A stretch of DNA of 64,000 bases from the IMG/VR virus record IMGVR_UViG_3300027754_000037, one strand, 5' to 3'. The notes below the pieces were generated by a model. That model had not been told where the DNA came from and searched no databases. It saw only the letters and a program-made list of their open reading frames with translations. This DNA comes from a virus (Duplodnaviria > Caudoviricetes). This document shows positions 1 through 64,000 of this stretch, in pieces. A program made the translations under genes and the position numbers. How positions within the stretch are numbered: the stretch's first letter is position 1; every line of letters begins with the position of its first letter.

Positions 1-1487
1 AACATCCAACTGGTCTTTTTTCTATAAGCTCCGTAAATCGACTCCATGAAAGCCTCATCATCATCGTATTTTGTCCAACTTTTATCGGTTGGTGTTGTTT
101 CAGGCGGTTCAAAAGCAGGAGCTTTAGGAGGTGTTACACCTGTGACATATTGTCTAAATAGGGCTTTTTCATGATCGGATAATTTTATCCATGTATAGCT
201 TTTTCGGAGATCTATAAATTCTCCTAATTTACGAGGGTCTCTGAATTCTATTGTGCCATAGTTTATAGCCATACCATTTTCGGGTTCCTTACGAAGACTT
301 TCATAAATTTCCCTAAGTTTATCGTCTGTTATATCGGGTACTGGCTGTTTTCCACCTTCAGGTTGACCTTTGGGAGCCATTACACCTGTGACATATTGTC
401 TGAATAGTGCATGTTGATCAGAACTCAGATTGCCCCAGACATTTGCTTTGTTTTCATCGATGAACTTTTCGGCCTCTGGTGAAGTATCTTTGAGTACGAT
501 ATTTTTATTGTTATATGTTGGTTGTTGGCCTTGTCTTACTTTCTCCCAAATATTTGCGAGCTCTGTTTCTGAAATGCTTTCAGGCGCAATTTCTCCTCCG
601 GGTTGTTCTCCTCCGGGTTGTTCTGCGGGAGCTTGCTGTTGTTGTTGTTTAATGTTTTTAAGAGTAAATTTTATAAAATGTGCATATTTTGCGAAATCTC
701 GATGAGGTGCGCTGCCGGAAAATTGCAAAGTTTTTTCCATAGCATCGATTTTTGCGAGCACATTATCGATTGATTTGCGTGCATTTTCTTGGTCGATTTG
801 TGTGCCTTTTTCTTGCCAACCAGTATGAAAACCTTTATTGCCCATCCAACTCATAACTCCAGAGCCTAATTGGCGTGCGTAGTCCCACAATCCTTCGTTG
901 AGTTCTTTGCCTTGAAGATTTGCGATATAGAACTCATAAACTATTTCTGGGGACATGCCAAATCTTGTAATATCTTTGAGTGTTTGGCGAATTTCATTCT
1001 TGATTTTTGCTTTGCTTGATACCGATTCAGGTAGATATGGGTTATTATGGACGGTGTGATCCTTAACCTCTTCTTTCTCAGCGCCGAAAATTTTGAGACT
1101 GTTGATCAGTCCCATGATTGTATCGTTGAATCTGGGGTTATTGATTTGTTGTTGGAGTGTAGACGACCTTTGAAATCTTGCTGAAAAATCGCTGAGTGCA
1201 GATTGAAGTTCCGAGGATGCTTTTTGGACATTATTTTGGCCGAATCCGAATAACTCAGAGAAAACATCGTTGGGATTGATATTCTTTTGTACAAAATGGA
1301 GTTGATGTTGAAGCCACTTTTGTGCAGATTCTTGGAGTTCATTTCTTTGCTGATAGTGGATTCCATTTGAGAAGTACCATTCAACAAATTTTTTGGGGCT
1401 TACGCCAGCTTGCTCCATGAGATCAAGACAATTTTGCAAATTTTTTATATGGTTTGTAAAACGAAGACTTTCAGAAAATGTTTTCAT
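1..1487 (-). CDS. Hypothetical protein, probable internal head protein; 3' end truncated by the window edge (>=495 aa)
   Basis: Read manually (absent from the ORF track because it has no stop in the window): ATG at 1487 after GGTGAGGA SD, MKTFSESLRF..., open to position 1; internal repeat ALFRQYVTGV twice, 246 nt apart. Confidence 0.8.
   Translation of the reverse strand, partial: MKTFSESLRFTNHIKNLQNCLDLMEQAGVSPKKFVEWYFSNGIHYQQRNELQESAQKWLQHQLHFVQKNINPNDVFSELFGFGQNNVQKASSELQSALSDFSARFQRSSTLQQQINNPRFNDTIMGLINSLKIFGAEKEEVKDHTVHNNPYLPESVSSKAKIKNEIRQTLKDITRFGMSPEIVYEFYIANLQGKELNEGLWDYARQLGSGVMSWMGNKGFHTGWQEKGTQIDQENARKSIDNVLAKIDAMEKTLQFSGSAPHRDFAKYAHFIKFTLKNIKQQQQQAPAEQPGGEQPGGEIAPESISETELANIWEKVRQGQQPTYNNKNIVLKDTSPEAEKFIDENKANVWGNLSSDQHALFRQYVTGVMAPKGQPEGGKQPVPDITDDKLREIYESLRKEPENGMAINYGTIEFRDPRKLGEFIDLRKSYTWIKLSDHEKALFRQYVTGVTPPKAPAFEPPETTPTDKSWTKYDDDEAFMESIYGAYRKKTSWM
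134..401 (-). repeat. Intragenic ~82-aa domain duplication (22-nt identical core)
   Basis: ttacacctgtgacatattgtct at 134 and 380; encodes RQYVTGV in both copies. Confidence 0.75.
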
Positions 1488-1589
1488 GCTTCCTCACCTA
1501 GAACTGTCGTTATTTTATATATTTAGTGAGGCTTAAAATAAAACACCCGTTCTTTGGGAACGGGTATTTTATTTAATTTTGAATTAAAC

Positions 1590-1823
1590 TTAGACGATCC
1601 AGTTTCCACCAGCGCCATTGCTGTAGTCGGTGGGATCTTCAGGAGTGTCGGTGAAAGCCTCTCCGTCGAGCAGTTCGAGGACCTTACGGCCACCGTCAGA
1701 GTCAACGGTCTCGAGGTAAGCGGTGCGTTGAATGGAAACGCCACTCACGACTGCTGTGTCGAGAGAGCCTTCGCTGGCCAGATTGACCAAAGAAGGGGTG
1801 AGTTGAATAGTGTAACTTGCCAT
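1590..1823 (-). CDS. Small acidic hypothetical protein (possibly virion)
   Basis: 77 aa, SD AAAGGA, upstream CATATATA box at 1860-1867. Confidence 0.7.
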   Translation of the reverse strand: MASYTIQLTPSLVNLASEGSLDTAVVSGVSIQRTAYLETVDSDGGRKVLELLDGEAFTDTPEDPTDYSNGAGGNWIV

Positions 1824-1884
1824 GTTTGTGTTCCTTTTTGCAAAAAGATTTTAACAGATTATATATGCTTATTATCTCAAATTC

Positions 1885-2433
1885 TTAACTAAGGGGTTTC
1901 AGAGTAAAATTAAATTGTCTTTCACCCGGTTTTTTCGCACTTGCATTCGTATACAGGGTCACGCAGACATTCTTGCTTACCGGATCAAATGCCACTATTT
2001 TCCAATCTGGACTGGTTAGCAGCATCCTACGGGGCATGATTTCCTCGTAGTAAATCCAAGTCTTGTTATTTATGTACTTGTAGATATTATTATACATCAA
2101 ATACTTTGCTGTTGATGTATTTTTGATTAATTTTACGGTTTTAATGGAAACATTATTGACGATCATTTTAGTTTTATTGATATCAACGACTTCGCCTTGG
2201 TTTGTCAATTTGAAGGATGGCCTGAGGTATGAATCGGCGTAGCTCCATGCGTTAGAATCGACTTTTTCTTGTAAAACTTGATTATATGCTGCTGCTGCTA
2301 TGGGGCTTAGATCTATGATTTTTCCCGTGTTTACTACGATAGTTTTACTGCGATCTAGTTTGGAATCCAGCATGGCCAAAAGTGTTTCTTTGGCAAGTTT
2401 TTCGTAGGTTGTACAAGGTTGTTTGTAAATCAT
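1885..2433 (-). CDS. Hypothetical protein
   Basis: 182-aa ORF filling the gap between neighbours; no motif recognised. Confidence 0.7.
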   Translation of the reverse strand: MIYKQPCTTYEKLAKETLLAMLDSKLDRSKTIVVNTGKIIDLSPIAAAAYNQVLQEKVDSNAWSYADSYLRPSFKLTNQGEVVDINKTKMIVNNVSIKTVKLIKNTSTAKYLMYNNIYKYINNKTWIYYEEIMPRRMLLTSPDWKIVAFDPVSKNVCVTLYTNASAKKPGERQFNFTLKPLS

Positions 2434-2468
2434 AAGGTTTTTTCTCTACTACTACAGGTATTTAGGCT

Positions 2469-2684
2469 ATGACCGAACAAAACGAAGACTGCTATTTTTG
2501 GGTTGACATTTCTCTGCCTGAGGCGGAGCGTGTCGTAAATGCCATGTGCGTCAATTGTCATGACACCAATCCAACCAAGGGCTGGCTTTGGGAAGGATCG
2601 AATAGGGGTTACGGCCCCCACGAAATGACTTGTGATGTTTGTGGTCACATCATATATCAACCACCAGTTCTGAGGCCACAATGA
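2469..2684 (+). CDS. Small zinc-ribbon protein
   Basis: CVNC...CDVC pairs; stop overlaps next start (ATGA at 2681-2684). Confidence 0.7.
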   Translation: MTEQNEDCYFWVDISLPEAERVVNAMCVNCHDTNPTKGWLWEGSNRGYGPHEMTCDVCGHIIYQPPVLRPQ

Positions 2685-3436
2685 AGCAATTGCGTCCCAT
2701 CATAAAATTAAACAACGAGAAGTATGCCTTGCGTGATTGGATTTTGTCGCAATTTCCAGAAAATTACGAGGCAATGACATATGTCGAACCCTACGGTGGC
2801 AGCGCAGACATTCTTTTTTGCAAAAACAGGTCCACCACAGAAATCATCAATGATAGAGATGTAGAAATCGTCAATATTCTGCGAGCGGTCAGAGATGAAT
2901 CCAGCGAATTAGTCAAAAGGTTGAGCGCTTTTAAAACTGTTGCAGATGTCTTTGAAAAAGTAAATAAAAAGAAGAATTTTGATGACTATCTGGACCACGC
3001 CACTCACGACCTATACCTAAGAAAAATCAGCAGAAATGGAAATAAAAGCCAATTTTCTAAACCGAGTAGTCCTACAATTTGGAAGAATAACATCAAATCA
3101 ATTAATGATTATAGCATAAGATTGCAAGATGTTTATCTTTTTTGTAAACCTGCTTTAGAAGTTATCTATGCTTTTAACTGTGAGGACACATTTTTGTATT
3201 GTGATCCATCGTATTTGATAGACAACAAGGTATCGAAGACGGTTTACACATCAGATATGCCACCTGAAGATCATATTGAGTTGAGCAGGTTTTTGAATGA
3301 CTTTTCTGGCAAGGTTGTTTTAAGTGGTGTGATGTCACCTTTATACGCCAGACTTTACAAGAATTGGAACATGTCGAAGAAGCGTATTGCGACAGGCAAA
3401 GAGAAAAGAACAGAGATTATCTGGAAGAATTTTTAG
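2681..3436 (+). CDS. dam: DNA adenine methyltransferase, Dam/D12 family, with variant catalytic motif
   Basis: YVEPYGGSA (SAM-binding motif I), EIIND, YCDPSY in place of DPPY; start taken at the ATGA overlap. Confidence 0.8.
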   Translation: MKQLRPIIKLNNEKYALRDWILSQFPENYEAMTYVEPYGGSADILFCKNRSTTEIINDRDVEIVNILRAVRDESSELVKRLSAFKTVADVFEKVNKKKNFDDYLDHATHDLYLRKISRNGNKSQFSKPSSPTIWKNNIKSINDYSIRLQDVYLFCKPALEVIYAFNCEDTFLYCDPSYLIDNKVSKTVYTSDMPPEDHIELSRFLNDFSGKVVLSGVMSPLYARLYKNWNMSKKRIATGKEKRTEIIWKNF

Positions 3437-3484
3437 TCGCCCAACTTGCATAGATAAATCTCACAAAAAGTGGGAGGTCGATGC

Positions 3485-4045
3485 GTGTTAAGTTTTTTTC
3501 AAATGTGCGAAGTTTTAGAAAACTACATCGGCTACACAATTTACTGTGATTTAGATGGAGTATTGGTCGATCTAGAAAGAGGCGTAAGAGAAAATCTTGG
3601 CATGGGAAGTCCCATGAGTAGACTTGAGATGGTGAGATCTTTGGCGAGGATGAGGCGCAATAGTGATGAAGAGTTGGTGGAATTTTTCGCAAATTTGCCT
3701 TGGACTGAGGATGGGGAAAGATTATGGACATATCTAACGCCTTACGAGCCTTTGATTTTGACAGGCGGAGCGGAAGAAGCCAATGCGATTGGAGCAGGCA
3801 AAAACAGATGGGTACAGAGAAATCTTGGAATATCTGCAAGTAAAATTATTCACGAGAGTAACAAATCTAAGTTTGCGGGTCCAAATAAAATTATAATTGA
3901 TGATTATGACAAGAATGCCCGAGATTTCACTTCTGCTGGTGGCATAGGAATTTTACATACCAATACAGGTAACACGATTTCGCAGCTTAAAAACATTATT
4001 GTTGGTCAAATAAAGCCTAATCTTAGTGTGAGGGGGTTATCATGA
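3485..4045 (+). CDS. HAD-family 5'(3')-deoxyribonucleotidase-like protein
   Basis: IYCDLDGVLVD (DxDGV) and IIIDDY motifs; GTG start at 3485 follows GGAGGT by 7 nt. Confidence 0.8.
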   Translation: MLSFFQMCEVLENYIGYTIYCDLDGVLVDLERGVRENLGMGSPMSRLEMVRSLARMRRNSDEELVEFFANLPWTEDGERLWTYLTPYEPLILTGGAEEANAIGAGKNRWVQRNLGISASKIIHESNKSKFAGPNKIIIDDYDKNARDFTSAGGIGILHTNTGNTISQLKNIIVGQIKPNLSVRGLS

Positions 4046-4260
4046 AGTGTGACATGCCGGACTGTTGTAACGATTTTGTTAAAACTTATAAATTACATGG
4101 AATTTATGCGGGAGTGGCGCAAAAAGTCGAAGTGTATTTTTGCAATAATCACAAGATCAATGAAATCAACAAAAGAATTGATGAAATATGCGATAACAAG
4201 ATTTGTACTTTGCAGAATGTGAATCCATTTAAAGATGTGAAAATGCACATCAATTCATAG
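4042..4260 (+). CDS. Small Cys-containing hypothetical protein
   Basis: 72 aa, ATGA overlap with upstream gene; CxxxxC and CxxH. Confidence 0.6.
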   Translation: MKCDMPDCCNDFVKTYKLHGIYAGVAQKVEVYFCNNHKINEINKRIDEICDNKICTLQNVNPFKDVKMHINS

Positions 4261-4267
4261 ATAAAGC

Positions 4268-4474
4268 ATGAGGTCTTTTAAAGAATATCTATCAGACAAG
4301 CTTTCACATGACCAGCCTCCTAGTGCTGGCGATTTGGGAGACAATCACTCCAATGCTGACAGGAATTTTGGTCGTAGTGGCGCTAAGTCGAAGAATGTGA
4401 TGTCCGGGGGGTCTAAGTCGATTAGTGATTTGAATCCAGATCGTTTATTTGGCAAAAAAAGGTTTAAAAAATGA
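4268..4474 (+). CDS. Small basic protein with capsid-targeting-like N-terminus
   Basis: MRSFKEYL; CATAGATA box 4 nt upstream. Confidence 0.7.
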   Translation: MRSFKEYLSDKLSHDQPPSAGDLGDNHSNADRNFGRSGAKSKNVMSGGSKSISDLNPDRLFGKKRFKK

Positions 4475-4776
4475 ATTTTCAAAGATTGTGGGAAAACATG
4501 AAGTTGGGGGAAGAGAAAAAGCAGTCTCCCGATGACAAGGCCATGTCTGCAATCAGAACTGGTTTGGGTTTGCGTGAAGACTTTTGGGATGATTTCAATC
4601 TGATTGTGAATAACGCAGAGGGGTTATCAGCCCTGTTGGACATACCTGTGGAGAAGATATCCACATGGCGCAGCAAAGTTGAAGAGGTTCTTGACAAGGT
4701 TCGTGAGGCAGATGGCCAAAGCGAAGTGGGCAAGAACAAGAAAATTGTTAAAACTGGAATATCGGTGGGAGAATAA
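4471..4776 (+). CDS. Hypothetical protein
   Basis: 101 aa, overlaps both neighbours (ATGA, TAATG). Confidence 0.75.
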   Translation: MNFQRLWENMKLGEEKKQSPDDKAMSAIRTGLGLREDFWDDFNLIVNNAEGLSALLDIPVEKISTWRSKVEEVLDKVREADGQSEVGKNKKIVKTGISVGE

Positions 4777-5159
4777 TGAAAAATTTCCTTGAATTTATGC
4801 AGATGAAAGAAGACGATAACCAATCCCAAATTGCACCGGGGGGTCAAACTCCCTTGGGTCACGCATCTGGCGCTGGAGCACTACCTCAGACTGCTCCCGG
4901 TTCTCAACACGAGGAAAAAATCATAGAGGAATTGGGCAATTCTTTGCGCCGTGTTCTGGAAGAGAAATTATTTCCAGCTTTGGAAAAAAGCCATTTAAGC
5001 AAGACTAGTGCCATGAAACTGCTGCAAACAATAGTGAGTGAGGTTGCCAACAAGTTTGGATTGAGCGCATCGGCAGTTCAACAGACAGGCAAGAATGCTA
5101 TGACTACGAATTCTGAGCCTCGGATGCCTGCTCCGAATCAACCAACGGCTGCTGGCTGA
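4776..5159 (+). CDS. Hypothetical protein with capsid-targeting-like N-terminus
   Basis: MKNFLEFMQMKE; P/G/Q-rich ends. Confidence 0.75.
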   Translation: MKNFLEFMQMKEDDNQSQIAPGGQTPLGHASGAGALPQTAPGSQHEEKIIEELGNSLRRVLEEKLFPALEKSHLSKTSAMKLLQTIVSEVANKFGLSASAVQQTGKNAMTTNSEPRMPAPNQPTAAG

Positions 5160-5895
5160 GAAAATCCTTGATTTCTTCGTAATTGGCTATTTTTTGATAT
5201 AGATTTTCATCATTGAGTTTATTGCTTGGACCCATGATGTCCTCAAGATGTTGCCAATTAATTATTTTGCAATTTAGGAAATCAAATATTCTTTGTATTT
5301 CTGCTTTCCAATTATCTGAATATAAGTCCTCGTAATAGACTTGGATGCCATTTTTGATTTTATCTTCGTAAATTTTTATGAGTTCAAAATTTTTTTTTGT
5401 GATTTCTAGGTTGACAAGAGGAACTGAACCCATTCTTTCGTACAAAAGCTGTAAGTCTCTATCTCTGTTGTCTTGTCTGATTGAGCCATTTTTATTTCTT
5501 TTTGTGGCGTGCCAAATTTCACTAATTTTAGCAACATGGAATGATAGGGCAGCAAGAGCTAAATCTTTTCTGGTGAGAAAAATTACAGGGTATTTTTCAA
5601 GAATTATTTCATTATTGATTTGACTCAATTGCAAGAAAATATGTTTAAAAACTTGGCATTTTTGAAAAATTTGATTGAAAACTTCAGTTGGTTTTTCAGT
5701 TTGGATTAATTTTGTGAATATGTTATCGAATTTGTCATCGTTATTTAAACAATTAGCACGATTGAATGGTTCATCGAATACTGATATTCCCTGTGATCTA
5801 AGTGCTTCTAGAAGACTTCTGCTCCCTGCCCTGTAATGTGTAAAAATAACAAAATTTTTACGATTTACATATAACATAATTGTTTGTCGATCCAT
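5104..5895 (-). CDS. Sulfotransferase (Stf0-like)
   Basis: FVIFTHYRAGSRSL (5'-PSB loop), EPFN, IFLTRKDLALAALS (3'-PB Arg/Ser). Real start may lie a few codons downstream. Confidence 0.75.
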   Translation of the reverse strand: MDRQTIMLYVNRKNFVIFTHYRAGSRSLLEALRSQGISVFDEPFNRANCLNNDDKFDNIFTKLIQTEKPTEVFNQIFQKCQVFKHIFLQLSQINNEIILEKYPVIFLTRKDLALAALSFHVAKISEIWHATKRNKNGSIRQDNRDRDLQLLYERMGSVPLVNLEITKKNFELIKIYEDKIKNGIQVYYEDLYSDNWKAEIQRIFDFLNCKIINWQHLEDIMGPSNKLNDENLYQKIANYEEIKDFLSQQPLVDSEQASEAQNS

Positions 5896-5937
5896 TTAAA
5901 CATGCCACAATCATATATAACTAAACATGGAGGTTTT

Positions 5938-6357
5938 ATGCAAAAATCATTGACAACAGATGAAGTGCAGGAAGTTTTAAAAAGATTACAGAATTTTTTA
6001 GAAGATGCCAAGGGGCAATGGGCGACTGAAAATCCAACATCTAGCTCTTGGGTTCAGATCAACAAAACCAACTTGGTGAATGTGACTGTCTTTTTGCTGA
6101 ATAAGACTGACGATTTGATTCAGTATGTTGAAACATTTATTTCATATGGCCCTGACAAGAAAGCTGCGGCTCTTCTTATTCTTGCCAAATTATTCGATTC
6201 AATAGCAGGTTCTGCTTTTCCTATTTGGATCAAACCTTTTGTACCTACTATCAAACAAATATTGATCAATATTGTTCTGGGCAATTTGATTGACTTTATC
6301 GTTTCCAAGTACAAGGGTGGTTTTTGGAAAATGGAGCAAAATGACGCAACAAAATAA
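5938..6357 (+). CDS. Hypothetical protein with hydrophobic/amphipathic C-terminal helices
   Basis: GGAGG SD before ATG 5938; overlaps the subtilase start. Confidence 0.7.
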   Translation: MQKSLTTDEVQEVLKRLQNFLEDAKGQWATENPTSSSWVQINKTNLVNVTVFLLNKTDDLIQYVETFISYGPDKKAAALLILAKLFDSIAGSAFPIWIKPFVPTIKQILINIVLGNLIDFIVSKYKGGFWKMEQNDATK

Positions 6358-7291
6358 CACCATAGGGCTTTTGCCTTTTATTCGTGAAGATGTCTTGAGT
6401 GTTCAAGATGTTCAGCAAAAATCTGGATGGGAGATCACGGCGTTTGATCTACCTAACGCTTGGAATTTCACCGAGGGCGAAGGCGTTAAGGTTGCAGTTC
6501 TTGATACTGGAGCGGATTTAAATCATCCCGATTTGAAAGACAATTTGCTTCCGGGGAAGAACTTTGTCGATACGAATAATCCACCGCAAGATGATAACGG
6601 CCACGGCAGTCATGTATCGGGAATTATTTGTGCACTTAACAATGATTTAGGAATTGTTGGCGTTGCTCCTAAGGCTAAAGTCGTGCCTGTTAAAGTATTG
6701 GACAGCAACGGAAACGGGACCTTACAAACAGTAGCTGCGGGCATTCGTTGGGCTGCTGATGCTGGAGTTGATTTTATCACGATGTCTTTAGGATCTCCCG
6801 AACCGACTCCTTCGATACATAGTGCGATTGTTTATGCTGCATCCAAGGGAATTGTGACATTTTGCGCTGCTGGCAACGCTGGCCAGACTAGACAAATTTT
6901 TTATCCCGCAGCTTATCCAGAAGCTGTTGGTATTGGAGCGATTGATGAAAATTTTAATCGTGCGAATTTTTCATGTACTGGCCCCGACCTAGACTTCTTG
7001 GCTCCCGGTGTGAAAATTTTGAGCACAGTTCCCGTCAATTGGTACTCTGTATTGTCTGGTACGAGCATGGCGAATCCATTTGCGGTGGGCATTGCATGTT
7101 TGATGCTTTCTCACAAGCGCAAGCACAATTTGAAAATTAAGCTTGAAACAGCACAAGATTATATCGAAATGCTAAAAAGCTACACGATTCCCACCAGCGA
7201 TCCTGAATTTGCTGGAAAACACTTCTTTGAGGGTTTTGGAATTATTGATGCACGCAAAATGAATGAGTGGATCAAAACCAACAAAGACTGA
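6341..7291 (+). CDS. Subtilisin-family (S8) serine protease, intracellular type
   Basis: Catalytic VLDTG, HGSHVSG, GTSMANP, oxyanion AAGN; no signal peptide; LLPF near the N-terminus; SD GGAG. Confidence 0.93.
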   Translation: MTQQNNTIGLLPFIREDVLSVQDVQQKSGWEITAFDLPNAWNFTEGEGVKVAVLDTGADLNHPDLKDNLLPGKNFVDTNNPPQDDNGHGSHVSGIICALNNDLGIVGVAPKAKVVPVKVLDSNGNGTLQTVAAGIRWAADAGVDFITMSLGSPEPTPSIHSAIVYAASKGIVTFCAAGNAGQTRQIFYPAAYPEAVGIGAIDENFNRANFSCTGPDLDFLAPGVKILSTVPVNWYSVLSGTSMANPFAVGIACLMLSHKRKHNLKIKLETAQDYIEMLKSYTIPTSDPEFAGKHFFEGFGIIDARKMNEWIKTNKD

Positions 7292-7298
7292 TTTTGTT

Positions 7299-7333
7299 CC
7301 CAAGGGAAATTAAATTTCGTAGTTTCCCTTGGG
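7299..7333. terminator. Hairpin between convergent genes (bidirectional terminator)
   Basis: cccaagggaaa / tttcccttggg perfect 11-bp stem with T-rich flanks. Confidence 0.6.
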
Positions 7334-7858
7334 GTTTTCCAATTCTTGGATCATTTTTTTAAGTTCAGCAGCAACTTCGTAGTTTTCAACAGCTACGACT
7401 TTTTTAATTTTTTCTCTTAATTTTCTGATTTTTTCCACGGTTGCCTCATTAAGAACTGTGCATCCCCAAGTGTTCGGCTTTTTTCCGATATGTTTAACAC
7501 CATCTTGGCAACGATAAAAAAGATCAATTGCCAGATTTTCAAATGTCGAATAGCAATTTGCGCATCCAAATCTAGAATTTTCAATGATTTTTTTATAATT
7601 GATGCCACAAGTGCATTTTTTGGTATAAATATCCGTATCCAAGTTGGCTATCTTGTCAATCAAATTGATTAATGAATCAATATTTGGTGTAGTGGGAATC
7701 TTGATAAGTGACAATTTTTGTGAATATTCAATTCCACACTCATCACAGAGTTGTAAATCAATTATTTGTTCTTTTTTAATATCAGTAACATTAATGCTTT
7801 TGTGTTTCGAGCATGCTTTGCCAGACAGAGGGCATTTATCCACAGTATCAATCCTCAA
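7310..7858 (-). CDS. mcsA: McsA-like protein-arginine kinase activator (CxxC clusters + UVR domain)
   Basis: LCDEC, CTCG...RFGCANCYSTF, KHIGKKP, and C-terminal ENYEVAAELKKMI UVR motif, colinear with Bacillus McsA. Confidence 0.85.
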   Translation of the reverse strand: MRIDTVDKCPLSGKACSKHKSINVTDIKKEQIIDLQLCDECGIEYSQKLSLIKIPTTPNIDSLINLIDKIANLDTDIYTKKCTCGINYKKIIENSRFGCANCYSTFENLAIDLFYRCQDGVKHIGKKPNTWGCTVLNEATVEKIRKLREKIKKVVAVENYEVAAELKKMIQELENPKGNYEI

Positions 7859-8681
7859 AAAGTGTTCCTGCGACTCTCAGGATAAATCCATCTGTTTCGA
7901 TTGCGCCAGAACCAGCGGGAATGGTTCTTCTAATCCAAATCGGAATAATATCCAAACCTTTCATTTCACCAAGCACCGCATCGGTTGCATCGAATGTTAC
8001 ATTGTTTGGTGCTGTTGTGTCTATATCAATTGAATCGGCTTCGCTGTTTACTGGAGAGCCATTACTGGTTTTTTGTACTGTAGCCGTGGGTTGTGGATTT
8101 GATGGATTTGAAAGTGTAATGTTAAGAGTTTCCATGATATCGTGAAATCTATTACCAGCTTTGGTTACAAAGTCTACTTGGAAAGTCAAGGGGTTGCCGG
8201 GAATTTGACTGCCTGTAACTGTCACATTTCCTGCTCCTAATGCACTTTCCATACCGCTCAATACTGAAGCTGTCATGTTCGTGATAGTGTCTGCGTTTAC
8301 CGTGAAGGTGCTGTTGCCTTGTGCATTTGTGTATTTGACATCAAAACTTCCGGTTGTAGTTCCTTCTGTAAAATTGCCGACAAAAATATATTGCCTTTCG
8401 TTTTGAAAAATAAACCCGAAATCTACAGTCACATCCCCCGGCGCATCGTAATACATGGAAACTGTAGTTGCAAATAAAGAATCTGATGCATTTTCGTTTA
8501 CCAAGTAAACGCAACGATAGTCTACTCTGCCAACTAATGCTTGATTAGCGGACACATTGTTAAATAGATTTGTGCCAATTACATACTGGAGAGATGGCGT
8601 TCCTCCAATTGATAGTTGAGGTGAAGTCGGACTTCCGTCGCCGCTGTACACATATCTAATTTTTGTTTTGTCGATTGGCAT
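7848..8681 (-). CDS. Putative virion structural protein (beta-rich)
   Basis: T/S/G/N-rich 277 aa; SIGG...NLFNNVS...DYRCVYLVN pattern typical of phage tail-associated proteins; GAGGT SD; CATAGATA box upstream. Confidence 0.55.
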   Translation of the reverse strand: MPIDKTKIRYVYSGDGSPTSPQLSIGGTPSLQYVIGTNLFNNVSANQALVGRVDYRCVYLVNENASDSLFATTVSMYYDAPGDVTVDFGFIFQNERQYIFVGNFTEGTTTGSFDVKYTNAQGNSTFTVNADTITNMTASVLSGMESALGAGNVTVTGSQIPGNPLTFQVDFVTKAGNRFHDIMETLNITLSNPSNPQPTATVQKTSNGSPVNSEADSIDIDTTAPNNVTFDATDAVLGEMKGLDIIPIWIRRTIPAGSGAIETDGFILRVAGTLFED

Positions 8682-8768
8682 AATTTACCTCGGAAAATAT
8701 CTATGTTTGACTCTTATAAGTTAGAAATATAAAATTAATTGTTGCGTTTATTTAAATAACGAGGCGAA

Positions 8769-9605
8769 ATGCGAACTACAGCAAAACATGCTGGTGTGAT
8801 GGATTTTCCTCGTGCGAAAGCATACAAGCGTCATATTGTCTGGAAGGCAAGTGAAGCTACGCCTTCTTTCTTGCAGATCTACACCAAAGGTTTAGAATAC
8901 GCTCTGGTTTCAGACAATTACGAGCAAGTCCATGAATTCGTTTTATGCAAGGATTTCTTGCACGATGTGATATTTTCTTGTACAAACAACTTGCCGTTTC
9001 AAATTTACAAATTTTCATATAGTCCTGATTTATCACCAAAATGCAGCTTTAAGAAGTTAAAACTTTTAGTTACGAATTCTCAGGACAAAAAGTTTTCATC
9101 TAAAGTTAAAACTGCTTTGGAATTTATAAATCAATTTGAAGATATGCTTAAAATGCCTCGCAGCAGGTTTCGAGAGTGTTCTAATCTACCGGCAAAGTAT
9201 GGACACTCTGGAATTTACTTGTTTGAAGCTCATCGAAGGTGGTTACAGGCACCTCCTTTGATTTCTCTTTATACGCTTTTGTTGCGGATAGGTTTTGTTC
9301 ATGTGAGTGGCGAAAATTTCTGGTGTACTATTGAAAAAGTCAACAACAAATTAGTGAGTCCCTATCAAAAAAAAGATGCCAAGTGGTTGCGGGTTGTAGA
9401 TTCTGCAATTCGCAAAATTGCAAAATACGGTGACAGGAAAATATTTTACAAAGATATTTCTTACAATTATCCCAGAAATTTGCATATGGAAACCGTGCAT
9501 AATCGTCTGGGTATATTGAATTTTTCACACGACATGATTTGTGCTGAAAAAGGTCAACATGTAATCATGCAGTATTGGCATCGTTCAATTAAGGGGGCTT
9601 TATGA
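8769..9605 (+). CDS. Hypothetical protein translationally coupled to the COOH-NH2 ligase
   Basis: 278 aa, SD GAGG, ATGA overlap with 9602. Confidence 0.75.
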   Translation: MRTTAKHAGVMDFPRAKAYKRHIVWKASEATPSFLQIYTKGLEYALVSDNYEQVHEFVLCKDFLHDVIFSCTNNLPFQIYKFSYSPDLSPKCSFKKLKLLVTNSQDKKFSSKVKTALEFINQFEDMLKMPRSRFRECSNLPAKYGHSGIYLFEAHRRWLQAPPLISLYTLLLRIGFVHVSGENFWCTIEKVNNKLVSPYQKKDAKWLRVVDSAIRKIAKYGDRKIFYKDISYNYPRNLHMETVHNRLGILNFSHDMICAEKGQHVIMQYWHRSIKGAL

Positions 9606-10516
9606 ACTTTACATTTGGTAGCGATCCTGAGTTTATGGTTGGCAAGAACGAGGAAATTGTCTCAGCAATTCCGCACTTGCCAAGAAAAGAATCAGCGTTA
9701 AATCGCAATGGGCACAAGTTTTACTACGACAATGTATTGGCAGAAATCGCCATTAAGCCAGCCTCCACAAGAAATCAAGCTGTCGAACATACTCAACAAG
9801 CGTTGGGGCAACTTTCAAAGTTGATAAAGCCATATAAACTTCTGATTAGATCATCTGCAAAATATCCGATTAAGCAATTAACACACAAGGAAGCGAGAAT
9901 TGCAGGATGCAATCCTGAATGGAATGTTTATACCTTGAAGTGTGTGTTGCCTCCAGAAGATACGATTTCAAACACCTCATTCCGCACGGCTGGAGGTCAT
10001 ATCCATGTTGGGGCAGAGGGTTTGAACAATCCCGTAAAAGCTTTTGATGTTATAAGAATGATGGATTTGTTTATTGGAATACCTGCCCTATTTTTGGACA
10101 AAGATGAAACTTCCAAGGAACGCAGAAAAATTTATGGTCATGCTGGCAGTCACAGAGCAACTAATTATGGTTTTGAATACCGAAGTCTGGGTAATTTTTG
10201 GTTTCAATCACCGGATCATGTTAAATTAATTTACGATTTGGTCAATTTTGTATTGGAATTTATTGAAGAAGATGGTCATAAAAAGTTTTGGATTGTGAAC
10301 GAAGCTTTGTTGGAAAGTAACGACCCGAGCAAGGCCTACAAATGTACAGGCTATGATTCTAAACTTTTGTGTAAAACAATCAACGGATGCGATATGCAAC
10401 AGGCAGAAAAGTTTTTGATGTTTATAAACAATTATCTGCCTGATGATTTGTCTAATAAGATTGATTCGCTTTCTAATCAAGAGATGAGTGATCCTTACGA
10501 GACTTGGTGTTTGTGA
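9602..10516 (+). CDS. phiEco32-like COOH-NH2 ligase type 2
   Basis: FGSDPEF, DNVLAE, GCNPE, RTAGGHIHVG, RRKIYGHAG, YGFEYRSLGNFW motifs. Confidence 0.85.
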   Translation: MNFTFGSDPEFMVGKNEEIVSAIPHLPRKESALNRNGHKFYYDNVLAEIAIKPASTRNQAVEHTQQALGQLSKLIKPYKLLIRSSAKYPIKQLTHKEARIAGCNPEWNVYTLKCVLPPEDTISNTSFRTAGGHIHVGAEGLNNPVKAFDVIRMMDLFIGIPALFLDKDETSKERRKIYGHAGSHRATNYGFEYRSLGNFWFQSPDHVKLIYDLVNFVLEFIEEDGHKKFWIVNEALLESNDPSKAYKCTGYDSKLLCKTINGCDMQQAEKFLMFINNYLPDDLSNKIDSLSNQEMSDPYETWCL

Positions 10517-11213
10517 TTTTACGGAACTCACGACAATCTTCACGAATATCGATTGTCCTGCAATCCTTGCACATCCAAAGCATCTTGTAATTTCTGAAAA
10601 CCTGTACTTCTAGTCGCAATCTAGTATCGTGAATATAATACTTATTTTTGCAGCGATTACATTGTGTTTTACGGTGATGTTTTTTTTGTTTTCTCGGTTT
10701 GTTGGCGTGTTTTGTTTTACTTTGTTGTGAGTCTCTTGTCTTTTTATTTTTAAAATAAAACTCCTTCAGTTCCTCTGGCATTGGAGGAATGGGGAATTTG
10801 CTTCCTGCCAACCAAGCATATTCTGTTCCAGACTCGTGTTTGCTAGGAGGAAAAACTGATTGATGCAGATATCCTCGAAATTCGATTCCTGAAACTACCA
10901 GCCTTTGCAAAGTTGGGTCTGGATTGATAAAAAGATTGTGGATGGATTTGTAGCTTCTGAATTTAGGCCTTTCAATTCCATCAATCATGCGTTCCAGACG
11001 GTCGTTTGCCTCTTCTGAATCAGCCTCAACATCTACAATGTCTCCCAACAAAACACCCATGTTCATGGTGGGATCGTTGAAAAAAAATCTCCATTTTTCC
11101 ACAGACCAATTTTGGTTCCAACCTACGCCAATAGGCAATTTGTTCTGTGGATAAATTGCAATCGGTTTAAAACCCAATTGCACATATTTGTCAAAGAATC
11201 TTAAGAGGCGCAT
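10473..11213 (-). CDS. Bifunctional primase/polymerase (Prim-Pol) N-terminal domain protein with C-terminal Zn finger
   Basis: GFKPIAI...KLP...GW, NMGVLLG..VDVE, IEFRG...SVFPPSKH..G..Y.W; CNRC...CKDC at the C-terminus. Confidence 0.75.
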   Translation of the reverse strand: MRLLRFFDKYVQLGFKPIAIYPQNKLPIGVGWNQNWSVEKWRFFFNDPTMNMGVLLGDIVDVEADSEEANDRLERMIDGIERPKFRSYKSIHNLFINPDPTLQRLVVSGIEFRGYLHQSVFPPSKHESGTEYAWLAGSKFPIPPMPEELKEFYFKNKKTRDSQQSKTKHANKPRKQKKHHRKTQCNRCKNKYYIHDTRLRLEVQVFRNYKMLWMCKDCRTIDIREDCREFRKITNTKSRKDHSSLD

Positions 11214-11274
11214 TTTTTTCTCTTGGTGATTTTTTAACATAATAACAAAAAAAATTCTTAGGACAAATAAAAAA

Positions 11275-11301
11275 AAGGGACGAGAATAATTCTCGTCCCT
11301 T
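11275..11301 (-). terminator. Intrinsic terminator
   Basis: aagggacgagaa-taa-ttctcgtccctt stem-loop followed by a U run on the minus strand. Confidence 0.8.
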
Positions 11302-11322
11302 AAAATTGTTTTTTTAAATTTT

Positions 11323-12420
11323 TTACCAGTCAGAACGAATAGCTTGAGTCAAATTGTTTACATCGACGGGTGTGAACAATCCATCGCTGTACTTGGTGTC
11401 TGCATTGCCAACCATGCTGTGGACGCTGTCCCACCAAGCTTGCTCTTCATTCTTGGATTCAGCCTTCTTGTGCTTCTTGCCCTTGTGCTTCTTGTTTCTC
11501 AGCATCGCAAAGTCGCCTGCGTCAATCTTGCCGTTTTTGTTCATATCCATTTTGCTTTGACCGCCCTTGAGCATCTTTTTCTTGCTCTTCTTTGCAAATT
11601 TAAGCTTGTTTTCATCCTCATCCTCATCCTCATCCTCATCCTCATCCTCATCCTCATCCTCATCCTCATCCTCATCCTCATCCTCATCCTCATCCTCATC
11701 CTCATCCTCATCCTCATCATCGTCTTGCTGATCATCATCATCGGACCAAGCTTCGGCCTTCATCTTCTTTGTGCCGTATTTCTTTGACTTCTTTTTGCTC
11801 ATCATTTTAGGAGATTCTTCATCATGATCTTCTTCATCATGATCTTCTTCATCATGATCTTCTTCATCATGATCTTCTTCATCGTGATCTTCTTCATCAT
11901 GGTCCTCGTGACCCTCTTCGTCATGATCTTCTTCGTCATGATCTTCTTCGTCATGATCTTCTTCGTCGTGAACTGGTTTACCGACACCCTTCATGCCTTT
12001 ATTTTGTTTTACACTATCCATGTCCTCATGTTCTTCATCATCATGATGATCTTCTTCTCCTTGTCCCATGTCCATCTTCTTCTTGGATTTCATGTGAGAT
12101 TTCTTGCTGGACATAGCACCGCACTTAGAGCACTTCTTTTTAGACATTGAGCCACACTTAGAGCAGACGCTGATGTCGCCATCATCGTCGTGGCCGACAA
12201 CATCGACATCTGCATCGTCAGAAGGTTTATCTTTGGCAGAGGAGGGCTTCACGATCTCTCCATCACCTGTAACCATCTTCTTTTTCTTCTTCTTTTCAGA
12301 CTTGACTTCTTCAAATCCATACTGAGATTGAATGCCAAGATTGCTGACCCTGCCCAATCCAAGGTTAAAGCTGGGAAGAATGGACTCATTCAAAGTCTTC
12401 CATTTTGTGTACGATAACAT
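11323..12420 (-). CDS. Low-complexity charged protein (K-rich, D/E-rich and His-rich blocks, EF-hand-like motif); probable head-core/internal protein
   Basis: SD GAGGA before ATG 12420; MLSYTKWKTLNE; CSKC x2; (DHDEE)n; (DE)n; DMNKNGKIDAGDF. Confidence 0.8.
   Translation of the reverse strand: MLSYTKWKTLNESILPSFNLGLGRVSNLGIQSQYGFEEVKSEKKKKKKMVTGDGEIVKPSSAKDKPSDDADVDVVGHDDDGDISVCSKCGSMSKKKCSKCGAMSSKKSHMKSKKKMDMGQGEEDHHDDEEHEDMDSVKQNKGMKGVGKPVHDEEDHDEEDHDEEDHDEEGHEDHDEEDHDEEDHDEEDHDEEDHDEEDHDEESPKMMSKKKSKKYGTKKMKAEAWSDDDDQQDDDEDEDEDEDEDEDEDEDEDEDEDEDEDEDEDEDEDENKLKFAKKSKKKMLKGGQSKMDMNKNGKIDAGDFAMLRNKKHKGKKHKKAESKNEEQAWWDSVHSMVGNADTKYSDGLFTPVDVNNLTQAIRSDW
11612..11713. repeat. Perfect hexanucleotide tandem repeat (TCATCC)x17 encoding a poly-(Asp-Glu) run
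   Basis: Counted directly from the sequence. Confidence 0.95.
11814..11968. repeat. 15-nt tandem repeat encoding (DHDEE)n, about 9-10 imperfect copies
   Basis: tcttcttcatcatga units seen directly. Confidence 0.9.
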
Positions 12421-12509
12421 GATTGTCCTCTTAATAAAGAATATGAAACATAAGGAGAGTATATCAAAACTATATATGTCGAATAAAAATATTTTAGCAA
12501 GGAAATAAG

Positions 12510-13313
12510 ATGAATAAGGTGGTTCTGGCAACAGTCGCTTTAGTAGGTTTTTTAATTTTTTTTTGGTATGCAAAGAACAACAGCATTCATGTTTCAGAAT
12601 ATGTAGATGAATCGATAATATCTCCTGAATCAAAAAACAGGGACAAGAACATCATAAAAATAGTCGAAAAAATCAATCAAAAAAATCAAAACATCAAAAC
12701 TTTAGCCGTAGACTACATGCCTATGCGTGTTTCGACAGGCGGTGCAACATATAAGCTGAACGGGAATCTACTCTACGAAAAAGAAAAAAATTTCAGGCTA
12801 AAAGTTCATCATCGTCTAACTGGATTGGAAATGGATATTGGCTCAAATAAGTCAGAATTTTGGTTTTGGTCCAAAAGAATGCAGCCCCCAGCCCTATATT
12901 TTAGTCCTCACGACAAGCTAGGCATTACCAACTTAAAGACACCTCTGAATCCTGATTGGATGATTGAATCCTTGAATATTGGACTCGTGGACACAAAAAA
13001 TATTGCTCAAACCTCACAAAAGGGAAATTTGTGTTTCACCTACGAACCAAGAACTAGTGCTTTGGGAGATCCCGTGACCATGATTACTGTTTATAATCTT
13101 AAAAATCTCTGTGTTGTCGGCAGAAATTTGATTGATGAAGACGGCAATAAAATCATAACAACTTCATATGAAGGCGACACCATGAACACCTTGTGGCACA
13201 ACGAAGGTATCATAATGGAATGGAATCTAGCTACAAAACAAGTAAATCCAGATGTGGACAGAAAAATGTTTGTGTTGCCAGATTACAAGAAGAAAATAGA
13301 CCTGTCTAAATAA
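12510..13313 (+). CDS. Membrane-anchored exported protein, possibly LolA-like fold
   Basis: N-terminal hydrophobic helix VVLATVALVGFLIFFWY; NFRLKV...MDIGSNKSEFWFW motif. The fold call is recollection, not a search result. Confidence 0.5.
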   Translation: MNKVVLATVALVGFLIFFWYAKNNSIHVSEYVDESIISPESKNRDKNIIKIVEKINQKNQNIKTLAVDYMPMRVSTGGATYKLNGNLLYEKEKNFRLKVHHRLTGLEMDIGSNKSEFWFWSKRMQPPALYFSPHDKLGITNLKTPLNPDWMIESLNIGLVDTKNIAQTSQKGNLCFTYEPRTSALGDPVTMITVYNLKNLCVVGRNLIDEDGNKIITTSYEGDTMNTLWHNEGIIMEWNLATKQVNPDVDRKMFVLPDYKKKIDLSK

Positions 13314-13316
13314 AAA

Positions 13317-13346
13317 TTGCCGCCCTTTCGGACGGCAAGTTTTTTT
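13317..13346. terminator. Intrinsic terminator between convergent genes
   Basis: ttgccg...cggcaa stem, A run before and T run after. Confidence 0.7.
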
Positions 13347-13365
13347 GTTGTAAAACTTGACAACC

Positions 13366-13605
13366 TTATTTGTTGAGAGCTCTTCTAATCGCATCTCTTC
13401 GTAAAGCCTGCGTCTTCCTTTGTTCAGAAGTAACACCGCCGGAATTTCTGACGGGAGCAGGAGTCATTGAATTGTTGGTTTGTGCAGGATTCATGGCTGC
13501 TGTTACCGATCCTTGGATTCCACGAACATTGCCCGTGGGCCTGAGCATAGGTCTGCTACGGTAACTGCCGCCTGCCCCGCCTCCTTTACTGCATCCACAA
13601 GCCAT
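13366..13605 (-). CDS. Small basic protein with N-terminal CGC motif
   Basis: MACGCSKGG; SD GGAGG. Confidence 0.75.
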   Translation of the reverse strand: MACGCSKGGGAGGSYRSRPMLRPTGNVRGIQGSVTAAMNPAQTNNSMTPAPVRNSGGVTSEQRKTQALRRDAIRRALNK

Positions 13606-13618
13606 TTTGCCTCCGTAA

Positions 13619-13777
13619 TTATAAATATTTGATTCTGGCTATCTTGCTTTTTCTCTCTTCTACGGCCTTGATGCGATCTGCCAAATCCTTTTGACTTACC
13701 GTAAGAGGCCTAAAACCAAAATTTTTGGGTAGTGCTGATTTAGCTCCACAACCACAACCTTTTTGATTTTTCTCCAT
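13619..13777 (-). CDS. Small basic protein (52 aa) with CGC motif, not in the ORF track
   Basis: Manual translation MEKNQKGCGCGAKSALPK...ARIKYL*; CATAAATA box 4 nt upstream. Confidence 0.7.
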   Translation of the reverse strand: MEKNQKGCGCGAKSALPKNFGFRPLTVSQKDLADRIKAVEERKSKIARIKYL

Positions 13778-13805
13778 ACTCTATTTATGCTAGGAGATTT
13801 GCATT

Positions 13806-15320
13806 ATGGTAGATGAAGCTGAAATTGAGAGTCTTATCAAACAAGCTATTGATGCATCCTACAAAAAACTTACCGAAGAGCAGTATGAAGCAGTCTGCGT
13901 CATCACTAAACAGGTTTTAAAAATCTTTCCAGAAAATACTCACGCTCTTCACATGCTCGGAGTTGCGCTCCACGCCTTGGGTGAATTCAAGGATGCATTG
14001 CAAATTATTGAGAAATTACATCAATTGGAGCCCAAAAATTATGAAAACATCAACAACATGGCGCTGACGCTGTCTAGTTTGGGCCAACATGAAAAAAGCG
14101 TGGAACTACTTATACAAGCAATCGAGGTAAAGTGTGATTTGCCAAGCCTTTACAACAATTTGGCCCTCAGCTACCGAAGCTTGGATCAGCACGAAAATGC
14201 CATCAATGTTCTCCTCAAGTCGTTGAATCTCACACAAGAACCAAAAACATATGGTTTGTTGGGTGCTTGTCATGGTGAAATGCAAAATTTAGAGAAAGCC
14301 AAGGACTTTTTCATGAAAGCCTTAGAGCTTGATCCTGAGTATTATCCCGCAAGAGTTGACCTCGCTGCGGTATATCATTTAATGGGTGATTATGATGCAG
14401 GATTCAGGGAATATGAACATCGTTTCAAGGTTTATGAACAACTAAGTTTATGGATGCGTGTTTACAAATCTGAAAAAAGATGGCAGGGGCAAAGTCTTGA
14501 TGGAAAAACAATTATAATACACACGGAACAAGGTTTAGGCGACAATATTCATTTTGTAAGATATGTCCCGCTTTTAAGGCGATGGAATGTGAAGATAATC
14601 ATTCATTGCAGCGAGTCTTTAAGAGAATTATTTTCGCCATTTGCAGATGAGATTTACACAGAAGACCCCAAAAAAATTGAGCAAAATCCCGAAGAGTTCA
14701 AAACTCCAGAACATGATTATGCCTGCTCAGTTGTGAGTTTATTGCATCTTTTGGACAATCCTCCGATACCATCTTGTTCTTACATTCATTTAAAAACCGC
14801 TGTGGACATGTCTGCATATGAGGGTCTTTTCAAGATAGGAATAGTGTGGGCTGGTAATCCCCAGCACCCGAATGATCGCAAGAGATCATGCCATTTGAAG
14901 ATGTTTAGGGATATTCAGAACTTGCCGGGAGTAAAACTATTCAGCCTTATGAAGGACACAAGGCTTAGGTTTTATAGCGATAAAGACTCTCCAATTGACT
15001 TGACGGCAGGCACAGAGGACATGAAAATCGTTGATATGTCGGAGAAAATGAATTCACTTGCTGACACAGCTAGGATTTTAAATTCATTAGATTTGGTCAT
15101 AGGAGTGGATACTTCGGTAATTCATCTTGCGGGTGCTATGGGAGTGCCAACATTTTGCGCTCTAGCTTGGAATCCTGACTGGAGATGGAAACTACAAGGC
15201 AAAAGCACGGAATGGTATGGGAGCGTTTGCCTGTTTAGACAGACAATCAAAGATGATTGGCACCATGTGTTTGAAGATATTTTAGCTGGGGTTAAAAAAC
15301 AAATCGGATGTGCCAACTAG
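13806..15320 (+). CDS. TPR-repeat glycosyltransferase (GT-B, GT9-like C-terminus)
   Basis: TPR helices, then EQGLGDNIHFVRY, IGIVWAGNPQH.ND..RS, LDLVIGVDTSVIHLAGAMG, WRW. Confidence 0.88.
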   Translation: MVDEAEIESLIKQAIDASYKKLTEEQYEAVCVITKQVLKIFPENTHALHMLGVALHALGEFKDALQIIEKLHQLEPKNYENINNMALTLSSLGQHEKSVELLIQAIEVKCDLPSLYNNLALSYRSLDQHENAINVLLKSLNLTQEPKTYGLLGACHGEMQNLEKAKDFFMKALELDPEYYPARVDLAAVYHLMGDYDAGFREYEHRFKVYEQLSLWMRVYKSEKRWQGQSLDGKTIIIHTEQGLGDNIHFVRYVPLLRRWNVKIIIHCSESLRELFSPFADEIYTEDPKKIEQNPEEFKTPEHDYACSVVSLLHLLDNPPIPSCSYIHLKTAVDMSAYEGLFKIGIVWAGNPQHPNDRKRSCHLKMFRDIQNLPGVKLFSLMKDTRLRFYSDKDSPIDLTAGTEDMKIVDMSEKMNSLADTARILNSLDLVIGVDTSVIHLAGAMGVPTFCALAWNPDWRWKLQGKSTEWYGSVCLFRQTIKDDWHHVFEDILAGVKKQIGCAN

Positions 15321-15368
15321 ACACATCCGATTAAAGACAAGCATCAAGAATTAGCGAGTCTTGTCGTT

Positions 15369-15701
15369 TTAATTAGTGGTAGCAGGAGGGGCTTGCGTTG
15401 TGTTAACGCTACGGTTGACGGAAGACTTCTTAGCAGCCTTCTTGGCAACTGGAGCCTTTGCATCAGGAGTCTTGGATACGGTGGCGTTTGGATCGACGAA
15501 ATTCACATCGGAGTATCCATACCTCTTAGCAAAGTTGCGGGCAGAACCTGCAACTGCGCTTCGGCTGGGAAATTGAGTGGTGCCATCGGCCTTGCGGACG
15601 AGCTTGGTGGGCTTGGCACCTTCAATGCTGACAGTACCCTCATAGACTTCACCTTCGGAGGTCTTGCGGGTAGTCAAACGAACAGACAGAGTATTACTCA
15701 T
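15369..15701 (-). CDS. Hypothetical protein with K/A-rich histone-like tail
   Basis: SD GAAAGGT before ATG 15701; PVAKKAAKKS. Confidence 0.7.
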   Translation of the reverse strand: MSNTLSVRLTTRKTSEGEVYEGTVSIEGAKPTKLVRKADGTTQFPSRSAVAGSARNFAKRYGYSDVNFVDPNATVSKTPDAKAPVAKKAAKKSSVNRSVNTTQAPPATTN

Positions 15702-15770
15702 GTTTAAACCTTTCAATTGAAATTCAAATAGCGTACATTACGCACATACGATTTTAAGTATGATTAAATT

Positions 15771-16478
15771 TTAAGTCAACATATTTTTGCCAATTTGTTC
15801 AAAAAATACCAAACTTTTTGACTTATCGCTCGGCACTTGCATGACCAGTTCACCGCATTTGCCCAGAGTTGGCATCAATATCAATTTGTTTTTGGGTCTG
15901 AATCTTTGCTTATAAAACTCGTCCACAGCAATCTTGAACTTCTTAAAATAAGCCTCGACATTCAAACCTACGATTGTTTCCCATGTGTTGAAACATGAGA
16001 TTATGTTGATAATTGTCTTGTAAACTTCCTCCAAAGGTAATTGCTTGGGCTTTTTCCCGATCTTTGAAAAATCCACGAACCAGAGCATGGTTTGTGGATC
16101 ATAAGCAAAAATTGGATTCAATAATCCAACTTGTTGATGAATCTTGATAAAATCTCTGATTTCCGAGAGGTAAATTTTTTTGGATGCGAAAGATGAAATA
16201 TAGTTGCAGAAATAAAATTGGGCAAAAATCGGCCTGAAGCTGAGGATCAGGACATCCTTTCTGCGTTTGTAATTAAATCCGTGTCTGATACAGAAGTTGC
16301 AAAAGAAGTTGCTTTCTTGGCAAATCGATTGGCAAAACTTGGTGTCTTGCTTTTCAGAATGGCATTTTTTTTCACAAAAACAGCAGTTGCGAATAAATAT
16401 ATCAGATAACTCTTGTGAGGTAGAAGCTGGGATTTTTTCGATCCTAACTTCGCTGACATACATATTTTGCGGTTTCAT
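15771..16478 (-). CDS. Cys-rich hypothetical protein (putative Zn-binding)
   Basis: CCFC, CQSIC, CNFC. Confidence 0.7.
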   Translation of the reverse strand: MKPQNMYVSEVRIEKIPASTSQELSDIFIRNCCFCEKKCHSEKQDTKFCQSICQESNFFCNFCIRHGFNYKRRKDVLILSFRPIFAQFYFCNYISSFASKKIYLSEIRDFIKIHQQVGLLNPIFAYDPQTMLWFVDFSKIGKKPKQLPLEEVYKTIINIISCFNTWETIVGLNVEAYFKKFKIAVDEFYKQRFRPKNKLILMPTLGKCGELVMQVPSDKSKSLVFFEQIGKNMLT

Positions 16479-16557
16479 TTTTCACCAAGAAATTAATGTA
16501 AAACTGCATACATATCATAAGTTAGTTAGTTTCACTCATCTATGAGACGAGGAAAAT

Positions 16558-16788
16558 ATGAAGACATTTGTGAAATGGGCTGAGAAAACCAAGAAAGAAC
16601 TTCCTGTATACACCCAAGAGGAATCTGGTGCAAGTCGTCGTGGTGGCATTGCTTACTGGGCATACCCCGATGCCTATATAAGGGCTCAATATCCTGATGC
16701 GCACTTCACCCCAATCGCTGCCGATGCCCTGTTCAAACTGGGTTATGCCAAGGGTGGACCCAAGGCTGGTAAGGAGAAAAACGGATAA
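16558..16788 (+). CDS. Small protein, paralog A of a tandem pair
   Basis: MKTFVKWAEKTKKELPVY...RGGIAYWAYPD; SD GAGGA. Confidence 0.85.
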   Translation: MKTFVKWAEKTKKELPVYTQEESGASRRGGIAYWAYPDAYIRAQYPDAHFTPIAADALFKLGYAKGGPKAGKEKNG

Positions 16789-17093
16789 TGCGTACTTTTG
16801 TTCAATGGGCTGGTAAGACTAAAAAAGAACTTCCGGTTTACTCCCAAAATGAAGGTGGAAGTACAGCGAGAGGCGGAATAGCACATTGGGCTTATCCAGA
16901 TGGATATGTTCGTAGTCACTATCCAGATGCTTATTTCATGTCTAGGGCTGCTGATGCCTTGTGGAAGATGTCCCCCGGACCTCCAATTACCCCACACAAG
17001 CACCATGTGAGCCACGAGACACCACCGGATTATGCGATTGGACTGGATGGCAAGCTCAGACCGGAAAAAGAAGTCGATTACGAGACAGACTGA
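16788..17093 (+). CDS. Small protein, paralog B of a tandem pair
   Basis: MRTFVQWAGKTKKELPVY...RGGIAHWAYPD; TAATG coupling. Confidence 0.85.
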   Translation: MRTFVQWAGKTKKELPVYSQNEGGSTARGGIAHWAYPDGYVRSHYPDAYFMSRAADALWKMSPGPPITPHKHHVSHETPPDYAIGLDGKLRPEKEVDYETD

Positions 17094-17094
17094 T

Positions 17095-17126
17095 GAAAAA
17101 ACCCGGTCCATCAAGACCGGGTTTTT
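17095..17126. terminator. Bidirectional intrinsic terminator
   Basis: aaaaaacccggtc...gaccgggttttt. Confidence 0.8.
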
Positions 17127-17128
17127 CT

Positions 17129-17461
17129 CTAAGTCTTGACCTTATTTATCCTACTATCGTGATCCTCATCTGTTATTGATTTTTTTAGAGTTGGAATCAT
17201 TTGTGGAACTCTCTCCCAATAGCCCCATTGATCATCGTTTTGAGGATTCTGGAAGATAAGCCCCTTTTTGAAATACTTGTTCAACAATTGTTCCACACGC
17301 TCCTTGGAAAGTCCCGACTCCTTGGCAATTGCAGCAACGCTTCTCCATTGCCATTTTGGGTGACGAGCGATTGCAATAAAGAAATCCTGTTCTTCATCAC
17401 CAGCCTTGCTGCCTTGGGGGTAAATATCAGTCCATTTCGGCAAATTTACAGCAGTAGTCAT
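17129..17461 (-). CDS. Putative winged-HTH DNA-binding protein
   Basis: SVAAIAKESGLSKERVEQLLNKYFKKGLI; SD GGAG before ATG 17461. Confidence 0.6.
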   Translation of the reverse strand: MTTAVNLPKWTDIYPQGSKAGDEEQDFFIAIARHPKWQWRSVAAIAKESGLSKERVEQLLNKYFKKGLIFQNPQNDDQWGYWERVPQMIPTLKKSITDEDHDSRINKVKT

Positions 17462-17537
17462 ATAGTTCTCCAAAAACAAAATATTCAGCACACTATATTA
17501 TCGAGTAGTAGGACGAAAATTCCAAACAAAGGAAAAC

Positions 17538-18011
17538 ATGAAGTACACATCACGAATGAACCGTCATGAGCGCAGAGAAATGCATGCTGTTCAACTTGCA
17601 AATAACATGGGCGGTACTGGCTTATACATCTTTGAAAACAACACGGACGGTGACCTCAAGCTTCCCAAAGCAACAGCAAGCGGTGTCAGAATGATTGGTC
17701 CAAGAAAAAGATTCCAAGGGGATAGCTACTTTATGAAATTGGTGGGCCATCCTATGAATCTCCTTCGGTTTATTGAGGAGATTGTACCCAAGGGCGCACC
17801 TCAATCTCAATTAAAGGAAAGTACCATGCAAGCAGATAAACTTATTCTTGATCAGCCCGATACAGTTACCACCAAGGGCAAAATCGAACATGTCGTTGAA
17901 TCAGGCCCCAAAACCATGCCCATCAATGATGCAACAGTATTGACCCAACCCTTTCCTGATGTTCTCCTTAACGAGAACCCTTTGTATGGCGTTGAAATCA
18001 TCAAAGGTTAA
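17538..18011 (+). CDS. Hypothetical protein
   Basis: 157 aa, SD AAGGA. Confidence 0.75.
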   Translation: MKYTSRMNRHERREMHAVQLANNMGGTGLYIFENNTDGDLKLPKATASGVRMIGPRKRFQGDSYFMKLVGHPMNLLRFIEEIVPKGAPQSQLKESTMQADKLILDQPDTVTTKGKIEHVVESGPKTMPINDATVLTQPFPDVLLNENPLYGVEIIKG

Positions 18012-18061
18012 GTTCTACTAGTATAATCCCTATATTATCTTAATAATATCTATATACCCGT

Positions 18062-18541
18062 ATGAATTCCCGCTGGATAGGGCAGCGGAACGGTTCGGGT
18101 TGCGGACCCGTTGCCATTTTGAATCTCTTGAAATGGCTAGGCGAGCCTATCTCCTACGCTGAAAATTATCGCTATTATTCTAAAAAAATGAAGACTAGCA
18201 GGTATGGGACGGAACTCCGTGATTTTGTGCGTATTTTGTACGGCATAAATGGAATTAAAATAAGTCCAAGAAATGTTCCAGACATCGGCGTGATTGAAGA
18301 AGCCTTGGATAATGGCAAGGCAGTCATTATGAAATCGGCGTATTTTAACGGTAAGGATTTGGAAGGGCACTATTTTCTGGTAACGGAAAAAACTGAAAAA
18401 TCATTTTTTTGCGTAAACATCAACAGAAAACATCAATGGGTTTCAAAACCCAGTTTCAGATTAAAATGGTTGCAACACCATCAAAATTATTGCAACACCT
18501 GTGGAATAGCTCCGTATTGTTGGATTGTCAGAAAAGTGTAG
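18062..18541 (+). CDS. Peptidase C39-like cysteine protease
   Basis: QRNGSGCGPVAI (Gln, catalytic Cys), GHYFLV (His), CVN. Confidence 0.75.
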   Translation: MNSRWIGQRNGSGCGPVAILNLLKWLGEPISYAENYRYYSKKMKTSRYGTELRDFVRILYGINGIKISPRNVPDIGVIEEALDNGKAVIMKSAYFNGKDLEGHYFLVTEKTEKSFFCVNINRKHQWVSKPSFRLKWLQHHQNYCNTCGIAPYCWIVRKV

Positions 18542-18977
18542 CAGTTCTTCTGACAATCCATTCTTTGAAAGACTCGTTTTTGTTAAATTTTTTTCTTATT
18601 TTTGATTTGAAGTGATCCCAAACTTCACGGAATTTTGGATGAAGAGCCAAATCATCGACACTATCAAGGTCACACCAACGAGCTTCGGTATGTTCTTTTG
18701 AAATTAATGCCTTAAATGGTTTTTCAATTGCGTGAAAATAAGTTCTGAACAACTTTTTGTCATCTTTGAAGTCAAAATAACCAAATGGAATTCCTATGCT
18801 ACAACCGCACTCCTCATCTGACTCCCTATGGGCAGCTTGTTCTAAACTTTCGCTCTTTTCTAATTTGCCACCGGGAATGGTCCATGTACCGGGATGACTG
18901 TCTTTTGTGTTTCTCTTCAGTAGCAAAATTTTTTTGCCGTCTGTGAAGAGTATACCGGCGCTTAATTTTTGTTTCAT
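18528..18977 (-). CDS. Nudix hydrolase
   Basis: Nudix box GGKLEKSESLEQAAHRESDEECG. Confidence 0.9.
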   Translation of the reverse strand: MKQKLSAGILFTDGKKILLLKRNTKDSHPGTWTIPGGKLEKSESLEQAAHRESDEECGCSIGIPFGYFDFKDDKKLFRTYFHAIEKPFKALISKEHTEARWCDLDSVDDLALHPKFREVWDHFKSKIRKKFNKNESFKEWIVRRTATLF

Positions 18978-19567
18978 CCTTTTGGTCCTCTTTTCAGAGG
19001 CACAGGTTTAAGTTTTTCTGTTTGACGGTCGGGCTGTCCCTTAAGGTGATGCATAGTGTTGATCAGTTCCTTGGCAACATCGGCAGCGGAATTGCCTGTG
19101 CATTTTGACGAACTTTGAATGGCAACCGTTTTTCTTTCCCTATTATAAAAACCCTTGCTGATTACAAAACATTTATGATCTGGGTGCCATGTGACTACCC
19201 CGGCCCACTCGCCATCATCCCAGTTTCTGGAAGAAATCAACAATCTCAATGGTTTTTCGGAAAAAACATGCTTGGTGTGATAGCCGTGATTTTTGAGTGC
19301 TGCGCTGATATATCCCAAACAAATTTTAGCGAAGCCTTCCAAGGCCTCATCTCCGTTTGTTCTGTAGTTTACCTCCACGCTATATCTTGATGTTTGAACA
19401 CTTTCAACAAGTTCAGAATTCTTGTATTCCTGCATGGTCTTCATATTGCCACGCAGAGTTGCTCCGAAGAATTCAAGGCAAACCCTCAACAAGCCTTCTT
19501 TGTCAACCGTTCTAGGTTGAAATCCATCAATTTTTTGTTGATCTCGCCATGTAGAAAAATTTTTCAT
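18974..19567 (-). CDS. Hypothetical protein with capsid-targeting-like N-terminus
   Basis: MKNFSTWRD; SD GGAG; ATGA overlap with the Nudix gene. Confidence 0.75.
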   Translation of the reverse strand: MKNFSTWRDQQKIDGFQPRTVDKEGLLRVCLEFFGATLRGNMKTMQEYKNSELVESVQTSRYSVEVNYRTNGDEALEGFAKICLGYISAALKNHGYHTKHVFSEKPLRLLISSRNWDDGEWAGVVTWHPDHKCFVISKGFYNRERKTVAIQSSSKCTGNSAADVAKELINTMHHLKGQPDRQTEKLKPVPLKRGPKG

Positions 19568-19593
19568 ATTTATCTCCGATACCTATATATTGT

Positions 19594-20358
19594 ATGATGT
19601 GGATCAAATTTAGCGAATGGGTTGAATTGCGTGAGAGCTACAACGCTCCGAGAAAGGGCATGAAGTCCCGTTGGAGCACATCTTATAAAAAGAGCATTAA
19701 TTGCGGCCATCCCAAAGGTTTTAGTCAAAAAAATTATTGCAAAAGAAAAGCCCGAGGTGGACAGTACACGGAGCAGTCAACTGTCGGTACTGAAGAGGTT
19801 GACTTCTCGCAAATAGAACAAAGATATTCCAAAACCAAGATTTCCGTCATGCTGGTTAGGCTTTACGACCAAATGACCAATCAAAAGCTTCTCACAAATA
19901 TATCAACCATTGCCAACTTAAGCGGAAGCGCCTATGGAGTTTATGTAAGTAGCGAAAATAAAAAGGCGATTGGTTCTGATATTGTCAATAAAATTAAATT
20001 AATTTATCCGAACGATCCTAGCTTGGGAGAAAAACTTCAAAAGTTGCCCAAAAAAGTTTTAATGCAGTATATGCCTCACTTGGATGACAAAAAAATTGTT
20101 CCTTCAGATGTAATCCATGTCGATGTGAACAGACATCTGAGTGATTTAGGAGATTCTCCAGCAGCTATTATTGAAATAGCCAGCACAATTGTACACGAGG
20201 CAACTCATGTGTTGGAATATGAAGCCACAGGACAAACCAAGGACGGCCCAAATACAGCCGTCGAGGTTGCAGAAAGAAAATTCAAGGCTTGGGTCCAACA
20301 GAACTGGAAAATGCTTCAGCAGAAGTTTGGATTCCAAGGTGAATATCCTTTTAGATAA
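19594..20358 (+). CDS. Putative zinc metallopeptidase with basic Cys-containing N-terminal module
   Basis: IVHEATHVLE (HExxH); N-terminal WSTSYKKSINCGHPKGFSQKNYC module. Confidence 0.6.
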   Translation: MMWIKFSEWVELRESYNAPRKGMKSRWSTSYKKSINCGHPKGFSQKNYCKRKARGGQYTEQSTVGTEEVDFSQIEQRYSKTKISVMLVRLYDQMTNQKLLTNISTIANLSGSAYGVYVSSENKKAIGSDIVNKIKLIYPNDPSLGEKLQKLPKKVLMQYMPHLDDKKIVPSDVIHVDVNRHLSDLGDSPAAIIEIASTIVHEATHVLEYEATGQTKDGPNTAVEVAERKFKAWVQQNWKMLQQKFGFQGEYPFR

Positions 20359-20369
20359 GCAGGTGCAAC

Positions 20370-21077
20370 ATGGCTTTTGAATTCGTTGAATGGTTGGCAA
20401 AAAGAGATATTAGAGAAGATTTTGCAAGCAAATCTGGCGGTAAGAAAAATATTTGGATTACAATTGGTGCCGATGGCATAGAAAACGATCCTGTATTGGC
20501 CCAACAGCTTTTCCGATTGATTGATGACGCATATTCATCAATTGGAGGACATGTGGAATTCAGATCGCCGCAAGACATTGTAAATGCTTTTAAAAACCAA
20601 GATATTTCAGTAATTAAAGCAATTGATGTTGATGAAGATTCCGATCCTGACGCACTAAATGTTTACAAAAATAAAGCAGGAGGATTAAAAACAGTAGCTT
20701 CTGCTGCAAAAACAAAAAGCGATCAAGCTAAAAGTGCACTCACAACAGGCAAAAAAGCAGAATTGAATCTTCCGGGTTATTACGGCGAAGTTTCAGATAA
20801 AATTGCAAAAGTGCTTCTGGACATAGGTGTTCCTGTCGTTGAAGATGAGGCAACAGTCAGAAAAGTTTTGCAAAAAGATATCATTTGGTATGGAGAGAAT
20901 CCACAACTATCCTCTTTGCCTGAAAGAGTCCAACAAACCTTTGGAAAATACAAGGGTTGGTACGGAAGACAATTGAGAGATGGAAAGGCTCATGTAAAAA
21001 TAATGGTTGGAAAACCAATTGTTCCTCAACAAAAACAAGATTTGGCTACGCCTGTAAATAAAGAAATTATTCAGTAA
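20370..21077 (+). CDS. Hypothetical protein with capsid-targeting-like N-terminus
   Basis: MAFEFVEWLAKRDIRE; SD GCAGGT. Confidence 0.75.
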   Translation: MAFEFVEWLAKRDIREDFASKSGGKKNIWITIGADGIENDPVLAQQLFRLIDDAYSSIGGHVEFRSPQDIVNAFKNQDISVIKAIDVDEDSDPDALNVYKNKAGGLKTVASAAKTKSDQAKSALTTGKKAELNLPGYYGEVSDKIAKVLLDIGVPVVEDEATVRKVLQKDIIWYGENPQLSSLPERVQQTFGKYKGWYGRQLRDGKAHVKIMVGKPIVPQQKQDLATPVNKEIIQ

Positions 21078-21137
21078 AAAGTTTTTCTTGCAAATAAGTT
21101 CTCTTGTTCGATAACAAGAGACCTTATAGCATAAATA

Positions 21138-22040
21138 TTACATCATTTTAATGGGTAAAATATCTCCAAAGCGTGTTAAAAGTGCGTCTTGCCAATCTTT
21201 CTTTTCTTGGAGGCCTTCTGCCAATATGGTTGCGCCATCCAGTTGTACTCCACCATTAGGTCCGGGTGGATTGCCAATTCTGCTTCGTATTCTTCCTAAA
21301 ATGATCTTGGCGAATGCTAAAGCTCCTTCTTGCATGGCTTGAGTGACAATCCTGAAGTCCGGTCTTCTCGGCAGATATCTTACGGCAACAGGGTAATTTC
21401 TGTATGGAATAGGATAAATTTTGATGTGTTCAAAACCACCTAAAAATTCCCAACCACCTTGTTGTCCAGATACACGGTTGTACATATCCTCATATTGTTT
21501 GTAGAGCACCCAATCAGACATTTTGCCCCAGACGGGTTGCTGAGGATTGATACCGCCAGCAATCGAGCCGTATGCGCCAGCGCCCATGTATTCCAAAGGA
21601 ATTACACCACCCAAGTCAGAAGCTGAAAAAGCATAGTTGGCAGTTTCTTTGTAGGAAATCTGGCGTATAAAACCAACATCATTGGGCATTTTATAAACAC
21701 TTTGACCGGGAGTCGTATAAAAAGTGTAGTATTGGAAGTATTCTGCCGGGGCATAATCCTCAAATATTTGCAGGGCAAAATCAATACAGTTTTCAACTTG
21801 TTGGTCATCCAACTCTAGAGGTAAAACGGGAGCTCCGAGCATAGTCAGAACATATTCTTTGATTTGGCCACGAACTTTTTCCCTGTTTTTTCTTGGACCA
21901 ATCTTTTCCAAGGTATCTGTTGGTCCGAGGCTGGTGCTGCAACCCTGTCCACAAGATAATTGGTTGTATTGATCTTTTGTTGGTCTTGGAATGTAAAGCG
22001 TATTGCTTGCCATAGTATCCTTTGTAAAAACGAAATCCAT
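21138..22040 (-). CDS. Neck protein, T4 gp13-like
   Basis: LGAPVLPLELDDQQVENCIDFALQIFEDY resembles the gp13 N-terminus; GGVQLDGATILAEG C-terminal motif. Confidence 0.8.
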   Translation of the reverse strand: MDFVFTKDTMASNTLYIPRPTKDQYNQLSCGQGCSTSLGPTDTLEKIGPRKNREKVRGQIKEYVLTMLGAPVLPLELDDQQVENCIDFALQIFEDYAPAEYFQYYTFYTTPGQSVYKMPNDVGFIRQISYKETANYAFSASDLGGVIPLEYMGAGAYGSIAGGINPQQPVWGKMSDWVLYKQYEDMYNRVSGQQGGWEFLGGFEHIKIYPIPYRNYPVAVRYLPRRPDFRIVTQAMQEGALAFAKIILGRIRSRIGNPPGPNGGVQLDGATILAEGLQEKKDWQDALLTRFGDILPIKMM

Positions 22041-22105
22041 TTCCCTTATATATTCTTGGTAAAAAAGATATATATTTTATTAAAGAATTAGTGCAAAAGG
22101 TTGAA

Positions 22106-24706
22106 ATGTACCAAAGTTTCAAAGAATTTTTGTGGAAAACTGCGGATGAGATGCCGGACAGATCATTTTCATTCCATCAAAAAAACTATTTTCGCAACCT
22201 TTTTGAAATGGCAGAGGAAGGAGATCGAATCAGATTTCCTGTGCACATTGATGAAGAAGATTTAAAATTTCTGAAACAGTTTGACGAAATTTATTGGCCA
22301 AGTGCTCTTTATCAACGCTACCAGATGCTTTTTGGTGAAATTGAAAAGATGCACAATAGTCGCATGGAAGCTGGAATGGGTAGTCTCAAGGACGAGATTT
22401 TAAAAGCAATCAAAACTCAAAACTGGAACAAACTTAAAGAGTTAGAAAGTCATTTGGTGCTTCCAGATTTAACTATAGATCGTCTGAAGAGAGATTACTC
22501 TAATCATTCAAAAAACGACGATGAGCTTAATGATATTGCTGACAAGATGTCCACCAAGCACATGAAGGAACAAGATTACTTTGTTGGCGATCCAGCAACA
22601 GCGGCATTTAGATTTCCCAAGTTCATCAAAAACAAGCAGGGCAAGTTGAAATTCATCAACAGAGCCAAAGAAAAAGTTGAGGTTGTCGCCAAGCCCTACT
22701 TAAATCGACTGTATCATAGGCTTGAAAGAAGTTATGGGCATCCACATTCAGAGGATAGCGGATTAGAGGGCTCAGGCAGGTATGGTTTCGATATGGCGCA
22801 CCCTGTTCGAGCTATTCCCACACCGGAAGGCTTGGAGCTACCTCATACTACTGCTGGTATGAAATTCCCCACTTACAAACAAATTGCAGACAGGATGCAA
22901 GATTTCTTGGCTCACAATTCACACCGTACATTTGGAGAAATCAAAGGTGATGGCTTAATTTGGAAAAAAGTACAGAACAGAGAAGACACAGAAACAGCAG
23001 GATTTTATCTCAAAAAATTTGAAAAACAGTTTTATAATCAAAACAAAAACAATTCAGCGGAGTTTGCAACCAAAGACGCAGTCCTTAAGGCTGCTCGCAT
23101 CCATGCGAAAAAACAAGTTATCAAAATGGCCAAGAAAAAAGAGCTTCTTGGTCCTCCTGTTCCGGGTGTCGATGAAAGAGGAAGGCCTAGTCGCAGCAAA
23201 ACAACTCGATTTCCCGTAAAGGTTGCTAAAAATGTTGATGGGCAAGAAGTCCTAGTAAATCCCCCTCTGTTTCTGCCTTACAAAAAAGAAATCGTCAATG
23301 GCAAGGAAAAATTAGTTCCTACTGTAAATCCAGCTTTCTTTTATCGTGAATTGGGCACAGACGAAAATGATTTTAAGAAAGAGAGAGTCAAGGACAAAGA
23401 TGGCAACTATATTGTCAGAAATGCCACAGATGAAAACGGCAAGTCTATTTGGAACATTCCTCATGAAATGAGACTTGGACATGAAGGAAAATATGTAAAA
23501 GTTAATGACGATGAATTCAAATATGGCAAAGAAGTACAAAAAGATGGTTCTATAGATTTCAATCACAATAGTGAATCTTTGCACCACTATATTCCCGGCA
23601 CCGAAGAATACGAGAAAGTTTTCAGCGACATATTTGCCAATCAAAAGCAAGTTGATATGGCTCACAACAAGACTGATGGTCACCATCTAGTGGATAGCGA
23701 AGATTCTGGCATGACTGAAGACATTATGCGTGGAATTTTAAACTGTATCAGGATGGCATCTTGCGGAGAAAAAACAGACTTTGAGAAGTCCAAGATGCTT
23801 CAGAGCGTTGATTTGATTTACCAGATTGTTTTCAACACTATGATTATGGACCTGAGAAAGCATCAAATTGGCAACCTTGATAGCAAAAGAGGCAGAAGAG
23901 AATATGCTCGTCATAAAGCTTCAATGTATGCGCAATATGATTTAGGTGGTGGTTCAAGAAGATTGAGAGCATTGACTCCTGCTGCCCGTAGGAGGCACAG
24001 GAGTAATCCCAGAGCAGGAATCCGCAATATTCCAGCTAATCTTGAAGAATATCGTAACCTTAAAGCCAAATTATATTCCTTGCGTAGCAAGGCTTTGAGA
24101 ACAGATCAAGAGGTTGTCAGCACTATTCAAACTGGCAAAACAAATCTGACGCAAGGTTCTTTGAATGCAATGATCAACGCTCTCAAAGGCCGATATGATG
24201 TGGCCAACGAATTGCAAACCATGTTGGTTAACATACACTCTCAACACAAAGATCAGAGCAGCACAGAATCCTCAGAAGATTGGGCAAACAGTCAAATCAG
24301 ATCGTGGGCAGAAGACAACTACAATTCAAACATGATGTTGCAACAGTTCCAACAACTGCCAATTGTGCGAAAAGCTTTAGCAAATGAAGGTCAAGTAGCT
24401 CCTACTTCTCAAGAGCGTCCCGGCGAAGCTGCTGCTCCTGTAGTTGCTGGCGCTGCTCCTGTGTCCAAAATGGGGCCAAAACCAGAGGGTCAAGAATGGT
24501 TTCAATTTTTCCAACAAGGCACTCCTCAAAGCATCTTCCATCTTACTCAGGACGACAATTTCCATCGACAAGCCAGCAACAATTTGCTAACAGCCGTAAA
24601 AAGTCGAATAGAGAAAAACTCTAGTAAGTACAACCCTGACGATTACAGGGCTGCAATTGATAGAGTTGAAGCCACCATGCGTCAAAGAGGCATAAGAATA
24701 AGGTGA
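22106..24706 (+). CDS. Large hypothetical protein, probable internal head/ejection protein
   Basis: MYQSFKEFLW at ATG 22106 (SD AAGG); about 866 aa. Confidence 0.8.
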   Translation: MYQSFKEFLWKTADEMPDRSFSFHQKNYFRNLFEMAEEGDRIRFPVHIDEEDLKFLKQFDEIYWPSALYQRYQMLFGEIEKMHNSRMEAGMGSLKDEILKAIKTQNWNKLKELESHLVLPDLTIDRLKRDYSNHSKNDDELNDIADKMSTKHMKEQDYFVGDPATAAFRFPKFIKNKQGKLKFINRAKEKVEVVAKPYLNRLYHRLERSYGHPHSEDSGLEGSGRYGFDMAHPVRAIPTPEGLELPHTTAGMKFPTYKQIADRMQDFLAHNSHRTFGEIKGDGLIWKKVQNREDTETAGFYLKKFEKQFYNQNKNNSAEFATKDAVLKAARIHAKKQVIKMAKKKELLGPPVPGVDERGRPSRSKTTRFPVKVAKNVDGQEVLVNPPLFLPYKKEIVNGKEKLVPTVNPAFFYRELGTDENDFKKERVKDKDGNYIVRNATDENGKSIWNIPHEMRLGHEGKYVKVNDDEFKYGKEVQKDGSIDFNHNSESLHHYIPGTEEYEKVFSDIFANQKQVDMAHNKTDGHHLVDSEDSGMTEDIMRGILNCIRMASCGEKTDFEKSKMLQSVDLIYQIVFNTMIMDLRKHQIGNLDSKRGRREYARHKASMYAQYDLGGGSRRLRALTPAARRRHRSNPRAGIRNIPANLEEYRNLKAKLYSLRSKALRTDQEVVSTIQTGKTNLTQGSLNAMINALKGRYDVANELQTMLVNIHSQHKDQSSTESSEDWANSQIRSWAEDNYNSNMMLQQFQQLPIVRKALANEGQVAPTSQERPGEAAAPVVAGAAPVSKMGPKPEGQEWFQFFQQGTPQSIFHLTQDDNFHRQASNNLLTAVKSRIEKNSSKYNPDDYRAAIDRVEATMRQRGIRIR

Positions 24707-24709
24707 AAA

Positions 24710-24976
24710 ATGGCTAGTTGGATGGACTACATGATGAATCCTAGGACTCATCATTTAAAAAAAGCGATGTATGAAATACTGAAGGAACGATATGGACCAC
24801 ATGACCAGATACTCGAAAGAGTTTCATCGTCTTTGGTGACTGAATCTGATATTCAGGATTTTTTTAAATTAATTACTTCCATTTATGAAACAGCTTATTT
24901 AAAAGCCGTAAATGATCACTCGGATGCTTTGACTAAATTGGGATTACATGCTAAAGTGGTATCGGACAAAAACTAG
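24710..24976 (+). CDS. Hypothetical protein
   Basis: 88 aa, SD AAGGTG. Confidence 0.75.
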   Translation: MASWMDYMMNPRTHHLKKAMYEILKERYGPHDQILERVSSSLVTESDIQDFFKLITSIYETAYLKAVNDHSDALTKLGLHAKVVSDKN

Positions 24977-25620
24977 GATTCAAAGCTTGGTTGATAGTCT
25001 GATGGGATCGATTCTATCAAAAAACCACCTTCCTTGGGTTCTATATTTTTTACTTTCCACCATCTTTTGAACATGGTTTTAGGGTACAGAATCGACCCCA
25101 AGGTAACTTTGTTGACATCTGTCCATACAACTAATTTGAAATCTTCCTGAACCAAGACAACACCTTCAAATGAAGATGGAGATCCATATTGAACAGTCTT
25201 TTGGGCTTCGCCATAAAGGCTGTCTATTTTAGTTCTGATTGTTGCAGGCAAAAAGTGGATGAAATTTTTTTCAATCTCTGGCTTTTGGTCTTCTTCTTTT
25301 CTTTTAAGGTCTTCTTGAATAACTGTTTTTCTTTCAAATTTTTCTGCCTCGGGGGGATCTGGCGATTTTTGCAATGGGACTTTATCTGTTTTTGGGACAA
25401 CGATTTTGATTTCGGGTTTTGTTTTTTCTAATTCTGTAACAAAGTTATCTTTAAGATCAAAATCAGACTTCTTGGGGATAACTACTGTGTTATCTTCTTT
25501 GGTTTCTGTGTCCCAACTCATGTTGTGAACCGTGAAACCATCCCAAACATCTTGCGTTTCCATAGCTGGGTTTGGGCCAAAAAGTTTGTATACACTACCG
25601 TCTTTATTGTAGAGTGTCAT
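24973..25620 (-). CDS. Putative second gp14-like head-completion protein
   Basis: N-terminus NKDGSVYKL mirrors NLDGSPYSL of 27563; C-terminal DSLYGE...LGSILYP...WWKV parallels the gp14-like barrel. Confidence 0.45.
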   Translation of the reverse strand: MTLYNKDGSVYKLFGPNPAMETQDVWDGFTVHNMSWDTETKEDNTVVIPKKSDFDLKDNFVTELEKTKPEIKIVVPKTDKVPLQKSPDPPEAEKFERKTVIQEDLKRKEEDQKPEIEKNFIHFLPATIRTKIDSLYGEAQKTVQYGSPSSFEGVVLVQEDFKLVVWTDVNKVTLGSILYPKTMFKRWWKVKNIEPKEGGFLIESIPSDYQPSFES

Positions 25621-25657
25621 ACTATTATATAGTTATGCTTTAGGAGTAAAAGAAACG

Positions 25658-26080
25658 ATGGCCTTAGTCGTACCAAATAACGCCGATGTGCTGATGTTGA
25701 AATACATCTTGAATCAACTAACAACGGAAGGTAGCCCCGGCGGGGCTGGTGGACAAAGGATATTGAAGCTTTTTTCCAATGGCAATTTAAATCCAGCGAA
25801 AAATACTGCAATTGCAGATATTACAGAACTTTCACATCCTGACTATACGCAAAAAACACTCTTTGGAGCAAGCTGGACTATTGCAACATCAACGGCTGGC
25901 ACAAATACGGCTGTTTATAGTGAGCAGGTTTTCAATTTTTCTTCAGGAGTAAGTGTCTACGGCTACTATGTTACTAATGCTACAGGTTCTTTGTTATGGG
26001 TGGAAAGATTTTCCACGACTCCGTTCGTTCTTACCGGTGCGGGCGAGATCGCAGTAACCCCACGATTAACTTTGGATTGA
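25658..26080 (+). CDS. Putative tail/baseplate structural protein
   Basis: LKLFSN...AVYSEQVF...VYGYYVT...LLWVERF pattern typical of myophage tail-associated proteins; SD GGAG. Confidence 0.6.
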   Translation: MALVVPNNADVLMLKYILNQLTTEGSPGGAGGQRILKLFSNGNLNPAKNTAIADITELSHPDYTQKTLFGASWTIATSTAGTNTAVYSEQVFNFSSGVSVYGYYVTNATGSLLWVERFSTTPFVLTGAGEIAVTPRLTLD

Positions 26081-26104
26081 AAATTATTACACATTAAAAT
26101 CACT

Positions 26105-26140
26105 AAGCCCATTTTCTTTAAGAAGATGGGCTTTTTTTTT
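26105..26140 (+). terminator. Intrinsic terminator
   Basis: aagcccat...atgggctt stem followed by a long T run. Confidence 0.8.
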
Positions 26141-26183
26141 GTGAAAAATGAATTATAAACATAAATAAAAAAAGAGGTATATC

Positions 26184-27563
26184 ATGAGCGATTTAAGTTT
26201 TAGAGAATGGCTGTATGCTGAAGAATTAGAAGACATGGGCTCAACATCGTCTGATCCTGTTTCTAATACTTCTTCTTCTAGTTTGATACCTGTGCGTAAA
26301 AGAACTGGAAGGACTAGTAGTTCAGAAACAGAACCTGTTGCAGAGCCAGCAGGTTACACTAGATGGGAAAAACCCGGAGGTGGCTTGTATGAACCTCCCA
26401 ATAAAAAGTTTGGTTTCTCTGGAAAAGAACCCAGAGAATACAGACGAGTCAGTAAGAACTTAGGTTCCTACGAAGCCGATCCTGCTCACAACAATATATT
26501 GAAAGAAATTCTTGGATTCACTCCAGTAAGTGGCAAGTCATGGACCAAGGAAATCGGAGGTTTTCTCTTGTTCAAATTTAATAACACTAAAGACAAGAAT
26601 GAAGTAAATCAAAAAATAAACACAGCAATAAATGATTTTGTTGTGCATTACAATAATCCAAAATTCGGCTCAATATTTGCTGATGATGAAGGCAACAAGT
26701 CTTTTGTAAGCTTCAAAGACAAAATTGAAGCAACGGAAACTCCTATTGAAAAATCAAATATTGTCAAGTCTGCTATTAGAAAAATAGTTAGCCAATTGAT
26801 TGGCATAGATGCAAAAGAGACTGGCAAAATGCATCGTGCAAGACTACCGCAAAAGGTTTTAGGTCGTAGAACTGGAACTCCTGTTCGGCAACTTACAATC
26901 GACGATTTGGAGAGTTCGGTTGGCACTCCCGATTATGAGAACCTGTTGCGTCAGATGGACCCAGCTACGGGAGGCAAAAGAGCAGCCCGAGACTGGATGG
27001 GCAACAGATATGCGACCGAAAAGGTTGCAAAAGCCTTAAAGGGAGACCCCACTAAAGCTGTGAAATTGATGTCGCAAATCTTGGGCAGAGAAACCACTCC
27101 TGAAGAAATCAATCAGATGAGAAAAGATTTGGAAGCCCAAGGATTTTCTTTACCACAAAGAATTTTTGATCTAGCAGGACAAGCAACTCCAGAGACGCAA
27201 GCTTTCATGCGAGATGCTAAAGATTATATTGCCAAAGAGCTCATGGATGAACTGCATCGCAAACAGACGACAAGAAGTCGTGGTCCTCAAACTGGAGCAG
27301 GTGCAAAAATTCAAAAAGTTGCAATTGAAATGTTGGATGATTTTATCGCTGGCAAGGAAATCACAAACACCATTAAAGACAAATATCCAGAAATCACAAA
27401 TCCGAGCAGGGTTCTCGACGCAATTAGATCGGCAACTAGAAAAGTTGTCGATGAATATGGCACAGAAGAACAAAAGCGTATGTTCCAAGCATACACAAGC
27501 AGGATTGAGAGAGGCAAACTTCAGGCAAGAGCCAACAGAGCAAGACCTACAGAGGATAGTTAA
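26184..27563 (+). CDS. Hypothetical protein with capsid-targeting-like N-terminus and sigma-70-like C-terminal motifs
   Basis: MSDLSFREWLYAEE; SRVLDAIRSATRKV resembles sigma region 4.2; SD AGAGGT. Confidence 0.7.
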   Translation: MSDLSFREWLYAEELEDMGSTSSDPVSNTSSSSLIPVRKRTGRTSSSETEPVAEPAGYTRWEKPGGGLYEPPNKKFGFSGKEPREYRRVSKNLGSYEADPAHNNILKEILGFTPVSGKSWTKEIGGFLLFKFNNTKDKNEVNQKINTAINDFVVHYNNPKFGSIFADDEGNKSFVSFKDKIEATETPIEKSNIVKSAIRKIVSQLIGIDAKETGKMHRARLPQKVLGRRTGTPVRQLTIDDLESSVGTPDYENLLRQMDPATGGKRAARDWMGNRYATEKVAKALKGDPTKAVKLMSQILGRETTPEEINQMRKDLEAQGFSLPQRIFDLAGQATPETQAFMRDAKDYIAKELMDELHRKQTTRSRGPQTGAGAKIQKVAIEMLDDFIAGKEITNTIKDKYPEITNPSRVLDAIRSATRKVVDEYGTEEQKRMFQAYTSRIERGKLQARANRARPTEDS

Positions 27564-28105
27564 TGCCTATAAAGAATTTGGACGGGAGTCCATATAGTCT
27601 TAGAGGCAGCGTTCAAATGTACGATCCTTTAGATCGTACATTTGATCTTTTCAATTTATGGGATCAAGAAGCAATTAGAAGGGGTGGATCGCCAATTTAC
27701 TACTATGAAGTAGTAATTACGCAAAACATGATTGATCCGATATATTTAGAAGCACGCAATAAGCTGTTTTCAAATAATCCCGTACAACTGTGGTGTACAT
27801 ATGATCCAATTCCGAGTCAAAACTTGGTAAATCAGTTTGGCATAGATGCACCGGATGAAATGAAATTTGAATTGAATTATCGTTCAGTTCTTCAAAGTCT
27901 TGGACATCCACCAAAGATTGGTTCTAGGCTTTTTACTCCTCATCTGCGTGAAAACTGGGTGATTGTGCAGCGCAACTTGGGCGAATTCAAAATGTGGGGA
28001 GTTTTGAGAATAGAGCTTATTTGTCAAAGGTTTCAAGAGGATGTGGTTACTGGAGATGGAAAAGTTACGCAGAAGCAACCGGACCTTAAAATCAAGATCG
28101 TATGA
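27563..28105 (+). CDS. Neck/head-completion protein, T4 gp14-like
   Basis: DPIYLEARNK, QFGIDAPDEMKF motifs; located next to the gp15-like and sheath genes. Confidence 0.7.
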   Translation: MPIKNLDGSPYSLRGSVQMYDPLDRTFDLFNLWDQEAIRRGGSPIYYYEVVITQNMIDPIYLEARNKLFSNNPVQLWCTYDPIPSQNLVNQFGIDAPDEMKFELNYRSVLQSLGHPPKIGSRLFTPHLRENWVIVQRNLGEFKMWGVLRIELICQRFQEDVVTGDGKVTQKQPDLKIKIV

Positions 28106-28115
28106 GGAAAATCCT

Positions 28116-28541
28116 ATGAAGACATTTTATGAATTTTTAAAACAAATGTGGAACGAGCAAGTTCCTGTTCAAAACGCCCCTGTGGCTGGACAACCTCAAG
28201 GAGCACAGCCTGCTACTGCTGCGCCTCCCGGTCAACAAGGTGCGCAACAGCAACAAGCCGGAGGCAGAGGGGTATCTCCAGCAGTTCCGCCTCCAGATAA
28301 GGCGTTTAACGATATTCTAACAACCGCAGCTAAAAATAAAGATTTCGTAACTGCTTTGACGCAAAATGCTTCCAAGGTAACTGATCCCAACATGAAAAAG
28401 TTTTTGACATCATTTGCTCAAAGCTTGAATAACTCACAACAAGCTGCTAAATCCGGCGGTCAAGCACAACAGGCTCAACAAGGCCAAGCTGCTCCACAAG
28501 CTGGTGGTGCTGGCATGGCTGGAGGAGCTCCTACTGCTTGA
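28116..28541 (+). CDS. Q/A/G/P-rich protein with capsid-targeting-like N-terminus
   Basis: MKTFYEFLKQMWNE at ATG 28116, SD GAGGA. Confidence 0.8.
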   Translation: MKTFYEFLKQMWNEQVPVQNAPVAGQPQGAQPATAAPPGQQGAQQQQAGGRGVSPAVPPPDKAFNDILTTAAKNKDFVTALTQNASKVTDPNMKKFLTSFAQSLNNSQQAAKSGGQAQQAQQGQAAPQAGGAGMAGGAPTA

Positions 28542-28672
28542 AAATAATCTGTGTCGATTTGTACAGAGTGGGTTTATTCACCCGAAAAAATAATTTTCTC
28601 GGTAATTTTGGTTTTTTAAATTTAGCCACAGGTTCCCCAGCAATATATGTTGGCACCTTGTGGCTTCTTTTT

Positions 28673-29515
28673 TTAATTCTGAAGGCCTTCATTTTTTTTC
28701 CTCATAAAAAGTCTGCCTTTGAATTTTCTTTGAACTTTGCTATGCAGATTTTTTGAAACTTGATCAAGAAATTTGATGACACCCTCTTTGCCACTTTTAG
28801 TAAAAACATTATTCAACACTTTATATTTATCGTTGAAATTATGACCTAAATTATCATGCCAGTCATTTGTCGAGAATATTTTTCCATATTTTACGATGAT
28901 ATCATCAATATTGTTTCTTCGGTTAGCCTCAGTCGCTGTCATGGGTTCGATGTCATACTGCACCTTTCGAGGCAATACTAGAATCTGAGCGTAGGGCTCG
29001 CCTTTTCTGAAAATATATGTTTGCCCCGGCATGGGATTTTTGAAAACTACAAAGAAAATTTTAGGCCACCATGCCGTTGCCAAATGACCGGGAATGCACA
29101 GCGGAGTGGTATGAGTTTCGTCGGTGTAATAGCGGGGATGTGGCTCCAATCTGAGTATGTGGCCTTCTGGGACCATTATATCAGCACAGGAACTCATGCC
29201 GAAATGCCCCGGAGCAAAGATCGAAAAAGGAGGTAGACTTATTTGTGGAACTATTTTGTGTTTTTCTTGGGAAAAATCTCCTATAAACTTAAGTTCTCCA
29301 TCGACATATTTAACATGGCATTCCGTATCGAAATTATAAACGAGTTCAAGTCCATAAGTGCTTGCTTCAACAAAAGGGGTGCAATGCCAAGCTTGTGGCA
29401 CATCTCCGTCTGTGTGTCTATTCTGTTCACCGGCCCAACCGGGGATTTGCAATCGAATTGGTCGAGGCGGTTCCCCTTGATACCAAGTTCTGTATTTGAT
29501 TGGTATTTTTTCCAC
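28673..29515 (-). CDS. Hypothetical protein, DUF6065-like (dUTPase-like fold) by recollection
   Basis: HCTPFVEASTYGLEL and PGHLATAWWP...FRKGEPYAQI motifs; SD GGAC. Confidence 0.4.
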   Translation of the reverse strand: MEKIPIKYRTWYQGEPPRPIRLQIPGWAGEQNRHTDGDVPQAWHCTPFVEASTYGLELVYNFDTECHVKYVDGELKFIGDFSQEKHKIVPQISLPPFSIFAPGHFGMSSCADIMVPEGHILRLEPHPRYYTDETHTTPLCIPGHLATAWWPKIFFVVFKNPMPGQTYIFRKGEPYAQILVLPRKVQYDIEPMTATEANRRNNIDDIIVKYGKIFSTNDWHDNLGHNFNDKYKVLNNVFTKSGKEGVIKFLDQVSKNLHSKVQRKFKGRLFMRKKNEGLQN

Positions 29516-29553
29516 AATTCAGTCCTTCATGAATACTTACTTGAGGAGTAAAA

Positions 29554-30549
29554 ATGAGTGCAGATTCGCCAAATCATCAACAAAGAGATTACATCCAATG
29601 TGATCCCAAGGCAAGCTTTCCTGATCCGAATCTCGATTCGGCTCCACCTTACTGCGATCCTGACGGACCTCCGCTCGACAATTTAAGAACAGTAAATGAC
29701 AAAAGCTACAACTGGCTTCGTGACCAAACCATGAAAAAAACTGGTTTTGGTGCAAAAGTTGATTGTGATCCGATGCAGCGTGGACAGATAGTCAATGATT
29801 TGGAAAATCCCGACAGAGCAGTTTTATACCGATATTCCAAGTCCATTCGTGGCTGTGATGAGGCCATGCTTGATATGTTCAGAAATGTTGTTGTGATTGA
29901 TGAGGACGGCAAAGCTTGGCCCATTCCGGTTATGCTTGGACCTCCAGAAAAAGCCGTGGCTGCTATCATTCAGGACAATGTAAGAAAAGACGAAACTTTG
30001 GTCGTTGATAGACTGAAGCTTCCTTTAATGGCGTTGGCGCAAACGAATATAGAATATGATTTGAATCGTTACACATATCACAAAGCTTTGAATTATTACA
30101 CAAACTTATCAGACGGAAAACCCAGCTTCACGGTTTCGGAAAAATACAACAGAGATACGATCTTTGGAATGGCTCGTGGCGTGCCTATAAACATAGGTTA
30201 CACGCTTACTGCGTGGACAATGTATCGTGAAGATATGAACCAAATTTTGGAACAAATTTTAACAAAATTCAGCCAACTAGCCTATATAAGGGTGACAGGC
30301 GTACCTTGGGAAACAATTGTTAAGCTAGACTCTCTTGCGAACAACCTGAATGCGGAACCGGGCGATCAAGCAATAAGAGTGATTAAATACGAATTTAATC
30401 TAACTGCTCAAACATATATACCGCAGCCCATTGAGCGCAAGAAAGCGGTGCTGAAAGTGAAGCTGGACTTCGTGGACGGCATAAGAGATGAACAAATTAC
30501 TGAAGTGTTGTCAAGAATTGAAGACACAGTAAAGGAACTGGAATGTTAG
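29554..30549 (+). CDS. Tail terminator / sheath stabiliser, T4 gp15-like
   Basis: IPVMLGPPEK, LKLPLMAL, VPINIGYTLTAWT...DMNQILEQILTKF; immediately upstream of the sheath gene. Confidence 0.8.
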   Translation: MSADSPNHQQRDYIQCDPKASFPDPNLDSAPPYCDPDGPPLDNLRTVNDKSYNWLRDQTMKKTGFGAKVDCDPMQRGQIVNDLENPDRAVLYRYSKSIRGCDEAMLDMFRNVVVIDEDGKAWPIPVMLGPPEKAVAAIIQDNVRKDETLVVDRLKLPLMALAQTNIEYDLNRYTYHKALNYYTNLSDGKPSFTVSEKYNRDTIFGMARGVPINIGYTLTAWTMYREDMNQILEQILTKFSQLAYIRVTGVPWETIVKLDSLANNLNAEPGDQAIRVIKYEFNLTAQTYIPQPIERKKAVLKVKLDFVDGIRDEQITEVLSRIEDTVKELEC

Positions 30550-30764
30550 AGATCGTTAATAAGCAAAAACATCCTGTACAATTGATTATCAGGTCGAGGA
30601 GGGCCACCCGATCTTTTACGACCCTAAATCTTCCGGGGATAGGGTCAGGAAAAAATGTTTATCTTTTAGAAGATGAAAGAAAAACTGAATACATAGATAG
30701 AGCAGTTAAAGATGGATTGATTTCCATGAAACATACATCAAACAAGTTACGAAAGGGAGAATAA
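30543..30764 (+). CDS. Small hypothetical protein (tail module)
   Basis: 73 aa overlapping the gp15-like stop; ends just before the sheath SD. Confidence 0.7.
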   Translation: MLEIVNKQKHPVQLIIRSRRATRSFTTLNLPGIGSGKNVYLLEDERKTEYIDRAVKDGLISMKHTSNKLRKGE

Positions 30765-30768
30765 GACT

Positions 30769-33132
30769 ATGGCGCTTCTAAAAGGCTTCCCGCCTTCTAA
30801 CACAATTAGTCCAAGTGTTAGGATTACTGAAAAAGACCTGAGCTTTATTGCTCCTGAGCAGTCTAATCATGTTGCAGGACTTATTGGCTTCGCATCCAAG
30901 GGACCAGTCAATCTTCCTACCTTGATTAGCACCAGCCGTCAATTGCACACGGTTTTTGGCAATCCACACCCCGACACGAGCGATCCATTCCTTATCTACG
31001 CTGCCGATCAATACCTTCTGGTCGCAAACCAGTTGTATGTCGTGCGTGTTGCAGACACGGATACAGTCAGCGACGAGCAAGCTTTAGTAGCAACTGTCGA
31101 TGTGCCCGCTGCTGGTACTGTTGCCGAACTCGAGTCTGACACGGCTGGCCCTTACACCTTTGATGAGGATTCCTTCTTTAGGTGGAAACTCAACGGTGTA
31201 TTGTCTACAAAAACTCTCGTAGTTCTAGCAGGAACTTACACCACCGAAGAAGTCGAGATTGCCCTGAACGAGCAACTTGATCTGATCAATGATGGCATTG
31301 AGTTCTTTGTAAGCGGAACAGACACATTGGGTGTCAGAAGTTTGTGGGCATATGGCCCTTTCGCCTCTTTGGAACTTGTTTCCATCCAGAACGCCATTTA
31401 TGGCGGTGAAGTTGACGATAGCGTTGACTTGACCGATGGCGACATCCGCAATAATCCGACTGGATTGGGTACTGCAATGACGAGAGCTATGACCACCACG
31501 GGAACAGCTTTGTCTTTTGATTTGATCATATCGGACTCTCCAACTATTGATTTGGTTCTGGACGGAACCGACAATATCTTGATTGACCAAGTAGTCCAGT
31601 CTTTAGAATTGACCAACGACACCTACACCACCATTGACGACCTTGTCACTATGATTAACGGTCTTTTGGTCAGCGAAGGTGGCGATCTGATTGGTGGATG
31701 GCACGCTGTTGCGGTTGGCGACAACCTACGCTTTGTGACGGATCATCATGGCAAAGATGCCAGAATCAGAGTAAAGCCCAGCAGCACAGCAATCACCAGT
31801 TTGAGCAATCCATTTGATTTTGATACTCTGACTCACAGCGGAACCAGTCCTTCTGGCGCTGCCGATGATGTTGCTGGAACCAGCAGCTTCGGAGTCGTGT
31901 ATGGAGCAAATAATACAAGTGGCGATGTTAGCTTCACCCTGTCTGCTGACTCTCCCGGTATTGATGGCAACTACACCAAGGTTAAGATTAGCACCAGCAG
32001 CTACGACCAGACCTTCATTTTCGAGGTTTATAATAACGATGTGCAAGTTGAGTCTTGGGGTCGTCTGACCAAGGACACAGCAAGCCGATTTTATCTTGAG
32101 ACCTACATGGCTCTGGTTTCGGATTACATCCGTGTTCTTGACAACACGGCGATCCTAGCAGGTCCCCTGAACGGCGAATACGACCTGACAGGTGGATCAG
32201 ACGGTATCCCTTCTGATCCTGACGGTCAAGATGTTCTGCTCGCAGGAAGTCCTTTGGCATACACCGGCATCTACTGTCTCAGCGAGCCTGAGCAAGTTGA
32301 TATTGATCTCATCGCAATTCCCGGCCACTCCAGCACCGCAATCGTGCAGGAACTCTTGGCCTTCTGCCGTGATACTCGCCAAGACTGCTTGGCAATCATT
32401 GACTCTCCTTTCGGCCTGACCGTAAAAGAAGTTGTCGCATGGCAAAATGGTACACATCCTCTGAACACCACCAAATTCGACAGCGATTTCGGCGCTCTGT
32501 TCTGGCCTTGGGTCAAACTGTATGACCCATACAACAAGGTTGATGTGTGGTGTCCTCCCAGCGGTTCGGTGCTCGCAACCATCGCTCGTAGCGACTTCTT
32601 GAGCGCACCTTGGTTCGCACCCGCTGGTTTGAACCGTGGCGTTGTGCCCAACATCACAGATGTCTACAGCCGTCCTACTTTGCAAGAGCGGGACTTGATG
32701 TATGGCAATCGCAACTGCGTCAACCCGATTGTGAACTTTGTGGATGTCGGTGGCTTTGTGATCTTCGGCCAGAAGACCTTGCAGAGAACGCCTACGGCTC
32801 TGGACCGCATTAATGTTCGTCGTCTGATGTTCTACATCGAGAAGAGAATTCGCAAGGCCAGCCGTGGCTTGCTGTTCAATCCTAACGACGATATTTTCCG
32901 CAACAGGTTCGTGAGCATTGCTACTCAAATTCTCAATGAAGTAAAGATTGGTCGTGGCTTGACTGATTTCATAATCAAGGCAGACACAGAGCTCAATACT
33001 CCCGATGTGATTGATCGCAACGAGTTCCGTGCTCGTATCGGCGTGCAACCCACAAGGGCAGCGGAATTTATGTTCATCGAGTTCTCGATTCACAGAACGG
33101 GAAGCTTCGCTGAAGACGCAGCTACTTTCTAA
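30769..33132 (+). CDS. Contractile tail sheath protein (gp18-like)
   Basis: SPSVRITEKDLS, GPVNLP..I, PPSG...PWFAPAGLNRG, GQKTLQ...ALDRINVRRL, EFMFIEF. Confidence 0.97.
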   Translation: MALLKGFPPSNTISPSVRITEKDLSFIAPEQSNHVAGLIGFASKGPVNLPTLISTSRQLHTVFGNPHPDTSDPFLIYAADQYLLVANQLYVVRVADTDTVSDEQALVATVDVPAAGTVAELESDTAGPYTFDEDSFFRWKLNGVLSTKTLVVLAGTYTTEEVEIALNEQLDLINDGIEFFVSGTDTLGVRSLWAYGPFASLELVSIQNAIYGGEVDDSVDLTDGDIRNNPTGLGTAMTRAMTTTGTALSFDLIISDSPTIDLVLDGTDNILIDQVVQSLELTNDTYTTIDDLVTMINGLLVSEGGDLIGGWHAVAVGDNLRFVTDHHGKDARIRVKPSSTAITSLSNPFDFDTLTHSGTSPSGAADDVAGTSSFGVVYGANNTSGDVSFTLSADSPGIDGNYTKVKISTSSYDQTFIFEVYNNDVQVESWGRLTKDTASRFYLETYMALVSDYIRVLDNTAILAGPLNGEYDLTGGSDGIPSDPDGQDVLLAGSPLAYTGIYCLSEPEQVDIDLIAIPGHSSTAIVQELLAFCRDTRQDCLAIIDSPFGLTVKEVVAWQNGTHPLNTTKFDSDFGALFWPWVKLYDPYNKVDVWCPPSGSVLATIARSDFLSAPWFAPAGLNRGVVPNITDVYSRPTLQERDLMYGNRNCVNPIVNFVDVGGFVIFGQKTLQRTPTALDRINVRRLMFYIEKRIRKASRGLLFNPNDDIFRNRFVSIATQILNEVKIGRGLTDFIIKADTELNTPDVIDRNEFRARIGVQPTRAAEFMFIEFSIHRTGSFAEDAATF

Positions 33133-33163
33133 TTTAGATTAACGATAAAGGAGATTTTGAATC

Positions 33164-33802
33164 ATGGCACTAGAAAACAATCAACCAATGGGCATGGGTC
33201 AACTAGGTGGCTCAGGTCTTATCTTCAAAAGGAAGTACCGCTGGACATTCAAGGTGGACTGTAGCTGCGGTTTTGGCGAAATCCCCGAGTATTTCGTCAA
33301 GCTGGCTTCTCGCCCTAACTTGACGATTGAAGAGCAGGAAATCAACTACTTGCATGGCAAGATGTGGATTCCCGGCAAGGGCTCGTGGGAAACCATCACC
33401 GTAACCTATTACGACATCGCTGGACCCGACGCTGTTCAAGGCATGACCACGCTGTTTAGCTGGTTGGCAACGGTGTATGACTTCACCGATCCTGTCGGTC
33501 TCAAGCAGTCTTCCATCCGTGGTATTCCCGGTGGTGGCAATATTAACGCAAACGCCGCAACCCCCAACAATCGTGCTGGTGGCTACTCCGCAAGAGGAAC
33601 CCTGCAACTGTTTGACGGTTGCGGACAACCTGTGGAAAGGTGGACTCTGGACAACATGTGGCCTCAAGCTGTTAACTTTGGCGAGCTCGATTATTCAAGC
33701 TCTGAAGAAGTTACCCTTGAATTGACTCTACGCTATAGCGAAGTCAAGTACGAACCCCTCTGTGGTGGTTCGGTCAAGCCCTGCTGCGTTGGATGCGGTT
33801 AA
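33164..33802 (+). CDS. Tail tube protein 1 (gp19-like, probably major)
   Basis: Directly after the sheath; RPNLTIEE, GKGSWETITVTYYD, WPQAVNFGELDYSSSE. Confidence 0.9.
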   Translation: MALENNQPMGMGQLGGSGLIFKRKYRWTFKVDCSCGFGEIPEYFVKLASRPNLTIEEQEINYLHGKMWIPGKGSWETITVTYYDIAGPDAVQGMTTLFSWLATVYDFTDPVGLKQSSIRGIPGGGNINANAATPNNRAGGYSARGTLQLFDGCGQPVERWTLDNMWPQAVNFGELDYSSSEEVTLELTLRYSEVKYEPLCGGSVKPCCVGCG

Positions 33803-33818
33803 TATTTATTTAAAAATT

Positions 33819-33860
33819 AAACGGGCCTTGTATATTAGAATATACAAGGTCCGTTTTTTT
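33819..33860 (+). terminator. Long stem-loop terminator between the two tube genes
   Basis: aaacgggccttgtatatt-ag-aatatacaaggtccgttt plus T run. Confidence 0.8.
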
Positions 33861-33876
33861 ATGAAAGGATAACGGC

Positions 33877-34419
33877 ATGGCAGAAAATATGGGTTTTGGA
33901 TTTGGACTTAATGGTCCGAATACCATCTATAAAAGAAAGCATCGTTGGCTTTTAAAAATTCCAGATGTTTCCGCTGAAGGAATTGACACCTTACCTCCGC
34001 AAAAGAGTGCAAGGCCATCCTTATCTTTCAAGGAAATTGAAGCTCAACATCTTACTGAAACAGTCTATTTCCCCGGTAAACCAGACTGGAAGCCTATTCC
34101 TCTTACCTTATATGAATTAAAAAAACCAAACAGACATCCTGTTTGGGATTGGTTATCCAATCCCAAATACGGCTGGACTTATGCTCCAGACAGAAAAAGT
34201 GAATTTCAGCCATCTTGCGATGGATTCAAAAAACAAAAAGCCCGTCTTGAAATGTATGACGGTTTTGGAGACACCATCGAAACATGGATTTTTGAGTCTG
34301 TTTGGTTTAACGATATTCAGTTCGGCGACCTTGATATGACAGATAGTGGTATCGTTATGTGCGAACTTACTCTTCGTTACGACAGAGCGTACTGGCAACA
34401 AGGTTGTATACGAAAATAA
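33877..34419 (+). CDS. Tail tube protein 2 (gp19-like paralog)
   Basis: RPSLSFKE, PGKPDWKPIPLTLYE, IQFGDLDM...CELTLRYDRA. Confidence 0.85.
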   Translation: MAENMGFGFGLNGPNTIYKRKHRWLLKIPDVSAEGIDTLPPQKSARPSLSFKEIEAQHLTETVYFPGKPDWKPIPLTLYELKKPNRHPVWDWLSNPKYGWTYAPDRKSEFQPSCDGFKKQKARLEMYDGFGDTIETWIFESVWFNDIQFGDLDMTDSGIVMCELTLRYDRAYWQQGCIRK

Positions 34420-34677
34420 TTATTCTTCCGTGCCCTCAACATGTAACTCGTTTCTCAATAACTCTTGACAAGCTTTAATATGATCTTCGAGGTCTTTAGG
34501 TTTGCATTTGAGAACACGACAGGCTCCGCTTTTGTTCAATCTCCCCTTCTTGGTATAAACTTTAGCATCATTTAACAAAAAGGCATCAACAAGTTTTCCG
34601 TAACCGCTGTCGATAAGTTTCTGAATCAGTTCTTGATTTTCAATTTGCTCAAATGAGCTTTTTGCTTGTTTGGTCAT
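34420..34677 (-). CDS. Hypothetical protein, possible HTH
   Basis: ATG 34677; NKSGACRVLKCKPKDL. Confidence 0.65.
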   Translation of the reverse strand: MTKQAKSSFEQIENQELIQKLIDSGYGKLVDAFLLNDAKVYTKKGRLNKSGACRVLKCKPKDLEDHIKACQELLRNELHVEGTEE

Positions 34678-34697
34678 ATTTCCGCCATAAATAAAAA

Positions 34698-34722
34698 GCC
34701 AAAGTAAGTTATCTACTTTGGC
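34698..34722 (-). terminator. Hairpin plus U tract (terminator/attenuator)
   Basis: gccaaagta-7 nt-tactttggc perfect 9-bp stem followed by TTTTTATTT on the minus strand. Confidence 0.6.
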
Positions 34723-34732
34723 TAGTGAATCT

Positions 34733-34761
34733 ATTATACCCGATAATGTCTCTAATATCAA
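34733..34761 (-). promoter_or_regulatory. Sigma70-type promoter
   Basis: TTGATA-17 nt-TATAAT read on the minus strand (34761-34756 and 34738-34733). Confidence 0.55.
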
Positions 34762-35306
34762 GGATCGCTAACTATATTATGTCTTTTGTAAAGATTTTTA
34801 GTTTTTATAGCTGGTAATTTTTGATCCATTTGTATTTGCACAAAGTCAAGATATTTTCTTTTTAATTCGTTATAATTGCGAGCAGTTCGATAAAGTTGTC
34901 TAAAATGGTTCAGAATACAAGTTGTCATATAATTGAAAGCTTTGCCTTTTTTAGGATCAAAGCGATCAATTTTTTCAAAGCAGATCATGACACCCTCTTG
35001 AATGGCATCGTCTTGATCAATTAAATTAAACTTAGCATATCGAACGATGTTTTGGGACAGGGTATAAAAAGCAAGCGCAAGCTCATCTTGAACCCCGTGA
35101 TAATTGCTAGATATGAGTCTAAAATCCTGTTCAACAACAATCCAAGCCGAGGGTTTTTGGTATTTTCCTCGTTTCATGGTCCTTTGCTGAGTTCCAATGA
35201 TATCATCCATGAGGAGTTGACATTTGATTCTTTCTTTCTTGGTTTTCTGGAATTTCACTATCAAAGCTTCAAATGTTCTGTTGTTTAAATATTCTGTCGC
35301 CATCAA
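34758..35306 (-). CDS. Late-transcription sigma factor, T4 gp55-like
   Basis: YLNN, DDAIQEGVMICFEKIDRFDPKKG-KAFNYMTTCILNHFRQ (sigma region 2). Confidence 0.85.
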   Translation of the reverse strand: MMATEYLNNRTFEALIVKFQKTKKERIKCQLLMDDIIGTQQRTMKRGKYQKPSAWIVVEQDFRLISSNYHGVQDELALAFYTLSQNIVRYAKFNLIDQDDAIQEGVMICFEKIDRFDPKKGKAFNYMTTCILNHFRQLYRTARNYNELKRKYLDFVQIQMDQKLPAIKTKNLYKRHNIVSDP

Positions 35307-35339
35307 ACTCCTTGGGGGTAACGGTATCAGCGAAACTAT

Positions 35340-35540
35340 ATGTATATCATGGAACTAATGCAAATTTTAGCAAACATTTTGGAAAAACCTGAAGTTCCTA
35401 GATTTTATCGTGAGCTACAATCATATTGCAACAATAACAATATGACAGAAGAATCTCAAGCTATAGCTTTCTTAATAGAGAAAAAATTCGAGAAAAAAAA
35501 TGAAGTCCCCGCTGACAATCAGCATATTGGTGAAAAATAA
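35340..35540 (+). CDS. Small hypothetical protein
   Basis: 66 aa overlapping the GT2 start. Confidence 0.55.
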   Translation: MYIMELMQILANILEKPEVPRFYRELQSYCNNNNMTEESQAIAFLIEKKFEKKNEVPADNQHIGEK

Positions 35541-36459
35541 CGCAGACACTATTCAAAGTTGTCTTGATTCTATAGCTTTTTTAAATTGCACAATTCAAAT
35601 AGGTGATTTAGGATGCACCGATGAAACAATCAACAAATCTCTGATTCACAAGCCAGAAATAATCAGACTATCCTGCAACGATGATCTTTCGGCAGCAAGA
35701 AATGAACTTATTTCCAGATGTAAAACTGAATGGCTTTTCATTCTGAATCCTTATGAAACGCTTTTATCGGGCGCTGATATTTTTTTGAATTGCATTTCTG
35801 GTCCATCAGAAATTTATAAAGTCTGCGTTTTGCAAAATGATTTGATCACCAAGGAAACCAGACTTTGGCATAAAAATAAAAACTTGCAATTCAAAAACCC
35901 CATATACGAAACAGTTGGCAGTAAAGGGAATCAAACACAAATTTTCTTGAATTCAGCAAATAAAAAAAACAAGATTGATGCTTTGCAAATTTGTAAAAAA
36001 TGGATGATCAAAAGCCCTATAAGTCCTGATCCTTTGTACTATATGGCCTGTGCCTGTCTGACAAAACAAAATTGGGACTCATTTTTGAATTATGCAGAAC
36101 AATATTTGCATCAAGAAACAAAAATGGAAATGTCTTTTTACATGACTCATTACTATTTGGCGTTGGTTAATTGCTATGTGAAAAAGGATTACACAAAAGC
36201 CTTGCAATCTGTTTTTTTATGTATTGCAAAAAAACCAATCATGGCAGAATTTTGGTGCCTTCTAGGAGATGTGTATTATGCTCTGAATGATTATGAAAAA
36301 GCTTTTCAATTTTTTCAAAATGGATTAATTATTGGGAAAAAAAGAAGAATGGATTGTGAGTGGTTTATGGAAATTTCAAAATACGAAGAGTATCCAAAAA
36401 AAATGATGGAGGCTTGCGCTTCCATCAAAAAACAAACATCTTTGTATGTGTCTCAGTAA
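35500..36459 (+). CDS. GT2-like glycosyltransferase domain + TPR, degenerate DxD
   Basis: ISILVKNNADTIQSCLDSI, DLGCTDET, DLSAARN, EWLFILNPYE (normally LDADE); C-terminal TPRs. Confidence 0.75.
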   Translation: MKSPLTISILVKNNADTIQSCLDSIAFLNCTIQIGDLGCTDETINKSLIHKPEIIRLSCNDDLSAARNELISRCKTEWLFILNPYETLLSGADIFLNCISGPSEIYKVCVLQNDLITKETRLWHKNKNLQFKNPIYETVGSKGNQTQIFLNSANKKNKIDALQICKKWMIKSPISPDPLYYMACACLTKQNWDSFLNYAEQYLHQETKMEMSFYMTHYYLALVNCYVKKDYTKALQSVFLCIAKKPIMAEFWCLLGDVYYALNDYEKAFQFFQNGLIIGKKRRMDCEWFMEISKYEEYPKKMMEACASIKKQTSLYVSQ

Positions 36460-36833
36460 ATAATATCCAATTCATTTACAATCACGGTGACCACATCTTC
36501 ATAACGAGACATTGCGATTTGTTTTCTTCCGGGTGCAAGCTTTCTGAGTTTTGCTTCTAATTCATCGATTTTGCAATTGATTACTGTCCAGTTGTTGTCT
36601 GCTAATTTTTTGATTTCTTCATCAAGTTGAGATACGGGCCTGCCGGGATAATACTGTTGGATTTGCTGTTTCGCCTCGTTCATGACCTTCTTGTAGATGG
36701 GCATATTGCAGGCACAGCCCGGATTGTTCAAAAATTTATTGATATCCTCTTTGAAATTTTCAGGCAAACTGTCCCTGAATCTTTTATCTCTCAGAGCTTG
36801 TTTCACATCCATCAAGGTAATGGGTCTACTCAT
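36453..36833 (-). CDS. Hypothetical protein
   Basis: 126 aa with NPGCACN. Confidence 0.7.
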   Translation of the reverse strand: MSRPITLMDVKQALRDKRFRDSLPENFKEDINKFLNNPGCACNMPIYKKVMNEAKQQIQQYYPGRPVSQLDEEIKKLADNNWTVINCKIDELEAKLRKLAPGRKQIAMSRYEDVVTVIVNELDIIY

Positions 36834-37086
36834 TTGTCTCCTCTACTCTTTGATCTGGATCAAAGGCACGAACCATATAACCACACTTGGGGCATTTGAA
36901 ATACTTTTGTCTTTTTAAATCTGGTGGAACTACTGCTTTATTGGTCAATGGATCAAACTTTGGAGAGGCACGGGGAATATCGCTCCTTTTTACTGGAACC
37001 AAGTCACCCAAGTCATATCCGTCAGTAAATCGTTTGTAATCGCATTGATTACAATGCATTACAAAAATCTTTTTGTCAGGATTCAT
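36826..37086 (-). CDS. Zinc-ribbon protein
   Basis: CNQC...CPKCG; likely start at ATG 37086. Confidence 0.65.
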   Translation of the reverse strand: MNPDKKIFVMHCNQCDYKRFTDGYDLGDLVPVKRSDIPRASPKFDPLTNKAVVPPDLKRQKYFKCPKCGYMVRAFDPDQRVEETNE

Positions 37087-37453
37087 TGGTTTGATTTTGA
37101 TTTTGATTGCTGGGGGTGGTATCCATCGGGAAATTAAGCACAGTTTGCGCCTCAATCCAATTCAAGACAACAGCAGCAAAGTTTGCGATAAATCCTCCTG
37201 CACATCCACAAGCGAAAATCTCAAATGGGTTTTGACTCAACCAAACCCATCCCATGAAAAAACCGCACCAAGTGCCAGAACACATATAACAGTCTACAAC
37301 ACCTCCCAATTTAGGCACCTTGACTGCCGTGGCGCATCTTTTCACCAAGTCTCGAAACCATTGAAGAATAGTTCCATCAACAACGATATGGCTCATGCCA
37401 ACTGTGCTCAACACATACAACAAAAATGCAACTACCATAACGATCATCTCCAA
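37076..37453 (-). CDS. Membrane protein, DUF1360-like
   Basis: Hydrophobic segments flanking CYMCSGTW. Confidence 0.6.
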   Translation of the reverse strand: MEMIVMVVAFLLYVLSTVGMSHIVVDGTILQWFRDLVKRCATAVKVPKLGGVVDCYMCSGTWCGFFMGWVWLSQNPFEIFACGCAGGFIANFAAVVLNWIEAQTVLNFPMDTTPSNQNQNQTNES

Positions 37454-37803
37454 AAGGTTACTTTTATTTCTTCGCCTTTTCTATAAAGGCAGAAGTCTTT
37501 ATACTCTGAAAATTCGCAAAGCCGCTCTTCATCAGTCTCATTAAAATCATAATGATCAACAAGTTTGTGATTCAACTTGTTTATTTCAATATCTTCTTTC
37601 AAAAAATTACGAATTCTATCGATATGTTCTGATTGCAGGATGTTTAGTAGGTCTGCGATGCTTTTTTTCCCAAGCATTTGCAGACCGGGAATCCTATAGG
37701 ACATTTCCCATTGGTCAAAAATATATTTTAATTCCGGCAGCAATGCACGGATTTCTTTGTTCATAAAAATTTTTTGTTCAATATTTTTTAGATTTATTTC
37801 CAT
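37444..37803 (-). CDS. Hypothetical protein
   Basis: 119 aa, overlaps the next gene. Confidence 0.7.
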   Translation of the reverse strand: MEINLKNIEQKIFMNKEIRALLPELKYIFDQWEMSYRIPGLQMLGKKSIADLLNILQSEHIDRIRNFLKEDIEINKLNHKLVDHYDFNETDEERLCEFSEYKDFCLYRKGEEIKVTFWR

Positions 37804-37871
37804 GATACTATGAATAATTTAACCGCAGAAGGACACTTAGAATTAAGTGAGTATCCCAAGGAGATAAAAAA

Positions 37872-38957
37872 ATGGCAGATGACACTTTTCGCCCACGCAA
37901 GTTTGAAGAAACGACCCCCAACGATCCAGTCGATATGGCACAGCAGATGCGTCAACAGGTCAATCCTGAAGCAGCCTCTGAAAATCCTGTTCAAGGCGCA
38001 TTCAATATTCAAGGAAATGTTCCGCCAGCTTTTCAGGCAGCTTTAAGCGCAGCCAGAGGCGATTCGCCAAAAGAGCCCAAGCGTGGTTTTGGAAAAATGA
38101 GCACAGGCGGTGAGAGTCCAGTTGCCGCCAAACTTCAAAACTCTGGTTTGTCTGCTACTAGCCATCTTCAGGAACTTCTTCAAGGCCTGCGTGAAAACAA
38201 AACCATCTACGAAGAACTCGAATTGCCTTCTAAGGGCAAGTTCTACAATGGCGAAGACGGCCCTTTAAATGGCGTTATCTCCATTCGTGCTATGACCGGT
38301 GAGGAAGAGCAAATTCTTGCTACTCCCCGATTCGTCCGCAAGGGCCAAGCAATCAACATGATTTTTCAAAAGTGCATCAAGGAGAGTTTCCGACCAGAGA
38401 ACCTCTTGACGATTGATAGAACCTATCTCCTTATTTACCTGCGTGGTATTTCCTACAGCCCAGAATATGAAGTTGAAATTAAGTGCCCCGAGTGCGAAAA
38501 GAAGTTCAGTACCACAATTGACTTGAATAGCCTTTATGTTGAGTCTTGTCCCAGCGAATATGGACCCAATCTTCAAGATGTACTCCCCAACAGCAAGCTT
38601 CCTTTTACCTACAGATTATCAACAGGCAAAGATGAGCAAGACATTCAGGAACACAGGGATCGTCGCCTCAAGGCTTTCGGTGATGCTAGCGCTGATGATA
38701 CTTTGATTTACAGAACTGCACAGCTATTGCTTGACATCGATGGAATTACGGACAAGCAAGAACTTCAAGTCCTCCTCAAAAACCTTCCAATCAATGATGT
38801 CGCCTACATTAGAAGTTTGGTAAATGAACCTCCATTTGGTGTTGATACCAGCATTGAAATGGTTTGTGGCAGTTGCCTTCAAGAGTTTGATATCGACTTA
38901 CCCCTTGAAGCAAATTTTTTCTTCCCCCGGCGCAAGAAGGTGAAGACCCAAGTCTAG
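37872..38957 (+). CDS. Baseplate hub / tail assembly chaperone, T4 gp26-like
   Basis: ELPSKGKFY, IRAMTGEEEQIL, DRTYLLIYLRGISY, CPEC...CGSC, ends ANFFFP; SD AGGAG. Confidence 0.85.
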   Translation: MADDTFRPRKFEETTPNDPVDMAQQMRQQVNPEAASENPVQGAFNIQGNVPPAFQAALSAARGDSPKEPKRGFGKMSTGGESPVAAKLQNSGLSATSHLQELLQGLRENKTIYEELELPSKGKFYNGEDGPLNGVISIRAMTGEEEQILATPRFVRKGQAINMIFQKCIKESFRPENLLTIDRTYLLIYLRGISYSPEYEVEIKCPECEKKFSTTIDLNSLYVESCPSEYGPNLQDVLPNSKLPFTYRLSTGKDEQDIQEHRDRRLKAFGDASADDTLIYRTAQLLLDIDGITDKQELQVLLKNLPINDVAYIRSLVNEPPFGVDTSIEMVCGSCLQEFDIDLPLEANFFFPRRKKVKTQV

Positions 38958-39142
38958 TTCTTTGGCAGAACTTGGCTGAGGAAGTATTCTTTTTCCAATA
39001 CCACTTGCGTCTAGATATGTATGGGTCTATGAGTCTGCCAATCAACATGAGAAGGTGGTTGATTGAAAGGTTTATTCAACAAAAGGAAAGCGAAAATCAA
39101 GCAATGGAGGCCCAACAAAGAAAAGGAAGGTCTAGAAAGTAA
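38909..39142 (+). CDS. -1 frame extension of the gp26-like gene (gp51 / GT-like chaperone segment)
   Basis: 77 open codons in the -1 frame: ...LWQNLAEEVFFFQYHLRLDMYGSMSLPINMRRWLIERFIQQKESE...; stop overlaps the next ATG (TAATG). Confidence 0.75.
   Translation, partial: SKFFLPPAQEGEDPSLVLWQNLAEEVFFFQYHLRLDMYGSMSLPINMRRWLIERFIQQKESENQAMEAQQRKGRSRK
38912..38921 (+). promoter_or_regulatory. Candidate -1 ribosomal slippery site
   Basis: Overlapping X_XXY_YYZ heptamers A_AAT_TTT and T_TTT_TTC in the gp26-like reading frame. Confidence 0.7.
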
Positions 39143-39882
39143 TGGCAAAAGAAAGATATCAAAATCCGAGTTGCGGAGATGAGATTACGCTGCGATTGTT
39201 TACCTACCAAAGTAACAATCGCAGCAATGTCGAAAGCATTACAGAAATAAAAATTTATGTGATTGATGATACGCTCAGAACTTCAGAAAATCCTGAAGGA
39301 TTGCATTTGATTGAAACAATCGATGGATCAAATGTCGTCGAAGAAGAAACTGGACAATATTCGATTACATTTACAGCAAATCCAGACCTTTACATCATCG
39401 GCAATTATTACGATGCATGGACTGTAGTTTTTTCTACTGACGACTGCGCATCATCTGATATCTATAACAAATTCAAGTTGTATAGCCACCTTTGGTTTAC
39501 TTCTCCAGTACCTTTAATTTACGATTTTAACTTTAATTTCAGGCCAAACAGGATTCGCAAGGGCTCAAAACGCTATGTAATGGTGCAAATCACCCCGAAT
39601 GTTCCACGAGGTGCCGATATAACTCCCTATTACGAAAATCTTGCCATAGTCTCAGATTTAAGGGTCAGTATGTCACTTTCTTGTGGAGAATGTGTACCTG
39701 CTGAGGAAGACCTCAGGTTGGTTGTAGATCGGCACCTTGTGGAATATCGGGAAAAGGGTTATGGGTATTGGTATTTTGACACAAGTCTTTATGAAGAAGG
39801 CATTTACGATGTTTGGTTTGAGCTCGCTTTGGGCGAAAACATCTATCTTTCTGAAAAGAATGCCCTACAAATTTTCACTTAA
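39142..39882 (+). CDS. Putative virion protein with two beta-sandwich domains
   Basis: TGQYSITF...YYDAWTV and YWYFDT...GIYDVWFEL patterns; tail module context. Confidence 0.6.
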   Translation: MAKERYQNPSCGDEITLRLFTYQSNNRSNVESITEIKIYVIDDTLRTSENPEGLHLIETIDGSNVVEEETGQYSITFTANPDLYIIGNYYDAWTVVFSTDDCASSDIYNKFKLYSHLWFTSPVPLIYDFNFNFRPNRIRKGSKRYVMVQITPNVPRGADITPYYENLAIVSDLRVSMSLSCGECVPAEEDLRLVVDRHLVEYREKGYGYWYFDTSLYEEGIYDVWFELALGENIYLSEKNALQIFT

Positions 39883-40022
39883 TTGAAAATTTTCCAATTT
39901 ATTTGTATCTAGCGCACAAAACTTCCTGTAAACACATGTGCAACAGTAATTCGTTGTGTTTAACAACAACATGAATTCGTGTTACTGTGACCTACTATTC
40001 ACAGCAATACAGGGAGGTTTTC

Positions 40023-41660
40023 ATGCGCTCTTCCGATTCTTTATCCGCAAAACTGAACTGGTGGATTTCGCACAACAAAAATGTTCTCTTCGTGGGCAAA
40101 CACGGAGTGGGCAAAACGGCGATGGTCAAAGAGGCTTTTGACCAGCATGGTCTCAAATGGCGGTATTTTAGTGCTGCCACGATGGACCCGTGGGTTGACT
40201 TCGTGGGCGTGCCCCGTGAGAAAACGGAGCAAAAAATACCCAAAGAGTTTGAAATCATTCGTGAACTGGCCAGTATAAGCCGTGACATCGCAGTCCAATG
40301 GGTGGTCAACAACTGGAAACTCGATGTTTCTGCCGCTCAGACTGTGGTGCAGCACGCTGTTGATCGCAAGGAGGGTTTGACCCACCTCGAGATAGTGCGT
40401 CCGCACGACTTCGCAAGCGGAGAAATCGAAGCTTTGTTCTTCGATGAGTTCAACCGTGCTCCCAAAAAGGTGCGTAACGCCACGATGGAATTGATTCAGT
40501 TCAAGTCCATTAATGGTCACAAGTTCCCCAAATTGAGGTTCATTTGGGCTGCAATCAACCCAGACGACAACGAGTTGGGCTACGATGTGGAGAAGATCGA
40601 TCCCGCTACGCTGGATCGGTTCATAATCCCCGTCGAAGTGCCTTACAAGCCGAATGTGGAATGGTTCCGCATCAAGTACGGTCAGAGGCTGGCCGACAGC
40701 GCAGTTCAATGGTGGGACGAACTGTCAGACGAGGAGAAGAACAAAGTTTCTCCCCGCCGACTCCAGTACGCACTTGATGTGTTCGTGGAGAAGGGTGATG
40801 TTCGTGATGTTCTGCCTGTAAGCAGCAATGTCAGCAAGCTCATCACGGCTTTCAACACGGGACCCGTCACAGAAAAGCTGGATGCGCTGCTGCGTACCCG
40901 CAACGATGATGACACTCGTAAGTTTCTAAACAATGAAAACAACTTCGCTGCTGCCATCAAGTACATCCCCAAGGCTCCGACCTTGATGGAATACTTCACT
41001 CCGTTGATGCCCAAGGAGAAGCTTGCTTCTCTGATAGACACCGACGAGAAGATGGGTAGCTACATCATCAACAACATTGACACGGTGCCTGTCTTCAACT
41101 CCCTGTGCCACGAGATGGTTGATGCCAATCTCAATGCCAAGGTAGTGAAAAAGATTCGCCGTGCCTTGACCGAGAACGAGGGACTTGCTAAGGCTTATGC
41201 CCAGCGCACCTCGATTCAAAACCAAACCGCTCCGCAACACTTCAATGTGATGCGGGCGAACGCAAAACCTTGGGGTGCTCAACTTGTGGCCTTGAACAAT
41301 GCCGACTTCTCATCGGCTGCGAACAGGTCCGCAATCTACGAGATGATCGCCCAAAAAATACCCGCCAAACTCACGGTTGAGGAGGCGGTTGATACTTTGG
41401 TGCTGTTTGAGAAGCTTTTTTGCGACATCAACAGCATCAATGATGCAAACGAGAAGGGAAAGTGGCACTTCCCAAGTGTCTTGACGGGTTTTGACAAGTT
41501 GATGGGCATGGTGAATCATTGCTTGTACCAGATTCACATGAACACAGGTCAAAACCTTCCCAAGATCATTGAGGAAGGCAAATGCAAGTTTGGTAATCTT
41601 ATGACGAAGATTGTCAACGCTGGCCTGCGCCACCACCTCCCAAATGATGACTTCAAGTAA
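40023..41660 (+). CDS. AAA+ ATPase (MoxR/dynein-related)
   Basis: Walker A GKHGVGKT, Walker B LFFDEFNRA, AAINP, DPATLDRF; SD GGGAGG before ATG 40023. Confidence 0.9.
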   Translation: MRSSDSLSAKLNWWISHNKNVLFVGKHGVGKTAMVKEAFDQHGLKWRYFSAATMDPWVDFVGVPREKTEQKIPKEFEIIRELASISRDIAVQWVVNNWKLDVSAAQTVVQHAVDRKEGLTHLEIVRPHDFASGEIEALFFDEFNRAPKKVRNATMELIQFKSINGHKFPKLRFIWAAINPDDNELGYDVEKIDPATLDRFIIPVEVPYKPNVEWFRIKYGQRLADSAVQWWDELSDEEKNKVSPRRLQYALDVFVEKGDVRDVLPVSSNVSKLITAFNTGPVTEKLDALLRTRNDDDTRKFLNNENNFAAAIKYIPKAPTLMEYFTPLMPKEKLASLIDTDEKMGSYIINNIDTVPVFNSLCHEMVDANLNAKVVKKIRRALTENEGLAKAYAQRTSIQNQTAPQHFNVMRANAKPWGAQLVALNNADFSSAANRSAIYEMIAQKIPAKLTVEEAVDTLVLFEKLFCDINSINDANEKGKWHFPSVLTGFDKLMGMVNHCLYQIHMNTGQNLPKIIEEGKCKFGNLMTKIVNAGLRHHLPNDDFK

Positions 41661-41680
41661 TCATTTGCCCGAATCGTGTT

Positions 41681-41716
41681 AAGGTAGGTCGGGATTAAGT
41701 CCCGGCCTACCTTTTT
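41681..41716 (+). terminator. Stem-loop with T run between the AAA and VWA genes
   Basis: aaggtaggtcgggat-taa-gtcccggcctacctt. Confidence 0.7.
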
Positions 41717-41743
41717 GTTGGCACATAAAAAAAGGATTCAGCC

Positions 41744-43051
41744 ATGCAAACAACTACTCGGCCAGTCATCACTAACGAAGAATGGTATGAGATTAGCAAC
41801 GCTTTGGAACCACATCACGCAGTCTTCTACAAGTTATGGCAGATGGGAAAACCGGTTTTTGACGAACGAATACCTACCGCCTGCGTACAATTCGACAAGG
41901 AAGGTCAATTCGTAGTCTTCCGGTTTAACCCGAAGTTTTGGCAAGAGCTTGATCTACAAAATCGCTTGTTCGTGATCTGCCATGAGGCGCTTCACATCGT
42001 GCTCAATCACGGCATGCGTGCGATTGATGCAAAGATCAACGCACAAGCAACGAATGTGGCGATGGATGTCGTGGTCAATCACACTCTTGTCGAGAAATTT
42101 GGGTTTGATCGCAAAAATATTGACAACCAAGAAAATTACTGCTGGGTCGATACGGTTTTCAAAGACCGTGACCCTTTACCTGAAACCGATGAGGCTTTCG
42201 AGCACTATTACAACTTGTTCGAGAAGACTTACGGAGATGGTGGCATGGGTGACGGCGAGGCTGGCACACCTCAGACCGTTGATGATCACAGCGATATGGC
42301 ACAGCAAGGCCAAGATTGGGGTGATGTGATTGACAAGCTCAACGAGGGTCTTTCCGACGAGGAAAAAGAGACTCTCAAGGATACGGTAAAGAAACACTTC
42401 CAAAAACCTTCCGATAAGCCCATCGAAGATGCACCGGCTGGCACGGGCACGGGTGGTCAATGGGTTTTTGCTGGTGGACCGAAAGCTGTCAAGAAGCAGA
42501 AGTGGGAAACCATCATCCGCAACTGGGCAGCGAAGAGCATGAAGGAAAGCGACCGTGATGTCGAGCAATGGGCTAGGCTGAATCGCCGTCTGACCATGCT
42601 TCCACGAGACATGATCTTGCCATCAGAAATGGAAGTTGATGACTTCTATGACGAGAAAAACAAGATCGATGTGTGGTTCTTCCTCGACACTAGCGGTTCT
42701 TGCTGGAACCTAAAGGATCGTTTCTTTACTGCTGCCGAAAGTCTCCCAGAAAAACGCTTTAATTTGCGTTTATTCTGCTTCGACACGACAGTTGCAGAAA
42801 CCACTTTGGCCAGCAGGAAGATTTATGGTGGTGGAGGTACATCCTTTTGGATCATCGAAGACCATATTCAAAAAGTGATGAAGAATGAAAAGGCACAGTA
42901 TCCCAAAGCGGTTTTCATCATCACCGATGGACACGGTGACAATGTGAAACCGCAGTTCGCCAAGAACTGGCATTGGTTCCTGACTCAAGGCGGTTCAAAA
43001 GTTTACATTTCCAAAGAGTCGAACACCTACAATCTTGGTGACTTTGAGTAG
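41744..43051 (+). CDS. DUF2201-type metallopeptidase + VWA domain protein
   Basis: ICHEALHIVLNH (HExxH), NVAMD..VN, C-terminal LDTSGS MIDAS, GGGGTSF, ITDG. Confidence 0.9.
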   Translation: MQTTTRPVITNEEWYEISNALEPHHAVFYKLWQMGKPVFDERIPTACVQFDKEGQFVVFRFNPKFWQELDLQNRLFVICHEALHIVLNHGMRAIDAKINAQATNVAMDVVVNHTLVEKFGFDRKNIDNQENYCWVDTVFKDRDPLPETDEAFEHYYNLFEKTYGDGGMGDGEAGTPQTVDDHSDMAQQGQDWGDVIDKLNEGLSDEEKETLKDTVKKHFQKPSDKPIEDAPAGTGTGGQWVFAGGPKAVKKQKWETIIRNWAAKSMKESDRDVEQWARLNRRLTMLPRDMILPSEMEVDDFYDEKNKIDVWFFLDTSGSCWNLKDRFFTAAESLPEKRFNLRLFCFDTTVAETTLASRKIYGGGGTSFWIIEDHIQKVMKNEKAQYPKAVFIITDGHGDNVKPQFAKNWHWFLTQGGSKVYISKESNTYNLGDFE

Positions 43052-43058
43052 TCCTCTT

Positions 43059-43099
43059 AGGCGCACGCTTTCTCCTCCCGAGAGCGTGCGCCTTTTTTT
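43059..43099. terminator. Intrinsic terminator
   Basis: aggcgcacgct...agcgtgcgcct followed by T7. Confidence 0.85.
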
Positions 43100-43101
43100 G
43101 G

Positions 43102-43719
43102 CTAAAATCTGGCCCTCCAGCCCGTTTGATCCAGTTCTTGACCTAAGTCCCCAATCGGGTAACGAAAGGCCGTCTTATCGTCAAATTTGAAGCCGAAAAA
43201 AGAAATATCTAATGGGCACAGTTCCTCAACTTGCTGGATGGTTTCCGAATTGTAATATTCACGGTAGTCCAAGTGATCATTGCCACCCATTTTAGGATAC
43301 ATGATATCTTGAGGCATTCTCGTTGCCCTTTTTATTTTTTCCCAATCTTGATCGATATTTGGTAGAAGTGCGACATAGTCTACAGCAATCTGACCCGTGT
43401 AATCAGTTAGGTAGTGGTATTGCTGAGAGTTATCGTACTTCCAAGGCTCCTGTTTCAATTCTTTCATGAAGTCATCAAATGTATTTGCTTTGCATGTTGT
43501 GGTTTCCATTTTTTCATAAAAATACAAGCTCACCAACCTATCCCAAGGATTACGAACTATGGTCCAAATAAAATAATCTTTTATTTTTTCTCCCAATTTT
43601 GCCTTATTTTCCCCGAATCCTGCATGGCTATCGTTAGGCTCGGGGAATAGGTGCCAGAGGCTTCTTCCACCGCATTTCTTGATGTGTATTCGGATGAACT
43701 TGTATTCTTCGCAAATCAT
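43102..43719 (-). CDS. Sulfotransferase family 2 protein
   Basis: FIRIHIKKCGGRSL and TIVRNPWDRLVSLY. Confidence 0.85.
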   Translation of the reverse strand: MICEEYKFIRIHIKKCGGRSLWHLFPEPNDSHAGFGENKAKLGEKIKDYFIWTIVRNPWDRLVSLYFYEKMETTTCKANTFDDFMKELKQEPWKYDNSQQYHYLTDYTGQIAVDYVALLPNIDQDWEKIKRATRMPQDIMYPKMGGNDHLDYREYYNSETIQQVEELCPLDISFFGFKFDDKTAFRYPIGDLGQELDQTGWRARF

Positions 43720-44264
43720 GATTTTTTATGAGTCAGAAAGAACTCATCTTCCAGTTTGAGTAAATGATCAAGAGCCACGGCGGTCCACTTGCCGTATTTC
43801 ATGGAATATTTGAATTCATATCCCTCTAGATTTTCAGTTATAAGAAATGCCAGCCAAGGTTTTCTGGTTTTCTTCCAGCACATCATGGGTTTTCGTCCGC
43901 TGCGTCTTGCATCGGACATAGCCTGTTCCAAAAAACCGTCCAACTCGCTGTTGCCACGCATGAAGACGCTGCTCATGTCGATGCTGTCGTAGCCGCCCTT
44001 GCTTTCAATGGCAAATCCAAAATCTTCTGGGACAACGATGTCTCCGCTGAAAACTTGTTTTGCCTGTTCGCTCAACATGGTTTGCGACCAACGATTGCCT
44101 GAACCAACTGAACGACTGAAAGGCTTACCAAAACGAGATGTCAGAAGCTTGCTCAATTCGAGCTCGTTGCGGTTGCCCTTCTTCTTGCCGTTCACTTTCT
44201 TTTTCCTTGGTTTCAAAAGATCGCCATCGATGATGAAATCATCCATATTTTCAAAATCATGCAT
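43716..44264 (-). CDS. Holliday junction resolvase (PD-(D/E)xK)
   Basis: KKGNRNELELSKLL, GDIVVP...AIESK. Confidence 0.8.
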   Translation of the reverse strand: MHDFENMDDFIIDGDLLKPRKKKVNGKKKGNRNELELSKLLTSRFGKPFSRSVGSGNRWSQTMLSEQAKQVFSGDIVVPEDFGFAIESKGGYDSIDMSSVFMRGNSELDGFLEQAMSDARRSGRKPMMCWKKTRKPWLAFLITENLEGYEFKYSMKYGKWTAVALDHLLKLEDEFFLTHKKS

Positions 44265-44321
44265 TAATCCTCGATCCCGTCCTAGCAGGACGGTAAAGCT
44301 TCACCTTATTTAGAGAGTATT

Positions 44322-45455
44322 TTAGCGGTTAATATTTGCGCTTAGATTTTCAAGTTCTTTTTTCTTGGACTCAAGCTCTGCAATCAGTTCTTCAAATTCG
44401 ATCTTGCCGATAGACTGTTCTTGAACTAGCTGTTCGCTGTATTGTCTGATGTTGTTTACGATATCAATTATTTCATCGCATTTTCTGTCAACCACATCGA
44501 CACGAAGTTCATCTTTGTTTTTTAAATATTCATTTTTCGGTTTTCTGTATTCGTCTCTTTCGTTCAGTTGCGTGACGATTTGAAATTTGGGTTCTACAAA
44601 ATTAAGATCATGTCGCTTGCCATCAAATTGCCAAGGTTTGTAATTGTCTTTGAATATCTCAAACTTGTGAACATCTTTAACTTGCGTTTCTGAATCAGTC
44701 AGTCTGAAGTACCAAACTTGATTGTGGGGGAATTCAATAAGTTTATGAGACCTTGAAATACCTTTGATATCATGCACGCCTTCTTCCCATATTGCTGGTT
44801 CAGACATGAAGAATATTTGACCTAATTGCTCCCTGAGATCAACAAGCCACAGCGGTCTATGCTGGTTTCTAAAAAGCCATAGGTGCCTATCTCCTTCTAG
44901 ACCTCTTTCGCCCAGAGCAACTGCCATGTGTCCTTCGTTGATGAAGCTGAATGTGTTGCGAATTCCAGCAAGTCTTTTTGGGTAAAGATCATCTGGAAGT
45001 TCCAGATCACAGTTTTCGGCATTTTCGATAATTCGTAAAATAATTTCTGAATCACAATTTGAATTTACTACAAATTTTTGCTTGAGCGCATTGTATTCGA
45101 TGTCATCAACACGACCATTATGTACCAATCCCAACGATCTGTCTGTGCTAGTGAACGGATGATTGTTTTTGTTGAAGGCTGGTTCGCCAACACCTTTAGA
45201 AGCTCCTCTTGCGTGAACAAGCAAAAGATTTAGGTCATAACTTTGTATTTGTTTCCAAACTAAGCTTTTAACAAATTGACTAGAGCGTGTTGGTTCCTTG
45301 TGGTAAAGCAAAGCACCATCTTTGCCTGTTTCAACACCCCAATAACCGCTTGCGTCAATTCCTCTGGTTTCGCTTTTTTCAAACAGTCTGGTAATGATCT
45401 GATAAGAAACCAAAGGCTTAGTTGACTTGCCTATGAAGCCTGCGATGCCACAAAT
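44322..45455 (-). CDS. Class II (Ntn) glutamine amidotransferase, probable AUU start
   Basis: ATT-CGIAGFIG..., RGIDASG, HARGAS, NNHPF, VHNG, DSE; the ORF-track start (45413) omits the catalytic Cys. Confidence 0.85.
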   Translation of the reverse strand: MCGIAGFIGKSTKPLVSYQIITRLFEKSETRGIDASGYWGVETGKDGALLYHKEPTRSSQFVKSLVWKQIQSYDLNLLLVHARGASKGVGEPAFNKNNHPFTSTDRSLGLVHNGRVDDIEYNALKQKFVVNSNCDSEIILRIIENAENCDLELPDDLYPKRLAGIRNTFSFINEGHMAVALGERGLEGDRHLWLFRNQHRPLWLVDLREQLGQIFFMSEPAIWEEGVHDIKGISRSHKLIEFPHNQVWYFRLTDSETQVKDVHKFEIFKDNYKPWQFDGKRHDLNFVEPKFQIVTQLNERDEYRKPKNEYLKNKDELRVDVVDRKCDEIIDIVNNIRQYSEQLVQEQSIGKIEFEELIAELESKKKELENLSANINR

Positions 45456-45470
45456 AATACACCTACCTTT

Positions 45471-46055
45471 TTAGAATGCATCCATAGGACCGCTGCTACC
45501 ACCCAGAGGAGGCGCAGCCATATCTTGGCCTGTGCCTACGGGAGGTGTGCCCTGTGGAGATTGATCAAGATTCATTGGCCCCGATGGCGCTCCCTGTGAG
45601 GCGGTTTTGCCACCTTTTTCTGCTTCTGGCGGTTGAGTAGGCTCTGGAGGTTTTGTTTCCGTACCACCCGTACCCTTTTTATCTCCGGTATTTTTCTTGC
45701 CACTCTCTGTCGGGGTAAGCTTGTTGATCGGAATGCCAAGATCAGCAACTAGTTTTTCCAAGGTGTCAGAAACACCTTGAATAATTCCCGGCATATCATC
45801 TTTTTCTTCAATTGACTTCATCAAAGCTACGCCGACCTTCTGCAAAACTAAAAGATTTTTCCTCTCCTCTTTTGGCCAACTACTGTGCAAAACACGGCGA
45901 ATCTGATTTACAATTCTTTGTGAATAGGAAATCATGTCACGAGTGCCAAGATTTTTGGCATCATCTCGCAATTCATGCACAGCAGTTAAAATATTGCCGA
46001 CTTTTTGGGCCAAATAAGCCTGCTGCTCATTTAGAAGAAATTCTTTGAAACGCAT
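45471..46055 (-). CDS. Hypothetical protein with capsid-targeting-like N-terminus and P/G-rich tail
   Basis: MRFKEFLLNE; TATAAATA 4 nt upstream. Confidence 0.8.
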   Translation of the reverse strand: MRFKEFLLNEQQAYLAQKVGNILTAVHELRDDAKNLGTRDMISYSQRIVNQIRRVLHSSWPKEERKNLLVLQKVGVALMKSIEEKDDMPGIIQGVSDTLEKLVADLGIPINKLTPTESGKKNTGDKKGTGGTETKPPEPTQPPEAEKGGKTASQGAPSGPMNLDQSPQGTPPVGTGQDMAAPPLGGSSGPMDAF

Positions 46056-46059
46056 ATTC

Positions 46060-46067
46060 TATTTATA
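46060..46067 (-). promoter_or_regulatory. T4-type late promoter box TATAAATA
   Basis: Exact T4 late consensus, 4 nt before ATG 46055. Confidence 0.65.
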
Positions 46068-46118
46068 GTTGGCAAATACAAAAAATCAATATTAGGACTA
46101 AAAAGTAGAGGTGTTTCT

Positions 46119-46310
46119 GTGAAAATTGGAATTTATCAAATTAGAAATTTAATTGACAAAAAGGTCGCTCAATATAAAAACGGAAATTTTATTCAACAAT
46201 TTGAATCAGTTTCTCAAGCAAGAAAAGAAAAAAATTGTAGTAAAATCTCAGAATGTTTAAGTGGTAAAAGAAAAACCTGTGGTGGTTTCACATGGGCACT
46301 TGTTCAATAG
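46119..46310 (+). pseudogene. Internally deleted GIY-YIG homing endonuclease remnant (GIY stub fused to NUMOD1-like DNA-binding domain)
   Basis: KIGIYQIRNLIDKK joined to VAQYKNGNFIQQFESVSQA...ISECLSGKRKTCGGFTW; strong SD AGAGGTG, so it may still be translated. Confidence 0.65.
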
Positions 46311-47937
46311 GCGGGAAGTTGGATTGTCTGTAATTGTTGGCAGCTTTTATTAATCCGCAAAAAAGAGCACTTGGAAATTGCAATTTTGACTTAAACTCAG
46401 GGTGCGCTTGGGTGCCAATAAAATATGGATGGATTGAACGGTCCAATTCCATAATTTCAACCAGACCTTCGTCCGTGCTTTGACCACTTACTCTAAATCC
46501 CTTTTTCGCATATTGCTCCGTGTAGGCTGGATTAACCTCGTATCTATGGCGATGCCTCTCATGAATTATTTTGCTTCCGTAAAGCTCTAATGCCAAACTG
46601 TCTTTAACGAGTTCGCATCCATAAGAACCAAGACGCATAGTGGCAGATTTCTTCTTGAGGTTTTCTTGACCTTCAACATAGTGCACAACCGGATTAGTGG
46701 TGTTTTTATCGAATTCCAAAGAATTTGCATCGGTCAAATTGCAGGCATTTCTGCCAAACTCAACAACGGCCATCTGTAGACCTAAGCAAATTCCCAAAAA
46801 TGGTATTTTCTTTTCACGCACATACTGAATAGCCTTGATTTTGCCCTCAACTCCACGATTGTCAAATCCTCCCGGCACGATGATGCCAGAAAGTCCTTCA
46901 AAGTATTTGTGAAGACCACGAGCATCCTTGTATTTTTCTAGCTCTTCTGTCTTAACCCATCGGATATTCACACGAACATCGTTGGCGATTCCAGCATGCA
47001 TTATCGCCTCTTTGAGAGACATATAAGCTTCGTCGCAATTATCATATTTGCCAAAAATTCCAATTTCAATCGGAGTGAGATTGTTGGCAACATACTTTTC
47101 AACAACATCACGATATTTGTGAATTCGGCAGGCGCTGCGACTCAGCCTGAAAAGGTCAACAAATAAATCATCTACATGACGGTCATAGAATGAAAGGGGC
47201 ACTTTATAGACGCTTTCAACATCCGGTGCCTCAAAAATGCACTCCCTCTTGACATTTGTCATCTGCGAAACTTTAGACAAGAATTTTTCTGGCACATTTC
47301 TATCAACACGGCAAAACAAAGCATCCGGCTGAAGCCCGTGCCTTTGCAGTTCCTTGACGCTGTTTTGCAATGGCTTTGACTTGAATTCTTTGATTGTCTG
47401 GACCCAAAGAATTGGTGCAACCATGACAATAAGAACATCGTCCTTGAGTTTTTGTTTAAATTGCCTCATGGCTTCAAAATAAGCGTAGCTTTCGCTGTCG
47501 CCTACCGTGCCACCAATTTCGGCAATAACAACATCCTTGTCTTTTCCAAGCTCAATAAGTCTTTCTTGAATTTTATTGGTGATATGGGGGCTTAACTGGA
47601 TGGTTTGACCCAGATATTTACCATTTTCTTGTTCTTCAATTAATTCTTTGTAAAGAGTGCCGGAAGTGCAAATGTTGTTTTTATTGACATTTATACCGGC
47701 AATTCTTTCGTAATGTCCTAAGTCTAGATCGGTTTCTGTGCCATCGTCACACAAAAAACATTCACCGTGTTCTCGTGGTGCCAATACACCAGCATCGGTG
47801 TTTAAATACGGATCAAATTTAATCAAATCAATGCGGTGGCCTCGGAATTTAAGCAACAAACCTATGCTGGCTGCTGAAACACCTTTCCCCGTACCGCTGA
47901 TCACACCGCCAACAACGATGATATATTTGCATGACAT
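46288..47937 (-). CDS. pyrG: CTP synthase
   Basis: GGVISGTGKG, KFDPYLN, ETDLDLGHYER, GICLG, RHRHRYE, HPE. Confidence 0.97.
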   Translation of the reverse strand: MSCKYIIVVGGVISGTGKGVSAASIGLLLKFRGHRIDLIKFDPYLNTDAGVLAPREHGECFLCDDGTETDLDLGHYERIAGINVNKNNICTSGTLYKELIEEQENGKYLGQTIQLSPHITNKIQERLIELGKDKDVVIAEIGGTVGDSESYAYFEAMRQFKQKLKDDVLIVMVAPILWVQTIKEFKSKPLQNSVKELQRHGLQPDALFCRVDRNVPEKFLSKVSQMTNVKRECIFEAPDVESVYKVPLSFYDRHVDDLFVDLFRLSRSACRIHKYRDVVEKYVANNLTPIEIGIFGKYDNCDEAYMSLKEAIMHAGIANDVRVNIRWVKTEELEKYKDARGLHKYFEGLSGIIVPGGFDNRGVEGKIKAIQYVREKKIPFLGICLGLQMAVVEFGRNACNLTDANSLEFDKNTTNPVVHYVEGQENLKKKSATMRLGSYGCELVKDSLALELYGSKIIHERHRHRYEVNPAYTEQYAKKGFRVSGQSTDEGLVEIMELDRSIHPYFIGTQAHPEFKSKLQFPSALFCGLIKAANNYRQSNFPPIEQVPM

Positions 47938-48033
47938 TTATTTTTTCCTCACCGCTCACACTTCGTTTTCATAAATGAGTGTGTCGCATCATAAGAAAAA
48001 AACAAAAATTTCACAATAGTTTTTTAAACAAAA

Positions 48034-48288
48034 TCAATCAGCGAATTGATTAACCTCTTCAAAAAAACGACATCCTTGTTGTTTAAAAGTCAAAAGACCC
48101 TTACGAGGGCTGTGACGATTGGCGCAAACACCCCAATTGTCACCCAAGTCTCCTGCCAATTTGATAAAATATTTGCAAGAACAAGAACAGTCTGGCCCAT
48201 AATCTTGCTCCCTTGATCTTGCACCGTATGGTTCAAAATCACATGGCAGCTTGATAAGAACCAATTCCATCAGCTTATTGTGAGACAT
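48034..48288 (-). CDS. Small Cys-rich protein, DUF3027-like
   Basis: CSCKYFIKLAGDLGDNWGVCAN..SP...GC. Confidence 0.55.
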   Translation of the reverse strand: MSHNKLMELVLIKLPCDFEPYGARSREQDYGPDCSCSCKYFIKLAGDLGDNWGVCANRHSPRKGLLTFKQQGCRFFEEVNQFAD

Positions 48289-48318
48289 GCTAACTCTCTA
48301 AAATTTTAATTTTAAACA

Positions 48319-49965
48319 TCAAGATTGACATGCGCTACATTCCAGAATTTTCCGTGAAAAATTTTGGGCTGCATTTATTGAAATCTGATAATAAAAACCC
48401 TTTACGCCCATCTTCCAAGCTTCCACCAGAAGGGCGTTTACATCCTTGGTTGGGATTGATGGATGAATCATAAGGTTTAAAGACTGTCCTTGGTCAATGT
48501 ACTTCTGGCGTTGACCCGCCTGAATCACAATTTCCATAGGACTAATTTCTGCAAATGTTTTGAAAACATTTTTTTCGTTTTCTGTCAAGAAATCTAGGTG
48601 TTGAACACTACCAGCATTCATAAGAATGCTCTTCCAGATTTCGTCGGTGTTCTTGCCTTTAGATTCAAGGAGAGCCTCAAGCTCATGATTCTTAACAGTA
48701 AATTTGCCCTTTTGTAGATCCTTGATGTAATAGTTGGTTCTGTGAGGCTCGATACCTTCAGAAACTTGACCCAAAATAAACGCAGACGATTTTGTAGGAG
48801 CTATAGCAAGAAGAGTGGTGTTTCTTCTGCCATAACCTTTACATACTTCTGATTCACCATATTCTTCTGCTAGCTTTGCACTTGCTTTATATGCAGCTTC
48901 CTTGATGTTCTTTGCGATTTGAATATTGTGAAACTTGGCTTCCATGCTCTCCCAAGGAATCATCTTGCTCTGAAGATAACTGTGCCAACCAAGCCAACCA
49001 ACACCAAGAGCACGATGCCTTTCGGCAAATTTAACGGCCCTTTCCATAAATTTAATCTTCTTGGCTTTTTCAATAAATTCTGTCATAACTGCATCAAGAA
49101 GATAAACAAGAAGTTCTACAGCATCAGTATCTTTCCATTCGTCATAATAAAGAATATTCATACTACTAAGATCGCAGACAAAAGATTCATCTTCATTGTC
49201 TACCAAAAATATTTCCGAACATAAATTTGAGTGTGTAATCTTCATTCCTTTATCTTTGTAGCAATCAACTGTATTATTGTTAGCGTTGTCTATAAAAATA
49301 ATATATGGATAACCAAAATTGGCTCTCATTTCGAGAACTTTAGCCCATATTTTTCTTTTGTCTGCATCTCCATTAATCATTTCTTCCATCCAATAGTCTG
49401 GTACACAGACCCCATATGACAAATCTTGGATAGCGAAACCTTCGGTTCTTATTTGAAGGAATTCCATAATGTCGGCATGGTCAATAGGAAGATAAGCTGC
49501 AAAATTACCTCTCCTTGTTGAGCCTTGACTAACAATTTGAATTAGGTTTTCAAACGCTTGCATAAAGTGAACAGCACCAGAGCTTTCTCCGTTGTCTCTA
49601 ATAGATGCTCCTCTAGGTCTTAGGTTTCCAAATGTAGCAGAGGTTCCTCCACCATATTTCGTCATCATGGCGACTTCTGCCCAAGTATATGCAATAGACT
49701 CCATAGAATCGCTTATTGACGACCCAAAACAACTAATGGGCATTCCTCTTTCATTGCCAAAGTTTGTCCAAATAGGAGTTGATAGGCTATACCAGCCTTT
49801 TTTGAAGTTCTCTTTAAATCGTGCAGCAAATCCCGGCTTGTTAAGCAGCTTTTCGGCAGTATTACAAATCTCATCGACTCTTTGGTCAACGGTTTGACCA
49901 TCAACCAAATAGTCTCTTTCCAAAAAGATACGAGAAAGCTCTGTTAACCATCTGTAGTCTGACAT
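48319..49965 (-). CDS. nrdA: Ribonucleotide reductase class Ia large subunit (short form, no ATP cone)
   Basis: ISCF, GGGT, SNLCSEI, CDLSS, APT.SS, GFYY, C-terminal CSAC. Confidence 0.95.
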   Translation of the reverse strand: MSDYRWLTELSRIFLERDYLVDGQTVDQRVDEICNTAEKLLNKPGFAARFKENFKKGWYSLSTPIWTNFGNERGMPISCFGSSISDSMESIAYTWAEVAMMTKYGGGTSATFGNLRPRGASIRDNGESSGAVHFMQAFENLIQIVSQGSTRRGNFAAYLPIDHADIMEFLQIRTEGFAIQDLSYGVCVPDYWMEEMINGDADKRKIWAKVLEMRANFGYPYIIFIDNANNNTVDCYKDKGMKITHSNLCSEIFLVDNEDESFVCDLSSMNILYYDEWKDTDAVELLVYLLDAVMTEFIEKAKKIKFMERAVKFAERHRALGVGWLGWHSYLQSKMIPWESMEAKFHNIQIAKNIKEAAYKASAKLAEEYGESEVCKGYGRRNTTLLAIAPTKSSAFILGQVSEGIEPHRTNYYIKDLQKGKFTVKNHELEALLESKGKNTDEIWKSILMNAGSVQHLDFLTENEKNVFKTFAEISPMEIVIQAGQRQKYIDQGQSLNLMIHPSIPTKDVNALLVEAWKMGVKGFYYQISINAAQNFSRKILECSACQS

Positions 49966-50945
49966 TAAAATAAATCCTCCGCTGTGTATGATTTAGAAAA
50001 TTTACTGTAAGTCACGGGTTTTTTATGGAAGAAGTCAGTATTAACTTCTGCATGTATTTCATCTTCAAACCACTTTAGTTCTGCGATAGCAGAAGGGTCT
50101 GGGCTGAACACCTTATGGCCACCAATCATTTCAAGACTTTCGTTGAATCTGTGCTTAATGTATTCTTTGATAACTGATTTTTTGATGAATGGCAATTCTC
50201 CAGCCTCAAAAATCCAATCAATAATTTTCTCTTCTGCTTCATATGCTTTTTTGCAAGCACGATAAAGCTTCTTGTAAAATTCTTCATTAAACCATTCTGG
50301 AAATTCTTTTTGTATCTGTTTAACAATGTAAACTCCCAACAAAGCGTGTAAAATTTCCTCTTTTTGTGTTGCTTGAACAACATTATCGATATCTTTCAAA
50401 CAATTCATATATTTGTTAAATGATTTAATGATAATGAATTGTGAAAATAAGCTTACATTTTCGATAAATATGGAAAACAAAGTAATCGTTAGTGTATAGT
50501 TTTCGTTGCTATTATCAGAAGCGCCTTTTAAGTATTTTGTTAGATAATCAACTCTTCCTTGAATTGCTGGATTTTGAAGCAATTGATCGAACTCATTGTT
50601 CATTCCAAGGATTTCTAGTAGGTGTGAATAGGCATCGCTATGTCTTACTTCCGACTCGCCAAATGTAACTCCAACTTGATCGAATTCAGCTTTTGGAAAT
50701 TTATCTCCAAGATTGGTCCAGAATTTTTTCACGGATATTTCAATTTGTGAAATTGCAAGCATTGCATTCTTAATAATGCTTTTTTCAACATTATTCAATT
50801 TGACATTAAAATCTTGAATATCACCAATAAAATTCCACTCACTTACAAGCCAATAGCTGTGATTTATTGCGTTTTTATATTCAGAAACTTCTGGATATTC
50901 AAATGGTTTGAATGCAACACGCTTATCAAAAATGCTCATGCTCAA
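49965..50945 (-). CDS. nrdB: Ribonucleotide reductase small subunit
   Basis: KPFEYP, ESEVRHSDAY, IENVSLFSQF, EEILH, DFF..KPVTYSK. Confidence 0.95.
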   Translation of the reverse strand: MSMSIFDKRVAFKPFEYPEVSEYKNAINHSYWLVSEWNFIGDIQDFNVKLNNVEKSIIKNAMLAISQIEISVKKFWTNLGDKFPKAEFDQVGVTFGESEVRHSDAYSHLLEILGMNNEFDQLLQNPAIQGRVDYLTKYLKGASDNSNENYTLTITLFSIFIENVSLFSQFIIIKSFNKYMNCLKDIDNVVQATQKEEILHALLGVYIVKQIQKEFPEWFNEEFYKKLYRACKKAYEAEEKIIDWIFEAGELPFIKKSVIKEYIKHRFNESLEMIGGHKVFSPDPSAIAELKWFEDEIHAEVNTDFFHKKPVTYSKFSKSYTAEDLF

Positions 50946-51009
50946 CTCCTATCTTCAAAATGTCGGGAAGGATATCTAAACGCTAACCGACAAAAATTTT
51001 AAATTATTT

Positions 51010-53103
51010 TTATTCGATCATGGTAGTGAAGCCATTTTGATGAACAAGATTCAGCGTATCGACACCCTGTAGCATTTTTGTCAAATCTGAATCGTGGGTT
51101 GTGACAAAAACCTGTTTGTCTTCTGCCAGTTCTGAAACCATATTGTAAATTCCTTGAACGCCCAAAGGGTCTACATTTGTAGTCACCTCGTCAAGAAATA
51201 CCAGCGATGGCACGGAACCTGTACTCATCATCATTATGTGTGCAAACGATTGGCTAACTGCCAAATTGAGTCTTCGTCGTTGTCCTGTTGACATAGCGTG
51301 ATAAATATAAGGATCGCCATCTGGAGGGTTTCTTTCGATGATTTCATTGAGCTCATTGTCAAACTTGAGCGTGATACGATTGTCAATCAAAAATTGAAGC
51401 CAGTAATTGATTCGGTTGTTCAACTCTGGAACTATTCCGTCAACAATCCACTTGCGGATGCCTTGATCACCAAATCCTTTTATCCAGTAGTCATAATAAG
51501 GCACTTCTGCCTCACACTCTTTGACTTCAATCTCCTTCTGAGCCACATCTTGTTTGACCTTTTTTAATTCTGATTCATCGTTCTCAACGATGTCTTTGAA
51601 TGGTGATTTGCCCGCAAGTTCGTTGCTTTTTTCTTGAATTTGATCTTTGAATGCTTTGATTTTTTCTTGCAACTCTATTTCGGCGTTGTCGGTTTTAGGT
51701 TCACGCACTTTTGATGAGCTTACGAGTTCATCACGGAGCTTCTTTAAATCAGCGTCACAACCCTCTATCTTTTTCGCAAACTGTGAAATGAATGCCTTTA
51801 ATTTTTCTTGTTTTTCTTTCACAGCATCAACTTTAACTCCAATTGCTTTTGTTTCTTCCAAGCAAACCTGAATTTTTTTATTCAAGGCTGTAATATCATT
51901 CTTAACGCTCTCTGCATATGTGGTCAGATTTTCTTCAAGAACATCACCATGACATTTATCGCATTTGCCGCCAACTTCATGGTTTTTCAGATGTTCAAGG
52001 TCCTGTTCTTTTGTCTTTCTTTTTGTAAGATAATCCTTGGTTGTTTTGGCCATGTCGTTGTATTGTGACACGATTTCCTGCGCTTCTGTCTTTAATGTAG
52101 ATTCTTTCTCTCTAGCAAGATCAAGCTTGTCTTGAATATCCTTTTTATCTTTTTCGACAACGGGCATTTTTTCGTTGATTTCTTTTATTTTTTCTTGTGC
52201 TTCTTCATAAGCCAGCAGCGCAACGCCATTGTCTGTTTTGCCCAGCATGGCAGCTATGATCTTGATTTTTGCCACGATGTTTTCAATTTCTTGTTTCTTA
52301 TCTTCGATCCATTTTTTTTCCTTTTGTTTAGCCAATTCCAAACGCCGTTCTGCATCTCCCATAGTATTCTGCAAAAGCTCGTATTCTTTCGTCTTGGTGT
52401 CGATCTTCGTTTTGATTTCTTTGCGCAAATTTTTGGCGTTTTCAAACCATTCCCGATACGCACCCAACGAGAGCATGTTTTCAACTATTTCTTTTTTCTG
52501 TTTATTGTCACACTCGAGGAAACAGGCTCTTTGGTCATCTGTGAATATGCAGATATTGACAAATGCTTCGTAAGAAAGACCGATTGTGTCCTCTATCTTT
52601 TTCTGAGTAGTTGCCATTGTCCCTTGAGTGATTTCGGTGGATTTATCCCAAATCCCCTCCTTGCTTTCCCAAACTCTAAGACTGTTTTTTGTGTCTTTAC
52701 CATTTTCTTTGCGCACACGAATAATTCTGATATCGTCGAAAATTAATTCGATTTTGGCATCTTTGCCTATCTTGTTGTGGACAACATCATTGGCCCCAAG
52801 CTTTTCTGGTCTTTTTACGGTTTTGCCATAAATCCCATAAGTGACAATTTCTTGTATGCTGCTTTTGCCAGTACCGTTGCTGCTGATTTTCATCTCATCG
52901 GAAGGTAAGGCGGGATCAATTGCTTTTGCGTCGAGATTTACGCCCCGCACTAAGATGATGTTTTTGAATTTCTCAAAATGAATTTCAATGCCTTCTGGGC
53001 CAAAAGGAAGAAAATTATACGCAGCAGCGTATTTGAATTTTAGATTACGCATGTTTCTGCCGCTTGAAAATATGTTGGTGAATGGGATGATAGACTTGCC
53101 CAT
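51010..53103 (-). CDS. SbcC/Rad50 (gp46-like) recombination ATPase
   Basis: Walker A NGTGKSS, CDKC zinc hook, signature MSTGQRRR, LVFLDE, TTHD; start may be ATG 53052. Confidence 0.93.
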   Translation of the reverse strand: MGKSIIPFTNIFSSGRNMRNLKFKYAAAYNFLPFGPEGIEIHFEKFKNIILVRGVNLDAKAIDPALPSDEMKISSNGTGKSSIQEIVTYGIYGKTVKRPEKLGANDVVHNKIGKDAKIELIFDDIRIIRVRKENGKDTKNSLRVWESKEGIWDKSTEITQGTMATTQKKIEDTIGLSYEAFVNICIFTDDQRACFLECDNKQKKEIVENMLSLGAYREWFENAKNLRKEIKTKIDTKTKEYELLQNTMGDAERRLELAKQKEKKWIEDKKQEIENIVAKIKIIAAMLGKTDNGVALLAYEEAQEKIKEINEKMPVVEKDKKDIQDKLDLAREKESTLKTEAQEIVSQYNDMAKTTKDYLTKRKTKEQDLEHLKNHEVGGKCDKCHGDVLEENLTTYAESVKNDITALNKKIQVCLEETKAIGVKVDAVKEKQEKLKAFISQFAKKIEGCDADLKKLRDELVSSSKVREPKTDNAEIELQEKIKAFKDQIQEKSNELAGKSPFKDIVENDESELKKVKQDVAQKEIEVKECEAEVPYYDYWIKGFGDQGIRKWIVDGIVPELNNRINYWLQFLIDNRITLKFDNELNEIIERNPPDGDPYIYHAMSTGQRRRLNLAVSQSFAHIMMMSTGSVPSLVFLDEVTTNVDPLGVQGIYNMVSELAEDKQVFVTTHDSDLTKMLQGVDTLNLVHQNGFTTMIE

Positions 53104-53116
53104 TCAAAAATGCAAG

Positions 53117-53842
53117 TTAGTTTTTTGAACTTTTTGTTTTATAGCAGAATGTTGGTTTGGCAATTATTTTACCAACTACAGTTTCTGGTATATTATAAAA
53201 ACTTTTACACTCTTCAGCATATAATTGGGCAAACATAGTGTTTTTGGCGAAACAAACATCTTTTTGATTGCCTGTTAAATGAATGGCAATAGGAATCTGT
53301 TCGTCGGTTTTGAAAATTCTATTTTCTACAACAAGATTTCCCAAGGCTGTCCAGTTATAAGTGTTGTCTAAAGGCATTAAATAATCTTTGAAGTAAGACA
53401 GGCCTTCAACCAGCAAAGGATCACGGAAAAAGCCTGTCATTTTATCTACGAATTCAAATTTTTTCCAAGCTTTTGAGGCACCGCCGACCATTCCTAAATT
53501 CTGATTTTTTGTTGCATAAAGACTGTGCTCGAACTGTTCAAAAAGGTTGTCAAAATTATTTTGAAACCAGACATCTACATCGTAATAAACGAAATTATCT
53601 TGAGTATTTTTTGCCAATAAGCTGATTTGACGCAATGAGTCCATCCGAAAATTATCTTTTAAAGATACAGGCTTGACTAGCACATCGTGTTTTTTCAGGA
53701 TATTCACAATTTGAGAAGAAAGACCATAGTCTAATACCACTAATTGGGAATTGGTTTTGGCAAGCAGTCTTAACGATGCAAGCCATGATCCTCCAAAAGG
53801 ATTCCAGTAATTTTGTGAAAATCCGGTTACAATAAAGTTCAA
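53117..53842 (-). CDS. Degenerate glycosyltransferase-like protein
   Basis: WLASLR...LVVLDYGL, VYYDVDVWF (DxD), IAIHLTG; TTG start. Confidence 0.45.
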   Translation of the reverse strand: MNFIVTGFSQNYWNPFGGSWLASLRLLAKTNSQLVVLDYGLSSQIVNILKKHDVLVKPVSLKDNFRMDSLRQISLLAKNTQDNFVYYDVDVWFQNNFDNLFEQFEHSLYATKNQNLGMVGGASKAWKKFEFVDKMTGFFRDPLLVEGLSYFKDYLMPLDNTYNWTALGNLVVENRIFKTDEQIPIAIHLTGNQKDVCFAKNTMFAQLYAEECKSFYNIPETVVGKIIAKPTFCYKTKSSKN

Positions 53843-53845
53843 AAT

Positions 53846-54904
53846 TTACTCCGATTTTTGACAGATTTTCTTTCCGATATTCAATAGCTTTTGCGGGTCT
53901 AATCCTCCATAACCGACTTGATTGGCAAACTTCTCAAGCATTTCGTCGCCTTGATATAAAATAGCTTTGGCATCGTGAATTACATGCTCGCTAATGGCCT
54001 TTTTTTGCTGCTTAATTTCCAAGCTTGCTAAATTTTTGTCATTGAGAATTTCCTTCTTAAGATTCAAGAGGTCGGTCGCCCCGATGTCTGAAACCTTAAG
54101 TTGGACATAGTTACCGTCCAGTTGATATTTATCACGCTCGTTGATATCAAGCACAAGGTGTTTGGGGCTGAAATTATTTTCAACATATTCTTTTTCGCCA
54201 GTCTTGCCGTTGAAAACAATGATGTGTTTGGTTTGAAAAGCTTCACCGAAACTCAGTTGCAAAGGAGAGCCAATGTATTCCACTTTTGATGTGACCTGTT
54301 GTTCAGCATGATAGTGTCCAAGAAATGTATGTTTATAATCATTGAAGATGGCAGAACCGACTGTCACCATATCGCCATCGTGTTCAATTGCCACATCAGA
54401 AGTTTGTGTTCTATGCAAAATCGCACCGTCTAAAGAAATGTGGCCTAATGCGTATTCTGGTCTTCCTTCAATTTTTCTAAGTTCTTCCAAAGTAGCAATT
54501 GGATTATGGGTATAGGGAACAAAATCCCAATTACAACCTTCGATGTTTTTTCTGCAAGGTTCGCTAATGATGTGAACATGTGGCAAAGCGCCCAAAGGTT
54601 TGACGCTGCTAACAGTTGTCCGGTCGTTATACCAAAGATCATGGTTGCCCAACAACAAATACAGGTCGAAAATATTTTGACCGACCCATTCCCCAACCAG
54701 TTCAAATGCTTTTTGATAAGTGTAAACTTCTATTTTTTGACGGTCATGAAATAAATCACCGCCAAACAATATAGATTTGATCTTTCTGTCTTTTGCAGTC
54801 TGAAAAACCCACTCTAAAGCCTTCAAACAATTTTCAAGACGATCATTGCTTCTTTTGTGTGGGTGAATGTGTATATCAGAAAACAAAAGGACATTTCCAC
54901 TCAT
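53846..54904 (-). CDS. SbcD/Mre11 (gp47-like) nuclease
   Basis: FSDIH, GGDLFH, GNHD, GHYH, YIGSP metallophosphoesterase motifs. Confidence 0.93.
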   Translation of the reverse strand: MSGNVLLFSDIHIHPHKRSNDRLENCLKALEWVFQTAKDRKIKSILFGGDLFHDRQKIEVYTYQKAFELVGEWVGQNIFDLYLLLGNHDLWYNDRTTVSSVKPLGALPHVHIISEPCRKNIEGCNWDFVPYTHNPIATLEELRKIEGRPEYALGHISLDGAILHRTQTSDVAIEHDGDMVTVGSAIFNDYKHTFLGHYHAEQQVTSKVEYIGSPLQLSFGEAFQTKHIIVFNGKTGEKEYVENNFSPKHLVLDINERDKYQLDGNYVQLKVSDIGATDLLNLKKEILNDKNLASLEIKQQKKAISEHVIHDAKAILYQGDEMLEKFANQVGYGGLDPQKLLNIGKKICQKSE

Positions 54905-54984
54905 GATTTTCTCCTTGGAAACAAGTTACACATATTTTTTGAACAAATCAAGGCAAATCACACATCTTACTCATAAATAATGTC

Positions 54985-55365
54985 ATGAGAAGTTTTAGGA
55001 CATTTTTGGACAATAAAATAATTACCGAGGCTGATGGTCCCGGAGCTCCTCCCGGTGGTCCTCCCGGTGGCGCTCCCGGTGGTCCTCCCGGTGGCCCTCC
55101 ACCCATGCCGATGCCGGGAGGTGGTGGTGGTCCCCCCGGTGGAGGATTGGGTGGAGGTCTTGGTGGCGGTCTAGGAGGCATGGGAAGTCCTCCTCCCGGT
55201 GGTGGAGGAGCGCCAGCACAAGCTAAAAAGCTCAAAGCCTACAATGTTTGGGATGCAATTGAAAAAGTAGTGGACCAAGATGCCTCTGCTGATAAAAAGA
55301 AAGATAACGAAGAAAAGCCCGAGAAGCCCGAGGCGAAGCAGCCAGAGAAGGCTCCTACTCCTTAA
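54985..55365 (+). CDS. Gly/Pro-rich low-complexity protein with capsid-targeting-like N-terminus
   Basis: MRSFRTFLDNKIITE; (PPGG)n; CATAAATA 5 nt upstream. Confidence 0.75.
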   Translation: MRSFRTFLDNKIITEADGPGAPPGGPPGGAPGGPPGGPPPMPMPGGGGGPPGGGLGGGLGGGLGGMGSPPPGGGGAPAQAKKLKAYNVWDAIEKVVDQDASADKKKDNEEKPEKPEAKQPEKAPTP

Positions 55366-55374
55366 CGGTGCGAC

Positions 55375-55833
55375 ATGAAAGAGAAAACTGCTGTCTTAAC
55401 AGCAGAGCAAATTGAATTTGCCTGCAAACAATTCATTACATATTTGAAAATATGTAATGAAAACAACACCTCTGCATCAGAAAGCAGCGTTGAAGATTCA
55501 TCGCTTTTAAGAAGATTGTTGTTGGGTAAAAAAGCACATGACAATCCTCCACCTCTCAGATTCAAATATCCAGCTTGGGAACTTGTTGAGGATGATGAAA
55601 TCGAAATTCATCATTTCACAGAGGACGAAAAGGGTATAGCTATCGATCAACACGGAGGTTACTCTTGGGCTGACAAAGATAAAAAAATCTTGGAATATAA
55701 GCGTTTAGGTCTTGTGTTTGAGTTGATCGAAAAAGAAGTTGCACCAGAAGCCGAATGTGTTGCAGAGGGAGTTGATCCCAACGAACACAAATATTTTGCA
55801 AAGTTTTTAAAAAGGCTTGTCGTGTATAAATAA
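55375..55833 (+). CDS. Hypothetical protein
   Basis: 152-aa ORF in the + strand run. Confidence 0.7.
   Translation: MKEKTAVLTAEQIEFACKQFITYLKICNENNTSASESSVEDSSLLRRLLLGKKAHDNPPPLRFKYPAWELVEDDEIEIHHFTEDEKGIAIDQHGGYSWADKDKKILEYKRLGLVFELIEKEVAPEAECVAEGVDPNEHKYFAKFLKRLVVYK
55825..55832 (+). promoter_or_regulatory. T4-type late promoter box TATAAATA
   Basis: Exact consensus, 4 nt before ATG 55837. Confidence 0.6.
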
Positions 55834-55836
55834 TAC

Positions 55837-56397
55837 ATGGAAGATTTTAGTGAATGGCTAAGAATTCGTGAAGCTTTTGGTCCATACATCGGACCATGTG
55901 TTGATACTCCCAATTATCAAGTTTGGGGCGCTTGCAGCGATCAAAATACGGATGCAAAAAACAAAAAAATTAGACAAGGAAATGTTGGACACAAGAAATC
56001 AAAATCGGCAAGGCCCTTCAAAGAACAACAGATGCAAATGACGCAACCAGTCATAGCTGATAAGGTTCCACAAAAAGAAAAATGGAGCGCATCTAAGGAT
56101 GATATTTTATCGATGTGGAAAACTCTTCCTCCCAATAATCCGATTGTAGCAAAACCCATCGGCTACGAACATCGTGGCTCAACATATGGTGAAGATGGAA
56201 TAAGAATTACAGGAAGTCCACAATTCATTTCAACTGTTATATCACATCTCAAAGATTTTATGGCTTATGAAACACCGCAAACTAAATTGGCTATTTCTTA
56301 CAGAGAGACAGAATCTCCTAGCAAATTAGCAACGGTTCAAAACAAAAAATCTTTTGTTTTCTACATCGCAGTAAAAGAGCGTGGTGGTCAAGCTTAA
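55837..56397 (+). CDS. Hypothetical protein with capsid-targeting-like N-terminus
   Basis: MEDFSEWLRIRE. Confidence 0.75.
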   Translation: MEDFSEWLRIREAFGPYIGPCVDTPNYQVWGACSDQNTDAKNKKIRQGNVGHKKSKSARPFKEQQMQMTQPVIADKVPQKEKWSASKDDILSMWKTLPPNNPIVAKPIGYEHRGSTYGEDGIRITGSPQFISTVISHLKDFMAYETPQTKLAISYRETESPSKLATVQNKKSFVFYIAVKERGGQA

Positions 56398-56484
56398 AGC
56401 TACCATCGAATTCTTATGGGAAAAATTGCAAGAGTTAACACATCGTGTTAAACTAATCGCTGGCAAGCGACAGTAGGAGTTTTC

Positions 56485-57576
56485 ATGCAACTGACAGAAG
56501 AGCAAAAAAAGGTTATCAAAGACATCCTGCAAAATGTTGACCGTGAACAGGTTACGACTTTCGGAGGGGTTGCTGGAGTTGGCAAAAGCACTATTTGTCG
56601 TGTTTTGATTCAAGCTTTGCAAAACAAAGGTCTGAATTTCGCCTGCGCTGCGTTTACAGGCAAAGCCACTAATGTTCTTCGCAAGAAGGGGATTGAGGCT
56701 ACCACGATTCATTCTTTGATTTATGTGCCTGTCACCAACGAAAAGGAAGAGATATGTTGGATTCGAGCCAGCAGTTGGGATTTATCACAGAAAAATGTAC
56801 AAGGCTTCATTATTGATGAAGCTTCTATGGTTGGCAAAGAGATTCACGAAGACCTGCTATCATTCGGATTGCCGATTATTTATGTTGGCGATCACGGTCA
56901 GTTGGAACCAATCGGTTCAAAGTTTAATCTCATGGAAAATCCCATGTTCAAACTTGAAACCGTTCACAGGAATGCAGGAGAAATAGCGCATTTTGCACAT
57001 CACCTTAGAATGGGCAATTCCGCAAGCTCTTTTCAAACAGGAGAAAAGGTACAAATTCTGAACGAAAGCAACATACAAGACCGGCATCTTGCTGCTGTAG
57101 ATCAAATAATTGTCGCTTTTAATCGCACCCGCAAACAAGTCAATGAGCGTGTTCGCCGTGAAAAAGGCATAGATGCAACTTTTATTGCTCGTGAAGAGAG
57201 AATAATTTGCCTGCGTAACAATAAAAAAATGGGACTTTTCAATGGTATGCAAGCTGTTGTCACACGAGTTGGCAAAAAAGAAAGATTTGATTTTGTTTCT
57301 GATGGAGCGCATTTCTACAACATCAAATACGATCCAGATCAGTTTGGACAAGAAAACAATCAATTTGATTTCAAGCAAGAAGCAAATCCATTTGATTATG
57401 CCTATGCCATCACATGCCACAAAGCACAGGGCGATCAATTTGGCAATGTGATTGTTTTTGAGCAAAAATGCGACAAGTGGGATCACATTCGTTGGAGCTA
57501 TACAGCAGCATCGAGGGCCTGCAATGGATTAATTTGGTTGAAATCAGCCGAATATGTTCCCACCTATCTCAATTGA
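56485..57576 (+). CDS. SF1B helicase (RecD/Dda-like)
   Basis: GVAGVGKST, IIDEASMV, GDHGQLEP, YAITCHKAQG, YTAASRA. Confidence 0.92.
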   Translation: MQLTEEQKKVIKDILQNVDREQVTTFGGVAGVGKSTICRVLIQALQNKGLNFACAAFTGKATNVLRKKGIEATTIHSLIYVPVTNEKEEICWIRASSWDLSQKNVQGFIIDEASMVGKEIHEDLLSFGLPIIYVGDHGQLEPIGSKFNLMENPMFKLETVHRNAGEIAHFAHHLRMGNSASSFQTGEKVQILNESNIQDRHLAAVDQIIVAFNRTRKQVNERVRREKGIDATFIAREERIICLRNNKKMGLFNGMQAVVTRVGKKERFDFVSDGAHFYNIKYDPDQFGQENNQFDFKQEANPFDYAYAITCHKAQGDQFGNVIVFEQKCDKWDHIRWSYTAASRACNGLIWLKSAEYVPTYLN

Positions 57577-58488
57577 TTATTGAGGTGCAATTTCCTGTAC
57601 AATTTCGTCAACTATAATGCTTCTACGCTTAGTCCAATATGCAAGAGCTAAATTCTTAGCATCACTCTCTGATACCAACTCTTTTTCTGAAAACAAACTT
57701 TTTAATTTGTCTTCGTACATCACATTGTCTTGGTTGCTGGTGTAGCTGTTGTTTTTTTGAAGAACATCAAAAATAACAATTTTTTCTAGACTACCAAGCT
57801 CTGCTTTTCTTTTGCTAAATACCGTCGTACCAACCGGAAACAACGGAGTAACGCTCTGGATTTTAACCACAAGTTCCTGTTTTTTTATGGATGTAATGTT
57901 TAGGGGTGTTGTACAACTTGAAGAATTGATAATTTGATTTGCTTCAGTTTCGGTACACAATTCTTTTTCGTTATAGAGGCTTTTTAATTTGTCTTCGTAC
58001 ATCACATTGTCTTGGTTGCTGGTGTAGCTGTTGTTTTTTTGAAGAACATCAAAAATAACAATTTTTTCTAGACTACCAAGCTCTGCTTTTCTTTTGCTAA
58101 ATACCGTCGTACCAACCGGAAACAACGGAGTAACGCTCTGGATTTTAACCACAAGTTCCTGTTTTTTTATGGATGTAATGTTTAGGGGTGTTGTACAACT
58201 TGAAGAATTGATAATTTGATTTGCTTCAGTTTCGGTACACAATTCTTTTTCGTTATAGAGGCTTTTTAATTTGTCTTCGTACATCACATTGTCTTGATAC
58301 TGTGTGTAATTGTTATTGCCAATTAACACTTTGCCTATGATTATTCGTTCTAGAACACATTTTTCTGCCTGTCGCCTAATAAAAGCCGGAGAATCAACGG
58401 CAAATTTGTATTTGTAGCGAACTTTATTATATGCTTTTGCAGCGCCTCTGCAATTCACCACACCGCCACCGTTATAGGAAAGTTTCAT
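57577..58488 (-). CDS. Hypothetical repeat-domain protein containing an exact 94-aa duplication
   Basis: Repeated FPVGTTVF...LEKIVI...MYEDKLKSL..EKEL units. Confidence 0.75.
   Translation of the reverse strand: MKLSYNGGGVVNCRGAAKAYNKVRYKYKFAVDSPAFIRRQAEKCVLERIIIGKVLIGNNNYTQYQDNVMYEDKLKSLYNEKELCTETEANQIINSSSCTTPLNITSIKKQELVVKIQSVTPLFPVGTTVFSKRKAELGSLEKIVIFDVLQKNNSYTSNQDNVMYEDKLKSLYNEKELCTETEANQIINSSSCTTPLNITSIKKQELVVKIQSVTPLFPVGTTVFSKRKAELGSLEKIVIFDVLQKNNSYTSNQDNVMYEDKLKSLFSEKELVSESDAKNLALAYWTKRRSIIVDEIVQEIAPQ
57698..58296. repeat. Perfect 282-nt tandem duplication (about 2.1 copies)
   Basis: Unit starts at 57698, 57980, 58262; no mismatches seen by eye. Confidence 0.92.
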
Positions 58489-58495
58489 TTAGACC

Positions 58496-59011
58496 TCACG
58501 CACTTAGCATCGCAATCATTTTATCAGCCTCTTCCAACTGGTACAACAACCAGCCTTCACGATCTCTATTCAGAAGCGATTTAAGCTCAGACTCCTCAAC
58601 AAACAAAACATTGCTGCCGTTGAACAATTCATACAAAATAACTTTTGTAATGTCGTAATAAAATCCCTGAACGATATATGGTTGTCCGGTAGCAAGGTAA
58701 ACTGTATCTCCCGGCAGGTAGTTTACAAATACTCCCAAATTCTTAGCAACTTCGCTGAGGGCGCTGCCATTTATTACGACTGAACCCGTGCTATCTATAT
58801 TGAAGATTGCTTGTAAATCAGAATTGCCACCAATTTCAACTCCATTTTTGAAAGATATGACTATGCTTTCAGAGTCACCGTTGATGATCACTCCACCTGA
58901 ACTAACAAGGTTTGAAAGCCTTTCGATGAGTGCTTCGCCGTTGGCCTCCACGCCTCCACTCATTTTATTGAGTGGCTGCAAATTCTGCATAATCCATTGA
59001 ATTAATGGCAT
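58496..59011 (-). CDS. Putative virion protein
   Basis: SGGVxxxG repeats; C-terminal YLPGDTVY...EESEL domain resembles the repeat unit of 57577. Confidence 0.6.
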   Translation of the reverse strand: MPLIQWIMQNLQPLNKMSGGVEANGEALIERLSNLVSSGGVIINGDSESIVISFKNGVEIGGNSDLQAIFNIDSTGSVVINGSALSEVAKNLGVFVNYLPGDTVYLATGQPYIVQGFYYDITKVILYELFNGSNVLFVEESELKSLLNRDREGWLLYQLEEADKMIAMLSA

Positions 59012-59123
59012 AACATCCTTTTTGAATTTGATTCAGCTATATGTATAAATCTTTTTTGCAGTCATATTTTTAAGATCAATCTACACTTCTTTATTGGATA
59101 CAGTCAAAGACGAGGCGTAAGTC

Positions 59124-59927
59124 ATGAATTTGTTGAAAAAATGTCGATATGGAATGATGGTTTACAACAATTCTGACATTTACATAGGAAAATCGATTGA
59201 AAACTATGGAGAATTCAGCGAATACGAGGTCAGGCTTTTCCGTGAATGTTTGCCAGCAGGTGCTGTTGTGGCTGATATCGGGGCAAATATAGGCTGTCAC
59301 ACTTTGGCTTTTTCAAGGATTGTAGGAGAAACAGGTTTTGTTTTTGCATACGAACCAGAGCGTTACAATTTCTATACCCTGTGTGCAAATTTAGCAATTA
59401 ACAATCTAAGAAATGTCCATGCTTTTCACAAAGCTCTTGGTTGCTCCGTGGGAAGAATAGCGGTCCCTGAATTAGATTTTGAAAGAACTTTCAACTTCGG
59501 AGGATTAAGTCTGGATTCCGATTACACAAATTGTCCGCACTACGATGTTGAAATTTCAACCTTGGATGAATGTAAATTCAAGTCCTTGCACTTCGTGAAA
59601 GTTGATGTTGAAGGCATGGAAAAGGCTGTGTTAGATGGAGGATCAGAAACCATAGAAAAATTAAAACCAATTTTATATGTAGAAAATGACAGACAAGAAA
59701 AAAGCGAAGAGTTACTCAGAAAAATTAAATCTTTAAATTATGTCATATATGAACATCAAACTCCCCTCTACAATTTCGACAATTATTATGAAAAAAAAGA
59801 AAATTTATTCCTTACACTACACGGAGAAAGAATGCTGCACCTTGTTTCGTCAAATTTATTTTGTCACCATATTGATAAGCCTTGTTTAATCAATATTGCT
59901 GCACATCAGATGAAATTAGTGAATTGA
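59124..59927 (+). CDS. FkbM-family methyltransferase
   Basis: VADIGANIGCHT, YEP, VKVDVEGME, YVEN. Confidence 0.92.
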   Translation: MNLLKKCRYGMMVYNNSDIYIGKSIENYGEFSEYEVRLFRECLPAGAVVADIGANIGCHTLAFSRIVGETGFVFAYEPERYNFYTLCANLAINNLRNVHAFHKALGCSVGRIAVPELDFERTFNFGGLSLDSDYTNCPHYDVEISTLDECKFKSLHFVKVDVEGMEKAVLDGGSETIEKLKPILYVENDRQEKSEELLRKIKSLNYVIYEHQTPLYNFDNYYEKKENLFLTLHGERMLHLVSSNLFCHHIDKPCLINIAAHQMKLVN

Positions 59928-61257
59928 CATCCGAAAACAAATCGTCCCAACTGGTTTTTTTTCTGAATAACTTTGCAGAAGGATACCAAACTGTCTGATC
60001 GGATTCCAAACTCCATCTCCAGTCATTTTCCTGAGGCAAAACAATCCAAACTTTTTTACCTGAAGCTCCGCACAAATGTGCCAATCCTGTATCGACTGTA
60101 ATTACCAAATCTAAATCTTCAATGCATTCCAAAAGTTGTCGAAAATCACTCGTGTTTTCAGTCAAATTTGTAATTTTAAACTGTTGAATTCCTTCATTTA
60201 AATTTATTTCTTTGCCATTCCATTTTCTGATTGTCGGAGAGTTAACCATTAATGAAAAATATTCATAATTCTGATTTTCAAGTAAGGGTTTCCAATGTTT
60301 TATTGGAATTGATCTCATGCAATCTTTAGGGTGATTGGGATTTCCTGCCCAACATATACCAATTTTATTGATTGTTTGATTGACTTTTTTGGATTGAATA
60401 TATGGACCATTTGGAATTTGATCATCCGCATAAATTTTCAGCAGTCTTGGCAAACTACAAATTGAAATACAGTAGTCAGAATCAACTGTTCCTTCAAGAT
60501 TGTCGTCTCTACCAATAACTTCATCTACAGCAAAATTTTGCTTGATAAGTTCTACGAGAGGTTTTTGTACTTCAATTTTGATTTTGCCAACAAGATTTTT
60601 TATAAACGGTAAAAACCTTGCAAAAAAAATAAAATCACCAAGTCCTTGTTCGCTATAGATAAGCAGAGTTTTTTGATGTATGTCTGATCCATCCCATTCA
60701 GGCTGTTTGAACCTTTCTTTACATTTTTTACTCAACTTTCCTTCCAAAAATCTATTTTCGTACAAATCCCAACCTTTTTGATAATTTTTGGTAGCCAAAT
60801 ACGACAAACCTAAATTGTAGGCAGCACTAGAACCATCTGGTTTCATTTTCAGGGCTGATTCAAACATTTGAATCGCATGGGCGTGATTACCCATTAATGA
60901 GCATACAACTCCCGTATTGTAAAAAGGTAAATGACTAATACCATCTGAGTATTTGATTGATTTAAGACCAGCCTCTAATCCTGACTTATAAAAGTATAAC
61001 TTTGTATAAATGTGACATAAGTTGCACCAAGAAATCCAATCCACCGGAAATATTTTGAGGGCCATACGAAAATAATACGCAGCCTTATCCAATTGATTTG
61101 TTTTTCCTGCGAAAAGCAAACCTAAATTCACAAGTGTTTCATAAGCAGATTTTTCTGCAACATAAATAGCTTCCGACAATCTGTTTTGATTTGCCAAAGC
61201 ATCTTGTTCAATTCTTTGTCGCCAGAAAAATTCGTCTGAATTAAACATAATTTCCAA
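59890..61257 (-). CDS. TPR-repeat glycosyltransferase (GT9-like C-terminus), second copy
   Basis: EQGLGDFIFFARF, IGICWAGNP.HPKD..RS, LDLVITVDTGLAHLCGA, WRW. Confidence 0.88.
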   Translation of the reverse strand: MEIMFNSDEFFWRQRIEQDALANQNRLSEAIYVAEKSAYETLVNLGLLFAGKTNQLDKAAYYFRMALKIFPVDWISWCNLCHIYTKLYFYKSGLEAGLKSIKYSDGISHLPFYNTGVVCSLMGNHAHAIQMFESALKMKPDGSSAAYNLGLSYLATKNYQKGWDLYENRFLEGKLSKKCKERFKQPEWDGSDIHQKTLLIYSEQGLGDFIFFARFLPFIKNLVGKIKIEVQKPLVELIKQNFAVDEVIGRDDNLEGTVDSDYCISICSLPRLLKIYADDQIPNGPYIQSKKVNQTINKIGICWAGNPNHPKDCMRSIPIKHWKPLLENQNYEYFSLMVNSPTIRKWNGKEINLNEGIQQFKITNLTENTSDFRQLLECIEDLDLVITVDTGLAHLCGASGKKVWIVLPQENDWRWSLESDQTVWYPSAKLFRKKTSWDDLFSDVNSLISSDVQQY

Positions 61258-61367
61258 TGCTTTAGGTAACTACATAAGCAGTTGAGAAAGAGTTAGATTA
61301 ATTCGGGCAGAATATAGAAAAAAATATATATAAATTAGTTGCGAAAATTGCGTAAGGAGTAACGAGC

Positions 61368-61982
61368 ATGAGTGATGTGCAGACTCAGCTTCCAGTAAAG
61401 CTGACAGATAATACTTACACAGTAGGCATTACATCTGGAAATGCCCTAATAGTGGATGGTTCTGGCGTAACTCAACCCGTAAGCGGAACTGTAACTGCCA
61501 CACCTAATGGAACATTTACCGTTGACGGAACTGTCACAGTAGGCAATTTTCCGGCGACTCAAACTATTGCAGGAACTGTTACAGCAGAGCCCTCTGGCAC
61601 ATACACGGTCATAGGCGCTGGAACTGCTGGCACTCCAAATAGTGGCATTGTTACTGTTCAGGGTGTAAGTGGTGCGACACCGCTCCCGGTCGAATTAAAC
61701 AACAATTCATTCAAGAGAAGAGGCATAAAAAGCTTTTCGCAGGTATCTGCTGGTAATTCAGCAATACAAGTTGTTGCGACAAATTCTAGTAGAGCTTCTC
61801 TTTTAATTTTTAATGCAGGTACAGAGACTGTTTTTTTGGGGAAAACAAGTGCTGTAACTACCGCAGACGGGATACCTTTATATCCTTTGTCTAACTTGGA
61901 GGACACAGATAGTTATGACTCATGGTATGCGATCACGGCCTCAATCACAACAGATTTAAGAATTGTCGAAACAGCAATATAA
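61368..61982 (+). CDS. Putative tail-fibre-associated virion protein
   Basis: VDGSGVTQPVSGTV-type T/V/G repeats; C-terminal RASLLIFNAG..VFLG domain; SD GGAG. Confidence 0.65.
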   Translation: MSDVQTQLPVKLTDNTYTVGITSGNALIVDGSGVTQPVSGTVTATPNGTFTVDGTVTVGNFPATQTIAGTVTAEPSGTYTVIGAGTAGTPNSGIVTVQGVSGATPLPVELNNNSFKRRGIKSFSQVSAGNSAIQVVATNSSRASLLIFNAGTETVFLGKTSAVTTADGIPLYPLSNLEDTDSYDSWYAITASITTDLRIVETAI

Positions 61983-61995
61983 TTGAGAAATAAAT

Positions 61996-64000
61996 ATGCT
62001 AATAAATCAGGCAGGTTATCAAGGATTTCAAGGTAACCAAGGTGAACAAGGATTTCAAGGATATCAAGGACTAGAGGGCTCTCAAGGCGCTCAAGGCGCT
62101 CAAGGCGCTCAAGGTGCGCAAGGATTTCAAGGTCCAACTGGCGTTCAGGGTGCTCAAGGTGCTCAGGGATTCCAAGGTAATCAAGGTGAACAAGGCGAGC
62201 AAGGATATCAAGGTCCAACTGGTGCTCAGGGTGCACAAGGTGCTCAGGGTGCACAAGGCGCTCAGGGTGCTCAAGGCGCACAAGGTGCTCAAGGCGCACA
62301 AGGATATCAGGGTCCAACTGGTGCTCAAGGAGCTCAAGGCGCTCAAGGTGCTCAAGGAGCTCAAGGCGCTCAGGGATTCCAAGGCAATCAAGGCGAGCAA
62401 GGATATCAAGGTCCAACTGGTGCTCAGGGTGCTCAAGGAGCCCAAGGCGCTCAGGGATTCCAAGGGAATCAAGGCGAGCAAGGATATCAAGGTCCAACTG
62501 GCGCTCAGGGCGCACAAGGCGCACAAGGCGCTCAGGGTGCTCAAGGTGCTCAAGGCGCACAAGGCGCTCAGGGCGCTCAGGGTGCTCAAGGTGCTCAAGG
62601 CGCACAAGGCGCTCAGGGCGCTCAAGGTGCTCAAGGTGCTCAAGGTGCTCAAGGTGCTCAAGGTGCTCAAGGTGCTCAAGGTGCTCAAGGTGCTCAAGGT
62701 GCTCAAGGTGCTCAAGGTGCTCAAGGATTCCAAGGCGAACAAGGCGAGCAAGGATATCAAGGTCCAACTGGCGCACAAGGTGCACAAGGCGCTCAGGGTG
62801 CTCAGGGTGCTCAGGGTGCTCAGGGTGCTCAGGGTGCTCAGGGTGCTCAAGGTGCTCAAGGTGCTCAGGGTGCTCAAGGTGCTCAAGGTGCTCAAGGTGC
62901 TCAAGGCAATCAAGGCGAGCAAGGATATCAAGGTCCAACTGGCGCTCAGGGTGCTCAGGGTGCTCAGGGTGCTCAGGGTGCTCAGGGTGCACAAGGTGCA
63001 CAAGGTGCACAAGGTGCACAAGGTGCACAAGGTGCTCAAGGATTCCAAGGCAATCAAGGTGAACAAGGCGAGCAAGGATATCAAGGTCCAACTGGTGCAC
63101 AAGGCGCTCAGGGTGCTCAAGGAGCTCAAGGAGCTCAAGGAGCTCAAGGCGCTCAGGGATTCCAAGGCAATCAAGGTGAACAAGGCGAGCAAGGATATCA
63201 AGGTCCAACTGGCGCTCAGGGTGCTCAGGGTGCTCAGGGTGCTCAGGGTGCTCAGGGTGCTCAGGGTGCTCAGGGTGCTCAAGGAGCTCAGGGATTCCAA
63301 GGCAATCAAGGCGAACAAGGCGAGCAAGGATATCAAGGTCCAATTGGCGCACAAGGCGCTCAGGGCGCACAAGGTGCACAAGGTGCTCAAGGATTCCAAG
63401 GCAATCAAGGTGAACAAGGCGAGCAAGGATATCAAGGTCCAACTGGCGCACAAGGTGCTCAAGGTGCACAAGGCGCTCAGGGTGCTCAGGGTGCTCAGGG
63501 TGCTCAAGGAGCTCAGGGATTCCAAGGCAATCAAGGCGAACAAGGCGAGCAAGGATATCAAGGTCCAACTGGCGCTCAGGGTGCTCAGGGTGCTCAAGGT
63601 GCTCAGGGTGCTCAAGGTGCTCAAGGATTCCAAGGCAATCAAGGCGAACAAGGCGAGCAAGGATATCAAGGTCCAACTGGCGCTCAGGGTGCTCAGGGTG
63701 CTCAAGGTGCACAAGGTGCTCAAGGATTCCAAGGCAATCAAGGTGAACAAGGCGAGCAAGGATATCAAGGTCCAACTGGCGCACAAGGTGCTCAGGGTGC
63801 TCAGGGTGCTCAGGGTGCTCAGGGTGCTCAAGGAGCTCAGGGTGCTCAGGGTGCTCAAGGAGCTCAGGGATTCCAAGGCGAACAAGGCGAGCAAGGATAT
63901 CAAGGTCCAATTGGCGCACAAGGCGCTCAGGGCGCACAAGGTGCACAAGGTGCTCAAGGATTCCAAGGCAATCAAGGTGAACAAGGCGAGCAAGGATATC
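61996..64000 (+). CDS. Collagen-like (Gly-X-Gln) fibre protein, 3' truncated (>=668 aa)
   Basis: ATG 61996, [18 protein letters not shown]...; Gly every third codon to the window end; absent from the ORF track (no stop). Confidence 0.92.
62014..64000. repeat. 9-nt tandem repeat array (GGTGCTCAA variants) with higher-order module
   Basis: (GAQ)n runs punctuated about 15 times by [18 protein letters not shown] or truncated variants. Confidence 0.95.

What the first reader, a model, noticed from the sequence alone, without database searches (positions are those of the whole stretch)
1..56397. About 17 unrelated proteins share a T4 capsid-targeting-like N-terminus: a large injected payload that includes enzymes
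Seen: N-termini MKTFSESL (1487-), MLSFFQMCEVLE (3485), MRSFKEYL (4268), MNFQRLWE (4471), MKNFLEFM (4776), MLSYTKWKTLNE (12420-), MKTFVKWAE (16558), MRTFVQWAG (16788), MKNFSTWRD (19567-), MMWIKFSEWVELRE (19594), MAFEFVEWLAKRDIRE (20370), MYQSFKEFL (22106), MSDLSFREWLYAEE (26184), MKTFYEFL (28116), MRFKEFLLNE (46055-), MRSFRTFLDNKIITE (54985), MEDFSEWLRIRE (55837): consensus M-x(1-4)-F-x-E-[FWY]-L, often followed by [IL]-x-E. Established: T4 internal proteins carry a ~10-aa capsid-targeting sequence (MKTYQEFIAE type) removed by gp21, which cuts after [IL]-x-E. Inference: these proteins are packaged and ejected with the DNA; the set includes a HAD nucleotidase, an HExxH protein and a sigma-like protein, i.e. 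a pre-formed host-takeover toolkit.
Basis: partly seen in the sequence, partly recalled or inferred. Interest (0 to 1): 0.72.

Follow-up and report, generated by a model that had tools for sequence, protein, structure and literature searches.

The report
T4-style head-loading tags on many genes
About fourteen unrelated proteins of this uncultured 239-kb T4-related lake phage start with nearly the same short peptide that phage T4 uses to load proteins into its head, so the phage probably packs a large, fast-evolving set of proteins, enzymes included, alongside its DNA. Nobody has tested this experimentally.

Summary
All 17 N-termini exist at the stated coordinates: 11 fit a strict tag, 3 a looser one and 3 are weak. 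One weak case, the HAD nucleotidase, is rescued by its family.

**Enrichment.** The core F-x-[EQKDT]-[FWY] starts at residue 3, 4 or 5 about 10-16 times more often than at internal positions. This holds in the window and in the 595-kb relative LR756511. Synonymous codons are unbiased, so selection acts on the peptide.

**Conservation.** Orthologs keep the tag while linkers and bodies diverge. In two large metagenomic families (949 and 357 clusters) the tag's aromatic residues are about as conserved as catalytic residues.

**Match to T4.** The tag matches T4 IPI (M-K-T-F-K-E-F) and IPII/III. Its conserved positions 4 and 7 are the ones shown in T4 to drive head targeting. The phage's own contig encodes a gp21-type prohead protease, a scaffold-like protein and a gp23 capsid protein 16-20 kb upstream of the window.

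**New here.** 41% of tagged genes, against 3.6% of other genes, have a T4-late-promoter-like box 4-5 nt before the ATG. That spacing implies leaderless late mRNAs.

**Cargo.** It includes a HAD 5'-nucleotidase and a probable zincin peptidase. No tagged sigma-like protein was found in the window.

Packaging, cleavage and ejection remain inferred. The scan had already noted the same tag in other windows of this genome.

The parts
3..1487 (-). 498-aa protein (runs off the window start); weak tag M-K-T-F-S-E-S-L with only the first aromatic residue
   Evidence: full length seen in L022/L026; no Pfam or PHROG hit
3485..4045 (+). HAD 5'(3')-deoxyribonucleotidase with a roughly 16-residue N-terminal add-on: variant tag, then V-L-E at residues 10-12; catalytic D-x-D-G at residue 22
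   Evidence: phrog_2643 2.5e-23, match starts at residue 17. Homologs come with canonical tags, variant tags or no extension
4268..4474 (+). 68-aa basic protein (pI 10) with strict tag; TAGATA box 4 nt before the ATG
4471..4776 (+). 101-aa protein, weak tag (F3, W7); the LR756511 ortholog has the same form
4776..5159 (+). 127-aa protein, strict tag followed by M-K-E and a Pro/Gly/Gln-rich linker
11323..12420 (-). 365-aa very acidic protein (pI 4.5, Asp/Glu/His repeats) with Y4/W7 tag and L-N-E at residues 10-12. It has the second-highest coding score among my 81 called genes. The positional counterpart in the syntenic LR756511 stretch keeps the tag.
16558..16788 (+). 76-aa basic protein, strict tag; paralog of the next gene
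16788..17093 (+). 101-aa protein, strict tag; paralog of the previous gene
18974..19567 (-). 197-aa protein of a 949-cluster family. Layout: tag helix (residues 4-10), variable linker, alpha+beta domain of unknown fold
   Evidence: W7 invariant in 120 of 120 homologs, F4 in 83%
19594..20358 (+). 254-aa protein. Layout: tag, about 50-residue basic module, probable zincin metallopeptidase domain (HExxH at residues 201-205)
   Evidence: the basic module also occurs behind a tag in cyanophage Bellamy gene 122
20370..21077 (+). 235-aa protein, strict tag with I-R-E at residues 14-16
22106..24706 (+). 866-aa basic protein, strict tag. The syntenic 1040-aa LR756511 gene is also tagged but is no longer alignable by BLAST
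   Evidence: no Atlas hit
26184..27563 (+). 459-aa basic protein, strict tag; no counterpart in LR756511 (insertion)
28116..28541 (+). 141-aa basic, low-complexity protein starting M-K-T-F-Y-E-F-L; no counterpart in LR756511
45471..46055 (-). 194-aa protein, strict tag ending L-N-E at residues 8-10; TATAAATA box ends 4 nt before the ATG
54985..55365 (+). 126-aa Pro/Gly-rich protein, tag with I-T-E at residues 13-15; ATAAATA box 5 nt before the ATG. The positional counterpart in L027 is also tagged
55837..56397 (+). 186-aa basic protein, strict tag with I-R-E at residues 10-12; TATAAATA box 4 nt before the ATG
46060..46067 (-). Example of the late-promoter-like box (TATAAATA) placed so that transcription would begin at or next to the A of the ATG
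   Evidence: T4 geometry from PMC1524935
34758..35303 (-). gp55-like late sigma factor (untagged); the likely reader of the box
   Evidence: Sigma70_r2 30.8 bits; phrog_234 late sigma 4.8e-9
21138..38957 (.). T4-type neck, tail and baseplate module in which several tagged genes sit. It holds the Ad2 adaptor, sheath stabilizer, sheath, two tube proteins and a baseplate protein

Best explanation
The shared N-terminus is a T4-type capsid-targeting propeptide.

**Proposed mechanism.**
- A short amphipathic helix, M-[KLR]-[TNS]-F-x-[EQD]-[WFY]-[LIV], presents two aromatic side chains at positions 4 and 7.
- During prohead assembly this helix docks the protein onto the gp22-like scaffolding core.
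- The cargo is thereby enclosed by the gp23-type shell.
- The gp21-type prohead protease then cuts after a hydrophobic-x-Glu site where one follows the tag, which frees the cargo inside the head.
- The cargo leaves with the DNA at infection.

In this clade of uncultured jumbo and huge T4-related phages the label has spread to dozens of unrelated, fast-evolving genes. They include small basic or low-complexity proteins, a very acidic protein, large proteins of unknown function, and enzymes (HAD nucleotidase, a probable zincin peptidase and, in the relative, RNA-end-repair-type enzymes and a PRTase).

Many of these genes are driven by a gp55-type late promoter placed so that the mRNA starts at the AUG.

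**Shown:** the tag, its position, its conservation, its independence from the cargo, its likeness to the T4 tag, the head genes, and the promoter-like box.

**Inferred:** binding to the core, cleavage, packaging, ejection and leaderless transcription.
For: 1. **Position-specific enrichment** in the window, in LR756511 and in flanking DNA of the same contig.
2. **Match to the T4 tag.** The T4 control run with the same script gives IPI = M-K-T-F-K-E-F..., IPII/III = M-K-T-Y-Q-E-F-I-A-E, and gp61.1. Window tags such as M-K-T-F-Y-E-F-L and M-R-F-K-E-F-L are near-identical.
3. **Determinant positions.** In T4 IPIII, targeting depends on residues 4 and 7 and processing on residues 8 and 10 (PMC9026906). 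Here residues 4 and 7 are the conserved aromatics and residue 8 is mostly Leu.
4. **Purifying selection on the peptide.** W7 is invariant in 120 of 120 homologs and F4 is present in 83% in the 18974 family, with positions 3, 5 and 9 free. In the HExxH family the tag Phe is invariant alongside the HExxH residues. Synonymous codon use equals that of other N-termini.
5. **The tag is a movable add-on.**
   - It stays at the extreme N-terminus across different linker lengths and a 50-residue insertion.
   - HAD homologs exist with canonical tags, with variant tags, or starting 4-8 residues before the catalytic Asp.
   - 23 of 25 HAD extensions contain hydrophobic-x-Glu.
6. **Head machinery on the same contig**: gp23 capsid protein (PF07068), a 299-aa scaffold-like protein with 12 [LI]-x-E sites, and a gp21-type protease (PF03420) with the GELxHP and SSRG motifs. 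Tagged genes lie next to the capsid gene on this contig and in LR756511.
7. **Capsid protein cleavage site.** The T4 gp23 cleavage site aligns with M-N-E or F-N-E in these capsid proteins (the T4 site itself is from my own knowledge).
8. **Late-promoter-like box.** The box lies 4-5 nt before the ATG in 24 of 58 tagged genes against 39 of 1096 others (odds ratio 19, p about 2e-17). A gp55-like sigma is present.
9. **Cargo character.** It resembles known head-internal proteins: small, basic or low-complexity, highly variable between relatives.
Against: - There are no virion data. No cultured relative is close enough: the capsid protein's next best match is 34% identical.
- A T4-type cleavage site right after the tag is present in only about a third of tagged proteins. 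It is absent from the well-conserved 18974 family.
- The commonest residue after W-L is Glu, which would put Trp rather than Leu or Ile at P3.
- T4 ip genes do not share the leaderless promoter arrangement, so that part has no precedent.
- Some tagged proteins, such as the very acidic 365-aa one, could be core or scaffold components that are degraded rather than ejected.
Confidence: 0.7

Rival explanations
1. The peptide is a real N-terminal address or interaction tag but for another destination. Candidates are another virion compartment (neck, tail or baseplate), a late-infection assembly factory, a chaperone, or regulated proteolysis. On this reading the proteins are not head cargo.
For: Several tagged genes sit inside the neck and tail module. 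Cleavage sites are not universal. The docking test gave no verdict, so it says nothing either way.
Against: The tag coincides with the T4 head-targeting sequence at its experimentally defined determinant positions. The T4-type head system is on the same contig, and tagged genes flank the capsid gene. No known tail or chaperone signal has this form (own knowledge).
Confidence: 0.15
2. The motif is a by-product of a nucleic-acid signal. On this reading the first codons form part of a late promoter, an initial transcribed region or a leaderless-translation element, and the peptide itself has no function.
For: 41% of tagged genes have a promoter-like box 4-5 nt before the ATG, so promoter and first codons are physically adjacent.
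Against: Synonymous codon choice within tags matches other N-termini: Phe is TTT 60% / TTC 40%, and Leu is spread over six codons. More than half of the tagged genes have ordinary Shine-Dalgarno leaders and no box. The Phe position varies between residues 3 and 6. Trp and Phe are conserved at protein level across families at 60% identity, while neighbouring residues vary freely.
Confidence: 0.03
3. The shared N-termini are relics of recombination or duplication: a mobile 5' cassette (promoter plus first codons) was copied in front of many genes, with no present function for the peptide.
For: The box and tag often travel together. Genes such as 26184 and 28116 are insertions relative to LR756511. 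16558 and 16788 are tandem paralogs.
Against: At the DNA level the tags are not copies of each other; their codons differ. Positions 4 and 7 stay fixed over deep divergence while positions 3, 5 and 9 drift, which indicates ongoing selection. The same tag form occurs in T4 and in cyanophage Bellamy.
Confidence: 0.07

Closest known systems
Capsid targeting sequence (CTS) of phage T4 internal proteins IPI, IPII and IPIII (Mullaney and Black 1996; reviewed in PMC9026906 and PMC3012670)
   Same: It is an N-terminal peptide of about 10 residues directly after Met. It has aromatic residues at positions 4 and 7, an aliphatic residue at 8 and often Glu at 9-12. It is attached to otherwise unrelated, fast-evolving proteins. 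The phage has gp21-type protease, gp22-like scaffold and gp23-type capsid genes.
   Different: - Scale: about 14-17 of about 81 genes in this window, and about 50 genes in the 595-kb relative, against 3-5 genes in T4.
- Cargo includes recognisable enzymes and proteins of up to 866-1076 aa.
- Trp is preferred at position 7.
- A cleavage site is often missing or shifted.
- Many of the genes have a late-promoter-like box at leaderless distance, which the T4 ip genes lack.
- Nothing has been tested experimentally.
T4 Alt (packaged ADP-ribosyltransferase) and other head-packaged enzymes
   Same: It is the precedent for a large enzyme that is packed in a T4 head, processed by gp21 and injected.
   Different: The Alt N-terminus (M-E-L-I-T-E-L-F) is not the IP-type tag. 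Here, enzymes carry the IP-type tag itself.
Propeptide-targeted ejection and inner-body proteins of phiKZ-like giant phages such as SPN3US (PMC5694885, PMC7411985, PMC10052503)
   Same: These are large heads carrying many packaged, protease-processed proteins that enter the host.
   Different: They belong to a different phage lineage. Their protease cuts after [AGS]-x-E (own knowledge). No short shared N-terminal consensus of this kind is described for them.
N-terminal packaging signal of phage P1 DarB (PMC9024508)
   Same: An N-terminal stretch is sufficient to send a large anti-restriction protein, or a reporter, into the capsid.
   Different: The Dar proteins share no consensus. P1 has no separate T4-type scaffold.

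Membership tests
T4-type capsid targeting sequence (IP-type CTS) | Lies at the extreme N-terminus, within about 10 residues after the initiator Met | tested here: met
   The core starts at residue 3, 4 or 5 in 53 of 1154 proteins, against 0.15% per internal position. It stays N-terminal despite insertions behind it.
T4-type capsid targeting sequence (IP-type CTS) | Aromatic residues at positions 4 and 7, the targeting determinants in IPIII | tested here: met
   Consensus. T4 sequences. Determinant positions from PMC9026906. W7 invariant and F4 at 83% in one family. The tag Phe is invariant in a second family.
T4-type capsid targeting sequence (IP-type CTS) | Processing site: aliphatic residue at 8 and Glu at 10, i.e. 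a gp21 site [LI]-x-E just after the tag | tested here: inconclusive
   Leu is commonest at position 8 and Glu is enriched at +5 and +8 from the Phe. [LIVM]-x-E follows in 31% of tagged proteins against 14% and 10% in the two controls. It is present in 23 of 25 HAD extensions and absent from the 18974 family.
T4-type capsid targeting sequence (IP-type CTS) | The phage encodes the T4-type prohead system: gp21 protease, gp22-like scaffold, gp23 capsid protein | tested here: met
   Same contig, 16-20 kb before the window: PF07068, PF03420 and a 299-aa coiled-coil protein rich in [LI]-x-E. The same holds in LR756511.
T4-type capsid targeting sequence (IP-type CTS) | Carried by cargo proteins that are unrelated to each other | tested here: met
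   All-against-all BLAST beyond residue 16 finds only one paralog pair.
T4-type capsid targeting sequence (IP-type CTS) | Tagged proteins are physically in the head and the tag is removed by the prohead protease | not testable with these tools
   The phage is uncultured and there is no virion proteome. This needs mass spectrometry or a reporter assay.
T4-type capsid targeting sequence (IP-type CTS) | The tag alone is sufficient to encapsidate a foreign protein | not testable with these tools
   Needs a fusion experiment.
T4-type late promoter (gp55-dependent) | TATAAATA-like box at -13 to -6 from the transcription start; first T poorly conserved in relatives | tested here: inconclusive
   The box [AC][AC]-T-A-[ATG]-A-T-A peaks with a 4-5 nt spacer to the ATG. 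The T4 geometry is from PMC1524935. The strict 8-mer is rare: 2 of 11 tagged genes in the window and 0 of 47 in LR756511. No transcription start data exist.
T4-type late promoter (gp55-dependent) | The phage encodes a gp55-like late sigma | tested here: met
   Window 34758-35303: Sigma70_r2 and phrog_234 late sigma.
HAD 5'(3')-deoxyribonucleotidase (PF06941 / phrog_2643), for gene 3485-4045 | Profile match and the catalytic D-x-D-G-[VT] motif | tested here: met
   phrog_2643 2.5e-23. D-L-D-G-V at residue 22. Homologs carry PF06941. There are 3685 representatives at E<=0.001. Pfam itself gave no hit at E<=0.01.
Zincin metallopeptidase, for gene 19594-20358 | HExxH zinc-binding motif conserved across the family | tested here: met
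   HExxH is present in all 120 listed homologs. H201, E202 and H205 are invariant and E208 nearly so.
Zincin metallopeptidase, for gene 19594-20358 | Zincin fold | tested here: inconclusive
   The model has pLDDT 81.5. Top VIA matches are nearly all zincins (Wss1 Z 6.7, YbeY 6.7, deuterolysin 6.3, AsaP1 5.8, NleC 4.9), but all have Z<8. Foldseek found nothing at E<=0.001.

The most novel reading that the evidence does not exclude
The tag, often together with a leaderless late promoter, works as a portable cassette that turns any gene into head cargo. If so, the ejected proteome of a whole uncultured clade of jumbo and huge T4-related phages can be read directly from sequence. That proteome would be a large first-minute toolkit: nucleotidase, zincin protease, RNA-end-repair enzymes, PRTase and dozens of unknown proteins. 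Its members would act before any phage gene is transcribed.
Probability: 0.35. Interest if true: 0.8.

Novelty: new variant of a known kind. Interest (0 to 1): 0.64.

Why it matters
If the tag works as it does in T4, it gives a simple sequence marker for virion-packaged, host-injected proteins in phages that cannot be cultured. Such proteins are prime candidates for counter-defence and host-takeover functions.

It would also show that large T4-related phages use their bigger heads to carry a far larger and more enzymatic protein payload than T4 does. In addition, it offers natural tag variants for protein-delivery vectors built on T4-type capsids.

The coupling to a promoter at leaderless distance, if confirmed, would be a new piece of late-gene regulation in this group.

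Tried and rejected
- **Docking test.** Complex prediction with the tag (residues 1-40 of the 18974 family alignment) against the contig's scaffold-like protein gave no verdict (score 0.00). It is not evidence either way.
- **RNA runs.** No RNA holder was listed for window 45001-55000, so the leaderless start could not be checked.
- **Strict promoter 8-mer.** TATAAATA within 60 nt upstream was found for 2 of 11 tagged window genes and 0 of 47 in LR756511. I replaced it with the relaxed box at fixed distance.
- **Family scans of the 17 proteins.** Pfam on all 17 gave only a sub-threshold zinc-ribbon hit. PHROGs named only the HAD enzyme. No sigma-like member was found.
- **Fold searches for the 18974 model.** No match in PDB or BFVD at E<=0.001.
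- **ESM Atlas.** Only sub-0.9 leads to zincin effector families for 19594, and nothing usable for 22106.
- **Finding the genome.** No whole genome is held. An exact 40-mer was not found in viral contigs. The JGI contig is not searchable by handle, so I reached the head module by walking with the look-up of encoding contigs.
- **Cultured relatives.** None carries the 18974 or HExxH families, so no virion proteome could be used.
- **Untagged HExxH homologs.** I checked whether they sit in a non-T4 phage. The one examined (L027) is another tagged relative, so the test was uninformative.

Full report
**What the window is.**
- The window carries a T4-type neck, tail and baseplate module: Ad2 adaptor, sheath stabilizer, sheath, two tube proteins and a T4 baseplate protein.
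- It also carries a gp55-like late sigma, SbcCD-like nuclease subunits, ribonucleotide reductase by likeness to a related contig, and a probable CTP synthase by its N-terminal motif only.
- It matches JGI contig Ga0114969_10000002 of 239,391 bp.
- The only DNA-level relative among deposited phages is the uncultured 595-kb phage LR756511, which is syntenic with the window.
- The capsid protein of the window's contig is 81% identical to that of LR756511. It is at most 34% identical to any cultured phage.

**The observation.**
- All 17 N-termini are present.
- I made a crude gene call that knows nothing of the motif (81 genes).
  - On it, F-x-E-[FWY]-L lies in the first ten residues of 6 genes and in none of 1759 internal windows.
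  - The looser F-x-[EKQT]-[FWY] lies there in 13 genes, against 0.85% of internal windows.
- I rebuilt LR756511 from 13 fetched pieces and found the same pattern: 43 of 1073 genes against 0.63% internally.
- Over both genomes the core begins at residue 3, 4 or 5 in 13, 29 and 11 proteins. Any deeper position holds it in about 0.15% of proteins.
- The consensus is M-[KL]-[TNS]-F-[KR]-E-W-L-E-x-[KR]-E.
- Beyond residue 16 only 16558 and 16788 are related to each other.

**Peptide or nucleic acid?** Synonymous codon choice inside the tags equals that of other N-termini. For example Phe is TTT 60% and TTC 40%, and Leu is spread over all six codons. Selection is therefore on the amino acids.

**Conservation.**
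- Orthologs in LR756511 keep the tag although linkers differ in length and the bodies are 40-62% identical.
- The syntenic partners 22106 (866 aa) and LR 469121 (1040 aa) no longer align, yet both are tagged.
- The 18974 protein belongs to a family of 949 clusters. Among 120 members W7 is invariant, F4 is present in 83% (otherwise Leu or Tyr), and positions 3, 5 and 9 vary freely.
- The HExxH protein 19594 belongs to a family of 357 clusters. Nearly all listed members start with the tag, and the tag Phe is invariant together with H201, E202 and H205.
- In the window's copy, a basic module of about 50 residues is inserted between tag and body. The tag still sits at the very N-terminus.
- In AlphaFold models the tag is a short helix set apart from the folded domain.

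**Likeness to T4.**
- Running the same scan on T4 returns IPI, IPII, IPIII and gp61.1, together with six other N-termini that fit the pattern only loosely.
- IPI begins M-K-T-F-K-E-F. That is the same heptad as several tags here.
- The review PMC9026906 reports that in IPIII targeting depends mainly on residues 4 and 7, and processing on residues 8 and 10. Those positions are the conserved ones here.

**Head machinery.**
- Walking from the window along its own contig reached the head module 16-20 kb before the window start. It holds a gp23-type capsid protein (PF07068), a 299-aa coiled-coil scaffold-like protein with 12 [LI]-x-E sites, a gp21-type protease (PF03420) and a portal-sized gene.
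- The protease aligns with T4 gp21 across the GELxHP and SSRG motifs.
- Three genes with tags or near-tags, each with the promoter-like box, lie beside the capsid gene.
- LR756511 has the same module. Its scaffold-like protein has 3.5 times the genome's density of [LI]-x-E.
- The T4 gp23 maturation site, placed from my own knowledge after the L-T-E at residue 65, aligns with M-N-E or F-N-E in these capsid proteins. A hydrophobic-x-Glu specificity is therefore plausible.

**Cleavage.**
- [LIVM]-x-E follows the tag within nine residues in 31% of tagged proteins. The figure is 14% for other N-termini (p=0.002) and 10% after internal copies of the core (p=0.0002).
- So processing right after the tag is likely for some cargo and not for all.
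- In T4, targeting and processing are separable.

**The enzyme cases.**
- Gene 3485 is a HAD 5'(3')-deoxyribonucleotidase (phrog_2643, 2.5e-23). The profile match starts at residue 17.
- Among its homologs, 17 start 4-8 residues before the catalytic Asp.
- Another 25 have an extension of 12 or more residues. Of these, 18 carry an aromatic pair near the N-terminus and 23 a hydrophobic-x-Glu.
- In the exhaustive search the family has 3685 representatives. Fourteen of 76 short members carry canonical tags directly before the catalytic motif. Some have the form M-K-S-F-K-H-F-L-A-E, very close to T4 IPIII.
- This is the clearest evidence that the tag is an add-on propeptide. It also rescues the weak tag of 3485.
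- Gene 19594 has an invariant HExxH motif, and the best structural matches of its model are almost all zincins, though all have Z below 8. I call it a probable zincin peptidase.
- Its basic module also occurs, behind a tag, as the 51-aa gene 122 of the cultured cyanophage Bellamy.
- Among 44 tagged LR756511 proteins, Pfam finds the following; the rest have no match:
  - a PolyA_pol head domain;
  - HAD_SAK_1;
  - a tRNA-ligase phosphodiesterase domain;
  - a PRTase;
  - one HTH/Sigma70_r4_2 protein.
- No tagged window protein is sigma-like.

**A new association.**
- A box T-A-[AGT]-A-T-A starts 9-13 nt before the ATG, peaking at 10-11 nt, in 24 of 58 tagged genes and 39 of 1096 others (odds ratio 19, p about 2e-17).
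- Several of the 'others' have loose tags.
- The box is usually preceded by A or C and is separated from the ATG by 4-5 nt.
- T4 late promoters are TATAAATA at -13 to -6, with the first T poorly conserved in relatives (PMC1524935).
- With that geometry, transcription would begin at or next to the A of the ATG, giving leaderless late mRNAs.
- Window examples are 4268, 46055(-), 54985 and 55837.
- The T4 ip genes have ordinary leaders instead.
- No RNA data could be found, so this remains a prediction.

**Verdict.**
- The reading as a T4-type head-targeting propeptide is the best explanation (about 0.7).
- That the cargo is ejected into the host follows only by analogy with T4.
- The principle has been known since 1996, and CTS-like tags on varied internal proteins of T-even phages are described.
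- I found no paper in the held library linking this tag to jumbo or huge T4-related phages.
- What differs from T4 is the scale, the enzymatic cargo, the breadth across uncultured phages and the promoter coupling.
- Earlier notes of this scan report the same tag in other windows of this genome. I used them only as leads.

Noticed in passing
window 4258-4263, 19584-19589, 46060-46067, 54974-54979, 55827-55832; also before 13777(-) and 25620(-): A late-promoter-like box sits 4-5 nt before the ATG with no Shine-Dalgarno, implying leaderless mRNAs. It is strongly linked to tagged genes (odds ratio 19 over the window plus LR756511).
   Followed up: partly
window 61996-64000 (+): A long ORF of collagen-like G-x-Q-G triplet repeats runs off the window end. 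It has the highest coding score in the window. All three forward frames and two reverse frames are open there.
   Followed up: no
window 11323-12420 (-): The tagged protein has long Asp/Glu/His repeats (D-H-D-E-E type) after a Lys-rich stretch and two C-x-x-C pairs. It may be a metal-binding or scaffold-like head-internal protein.
   Followed up: no
window 13366-13605 (-) and 13619-13777 (-): Two small Cys/Gly-rich proteins lie side by side. The second has the promoter-like box at leaderless distance but no tag.
   Followed up: no
window 48319-49965 (-) versus LR756511 444162-448055: The ribonucleotide reductase large subunit is 548 aa here. In LR756511 it is 1297 aa, and the alignment covers only the last 300 residues, which suggests intein-like insertions in the relative.
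   Followed up: no
LR756511 242621-242989 (L016): There is a second, weaker Peptidase_S77 match (34.8 bits) far from the head module of the 595-kb relative.
   Followed up: no
L028 5989-6144 (Synechococcus phage Bellamy gene 122): A 51-aa basic protein of a cultured T4-like cyanophage starts M-K-S-F-K-Q-F. It is homologous to the basic insert of window gene 19594 and lies between the tail-fibre and terminase genes.
   Followed up: partly
L026 17302-18204 (+): A 300-aa gene on the opposite strand is inserted between the scaffold-like and protease genes of the head module. A LAGLIDADG endonuclease gene lies at L026 5339-5911.
   Followed up: no
window versus JGI contig Ga0114969_10000002: Gene positions imply an offset of about 856 bp between the window and the last 64 kb of the 239,391-bp contig. 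The window may therefore come from a near-identical assembly, or the contig may be circularly permuted.
   Followed up: no
window 40023-43051 (+): An AAA (MoxR/dynein-like) ATPase is followed by a 435-aa protein matching an HNH-endonuclease PHROG. The pair is conserved in LR756511.
   Followed up: no

Follow-up and report, generated by a model that had tools for sequence, protein, structure and literature searches.

In phage lambda, a single gene yields an abundant short tail assembly chaperone (gpG) and a rarer, C-terminally extended form (gpGT), and P2 E and E+E' follow the same pattern. Long-tailed phages are considered to use programmed frameshifting in their tail chaperone genes almost without exception, and conservation of the frameshift in these genes was reportedly described by Xu, Hendrix and Duda in 2004. 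Between other chaperone families, the extension lies in the -1 or the +1 frame depending on lineage. T4-like phages are, to our knowledge, the accepted exception, and T4 gp26 and gp51 have for decades been 'hub assembly chaperones' of unknown mechanism. The two T4 proteins, listed as hub assembly chaperones, are both required for the hub to assemble, and at least gp51 is missing from the mature particle (PMC3004832).

Here we analysed a 64,000-nt stretch of viral DNA (the window) containing a single gene of the gp26/gp51 family (PF12322); source runs carrying the locus sequence are freshwater metagenomes. An earlier note, made from the letters of the window, had proposed that a probable programmed -1 frameshift extends the product of this gene. 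We consider it likely that this gene of a giant phage encodes a contractile-tail assembly chaperone of the gp26/gp51 family and makes two proteins by -1 frameshifting: a fraction of ribosomes would step back by one base at a strictly conserved TTTTTTC, so that one gene gives a short and a long protein. We found no publication describing such a case for a gp26-like gene and no paper linking gp26 or gp51 to frameshifting or to tail assembly chaperones. None of the family records examined carries a frameshift annotation, and the genes are annotated throughout as 'baseplate hub'.

A gp26-like gene with a slippery run near its end

Assignment of the gene to PF12322 (T4_baseplate) rests on a match of 66.6 bits (E 3e-18; profile positions 8-218 of 219), above the Pfam gathering cutoff of 24.5 used for membership. 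Among PHROG families, the gene matches phrog_150, baseplate hub (E 2e-21). Structure search of BFVD returned 63 matches at E <= 0.001, and the 50 listed are phage proteins, the named ones baseplate hub or baseplate proteins. The short basic tail that closes the 0-frame product also ends all 120 listed of 1,210 relatives of the protein. Coordinates of the locus are collected in Table 1.

Table 1. Features of the gp26-like locus, in positions of the window.
Feature	Coordinates	Strand	Basis or comment
gp26-like gene, 0-frame	37872..38957	+	ATG 37872, TAG 38955-38957; 361-aa short form; basic tail FFFPRRKKVKTQV
PF12322 (gp26/gp51) domain, residues 117-350	38220..38921	+	Pfam; ends exactly at the slip-site FF motif
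TGA closing the -1 frame two codons upstream of the conserved heptamer	38906..38908	+	Sequence; stop shared by most relatives
A AAT TTT TTC slippery run, in which both in-phase heptamers overlap	38912..38921	+	Sequence
Conserved slip site T_TTT_TTC (U_UUU_UUC)	38915..38921	+	In phase; invariant in 60/60 sequences
Dual-coding overlap	38922..38957	+	0-frame basic tail and -1-frame acidic linker (LPPAQEGEDPS)
-1-frame extension after slip	38921..39142	+	73 codons and TAA; predicted long form 423 aa
Conserved extension core	38963..39139	+	Alignment: LW..LAEE.FFF.YH ... LPI..RKW.IERFI.QKE.EN...
Next gene, 246 aa	39142..39882	+	ORF list; ATG overlaps extension stop (TAATG); conserved neighbour

Near its end, the gene reads GCA AAT TTT TTC (38910-38921), with A_AAT_TTT at 38912-38918, and the -1 frame runs without a stop through 77 codons (38909-39139) to TAA 39140-39142. 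The positions that the earlier note had given for both heptamers, the upstream TGA, the 77-codon frame and the TAATG overlap were all exact on re-checking. A slip at either heptamer would give the identical 423-aa product, with the junction ...EANFFLPPAQ.... The long ORFs of the window contain 151 in-phase X_XXY_YYZ heptamers with a median -1 opening of 11 codons, and the two in the gp26-like gene have both the longest openings (76 and 75 codons) and the furthest reach beyond the 0-frame stop (61 codons). The combination of heptamer and open -1 frame thus exceeds chance.

No Pfam or PHROG family was found for the next gene, which matches viral hypothetical clusters only, together with weak immunoglobulin-like or MG2-like fold matches. 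Its homologues are neighbours of the gp26-like gene in LR756511 (248 aa) and in a metagenomic contig described below (244 aa). A nucleotide search of a phage collection with the whole locus gave no match.

Conservation of the slip site and extension

We compared the window with LR756511 and 58 IMG/VR loci, a set of 60 sequences (39 distinct tails) at 50-79% protein identity. The earlier note had suggested aligning homologous loci, and both the heptamer and the -1 frame proved conserved in all 60, the frame being open for 73-79 codons. Of the two slippery heptamers that it had pointed out, both are present in the window, and T_TTT_TTC is the invariant one; A_AAT_TTT is not conserved, being kept in most relatives and lost in several because the codon preceding T_TTT_TTC varies (AAT, AGT or GGT, itself preceded by GCA, GCC or GCG). 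Whether the codon preceding TTT TTC encodes Asn, Ser or Gly, its third base stays T. At the site itself, codon use in the alignment is nearly frozen (N348 AAT in 40/40, F349 TTT in 43/43, F350 TTC in 43/43 and F351 TTC in 42/43), whereas all 134 other conserved columns, including nine Phe columns, show synonymous variation. Some relatives carry GGAGG 4 nt 5' of the heptamer, an element that is not conserved.

Outside this set, an in-phase T_TTT_TTC followed by a -1 extension is also found in Atu_ph07, PA5oct (predicted junction ...SFFQR...) and E. coli phage BF17, and in these three -1 jumbo phages the extension scores exceed those of 200/200 shuffles. In seven further phages (SP-15, LIS04, HSE3, GXN1, Mel-JY01, immuto and LR756508), a homologous extension lies in the +1 frame, and the extension profile finds their alternative-frame ORFs with E values from 7e-9 to 5e-3 (4e-8 and 7e-5 after iteration). 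The extension peptide is thereby recognisable out to phages of Bacillus, Listeria, Microcystis and Flavobacterium.

An invariant run of six T would also serve RNA polymerase, which might add a U in some transcripts and so bring the extension into frame while the ribosome does not slip; the inserted base would yield the same junction, and among the +1-frame relatives SP-15, LIS04 and Mel-JY01 have T6 or T7 runs from which the loss of one U would suffice. We regard this as unlikely. Six T is short by bacterial standards, being less than the runs known for useful transcriptional slippage, and the TTC found as the next codon in 43/43 sequences limits the run to six T instead of extending it. Several +1 relatives have no homopolymer at the corresponding place (TTC TTT CGT in HSE3 and GXN1, TTT CTA in LR756508 and TTT CTT in immuto). 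Polymerase slippage, moreover, does not require the exact X_XXY_YYZ phase that is kept in every sequence.

Start codons and a natural long form

If ribosomes slip at the heptamer, the extension needs no start of its own, and the earlier note had stated that no Shine-Dalgarno-led start precedes its conserved part. This holds in the window, where the first ATG of the -1 frame (39017) lies inside the conserved part and the only earlier start-like codon, TTG 38972, has no Shine-Dalgarno sequence. Between the heptamer and the conserved EExFFF motif, 24 of the 39 distinct relatives have no ATG, GTG or TTG at all. The other 15 have one ahead of the motif at inconsistent positions, and a Shine-Dalgarno-like GGAG is near such a codon only at the TTG of L003/L010. 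Relatives that start the small ORF from a normal ATG with a Shine-Dalgarno sequence, which the earlier note had set against its own reading, were looked for here, and the relatives share neither a start position nor a Shine-Dalgarno sequence.

One metagenomic contig, L073, carries both forms as genes. It has a short and a long PF12322 gene in tandem, in the same neighbourhood as the window, followed as there by the homologue of the 246-aa gene, an AAA ATPase gene and a DUF2201 gene. In the short gene the heptamer is destroyed (GGG TTC TTT TTC) and the -1 frame is closed. In the long gene, whose product we call P0151, the extension is in frame and the junction (ETGFFLPSP) is exactly the FFLP junction predicted for the slip. 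P0151 matches the expected product of frameshifting in its domain, linker and extension. L073 differs from the window in obtaining its two forms by gene duplication, with no need of a heptamer in the long gene, and the tandem pair looks like a frameshift resolved into two genes. A word-index search for further natural long forms found P0151 alone. In a model of P0151, for which alignment depth existed for the domain and none for the extension, helices span residues 263-286, 291-294 and 299-326 and the linker has pLDDT below 50. The extension core is accordingly predicted to form a helix, a short helix and a helix after a disordered linker.

These observations bear on whether the 3' ORF is instead a separate small gene, translated either by re-initiation after termination at TAG 38955 or from a poor start codon, for instance TTG 38972. 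The 15 relatives with a start-like codon are compatible with it, as are an ATG overlapping the upstream stop in LR756511 and BF17, an ATG of its own for the small ORF of HSE3 and about 200 small proteins called separately in databases. The called proteins, however, start raggedly within the conserved region, and a separate gene finds no start in the right place in the 24 start-less relatives. It would also leave unexplained the frozen synonymous sites of the heptamer and the loss of the heptamer in the short gene of L073. The chief objection is the natural in-frame fusion itself, whose junction includes the linker encoded by the overlap. We give this explanation quite a low probability.

Coding signal in the -1 frame

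Mean column identity of the extension is 65% (alignment A1). Nucleotide diversity at the three codon positions is 0.25/0.10/0.21 in the dual-coding overlap versus 0.33/0.18/0.53 in the extension downstream of it, a reduction within the overlap at all three positions. Past the 0-frame stop, where 61 of the 75 extension codons lie free of any other overlapping gene, variation falls mainly at -1-frame third positions, the periodicity of coding sequence.

No conserved stimulatory RNA structure was found 3' of the heptamer, either with RNAalifold on two alignments or by single-sequence folding. RNAalifold gave a trivial hairpin and a weak pairing at long range between the heptamer and the EE codons (-5 kcal/mol), which no compensatory change supports, and single-sequence folding gave a z-score of +0.54. 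The one hairpin seen in the window (38951-38978) is not kept in relatives; it pairs in 48% of cells, below the level of shuffles.

That the -1 frame is untranslated, its conservation stemming from the overlapping gene end or a nucleic-acid element, or the frame being the decaying remnant of a lost second gene, is very improbable given the position of most codons past the 0-frame stop, the third-position variation, the lack of any stop in 60 sequences, the peptide's conservation out to the Bacillus, Listeria, Microcystis and Flavobacterium phages and the lack of a conserved RNA structure. One lake metatranscriptome has two 151-nt pieces identical to 38757-38907 and 38993-39143, neither of which spans the heptamer, and DNA carry-over may account for them.

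Reassignment of the stop codon was considered separately and rejected, because relatives use TAG, TAA or TGA to end the 0-frame and the extension is read in a different frame.

Comparison with T4 gp26 and gp51

In T4, gp26 consists of the PF12322 domain alone and ends just past the FF motif, as does the short form here, while gp51 consists of the domain and a 48-aa C-terminal helical tail. This tail is modelled as helix, short helix and helix, the same topology as predicted for the extension, and its motifs DEIF.FY and MIP.ER align with EEIFFF.Y and LPI.(E)RKW of the extension. An HMM of the extension scored the gp51 tail at 1.3 bits, with 8/200 shuffles as good, and a profile-profile comparison gave P 0.006; hhalign, run with a narrow profile of the extension on the T4 gp51 tail by itself, gave no significant match. 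Pfam PF28602, which covers the tail of gp51 and its relatives, is not recorded on P0151 or on proteins of the window clade. These sequence comparisons thus give weak support for homology between the gp51 tail and the extension. T4 also differs in arrangement, with two separate paralogous genes on opposite strands and no frameshift, where the window has one gene.

The earlier note had equated gp26/gp51-like pairs with G/GT. Domain architecture and distant synteny favour such an equivalence, and the fold matches are suggestive of it, with one amendment: gp51 is a paralogous long form and does not correspond to the small ORF.

Comparison with lambda G/GT

As in lambda G/GT, an in-phase X_XXY_YYZ heptamer lies near the end of the gp26-like gene and the extension forms a small separate domain; as in other chaperone families, the frame of the extension differs between lineages. 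Distant relatives also share with lambda the location of the gene between those for the tail tube and the tape measure. In SP-15, LIS04, HSE3 and immuto the order is sheath, tube, gp26-like gene, small ORF or gap, and tape measure or putative tail protein, and Mel-JY01 has the same order with the large gene after the gp26-like gene unannotated. The tube gene of immuto is annotated 'tail completion protein'. Unlike lambda, the window has no tape measure gene that we could find adjoining the gp26-like gene, and its tube paralogs, at 33164-33802 and 33877-34419, lie ~3.4 kb upstream with opposite-strand genes between. The gp26-like protein further differs from lambda G/GT in its much larger shared domain (about 235 aa) with four conserved cysteines spaced as in a zinc ribbon, and in a long variable N-terminal region.

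Another difference is the lack of a sequence match to any Pfam chaperone family: scanned against Pfam, the short form and the extension matched PF12322 and otherwise nothing above chance level, with no Phage_TAC_*, XkdN or other chaperone family. A profile search of PDB sequences found no chaperone, and Foldseek against PDB and AlphaFold Swiss-Prot returned nothing. When the long-form model was compared with 48,161 PDB chains, the best non-helical matches were four solved structures, YqbN 3KLU (Z 7.1), the HK97 chaperone 2OB9 (Z 6.0), 3FGX (Z 5.3) and the PLE chaperone 5IR0 (Z 4.6). Published work counts all four among the tail assembly chaperones or assigns them the chaperone fold (PMC9603447, PMC12987554). 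They rank 1, 2, 4 and 9 among all chains with 84-94 residues aligned, at Z values that are all below 8, the tool's caution line. With a gp51-like model, only 3FGX and 5IR0 recur, both near Z 4 and aligned to another part of the domain. The resemblance of the modelled gp26-like fold to tail assembly chaperones is suggestive only.

Proposed mechanism and implications

The invariant heptamer, the coding extension without a start and the in-frame fusion in L073 support the probable programmed -1 frameshift of the earlier note, with its products of 361 and ~423 aa. We infer the ribosomal mechanism, the proportion in which the two forms are made, their binding partners and the chaperone role, and picture them as follows. 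Most ribosomes would read through to TAG 38955 and make the short form, and a minority would slip one base back on U_UUU_UUC, where both Phe-tRNAs can re-pair; the overlapping A_AAU_UUU may assist, with no change to the peptide. Slipped ribosomes would translate a further 73 codons in the -1 frame, to TAA 39140. In the resulting long form, the chaperone domain would be followed by a flexible acidic linker and then by a small helix-loop-helix domain whose end is basic. On the model of lambda gpG/gpGT, short and long forms alike would use their shared domain to hold the tape measure and hub proteins, the rarer long form would use its extra domain to attach the complex to some other tail part, for example tube or hub proteins, and the finished virion would contain neither form. 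In T4 and one close relative of the window phage, each form would have a gene of its own.

We lean, by a modest degree, towards a broader reading in which the gp26/gp51 family is the missing G/GT chaperone of T4-type contractile tails. Ancestrally, it would have been one frameshifted gene, with a -1 shift at U_UUU_UUC in many giant phages and a +1 shift at UUU_Y in phages of Gram-positive bacteria, cyanobacteria and Flavobacterium, and T4 and a few others would have resolved it into two genes (gp26 as G, gp51 as GT). The helix-loop-helix tail would then be the counterpart of the lambda T domain.

If the family is a frameshifted chaperone of the G/GT type, the T4 exception disappears and two tail assembly schemes are joined. 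Hundreds of giant-phage genes annotated as 'baseplate hub', and the orphan small ORFs behind them, would be mis-annotated. The same site occurs in cultured phages, among them PA5oct, Atu_ph07, the E. coli Asteriusviruses and SP-15. The hub-assembly roles of T4 gp26 and gp51 would become roles as tape-measure chaperones, and their function would be directly testable in a model phage.

A conserved slippery site at the end of the gp26-like gene

The 361-aa product of the gp26-like gene matches PF12322 (T4_baseplate, the T4 gp26 family; Pfam, residues 117-350, E = 3e-18) and PHROG 150 'baseplate hub', and the PF12322 match stops precisely at the Phe-Phe motif that GCA AAT TTT TTC (38910-38921) encodes. 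The -1 frame stays open for 77 codons after the TGA that closes it upstream, up to a TAA (39140-42) whose last base is the first base of the next gene's ATG. A slip at either of two overlapping heptamers yields an identical 423-aa product (junction ...EANFFLPPAQ...). Checked in the sequence, the positions reported in the earlier note for the gene, heptamers, -1 frame and overlap were all correct. We found 151 in-phase slippery heptamers in the window's long ORFs (median -1 opening, 11 codons), and these two surpass all others in both the length of the -1 opening and its reach past the normal stop. An in-phase AAAAAAA at 36396, near the end of a glycosyltransferase/TPR gene (35500-36459), is followed by 54 open -1 codons, 33 of them past the stop, in a region overlapping an opposite-strand ORF (36453-36833); it may be due to chance.

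A protein-guided scan of viral contigs returned 60 loci (50-79% identity), and a more distant relative lies in the 595-kb uncultured phage LR756511. Conservation counts rest on 60 usable sequences, representing 39 distinct tails. Both T_TTT_TTC, in phase, and a -1 frame open for 73-79 codons from it were present in 60 of 60, as expected from the frameshift proposed earlier. The preceding codon varies (AAT, AGT or GGT) and always ends in T, so only T_TTT_TTC of the two proposed heptamers is conserved and A_AAT_TTT is not. Across 43 distinct gene sequences, all 134 conserved upstream amino-acid columns vary synonymously (mean codon diversity, 0.57) and both TTT and TTC are used in each of the nine other conserved Phe columns; the site codons are AAT (40/40), TTT (43/43), TTC (43/43) and TTC (42/43). 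Mean column identity of the extension is 65%, and -1-frame variation past the normal stop falls on third positions (0.33/0.18/0.53). Within the 12-codon overlap, variation is damped at all codon positions, which is expected for dual coding.

Coordinates of features in the window and on L073, a metagenomic relative
Feature	Coordinates	Strand	Remarks
Sheath	30769-33132		
Tube paralog	33164-33802		212 aa, phrog_4542
Tube paralog	33877-34419		180 aa, phrog_4542
gp26-like gene	37872-38957	+	361-aa protein
TGA closing the -1 frame	38906-08	+	
246-aa protein			no family; start overlaps the extension's stop; weak immunoglobulin-like or MG2-like fold matches
MoxR-like AAA ATPase	39987-41660		
DUF2201 putative metallopeptidase	41744-43051		
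Tandem PF12322 genes	L073:2883-4984		duplicated in a close relative of the window phage

A natural in-frame fusion

Searching 1.8 billion representative proteins with a profile of the extension yielded 210 matches, nearly all of them small ORFs with ragged starts. One match, P0151 (327 aa), joins the PF12322 domain and the extension in a single frame (junction ETGFFLPSP). Its contig, L073, shares the window's downstream genes but carries PF12322 as a tandem gene pair: a short form (371 aa), in which the heptamer is broken (GGG TTC TTT TTC) and the -1 frame closed, and P0151 itself, which lacks the long N-terminal region. A homopolymer sequencing error was ruled out as the source of the fusion, since its junction has only T5. 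Judged by sequence, gene duplication seems to have resolved a frameshift into this tandem pair, and the fusion shows the overlap-encoded linker as part of the predicted long protein. The string conserved downstream of the chaperone gene (39142-43051), comprising the 246-aa protein, AAA ATPase and DUF2201 genes, also follows the L073 pair, and a 248-aa homologue of the first is next downstream in LR756511.

Related sites in other phages

In-phase T_TTT_TTC followed by a -1 extension also occurs in the cultured giant phages Atu_ph07, PA5oct and E. coli BF17, whose three extensions score 7.5-13.8 bits against a broad profile, above 200 of 200 shuffles. A similar peptide lies in the +1 frame after the FF motif in Bacillus SP-15 and HSE3, Listeria LIS04, Streptococcus GXN1, Microcystis Mel-JY01, Flavobacterium immuto and LR756508 (entries within L062-L069). 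The window-clade profile detects these +1 ORFs among 1,841 six-frame ORFs (E = 7e-9 to 5e-3), with GXN1 and immuto detected after profile iteration (4e-8 and 7e-5). Their extensions begin at the same FF motif, usually UUU then C or U (TTT TTT CAC, TTC TTT CGT, TTT CTA, TTT CTT TGG and TTT TTT TGG), suggesting a putative +1 slip of Phe-tRNA. In SP-15 no start codon precedes the conserved part; the ORF annotated there, of 39 aa, starts mid-domain. A frameshift is annotated in none of the records examined.

Mechanism and alternatives

Most economically, two Phe-tRNAs would slip in tandem by -1 on U_UUU_UUC. No conserved RNA structure was found after the heptamer and no conserved Shine-Dalgarno sequence upstream. 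As in lambda G/GT, the window's heptamer may work mostly unaided, and at a low rate.

RNA polymerase slippage at the T6 run would yield the same protein but is improbable: an invariant C ends this short run, and a homopolymer is lacking altogether in several +1 relatives. Slightly less plausible still is a small gene initiated separately, which agrees with a minority of the relatives. Between the heptamer and the conserved EExFFF motif, 24 of 39 distinct relatives have no ATG, GTG or TTG, and where a start codon exists its position is inconsistent; the window's earliest -1-frame ATG (39017) falls within the conserved part, preceded by a sole start-like codon, TTG 38972, without a ribosome-binding site. 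The absence of a Shine-Dalgarno-led start claimed previously thus holds, and a separate gene fits neither the frozen heptamer nor the P0151 fusion. That the -1 frame is an untranslated relic is very unlikely, being contradicted by the coding signature of the extension.

A predicted tail assembly chaperone

Synteny, fold, T4 genetics and gp51 architecture point to the gp26-like gene encoding a tail assembly chaperone comparable to lambda G/GT. Its neighbourhood is typical of a giant contractile-tailed phage (sheath stabiliser, sheath, tube paralogs, MoxR-like ATPase, DUF2201 protein, ribonucleotide reductase and SbcCD). The gp26-like genes of SP-15, LIS04, HSE3 and immuto occupy the classical slot of a chaperone gene: sheath and then tube come before them, and a small ORF or gap and then a tape measure or putative tail protein come after. 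Mel-JY01 is arranged likewise, with a large unannotated gene in the final place. The window's two tube paralogs adjoin each other, as described for phage G (phage G preprint). Window DNA was found again in freshwater metagenomes, and a lake-water metatranscriptome holds two 151-nt pieces identical to 38757-38907 and 38993-39143, which flank the slip site without covering it and are compatible with, without proving, transcription of the locus.

We compared an AlphaFold model of P0151 (pLDDT 81.5) with 48,161 PDB chains. The top non-helical matches, all below the tool's caution line of Z 8, were YqbN 3KLU (Z 7.1), the HK97 chaperone 2OB9 (6.0), 3FGX (5.3) and the PLE chaperone 5IR0 (4.6), which together make up the solved structures of the tail-assembly-chaperone fold (PMC9603447, PMC12987554). 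Of these, only 3FGX and 5IR0 were matched again by a T4 gp51-like model (Z about 4), on the other half of the domain. These model-based matches are suggestive of a chaperone role. The halves matched (74-257 in P0151 versus 1-76 in the gp51-like model) hint that a chaperone-like unit may have been duplicated within PF12322.

We found no link of gp26, gp51 or PF12322 to frameshifting or tail assembly chaperones in open papers or preprints; the annotation in the phage G preprint has a frameshifted chaperone, of unstated family, between tube and tape measure. The gp26-like gene is predicted to join the known frameshifted chaperones as an additional case.

Implications for T4 gp26 and gp51

T4 gp26 and gp51 are hub assembly chaperones defined genetically (PMC3004832). 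The earlier note regarded gp26/gp51-like pairs as G/GT equivalents. In domain architecture there is good ground for reading genes 26 and 51 as T4's short and long forms: gp51 comprises the whole PF12322 domain and a further 48 C-terminal residues, gp26 the domain only. Homology of the tails is only probable. Profile-profile comparison pairs DEIF.FY with EEIFFF.Y and MIP.ER with LPI.(E)RKW (P = 0.006); a plain HMM of the extension did not detect the likeness. In models, both tails share a helix, short helix, helix pattern (208-221, 226-230 and 234-249 in the gp51-like model, pLDDT 92; 263-286, 291-294 and 299-326 in P0151, after a disordered linker), and both match the same generic helix-loop-helix entries in the PDB. 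PF28602 is listed for nearly all gp51 relatives among P0275-P0366. The three shortest of them (220, 139 and 137 aa) lack it, and its probable place is therefore the C-terminal tail; the collection's precomputed annotation does not record it on the window clade's proteins.

Genes 26 and 51 lie on opposite strands and are therefore paralogs rather than a split pair. The T4 record (L066, 3803-4090) lists an additional gene 26 product, 26', made up of the C-terminal 95 residues; T4 thus makes more than one form from gene 26 too, by a different route than frameshifting. The added value of a frameshifted gp26-like gene is that it may explain T4 gp26 and gp51.

Follow-up and report, generated by a model that had tools for sequence, protein, structure and literature searches.

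How does a phage amidotransferase whose catalytic cysteine has to stand first in the mature protein begin translation when no canonical start codon lies in front of that cysteine? This question is raised by a gene on the minus strand of a stretch of DNA of 64,000 nucleotides from an uncultured freshwater giant phage (hereafter the window), in which an in-frame TAA (45473–45471) is followed by AAA GGT AGG TGT ATT ATT and then directly by TGT GGC ATC GCA GGC TTC, encoding CGIAGF. An earlier note on this DNA had stated that no ATG, GTG or TTG occurs between the upstream TAA and CGIAGF, and the sequence confirms it: according to the list of open reading frames and their translation, the first in-frame codon of this kind is a TTG at 45413, codon 14 after the Cys. 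The features needed for the discussion of the start site are the following.

44322–45455, minus strand: amidotransferase coding sequence, 377 codons plus stop, beginning with ATT (read as fMet) followed by Cys1
45453–45455, minus strand: ATT start codon, the sole possible start adjoining the Cys codon, identical in three independent assemblies
45450–45452, minus strand: TGT codon of the catalytic Cys1, aligned with Cys1 of GlmS and PurF
45418–45453, minus strand: frame of 11 codons ending in TAA, read from the sequence, that opens with an out-of-frame TTG 2 nt into the ATT start codon
45460–45467, minus strand: ribosome-binding site GGTAGGTG, with the core AGGTG at 45464–45460 and the 4-nt spacer TATT at 45459–45456
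45471–46055, minus strand: upstream cistron of 194 residues, with a helical N-terminal domain and a Pro/Gly-rich tail ending in GPMDAF

The enzyme and its ATT start codon

Several lines of evidence concern the nature of the encoded protein. It matches the Pfam family GATase_6 with 35.5 bits (cut-off 27), and PHROG amidotransferase profiles match it from profile position 1–2, PHROG 4736 from position 2. In a profile search against the PDB, the Cys at position 2 of the family profile falls on residue 1 of the mature GlmS glutaminase domain (1xff) and of PurF (1ecb). The AlphaFold model (pLDDT 86.6) comprises a glutaminase domain of the GlmS/PurF type (class II) over approximately residues 1–270 and a C-terminal two-helix hairpin (residues 319–376); Foldseek comparison of the model with GlmS and PurF gives E-values of about 1e-11 to 2e-12 and a TM-score of 0.70 when normalised to the 1xff glutaminase domain. 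A CG[ILV]xG motif is kept in all homologues, and 29 sequences share without exception R83, H112-N113-G114 and C134-D135-S136-E137. Among these, we take R83, N113-G114 and D135 to be the counterparts of GlmS Arg73, Asn98-Gly99 and Asp123, from the motifs and not by residue-level superposition. On the basis of the Pfam and PHROG matches, the alignment with 1xff and PurF, the Foldseek result and the invariant residues, the protein is thus assigned, by profile and by model, to the class II (Ntn) glutaminases, in which Cys is the required first residue. Neither Pfam, Foldseek nor the model reveals a fused acceptor or synthase domain; past residue 270 or so there are only short strands and the hairpin 319–376, and the protein may be a stand-alone glutaminase or amidohydrolase.

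A run of six codons without a canonical start is unremarkable by chance. What gives the ATT start its significance is the Cys1 constraint together with the relatives of the gene, not the missing canonical codon. Two ATT codons precede the Cys. The second one is retained as the start because the first (45458–45456) lies only 1 nt behind the AGGTG core, would give a product beginning Met-Ile-Cys, and has become ATC in a natural variant described below. The GTG contained in the ribosome-binding site, which could serve as a start only in combination with a frameshift, was likewise rejected. The idea of a special initiator tRNA was also considered, and no tRNA gene was found in the 64-kb window or in a 225-kb relative. 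Concerning the ribosome-binding site, the earlier description of it as correctly spaced stands, except that its core is better given as AGGTG (45464–45460), 4 nt before the ATT. Taken together with the relatives, the nucleotide sequence bears out that the gene must begin at the ATT at 45455–45453 if Cys1 is to be exposed, and we consider this AUU to be shown, at the level of sequence, as the real and sole possible start. An out-of-frame TTG, 2 nt further on, comes with every start of the type ATT-TGY; the one in the window (45453–45451) is a possible competitor start, which could draw away many ribosomes and so bring the real output even below the one assumed.

The stretch is present in freshwater metagenomes of many studies, with no RNA run among those listed for it, and four public runs were compared, three of which (X2, X3 and X4, all from other studies) cover the start whereas the contig of the fourth (X6) stops short of it. 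The X2 contig shows 0 differences over 44609–45771 and the X4 contig 0 differences over 45305–45542. The X3 contig is a 97.5%-identical variant (depth 29) with 43 differences in 1755 nt, including 45444, 45456 and 45465; in this variant the first ATT reads ATC, while the second ATT (45453–45455) and the AGGTG core (45464–45460) are unchanged.

Start codons and ribosome-binding sites among relatives

A protein search yielded 441 homologues, all of them metagenomic or viral. In cultured phages there was no megablast match, and tblastn gave a single weak match, in an Enterococcus phage. Among the best 120 of the 441 homologues, about 45 do not start with Cys-Gly, some of which may be fragments at contig ends, and two gene calls extend upstream and read Ile-Cys-Gly. 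The codon before the Cys was read at 159 loci, taken from IMG/VR and from JGI metagenomes and corresponding to 111 distinct proteins. It is ATG in 58 of them, ATT in 27, ATC in 7, GTG in 10 and TTG in 9, and ATA or CTG in none of the 111. Inspection of the start codon in homologues, which the earlier note had named as a check, thus reveals ATT or ATC before the Cys for 34 of the 111 distinct proteins, and with this outcome the ATT start withstands the refuting condition set in that note. Many of the ATT loci carry an in-frame stop two codons upstream, within the ribosome-binding site itself (GGTGA), so that only the ATT can start those genes. In the clade of the window, the 14 codons upstream of the position of the window's TTG differ 244 times at position 3 as against 69 and 38 times at positions 1 and 2; this third-position bias implies that they are translated in the frame of the amidotransferase, and the comparison shows coding (purifying) selection on these N-terminal codons.

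The distribution of the two kinds of start was mapped on a tree. In this maximum-likelihood tree, built from the alignment by a quick search with no bootstraps, the ATT/ATC state changes at least 12 times, at least 8 of these changes being forced by well-supported branches. The window falls into a clade of nine distinct proteins that all use ATT, with approximately 57–72% protein identity (71% to the nearest relative of the window). ATA is the only one of these near-cognate codons that can be reached from ATG by a transition, and its absence suggests that it is avoided where an out-of-frame ATG would arise; indeed, ATA-TGY makes such an ATG, which, by our own reasoning, would explain why ATA is missing. 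A non-canonical start can be recognised from sequence only if the first residue of the protein is fixed, and ascertainment therefore accounts for part of the apparent excess of ATT in this enzyme class.

The start codon covaries with the ribosome-binding site. A GGTG placed 4 nt before the start occurs in 29 of the 34 ATT/ATC loci and in 1 of the 77 canonical ones (ATG 0/58, GTG 0/10, TTG 1/9). The predicted pairing of the site, computed with a generic 16S tail, amounts to approximately −10.9 kcal/mol in the ATT/ATC group versus −5.0 kcal/mol in the canonical group (p ~1e-13). Phylogenetically independent pairs, only 8 in number, point the same way in 5–6 cases, the opposite way in 0, and show no difference in 2–3 (p ~0.03). 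Spacing differs as well: of the 34 ATT/ATC loci, 27 have an aligned spacing of 4 nt and 6 one of 5 nt, whereas the canonical loci range from 0 to 12 nt. The window's own site has only the 5-nt AGGTG core. The sites of adjacent genes are weak to the same degree, whichever group the locus belongs to (−3.0 versus −2.65, p 0.76), which means that the link between start codon and site is no effect of lineage or host; comparison across loci shows it to be specific to this gene. Moreover, the amidotransferase is the sole long frame of the 64-kb window that combines a ribosome-binding site and a near-cognate start with no canonical start beside it, and the same is true of the amidotransferase in the 225-kb relative.

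Gene context and interpretation of the AUU start

Two further features of the window bear on how the gene might be expressed.

46060–46067, minus strand: TATAAATA box resembling a T4 late promoter, placed in front of the ATG of the upstream cistron at a distance of 4 nt
43716–44264, minus strand: downstream gene for a PDDEXK_15 nuclease-like protein (Pfam PF24608, E 1.6e-23)

The amidotransferase belongs to a conserved module made up of CTP synthase, the 194-residue protein, the amidotransferase, the PDDEXK nuclease and a DUF2201 protein, the last usually on the opposite strand. In 110 distinct loci these neighbours were found 63 times (CTP synthase), 86 times (194-residue protein), 96 times (PDDEXK) and 45 times (DUF2201), and a homologue of the 194-residue protein lies directly upstream in the 86 loci that have it as a neighbour. 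A scan of ten upstream proteins from relatives identified IMPDH/GMP reductase, SAM decarboxylase and a PLD-like protein as atypical upstream genes; none of these is a nuclease, which speaks against a link with homing endonucleases. The 194-residue protein of the window has no Pfam or PHROG match; its tail had suggested a single-stranded DNA-binding protein (SSB), an assignment that was rejected on the Atlas model, which is a helical bundle. Its TAA precedes the ATT by 15 nt, and this spacer contains neither a promoter-like nor a terminator-like site. Same strand and 15-nt spacer together provide the geometry of translational coupling in the window, but only 18 of the 34 ATT/ATC loci have a spacer not exceeding 20 nt, so close coupling is no requirement of the ATT layout. 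The TATAAATA box is a putative promoter, from which the mRNA of the upstream cistron would look leaderless. The leaderless-mRNA pattern with which the AUU start had been associated earlier is visible at the upstream cistron, given the box 4 nt before its ATG, and does not extend to the amidotransferase, an internal cistron with a ribosome-binding site of its own.

The explanation that we consider probable is that a weak AUU start and an extended ribosome-binding site of rigid spacing have become adapted to each other so as to limit translation of the enzyme. The AUU at 45455–45453 would be read by initiator fMet-tRNA, and removal of the Met would bare the catalytic Cys1. The extended site, with its GGUG at a fixed spacing of 4 nt, would bind the 30S subunit strongly and set the P site on the AUU; weak codon and strong site together would fix a limited rate of translation for this internal cistron. 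Relatives would reach a similar set-point in one of two ways, by ATG, GTG or TTG after a weaker site of loose spacing or by ATT or ATC after a strong and rigid one, and lineages have switched repeatedly between both layouts. Since the fixed first residue of the enzyme locks the position of the start, evolution would be confined to the two layouts seen. In our own interpretation, the strict 4-nt spacing may in addition keep the P site on the AUU and away from the out-of-frame TTG. Reduced initiation, this frame-keeping role of the fixed spacing and any contribution of re-initiating ribosomes are parts of the scheme that we infer. As to the magnitude of the effect, conserved AUU and AUA starts with extended, correctly spaced sites reach approximately 10% of AUG in S. 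aureus (PMC13009471), while in E. coli AUU has been reported to lie 6–8 fold below AUG (PMC3592434) or at 1–2% of it (10.1101/063800).

Other explanations have to be weighed against this one. That the ATT results from a sequencing or assembly error, the true codon being ATG, or that the gene is dead, has a negligible probability: one G-to-T change would indeed give identical letters, and gene callers do shorten the protein, a 97%-identical homologue (P0001) being called from the TTG, but the ATT recurs in contigs of three other studies, including the diverged variant at depth 29, ATT or ATC is found in 34 distinct relatives, and the N-terminal codons are under purifying selection. The G-to-T read error that had been kept earlier as a fallback is thus refuted. 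We also regard as very improbable that the Cys becomes the first residue by another route (a cleaved propeptide or a fusion produced by read-through of the TAA), or that a protein devoid of this Cys is made from the TTG at 45413. B. subtilis PurF has a cleaved propeptide and provides a precedent, and the upstream TAA is in frame in the window; against this, the frame is closed in many relatives by a stop two codons ahead of the Cys, inside the ribosome-binding site; the upstream gene of relatives is read in other frames, at a distance of 14 or 16 nt; and relatives conserve the 13 residues preceding codon 14, which does not serve as a start codon in them. A more serious competitor, to which we nevertheless give clearly the smaller weight, holds that the two layouts are equivalent and toggle in a nearly neutral manner that is exposed by the locked start, without regulatory meaning and with an excess of ATT that is largely ascertainment. 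With Cys as residue 2 the start is immovable, and a mutation of ATG to ATT could be mended only by reversion or by a stronger site. The repeated switches scattered over the tree, the strengthening of the ribosome-binding site in the compensatory direction and the occurrence of both layouts within the same gene order all agree with this reading. It accounts less well for the nine-member clade, which is ATT throughout although nearby synonymous third positions differ in about 60% of pairwise comparisons, a retention that argues for selection on the pair of codon and site. Nor does it account for the absence from the 34 ATT/ATC loci of ATA, the transition neighbour of ATG, or for the restriction of the layout to this one gene in 64 kb plus 225 kb.

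A different kind of regulation would follow from initiation factor IF3. E. coli IF3 discriminates against AUU, infC and pcnB being the classical cases, and one may suppose that the AUU start makes synthesis of the enzyme follow IF3 activity in the infected cell, either because host IF3 is low or because IF3 made by the phage shuts the gene off later. We consider such a timing switch unlikely. In its favour, IF3 acts against AUU in infC and pcnB (cited in PMC13009471), discrimination against AUU by IF3 is established for E. coli (PMC9723500), and IF3 overexpression also reduces re-initiation (PMC2268962). Moreover, IF3 genes are known from huge phages (PMC7162821), and full-length IF3, apparently ATG-started, is encoded in 9 of 41 related phage records (IF3_C match, E 1e-24 to 1e-30). 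Among records at least 45% complete it is present in 4 of 4 ATT/ATC phages versus 3 of 7 canonical ones, a difference that is not significant (p about 0.1). Against it, ATG-started relatives carry IF3 too, and a tblastn search of the 64-kb window with phage IF3 proteins gave no IF3 gene. Furthermore, IF3 made by the phage would reduce the use of AUU, so that any link with IF3 probably runs opposite to the earlier proposal, which had tied expression to low IF3 activity and finds no support in the present data. A stronger version, which we hold to be distinctly improbable, is that in these freshwater giant phages an ATG-started IF3 of the phage itself, which escapes the infC type of autoregulation, has the ATT or ATC start behind a rigid site as its designed target and, on accumulating, shuts off the glutaminase together with any other AUU-led genes. 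If true, it would provide the first defined function and regulon for phage IF3 genes; in any case, the IF3 genes of huge phages gain in this family a concrete candidate for their target.

In practice, gene callers limited to ATG, GTG and TTG remove the catalytic Cys in many of the best 120 homologues, and the enzymes then appear dead on paper. The family, a single gene within one gene order that exists in 34 ATT/ATC and 77 canonical versions, also represents a natural replicated experiment on the trade-off between start-codon strength, site strength and spacing.

Comparison with known systems

The fold, the N-terminal catalytic Cys and the conserved HNG and CDSE motifs are shared with the glutaminase domains of GlmS and PurF; the difference lies in the C-terminal part, which is an isomerase or phosphoribosyltransferase acceptor domain in those enzymes and a helical hairpin here. 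As for the start codon, E. coli infC and pcnB resemble the phage gene in having AUU as their sole start, conserved among relatives; it lowers translation there, as it probably would here, and infC is in addition a closely following cistron. They differ in that dependence on IF3 and autoregulation were demonstrated there by experiment, whereas the phage gene is known from its sequence, and in that the position of the start is fixed here by Cys1, a constraint of Ntn enzymes. The S. aureus genes cvfC1 (AUU), ccpN (AUA) and infC (AUA) likewise combine a conserved non-canonical start with a strong extended site at a short, defined spacing (PMC13009471). Their proposed role is attenuation, to approximately 10% of AUG (PMC13009471). 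In contrast to them, the present family has switched repeatedly within itself (34 ATT/ATC versus 77 canonical) and AUA is absent from it.

A parallel in start architecture is the Ntn glutamine amidotransferase phi32_83 of Escherichia phage phiEco32 (ABY52884.1), whose GenBank CDS starts with ATT followed by TGT GGC ATC, so that Cys1 adjoins the ATT as in the window. It is another and much longer protein (676 residues), with no tblastn match from the window protein. A small hairpin and a longer spacer characterise its leader, whereas that of the window is without significant structure (z +0.6 versus shuffles). An ATT-started phage amidotransferase is thus already annotated in GenBank, and in the literature we found no paper describing the ATT-start pattern of phage amidotransferases. 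What the present analysis adds to that annotation is the quantitative covariation of start codon and ribosome-binding site.

Gene neighbourhood of the amidotransferase

The amidotransferase lies within a conserved gene module. Its neighbours there are a CTP synthase, a protein of 194 aa whose tail is rich in Pro and Gly, a PDDEXK_15 nuclease and a DUF2201 metallopeptidase-like gene; the last of these mostly sits on the strand opposite to the rest.

Window 41744-47937: conserved gene module enclosing the amidotransferase

Among 110 distinct loci, the nuclease is found near the amidotransferase in 96, the Pro/Gly-tailed protein in 86, the CTP synthase in 63 and the DUF2201 gene in 45. This retention of neighbours suggests a shared role of the module genes in nucleotide or DNA metabolism. 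In some relatives the Pro/Gly-tailed protein directly upstream is replaced by an IMPDH/GMP-reductase homologue or an S-adenosylmethionine decarboxylase.

Related loci L001:1946-2989, L106:884-1999 and L040:2555-2986: these atypical upstream genes

Many window genes have TATAAATA-like or TATAAT-like boxes 4-7 nt 5' of the ATG, and the genes concerned are devoid of a ribosome-binding site. Judged by sequence, the boxes look like T4-late-type promoters that would yield leaderless messages.

Window 46060-46067, minus strand: TATAAATA-like box
Window 55837, 54985 and 24973-25620, minus strand: ATGs preceded by similar boxes

Annotation and the ATT-TGY junction

Among the 120 top-ranking homologues in the database, some 45 have an annotation that misses the catalytic Cys, gene callers having begun at a downstream ATG or TTG; part of these may be contig-end fragments. 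The opposite error is seen in homologues P0010 and P0058, whose gene calls run upstream through Ile-Cys-Gly. Such miscalled starts are a systematic annotation error for this family. An out-of-frame TTG arises at every ATT-TGY start, and a CTG at ATC-TGY; in the window it stems from the ATT-TGT junction.

Window 45418-45453, minus strand: out-of-frame TTG with an 11-codon frame (MWHRRLHRQVN)

Phage-encoded IF3 and the phiEco32 leader

Of 41 related giant-phage records, 9 encode an IF3 that is full-length, including its N domain as well as its C domain (IF3_C match, E 1e-24 to 1e-30).

L162:1171-1767, plus strand: IF3 gene
L163:1237-1773, plus strand: IF3 gene
L164-L170: IF3 genes of the remaining records (IF3_C match)

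Bacterial infC typically starts at AUU or AUA. Wherever the start of the phage genes is readable it is ATG, so that they would escape IF3 autoregulation.

In phiEco32, the amidotransferase leader contains a small hairpin (AAGGG-TTTA-CCCTT) immediately 5' of an AGGTGG site, itself separated from the ATT by a 7-nt spacer.

phiEco32 (L161) 16521-16560, minus strand: leader hairpin region

This layout of hairpin and 7-nt spacer is unlike that of the leaders in the amidotransferase family of the window.
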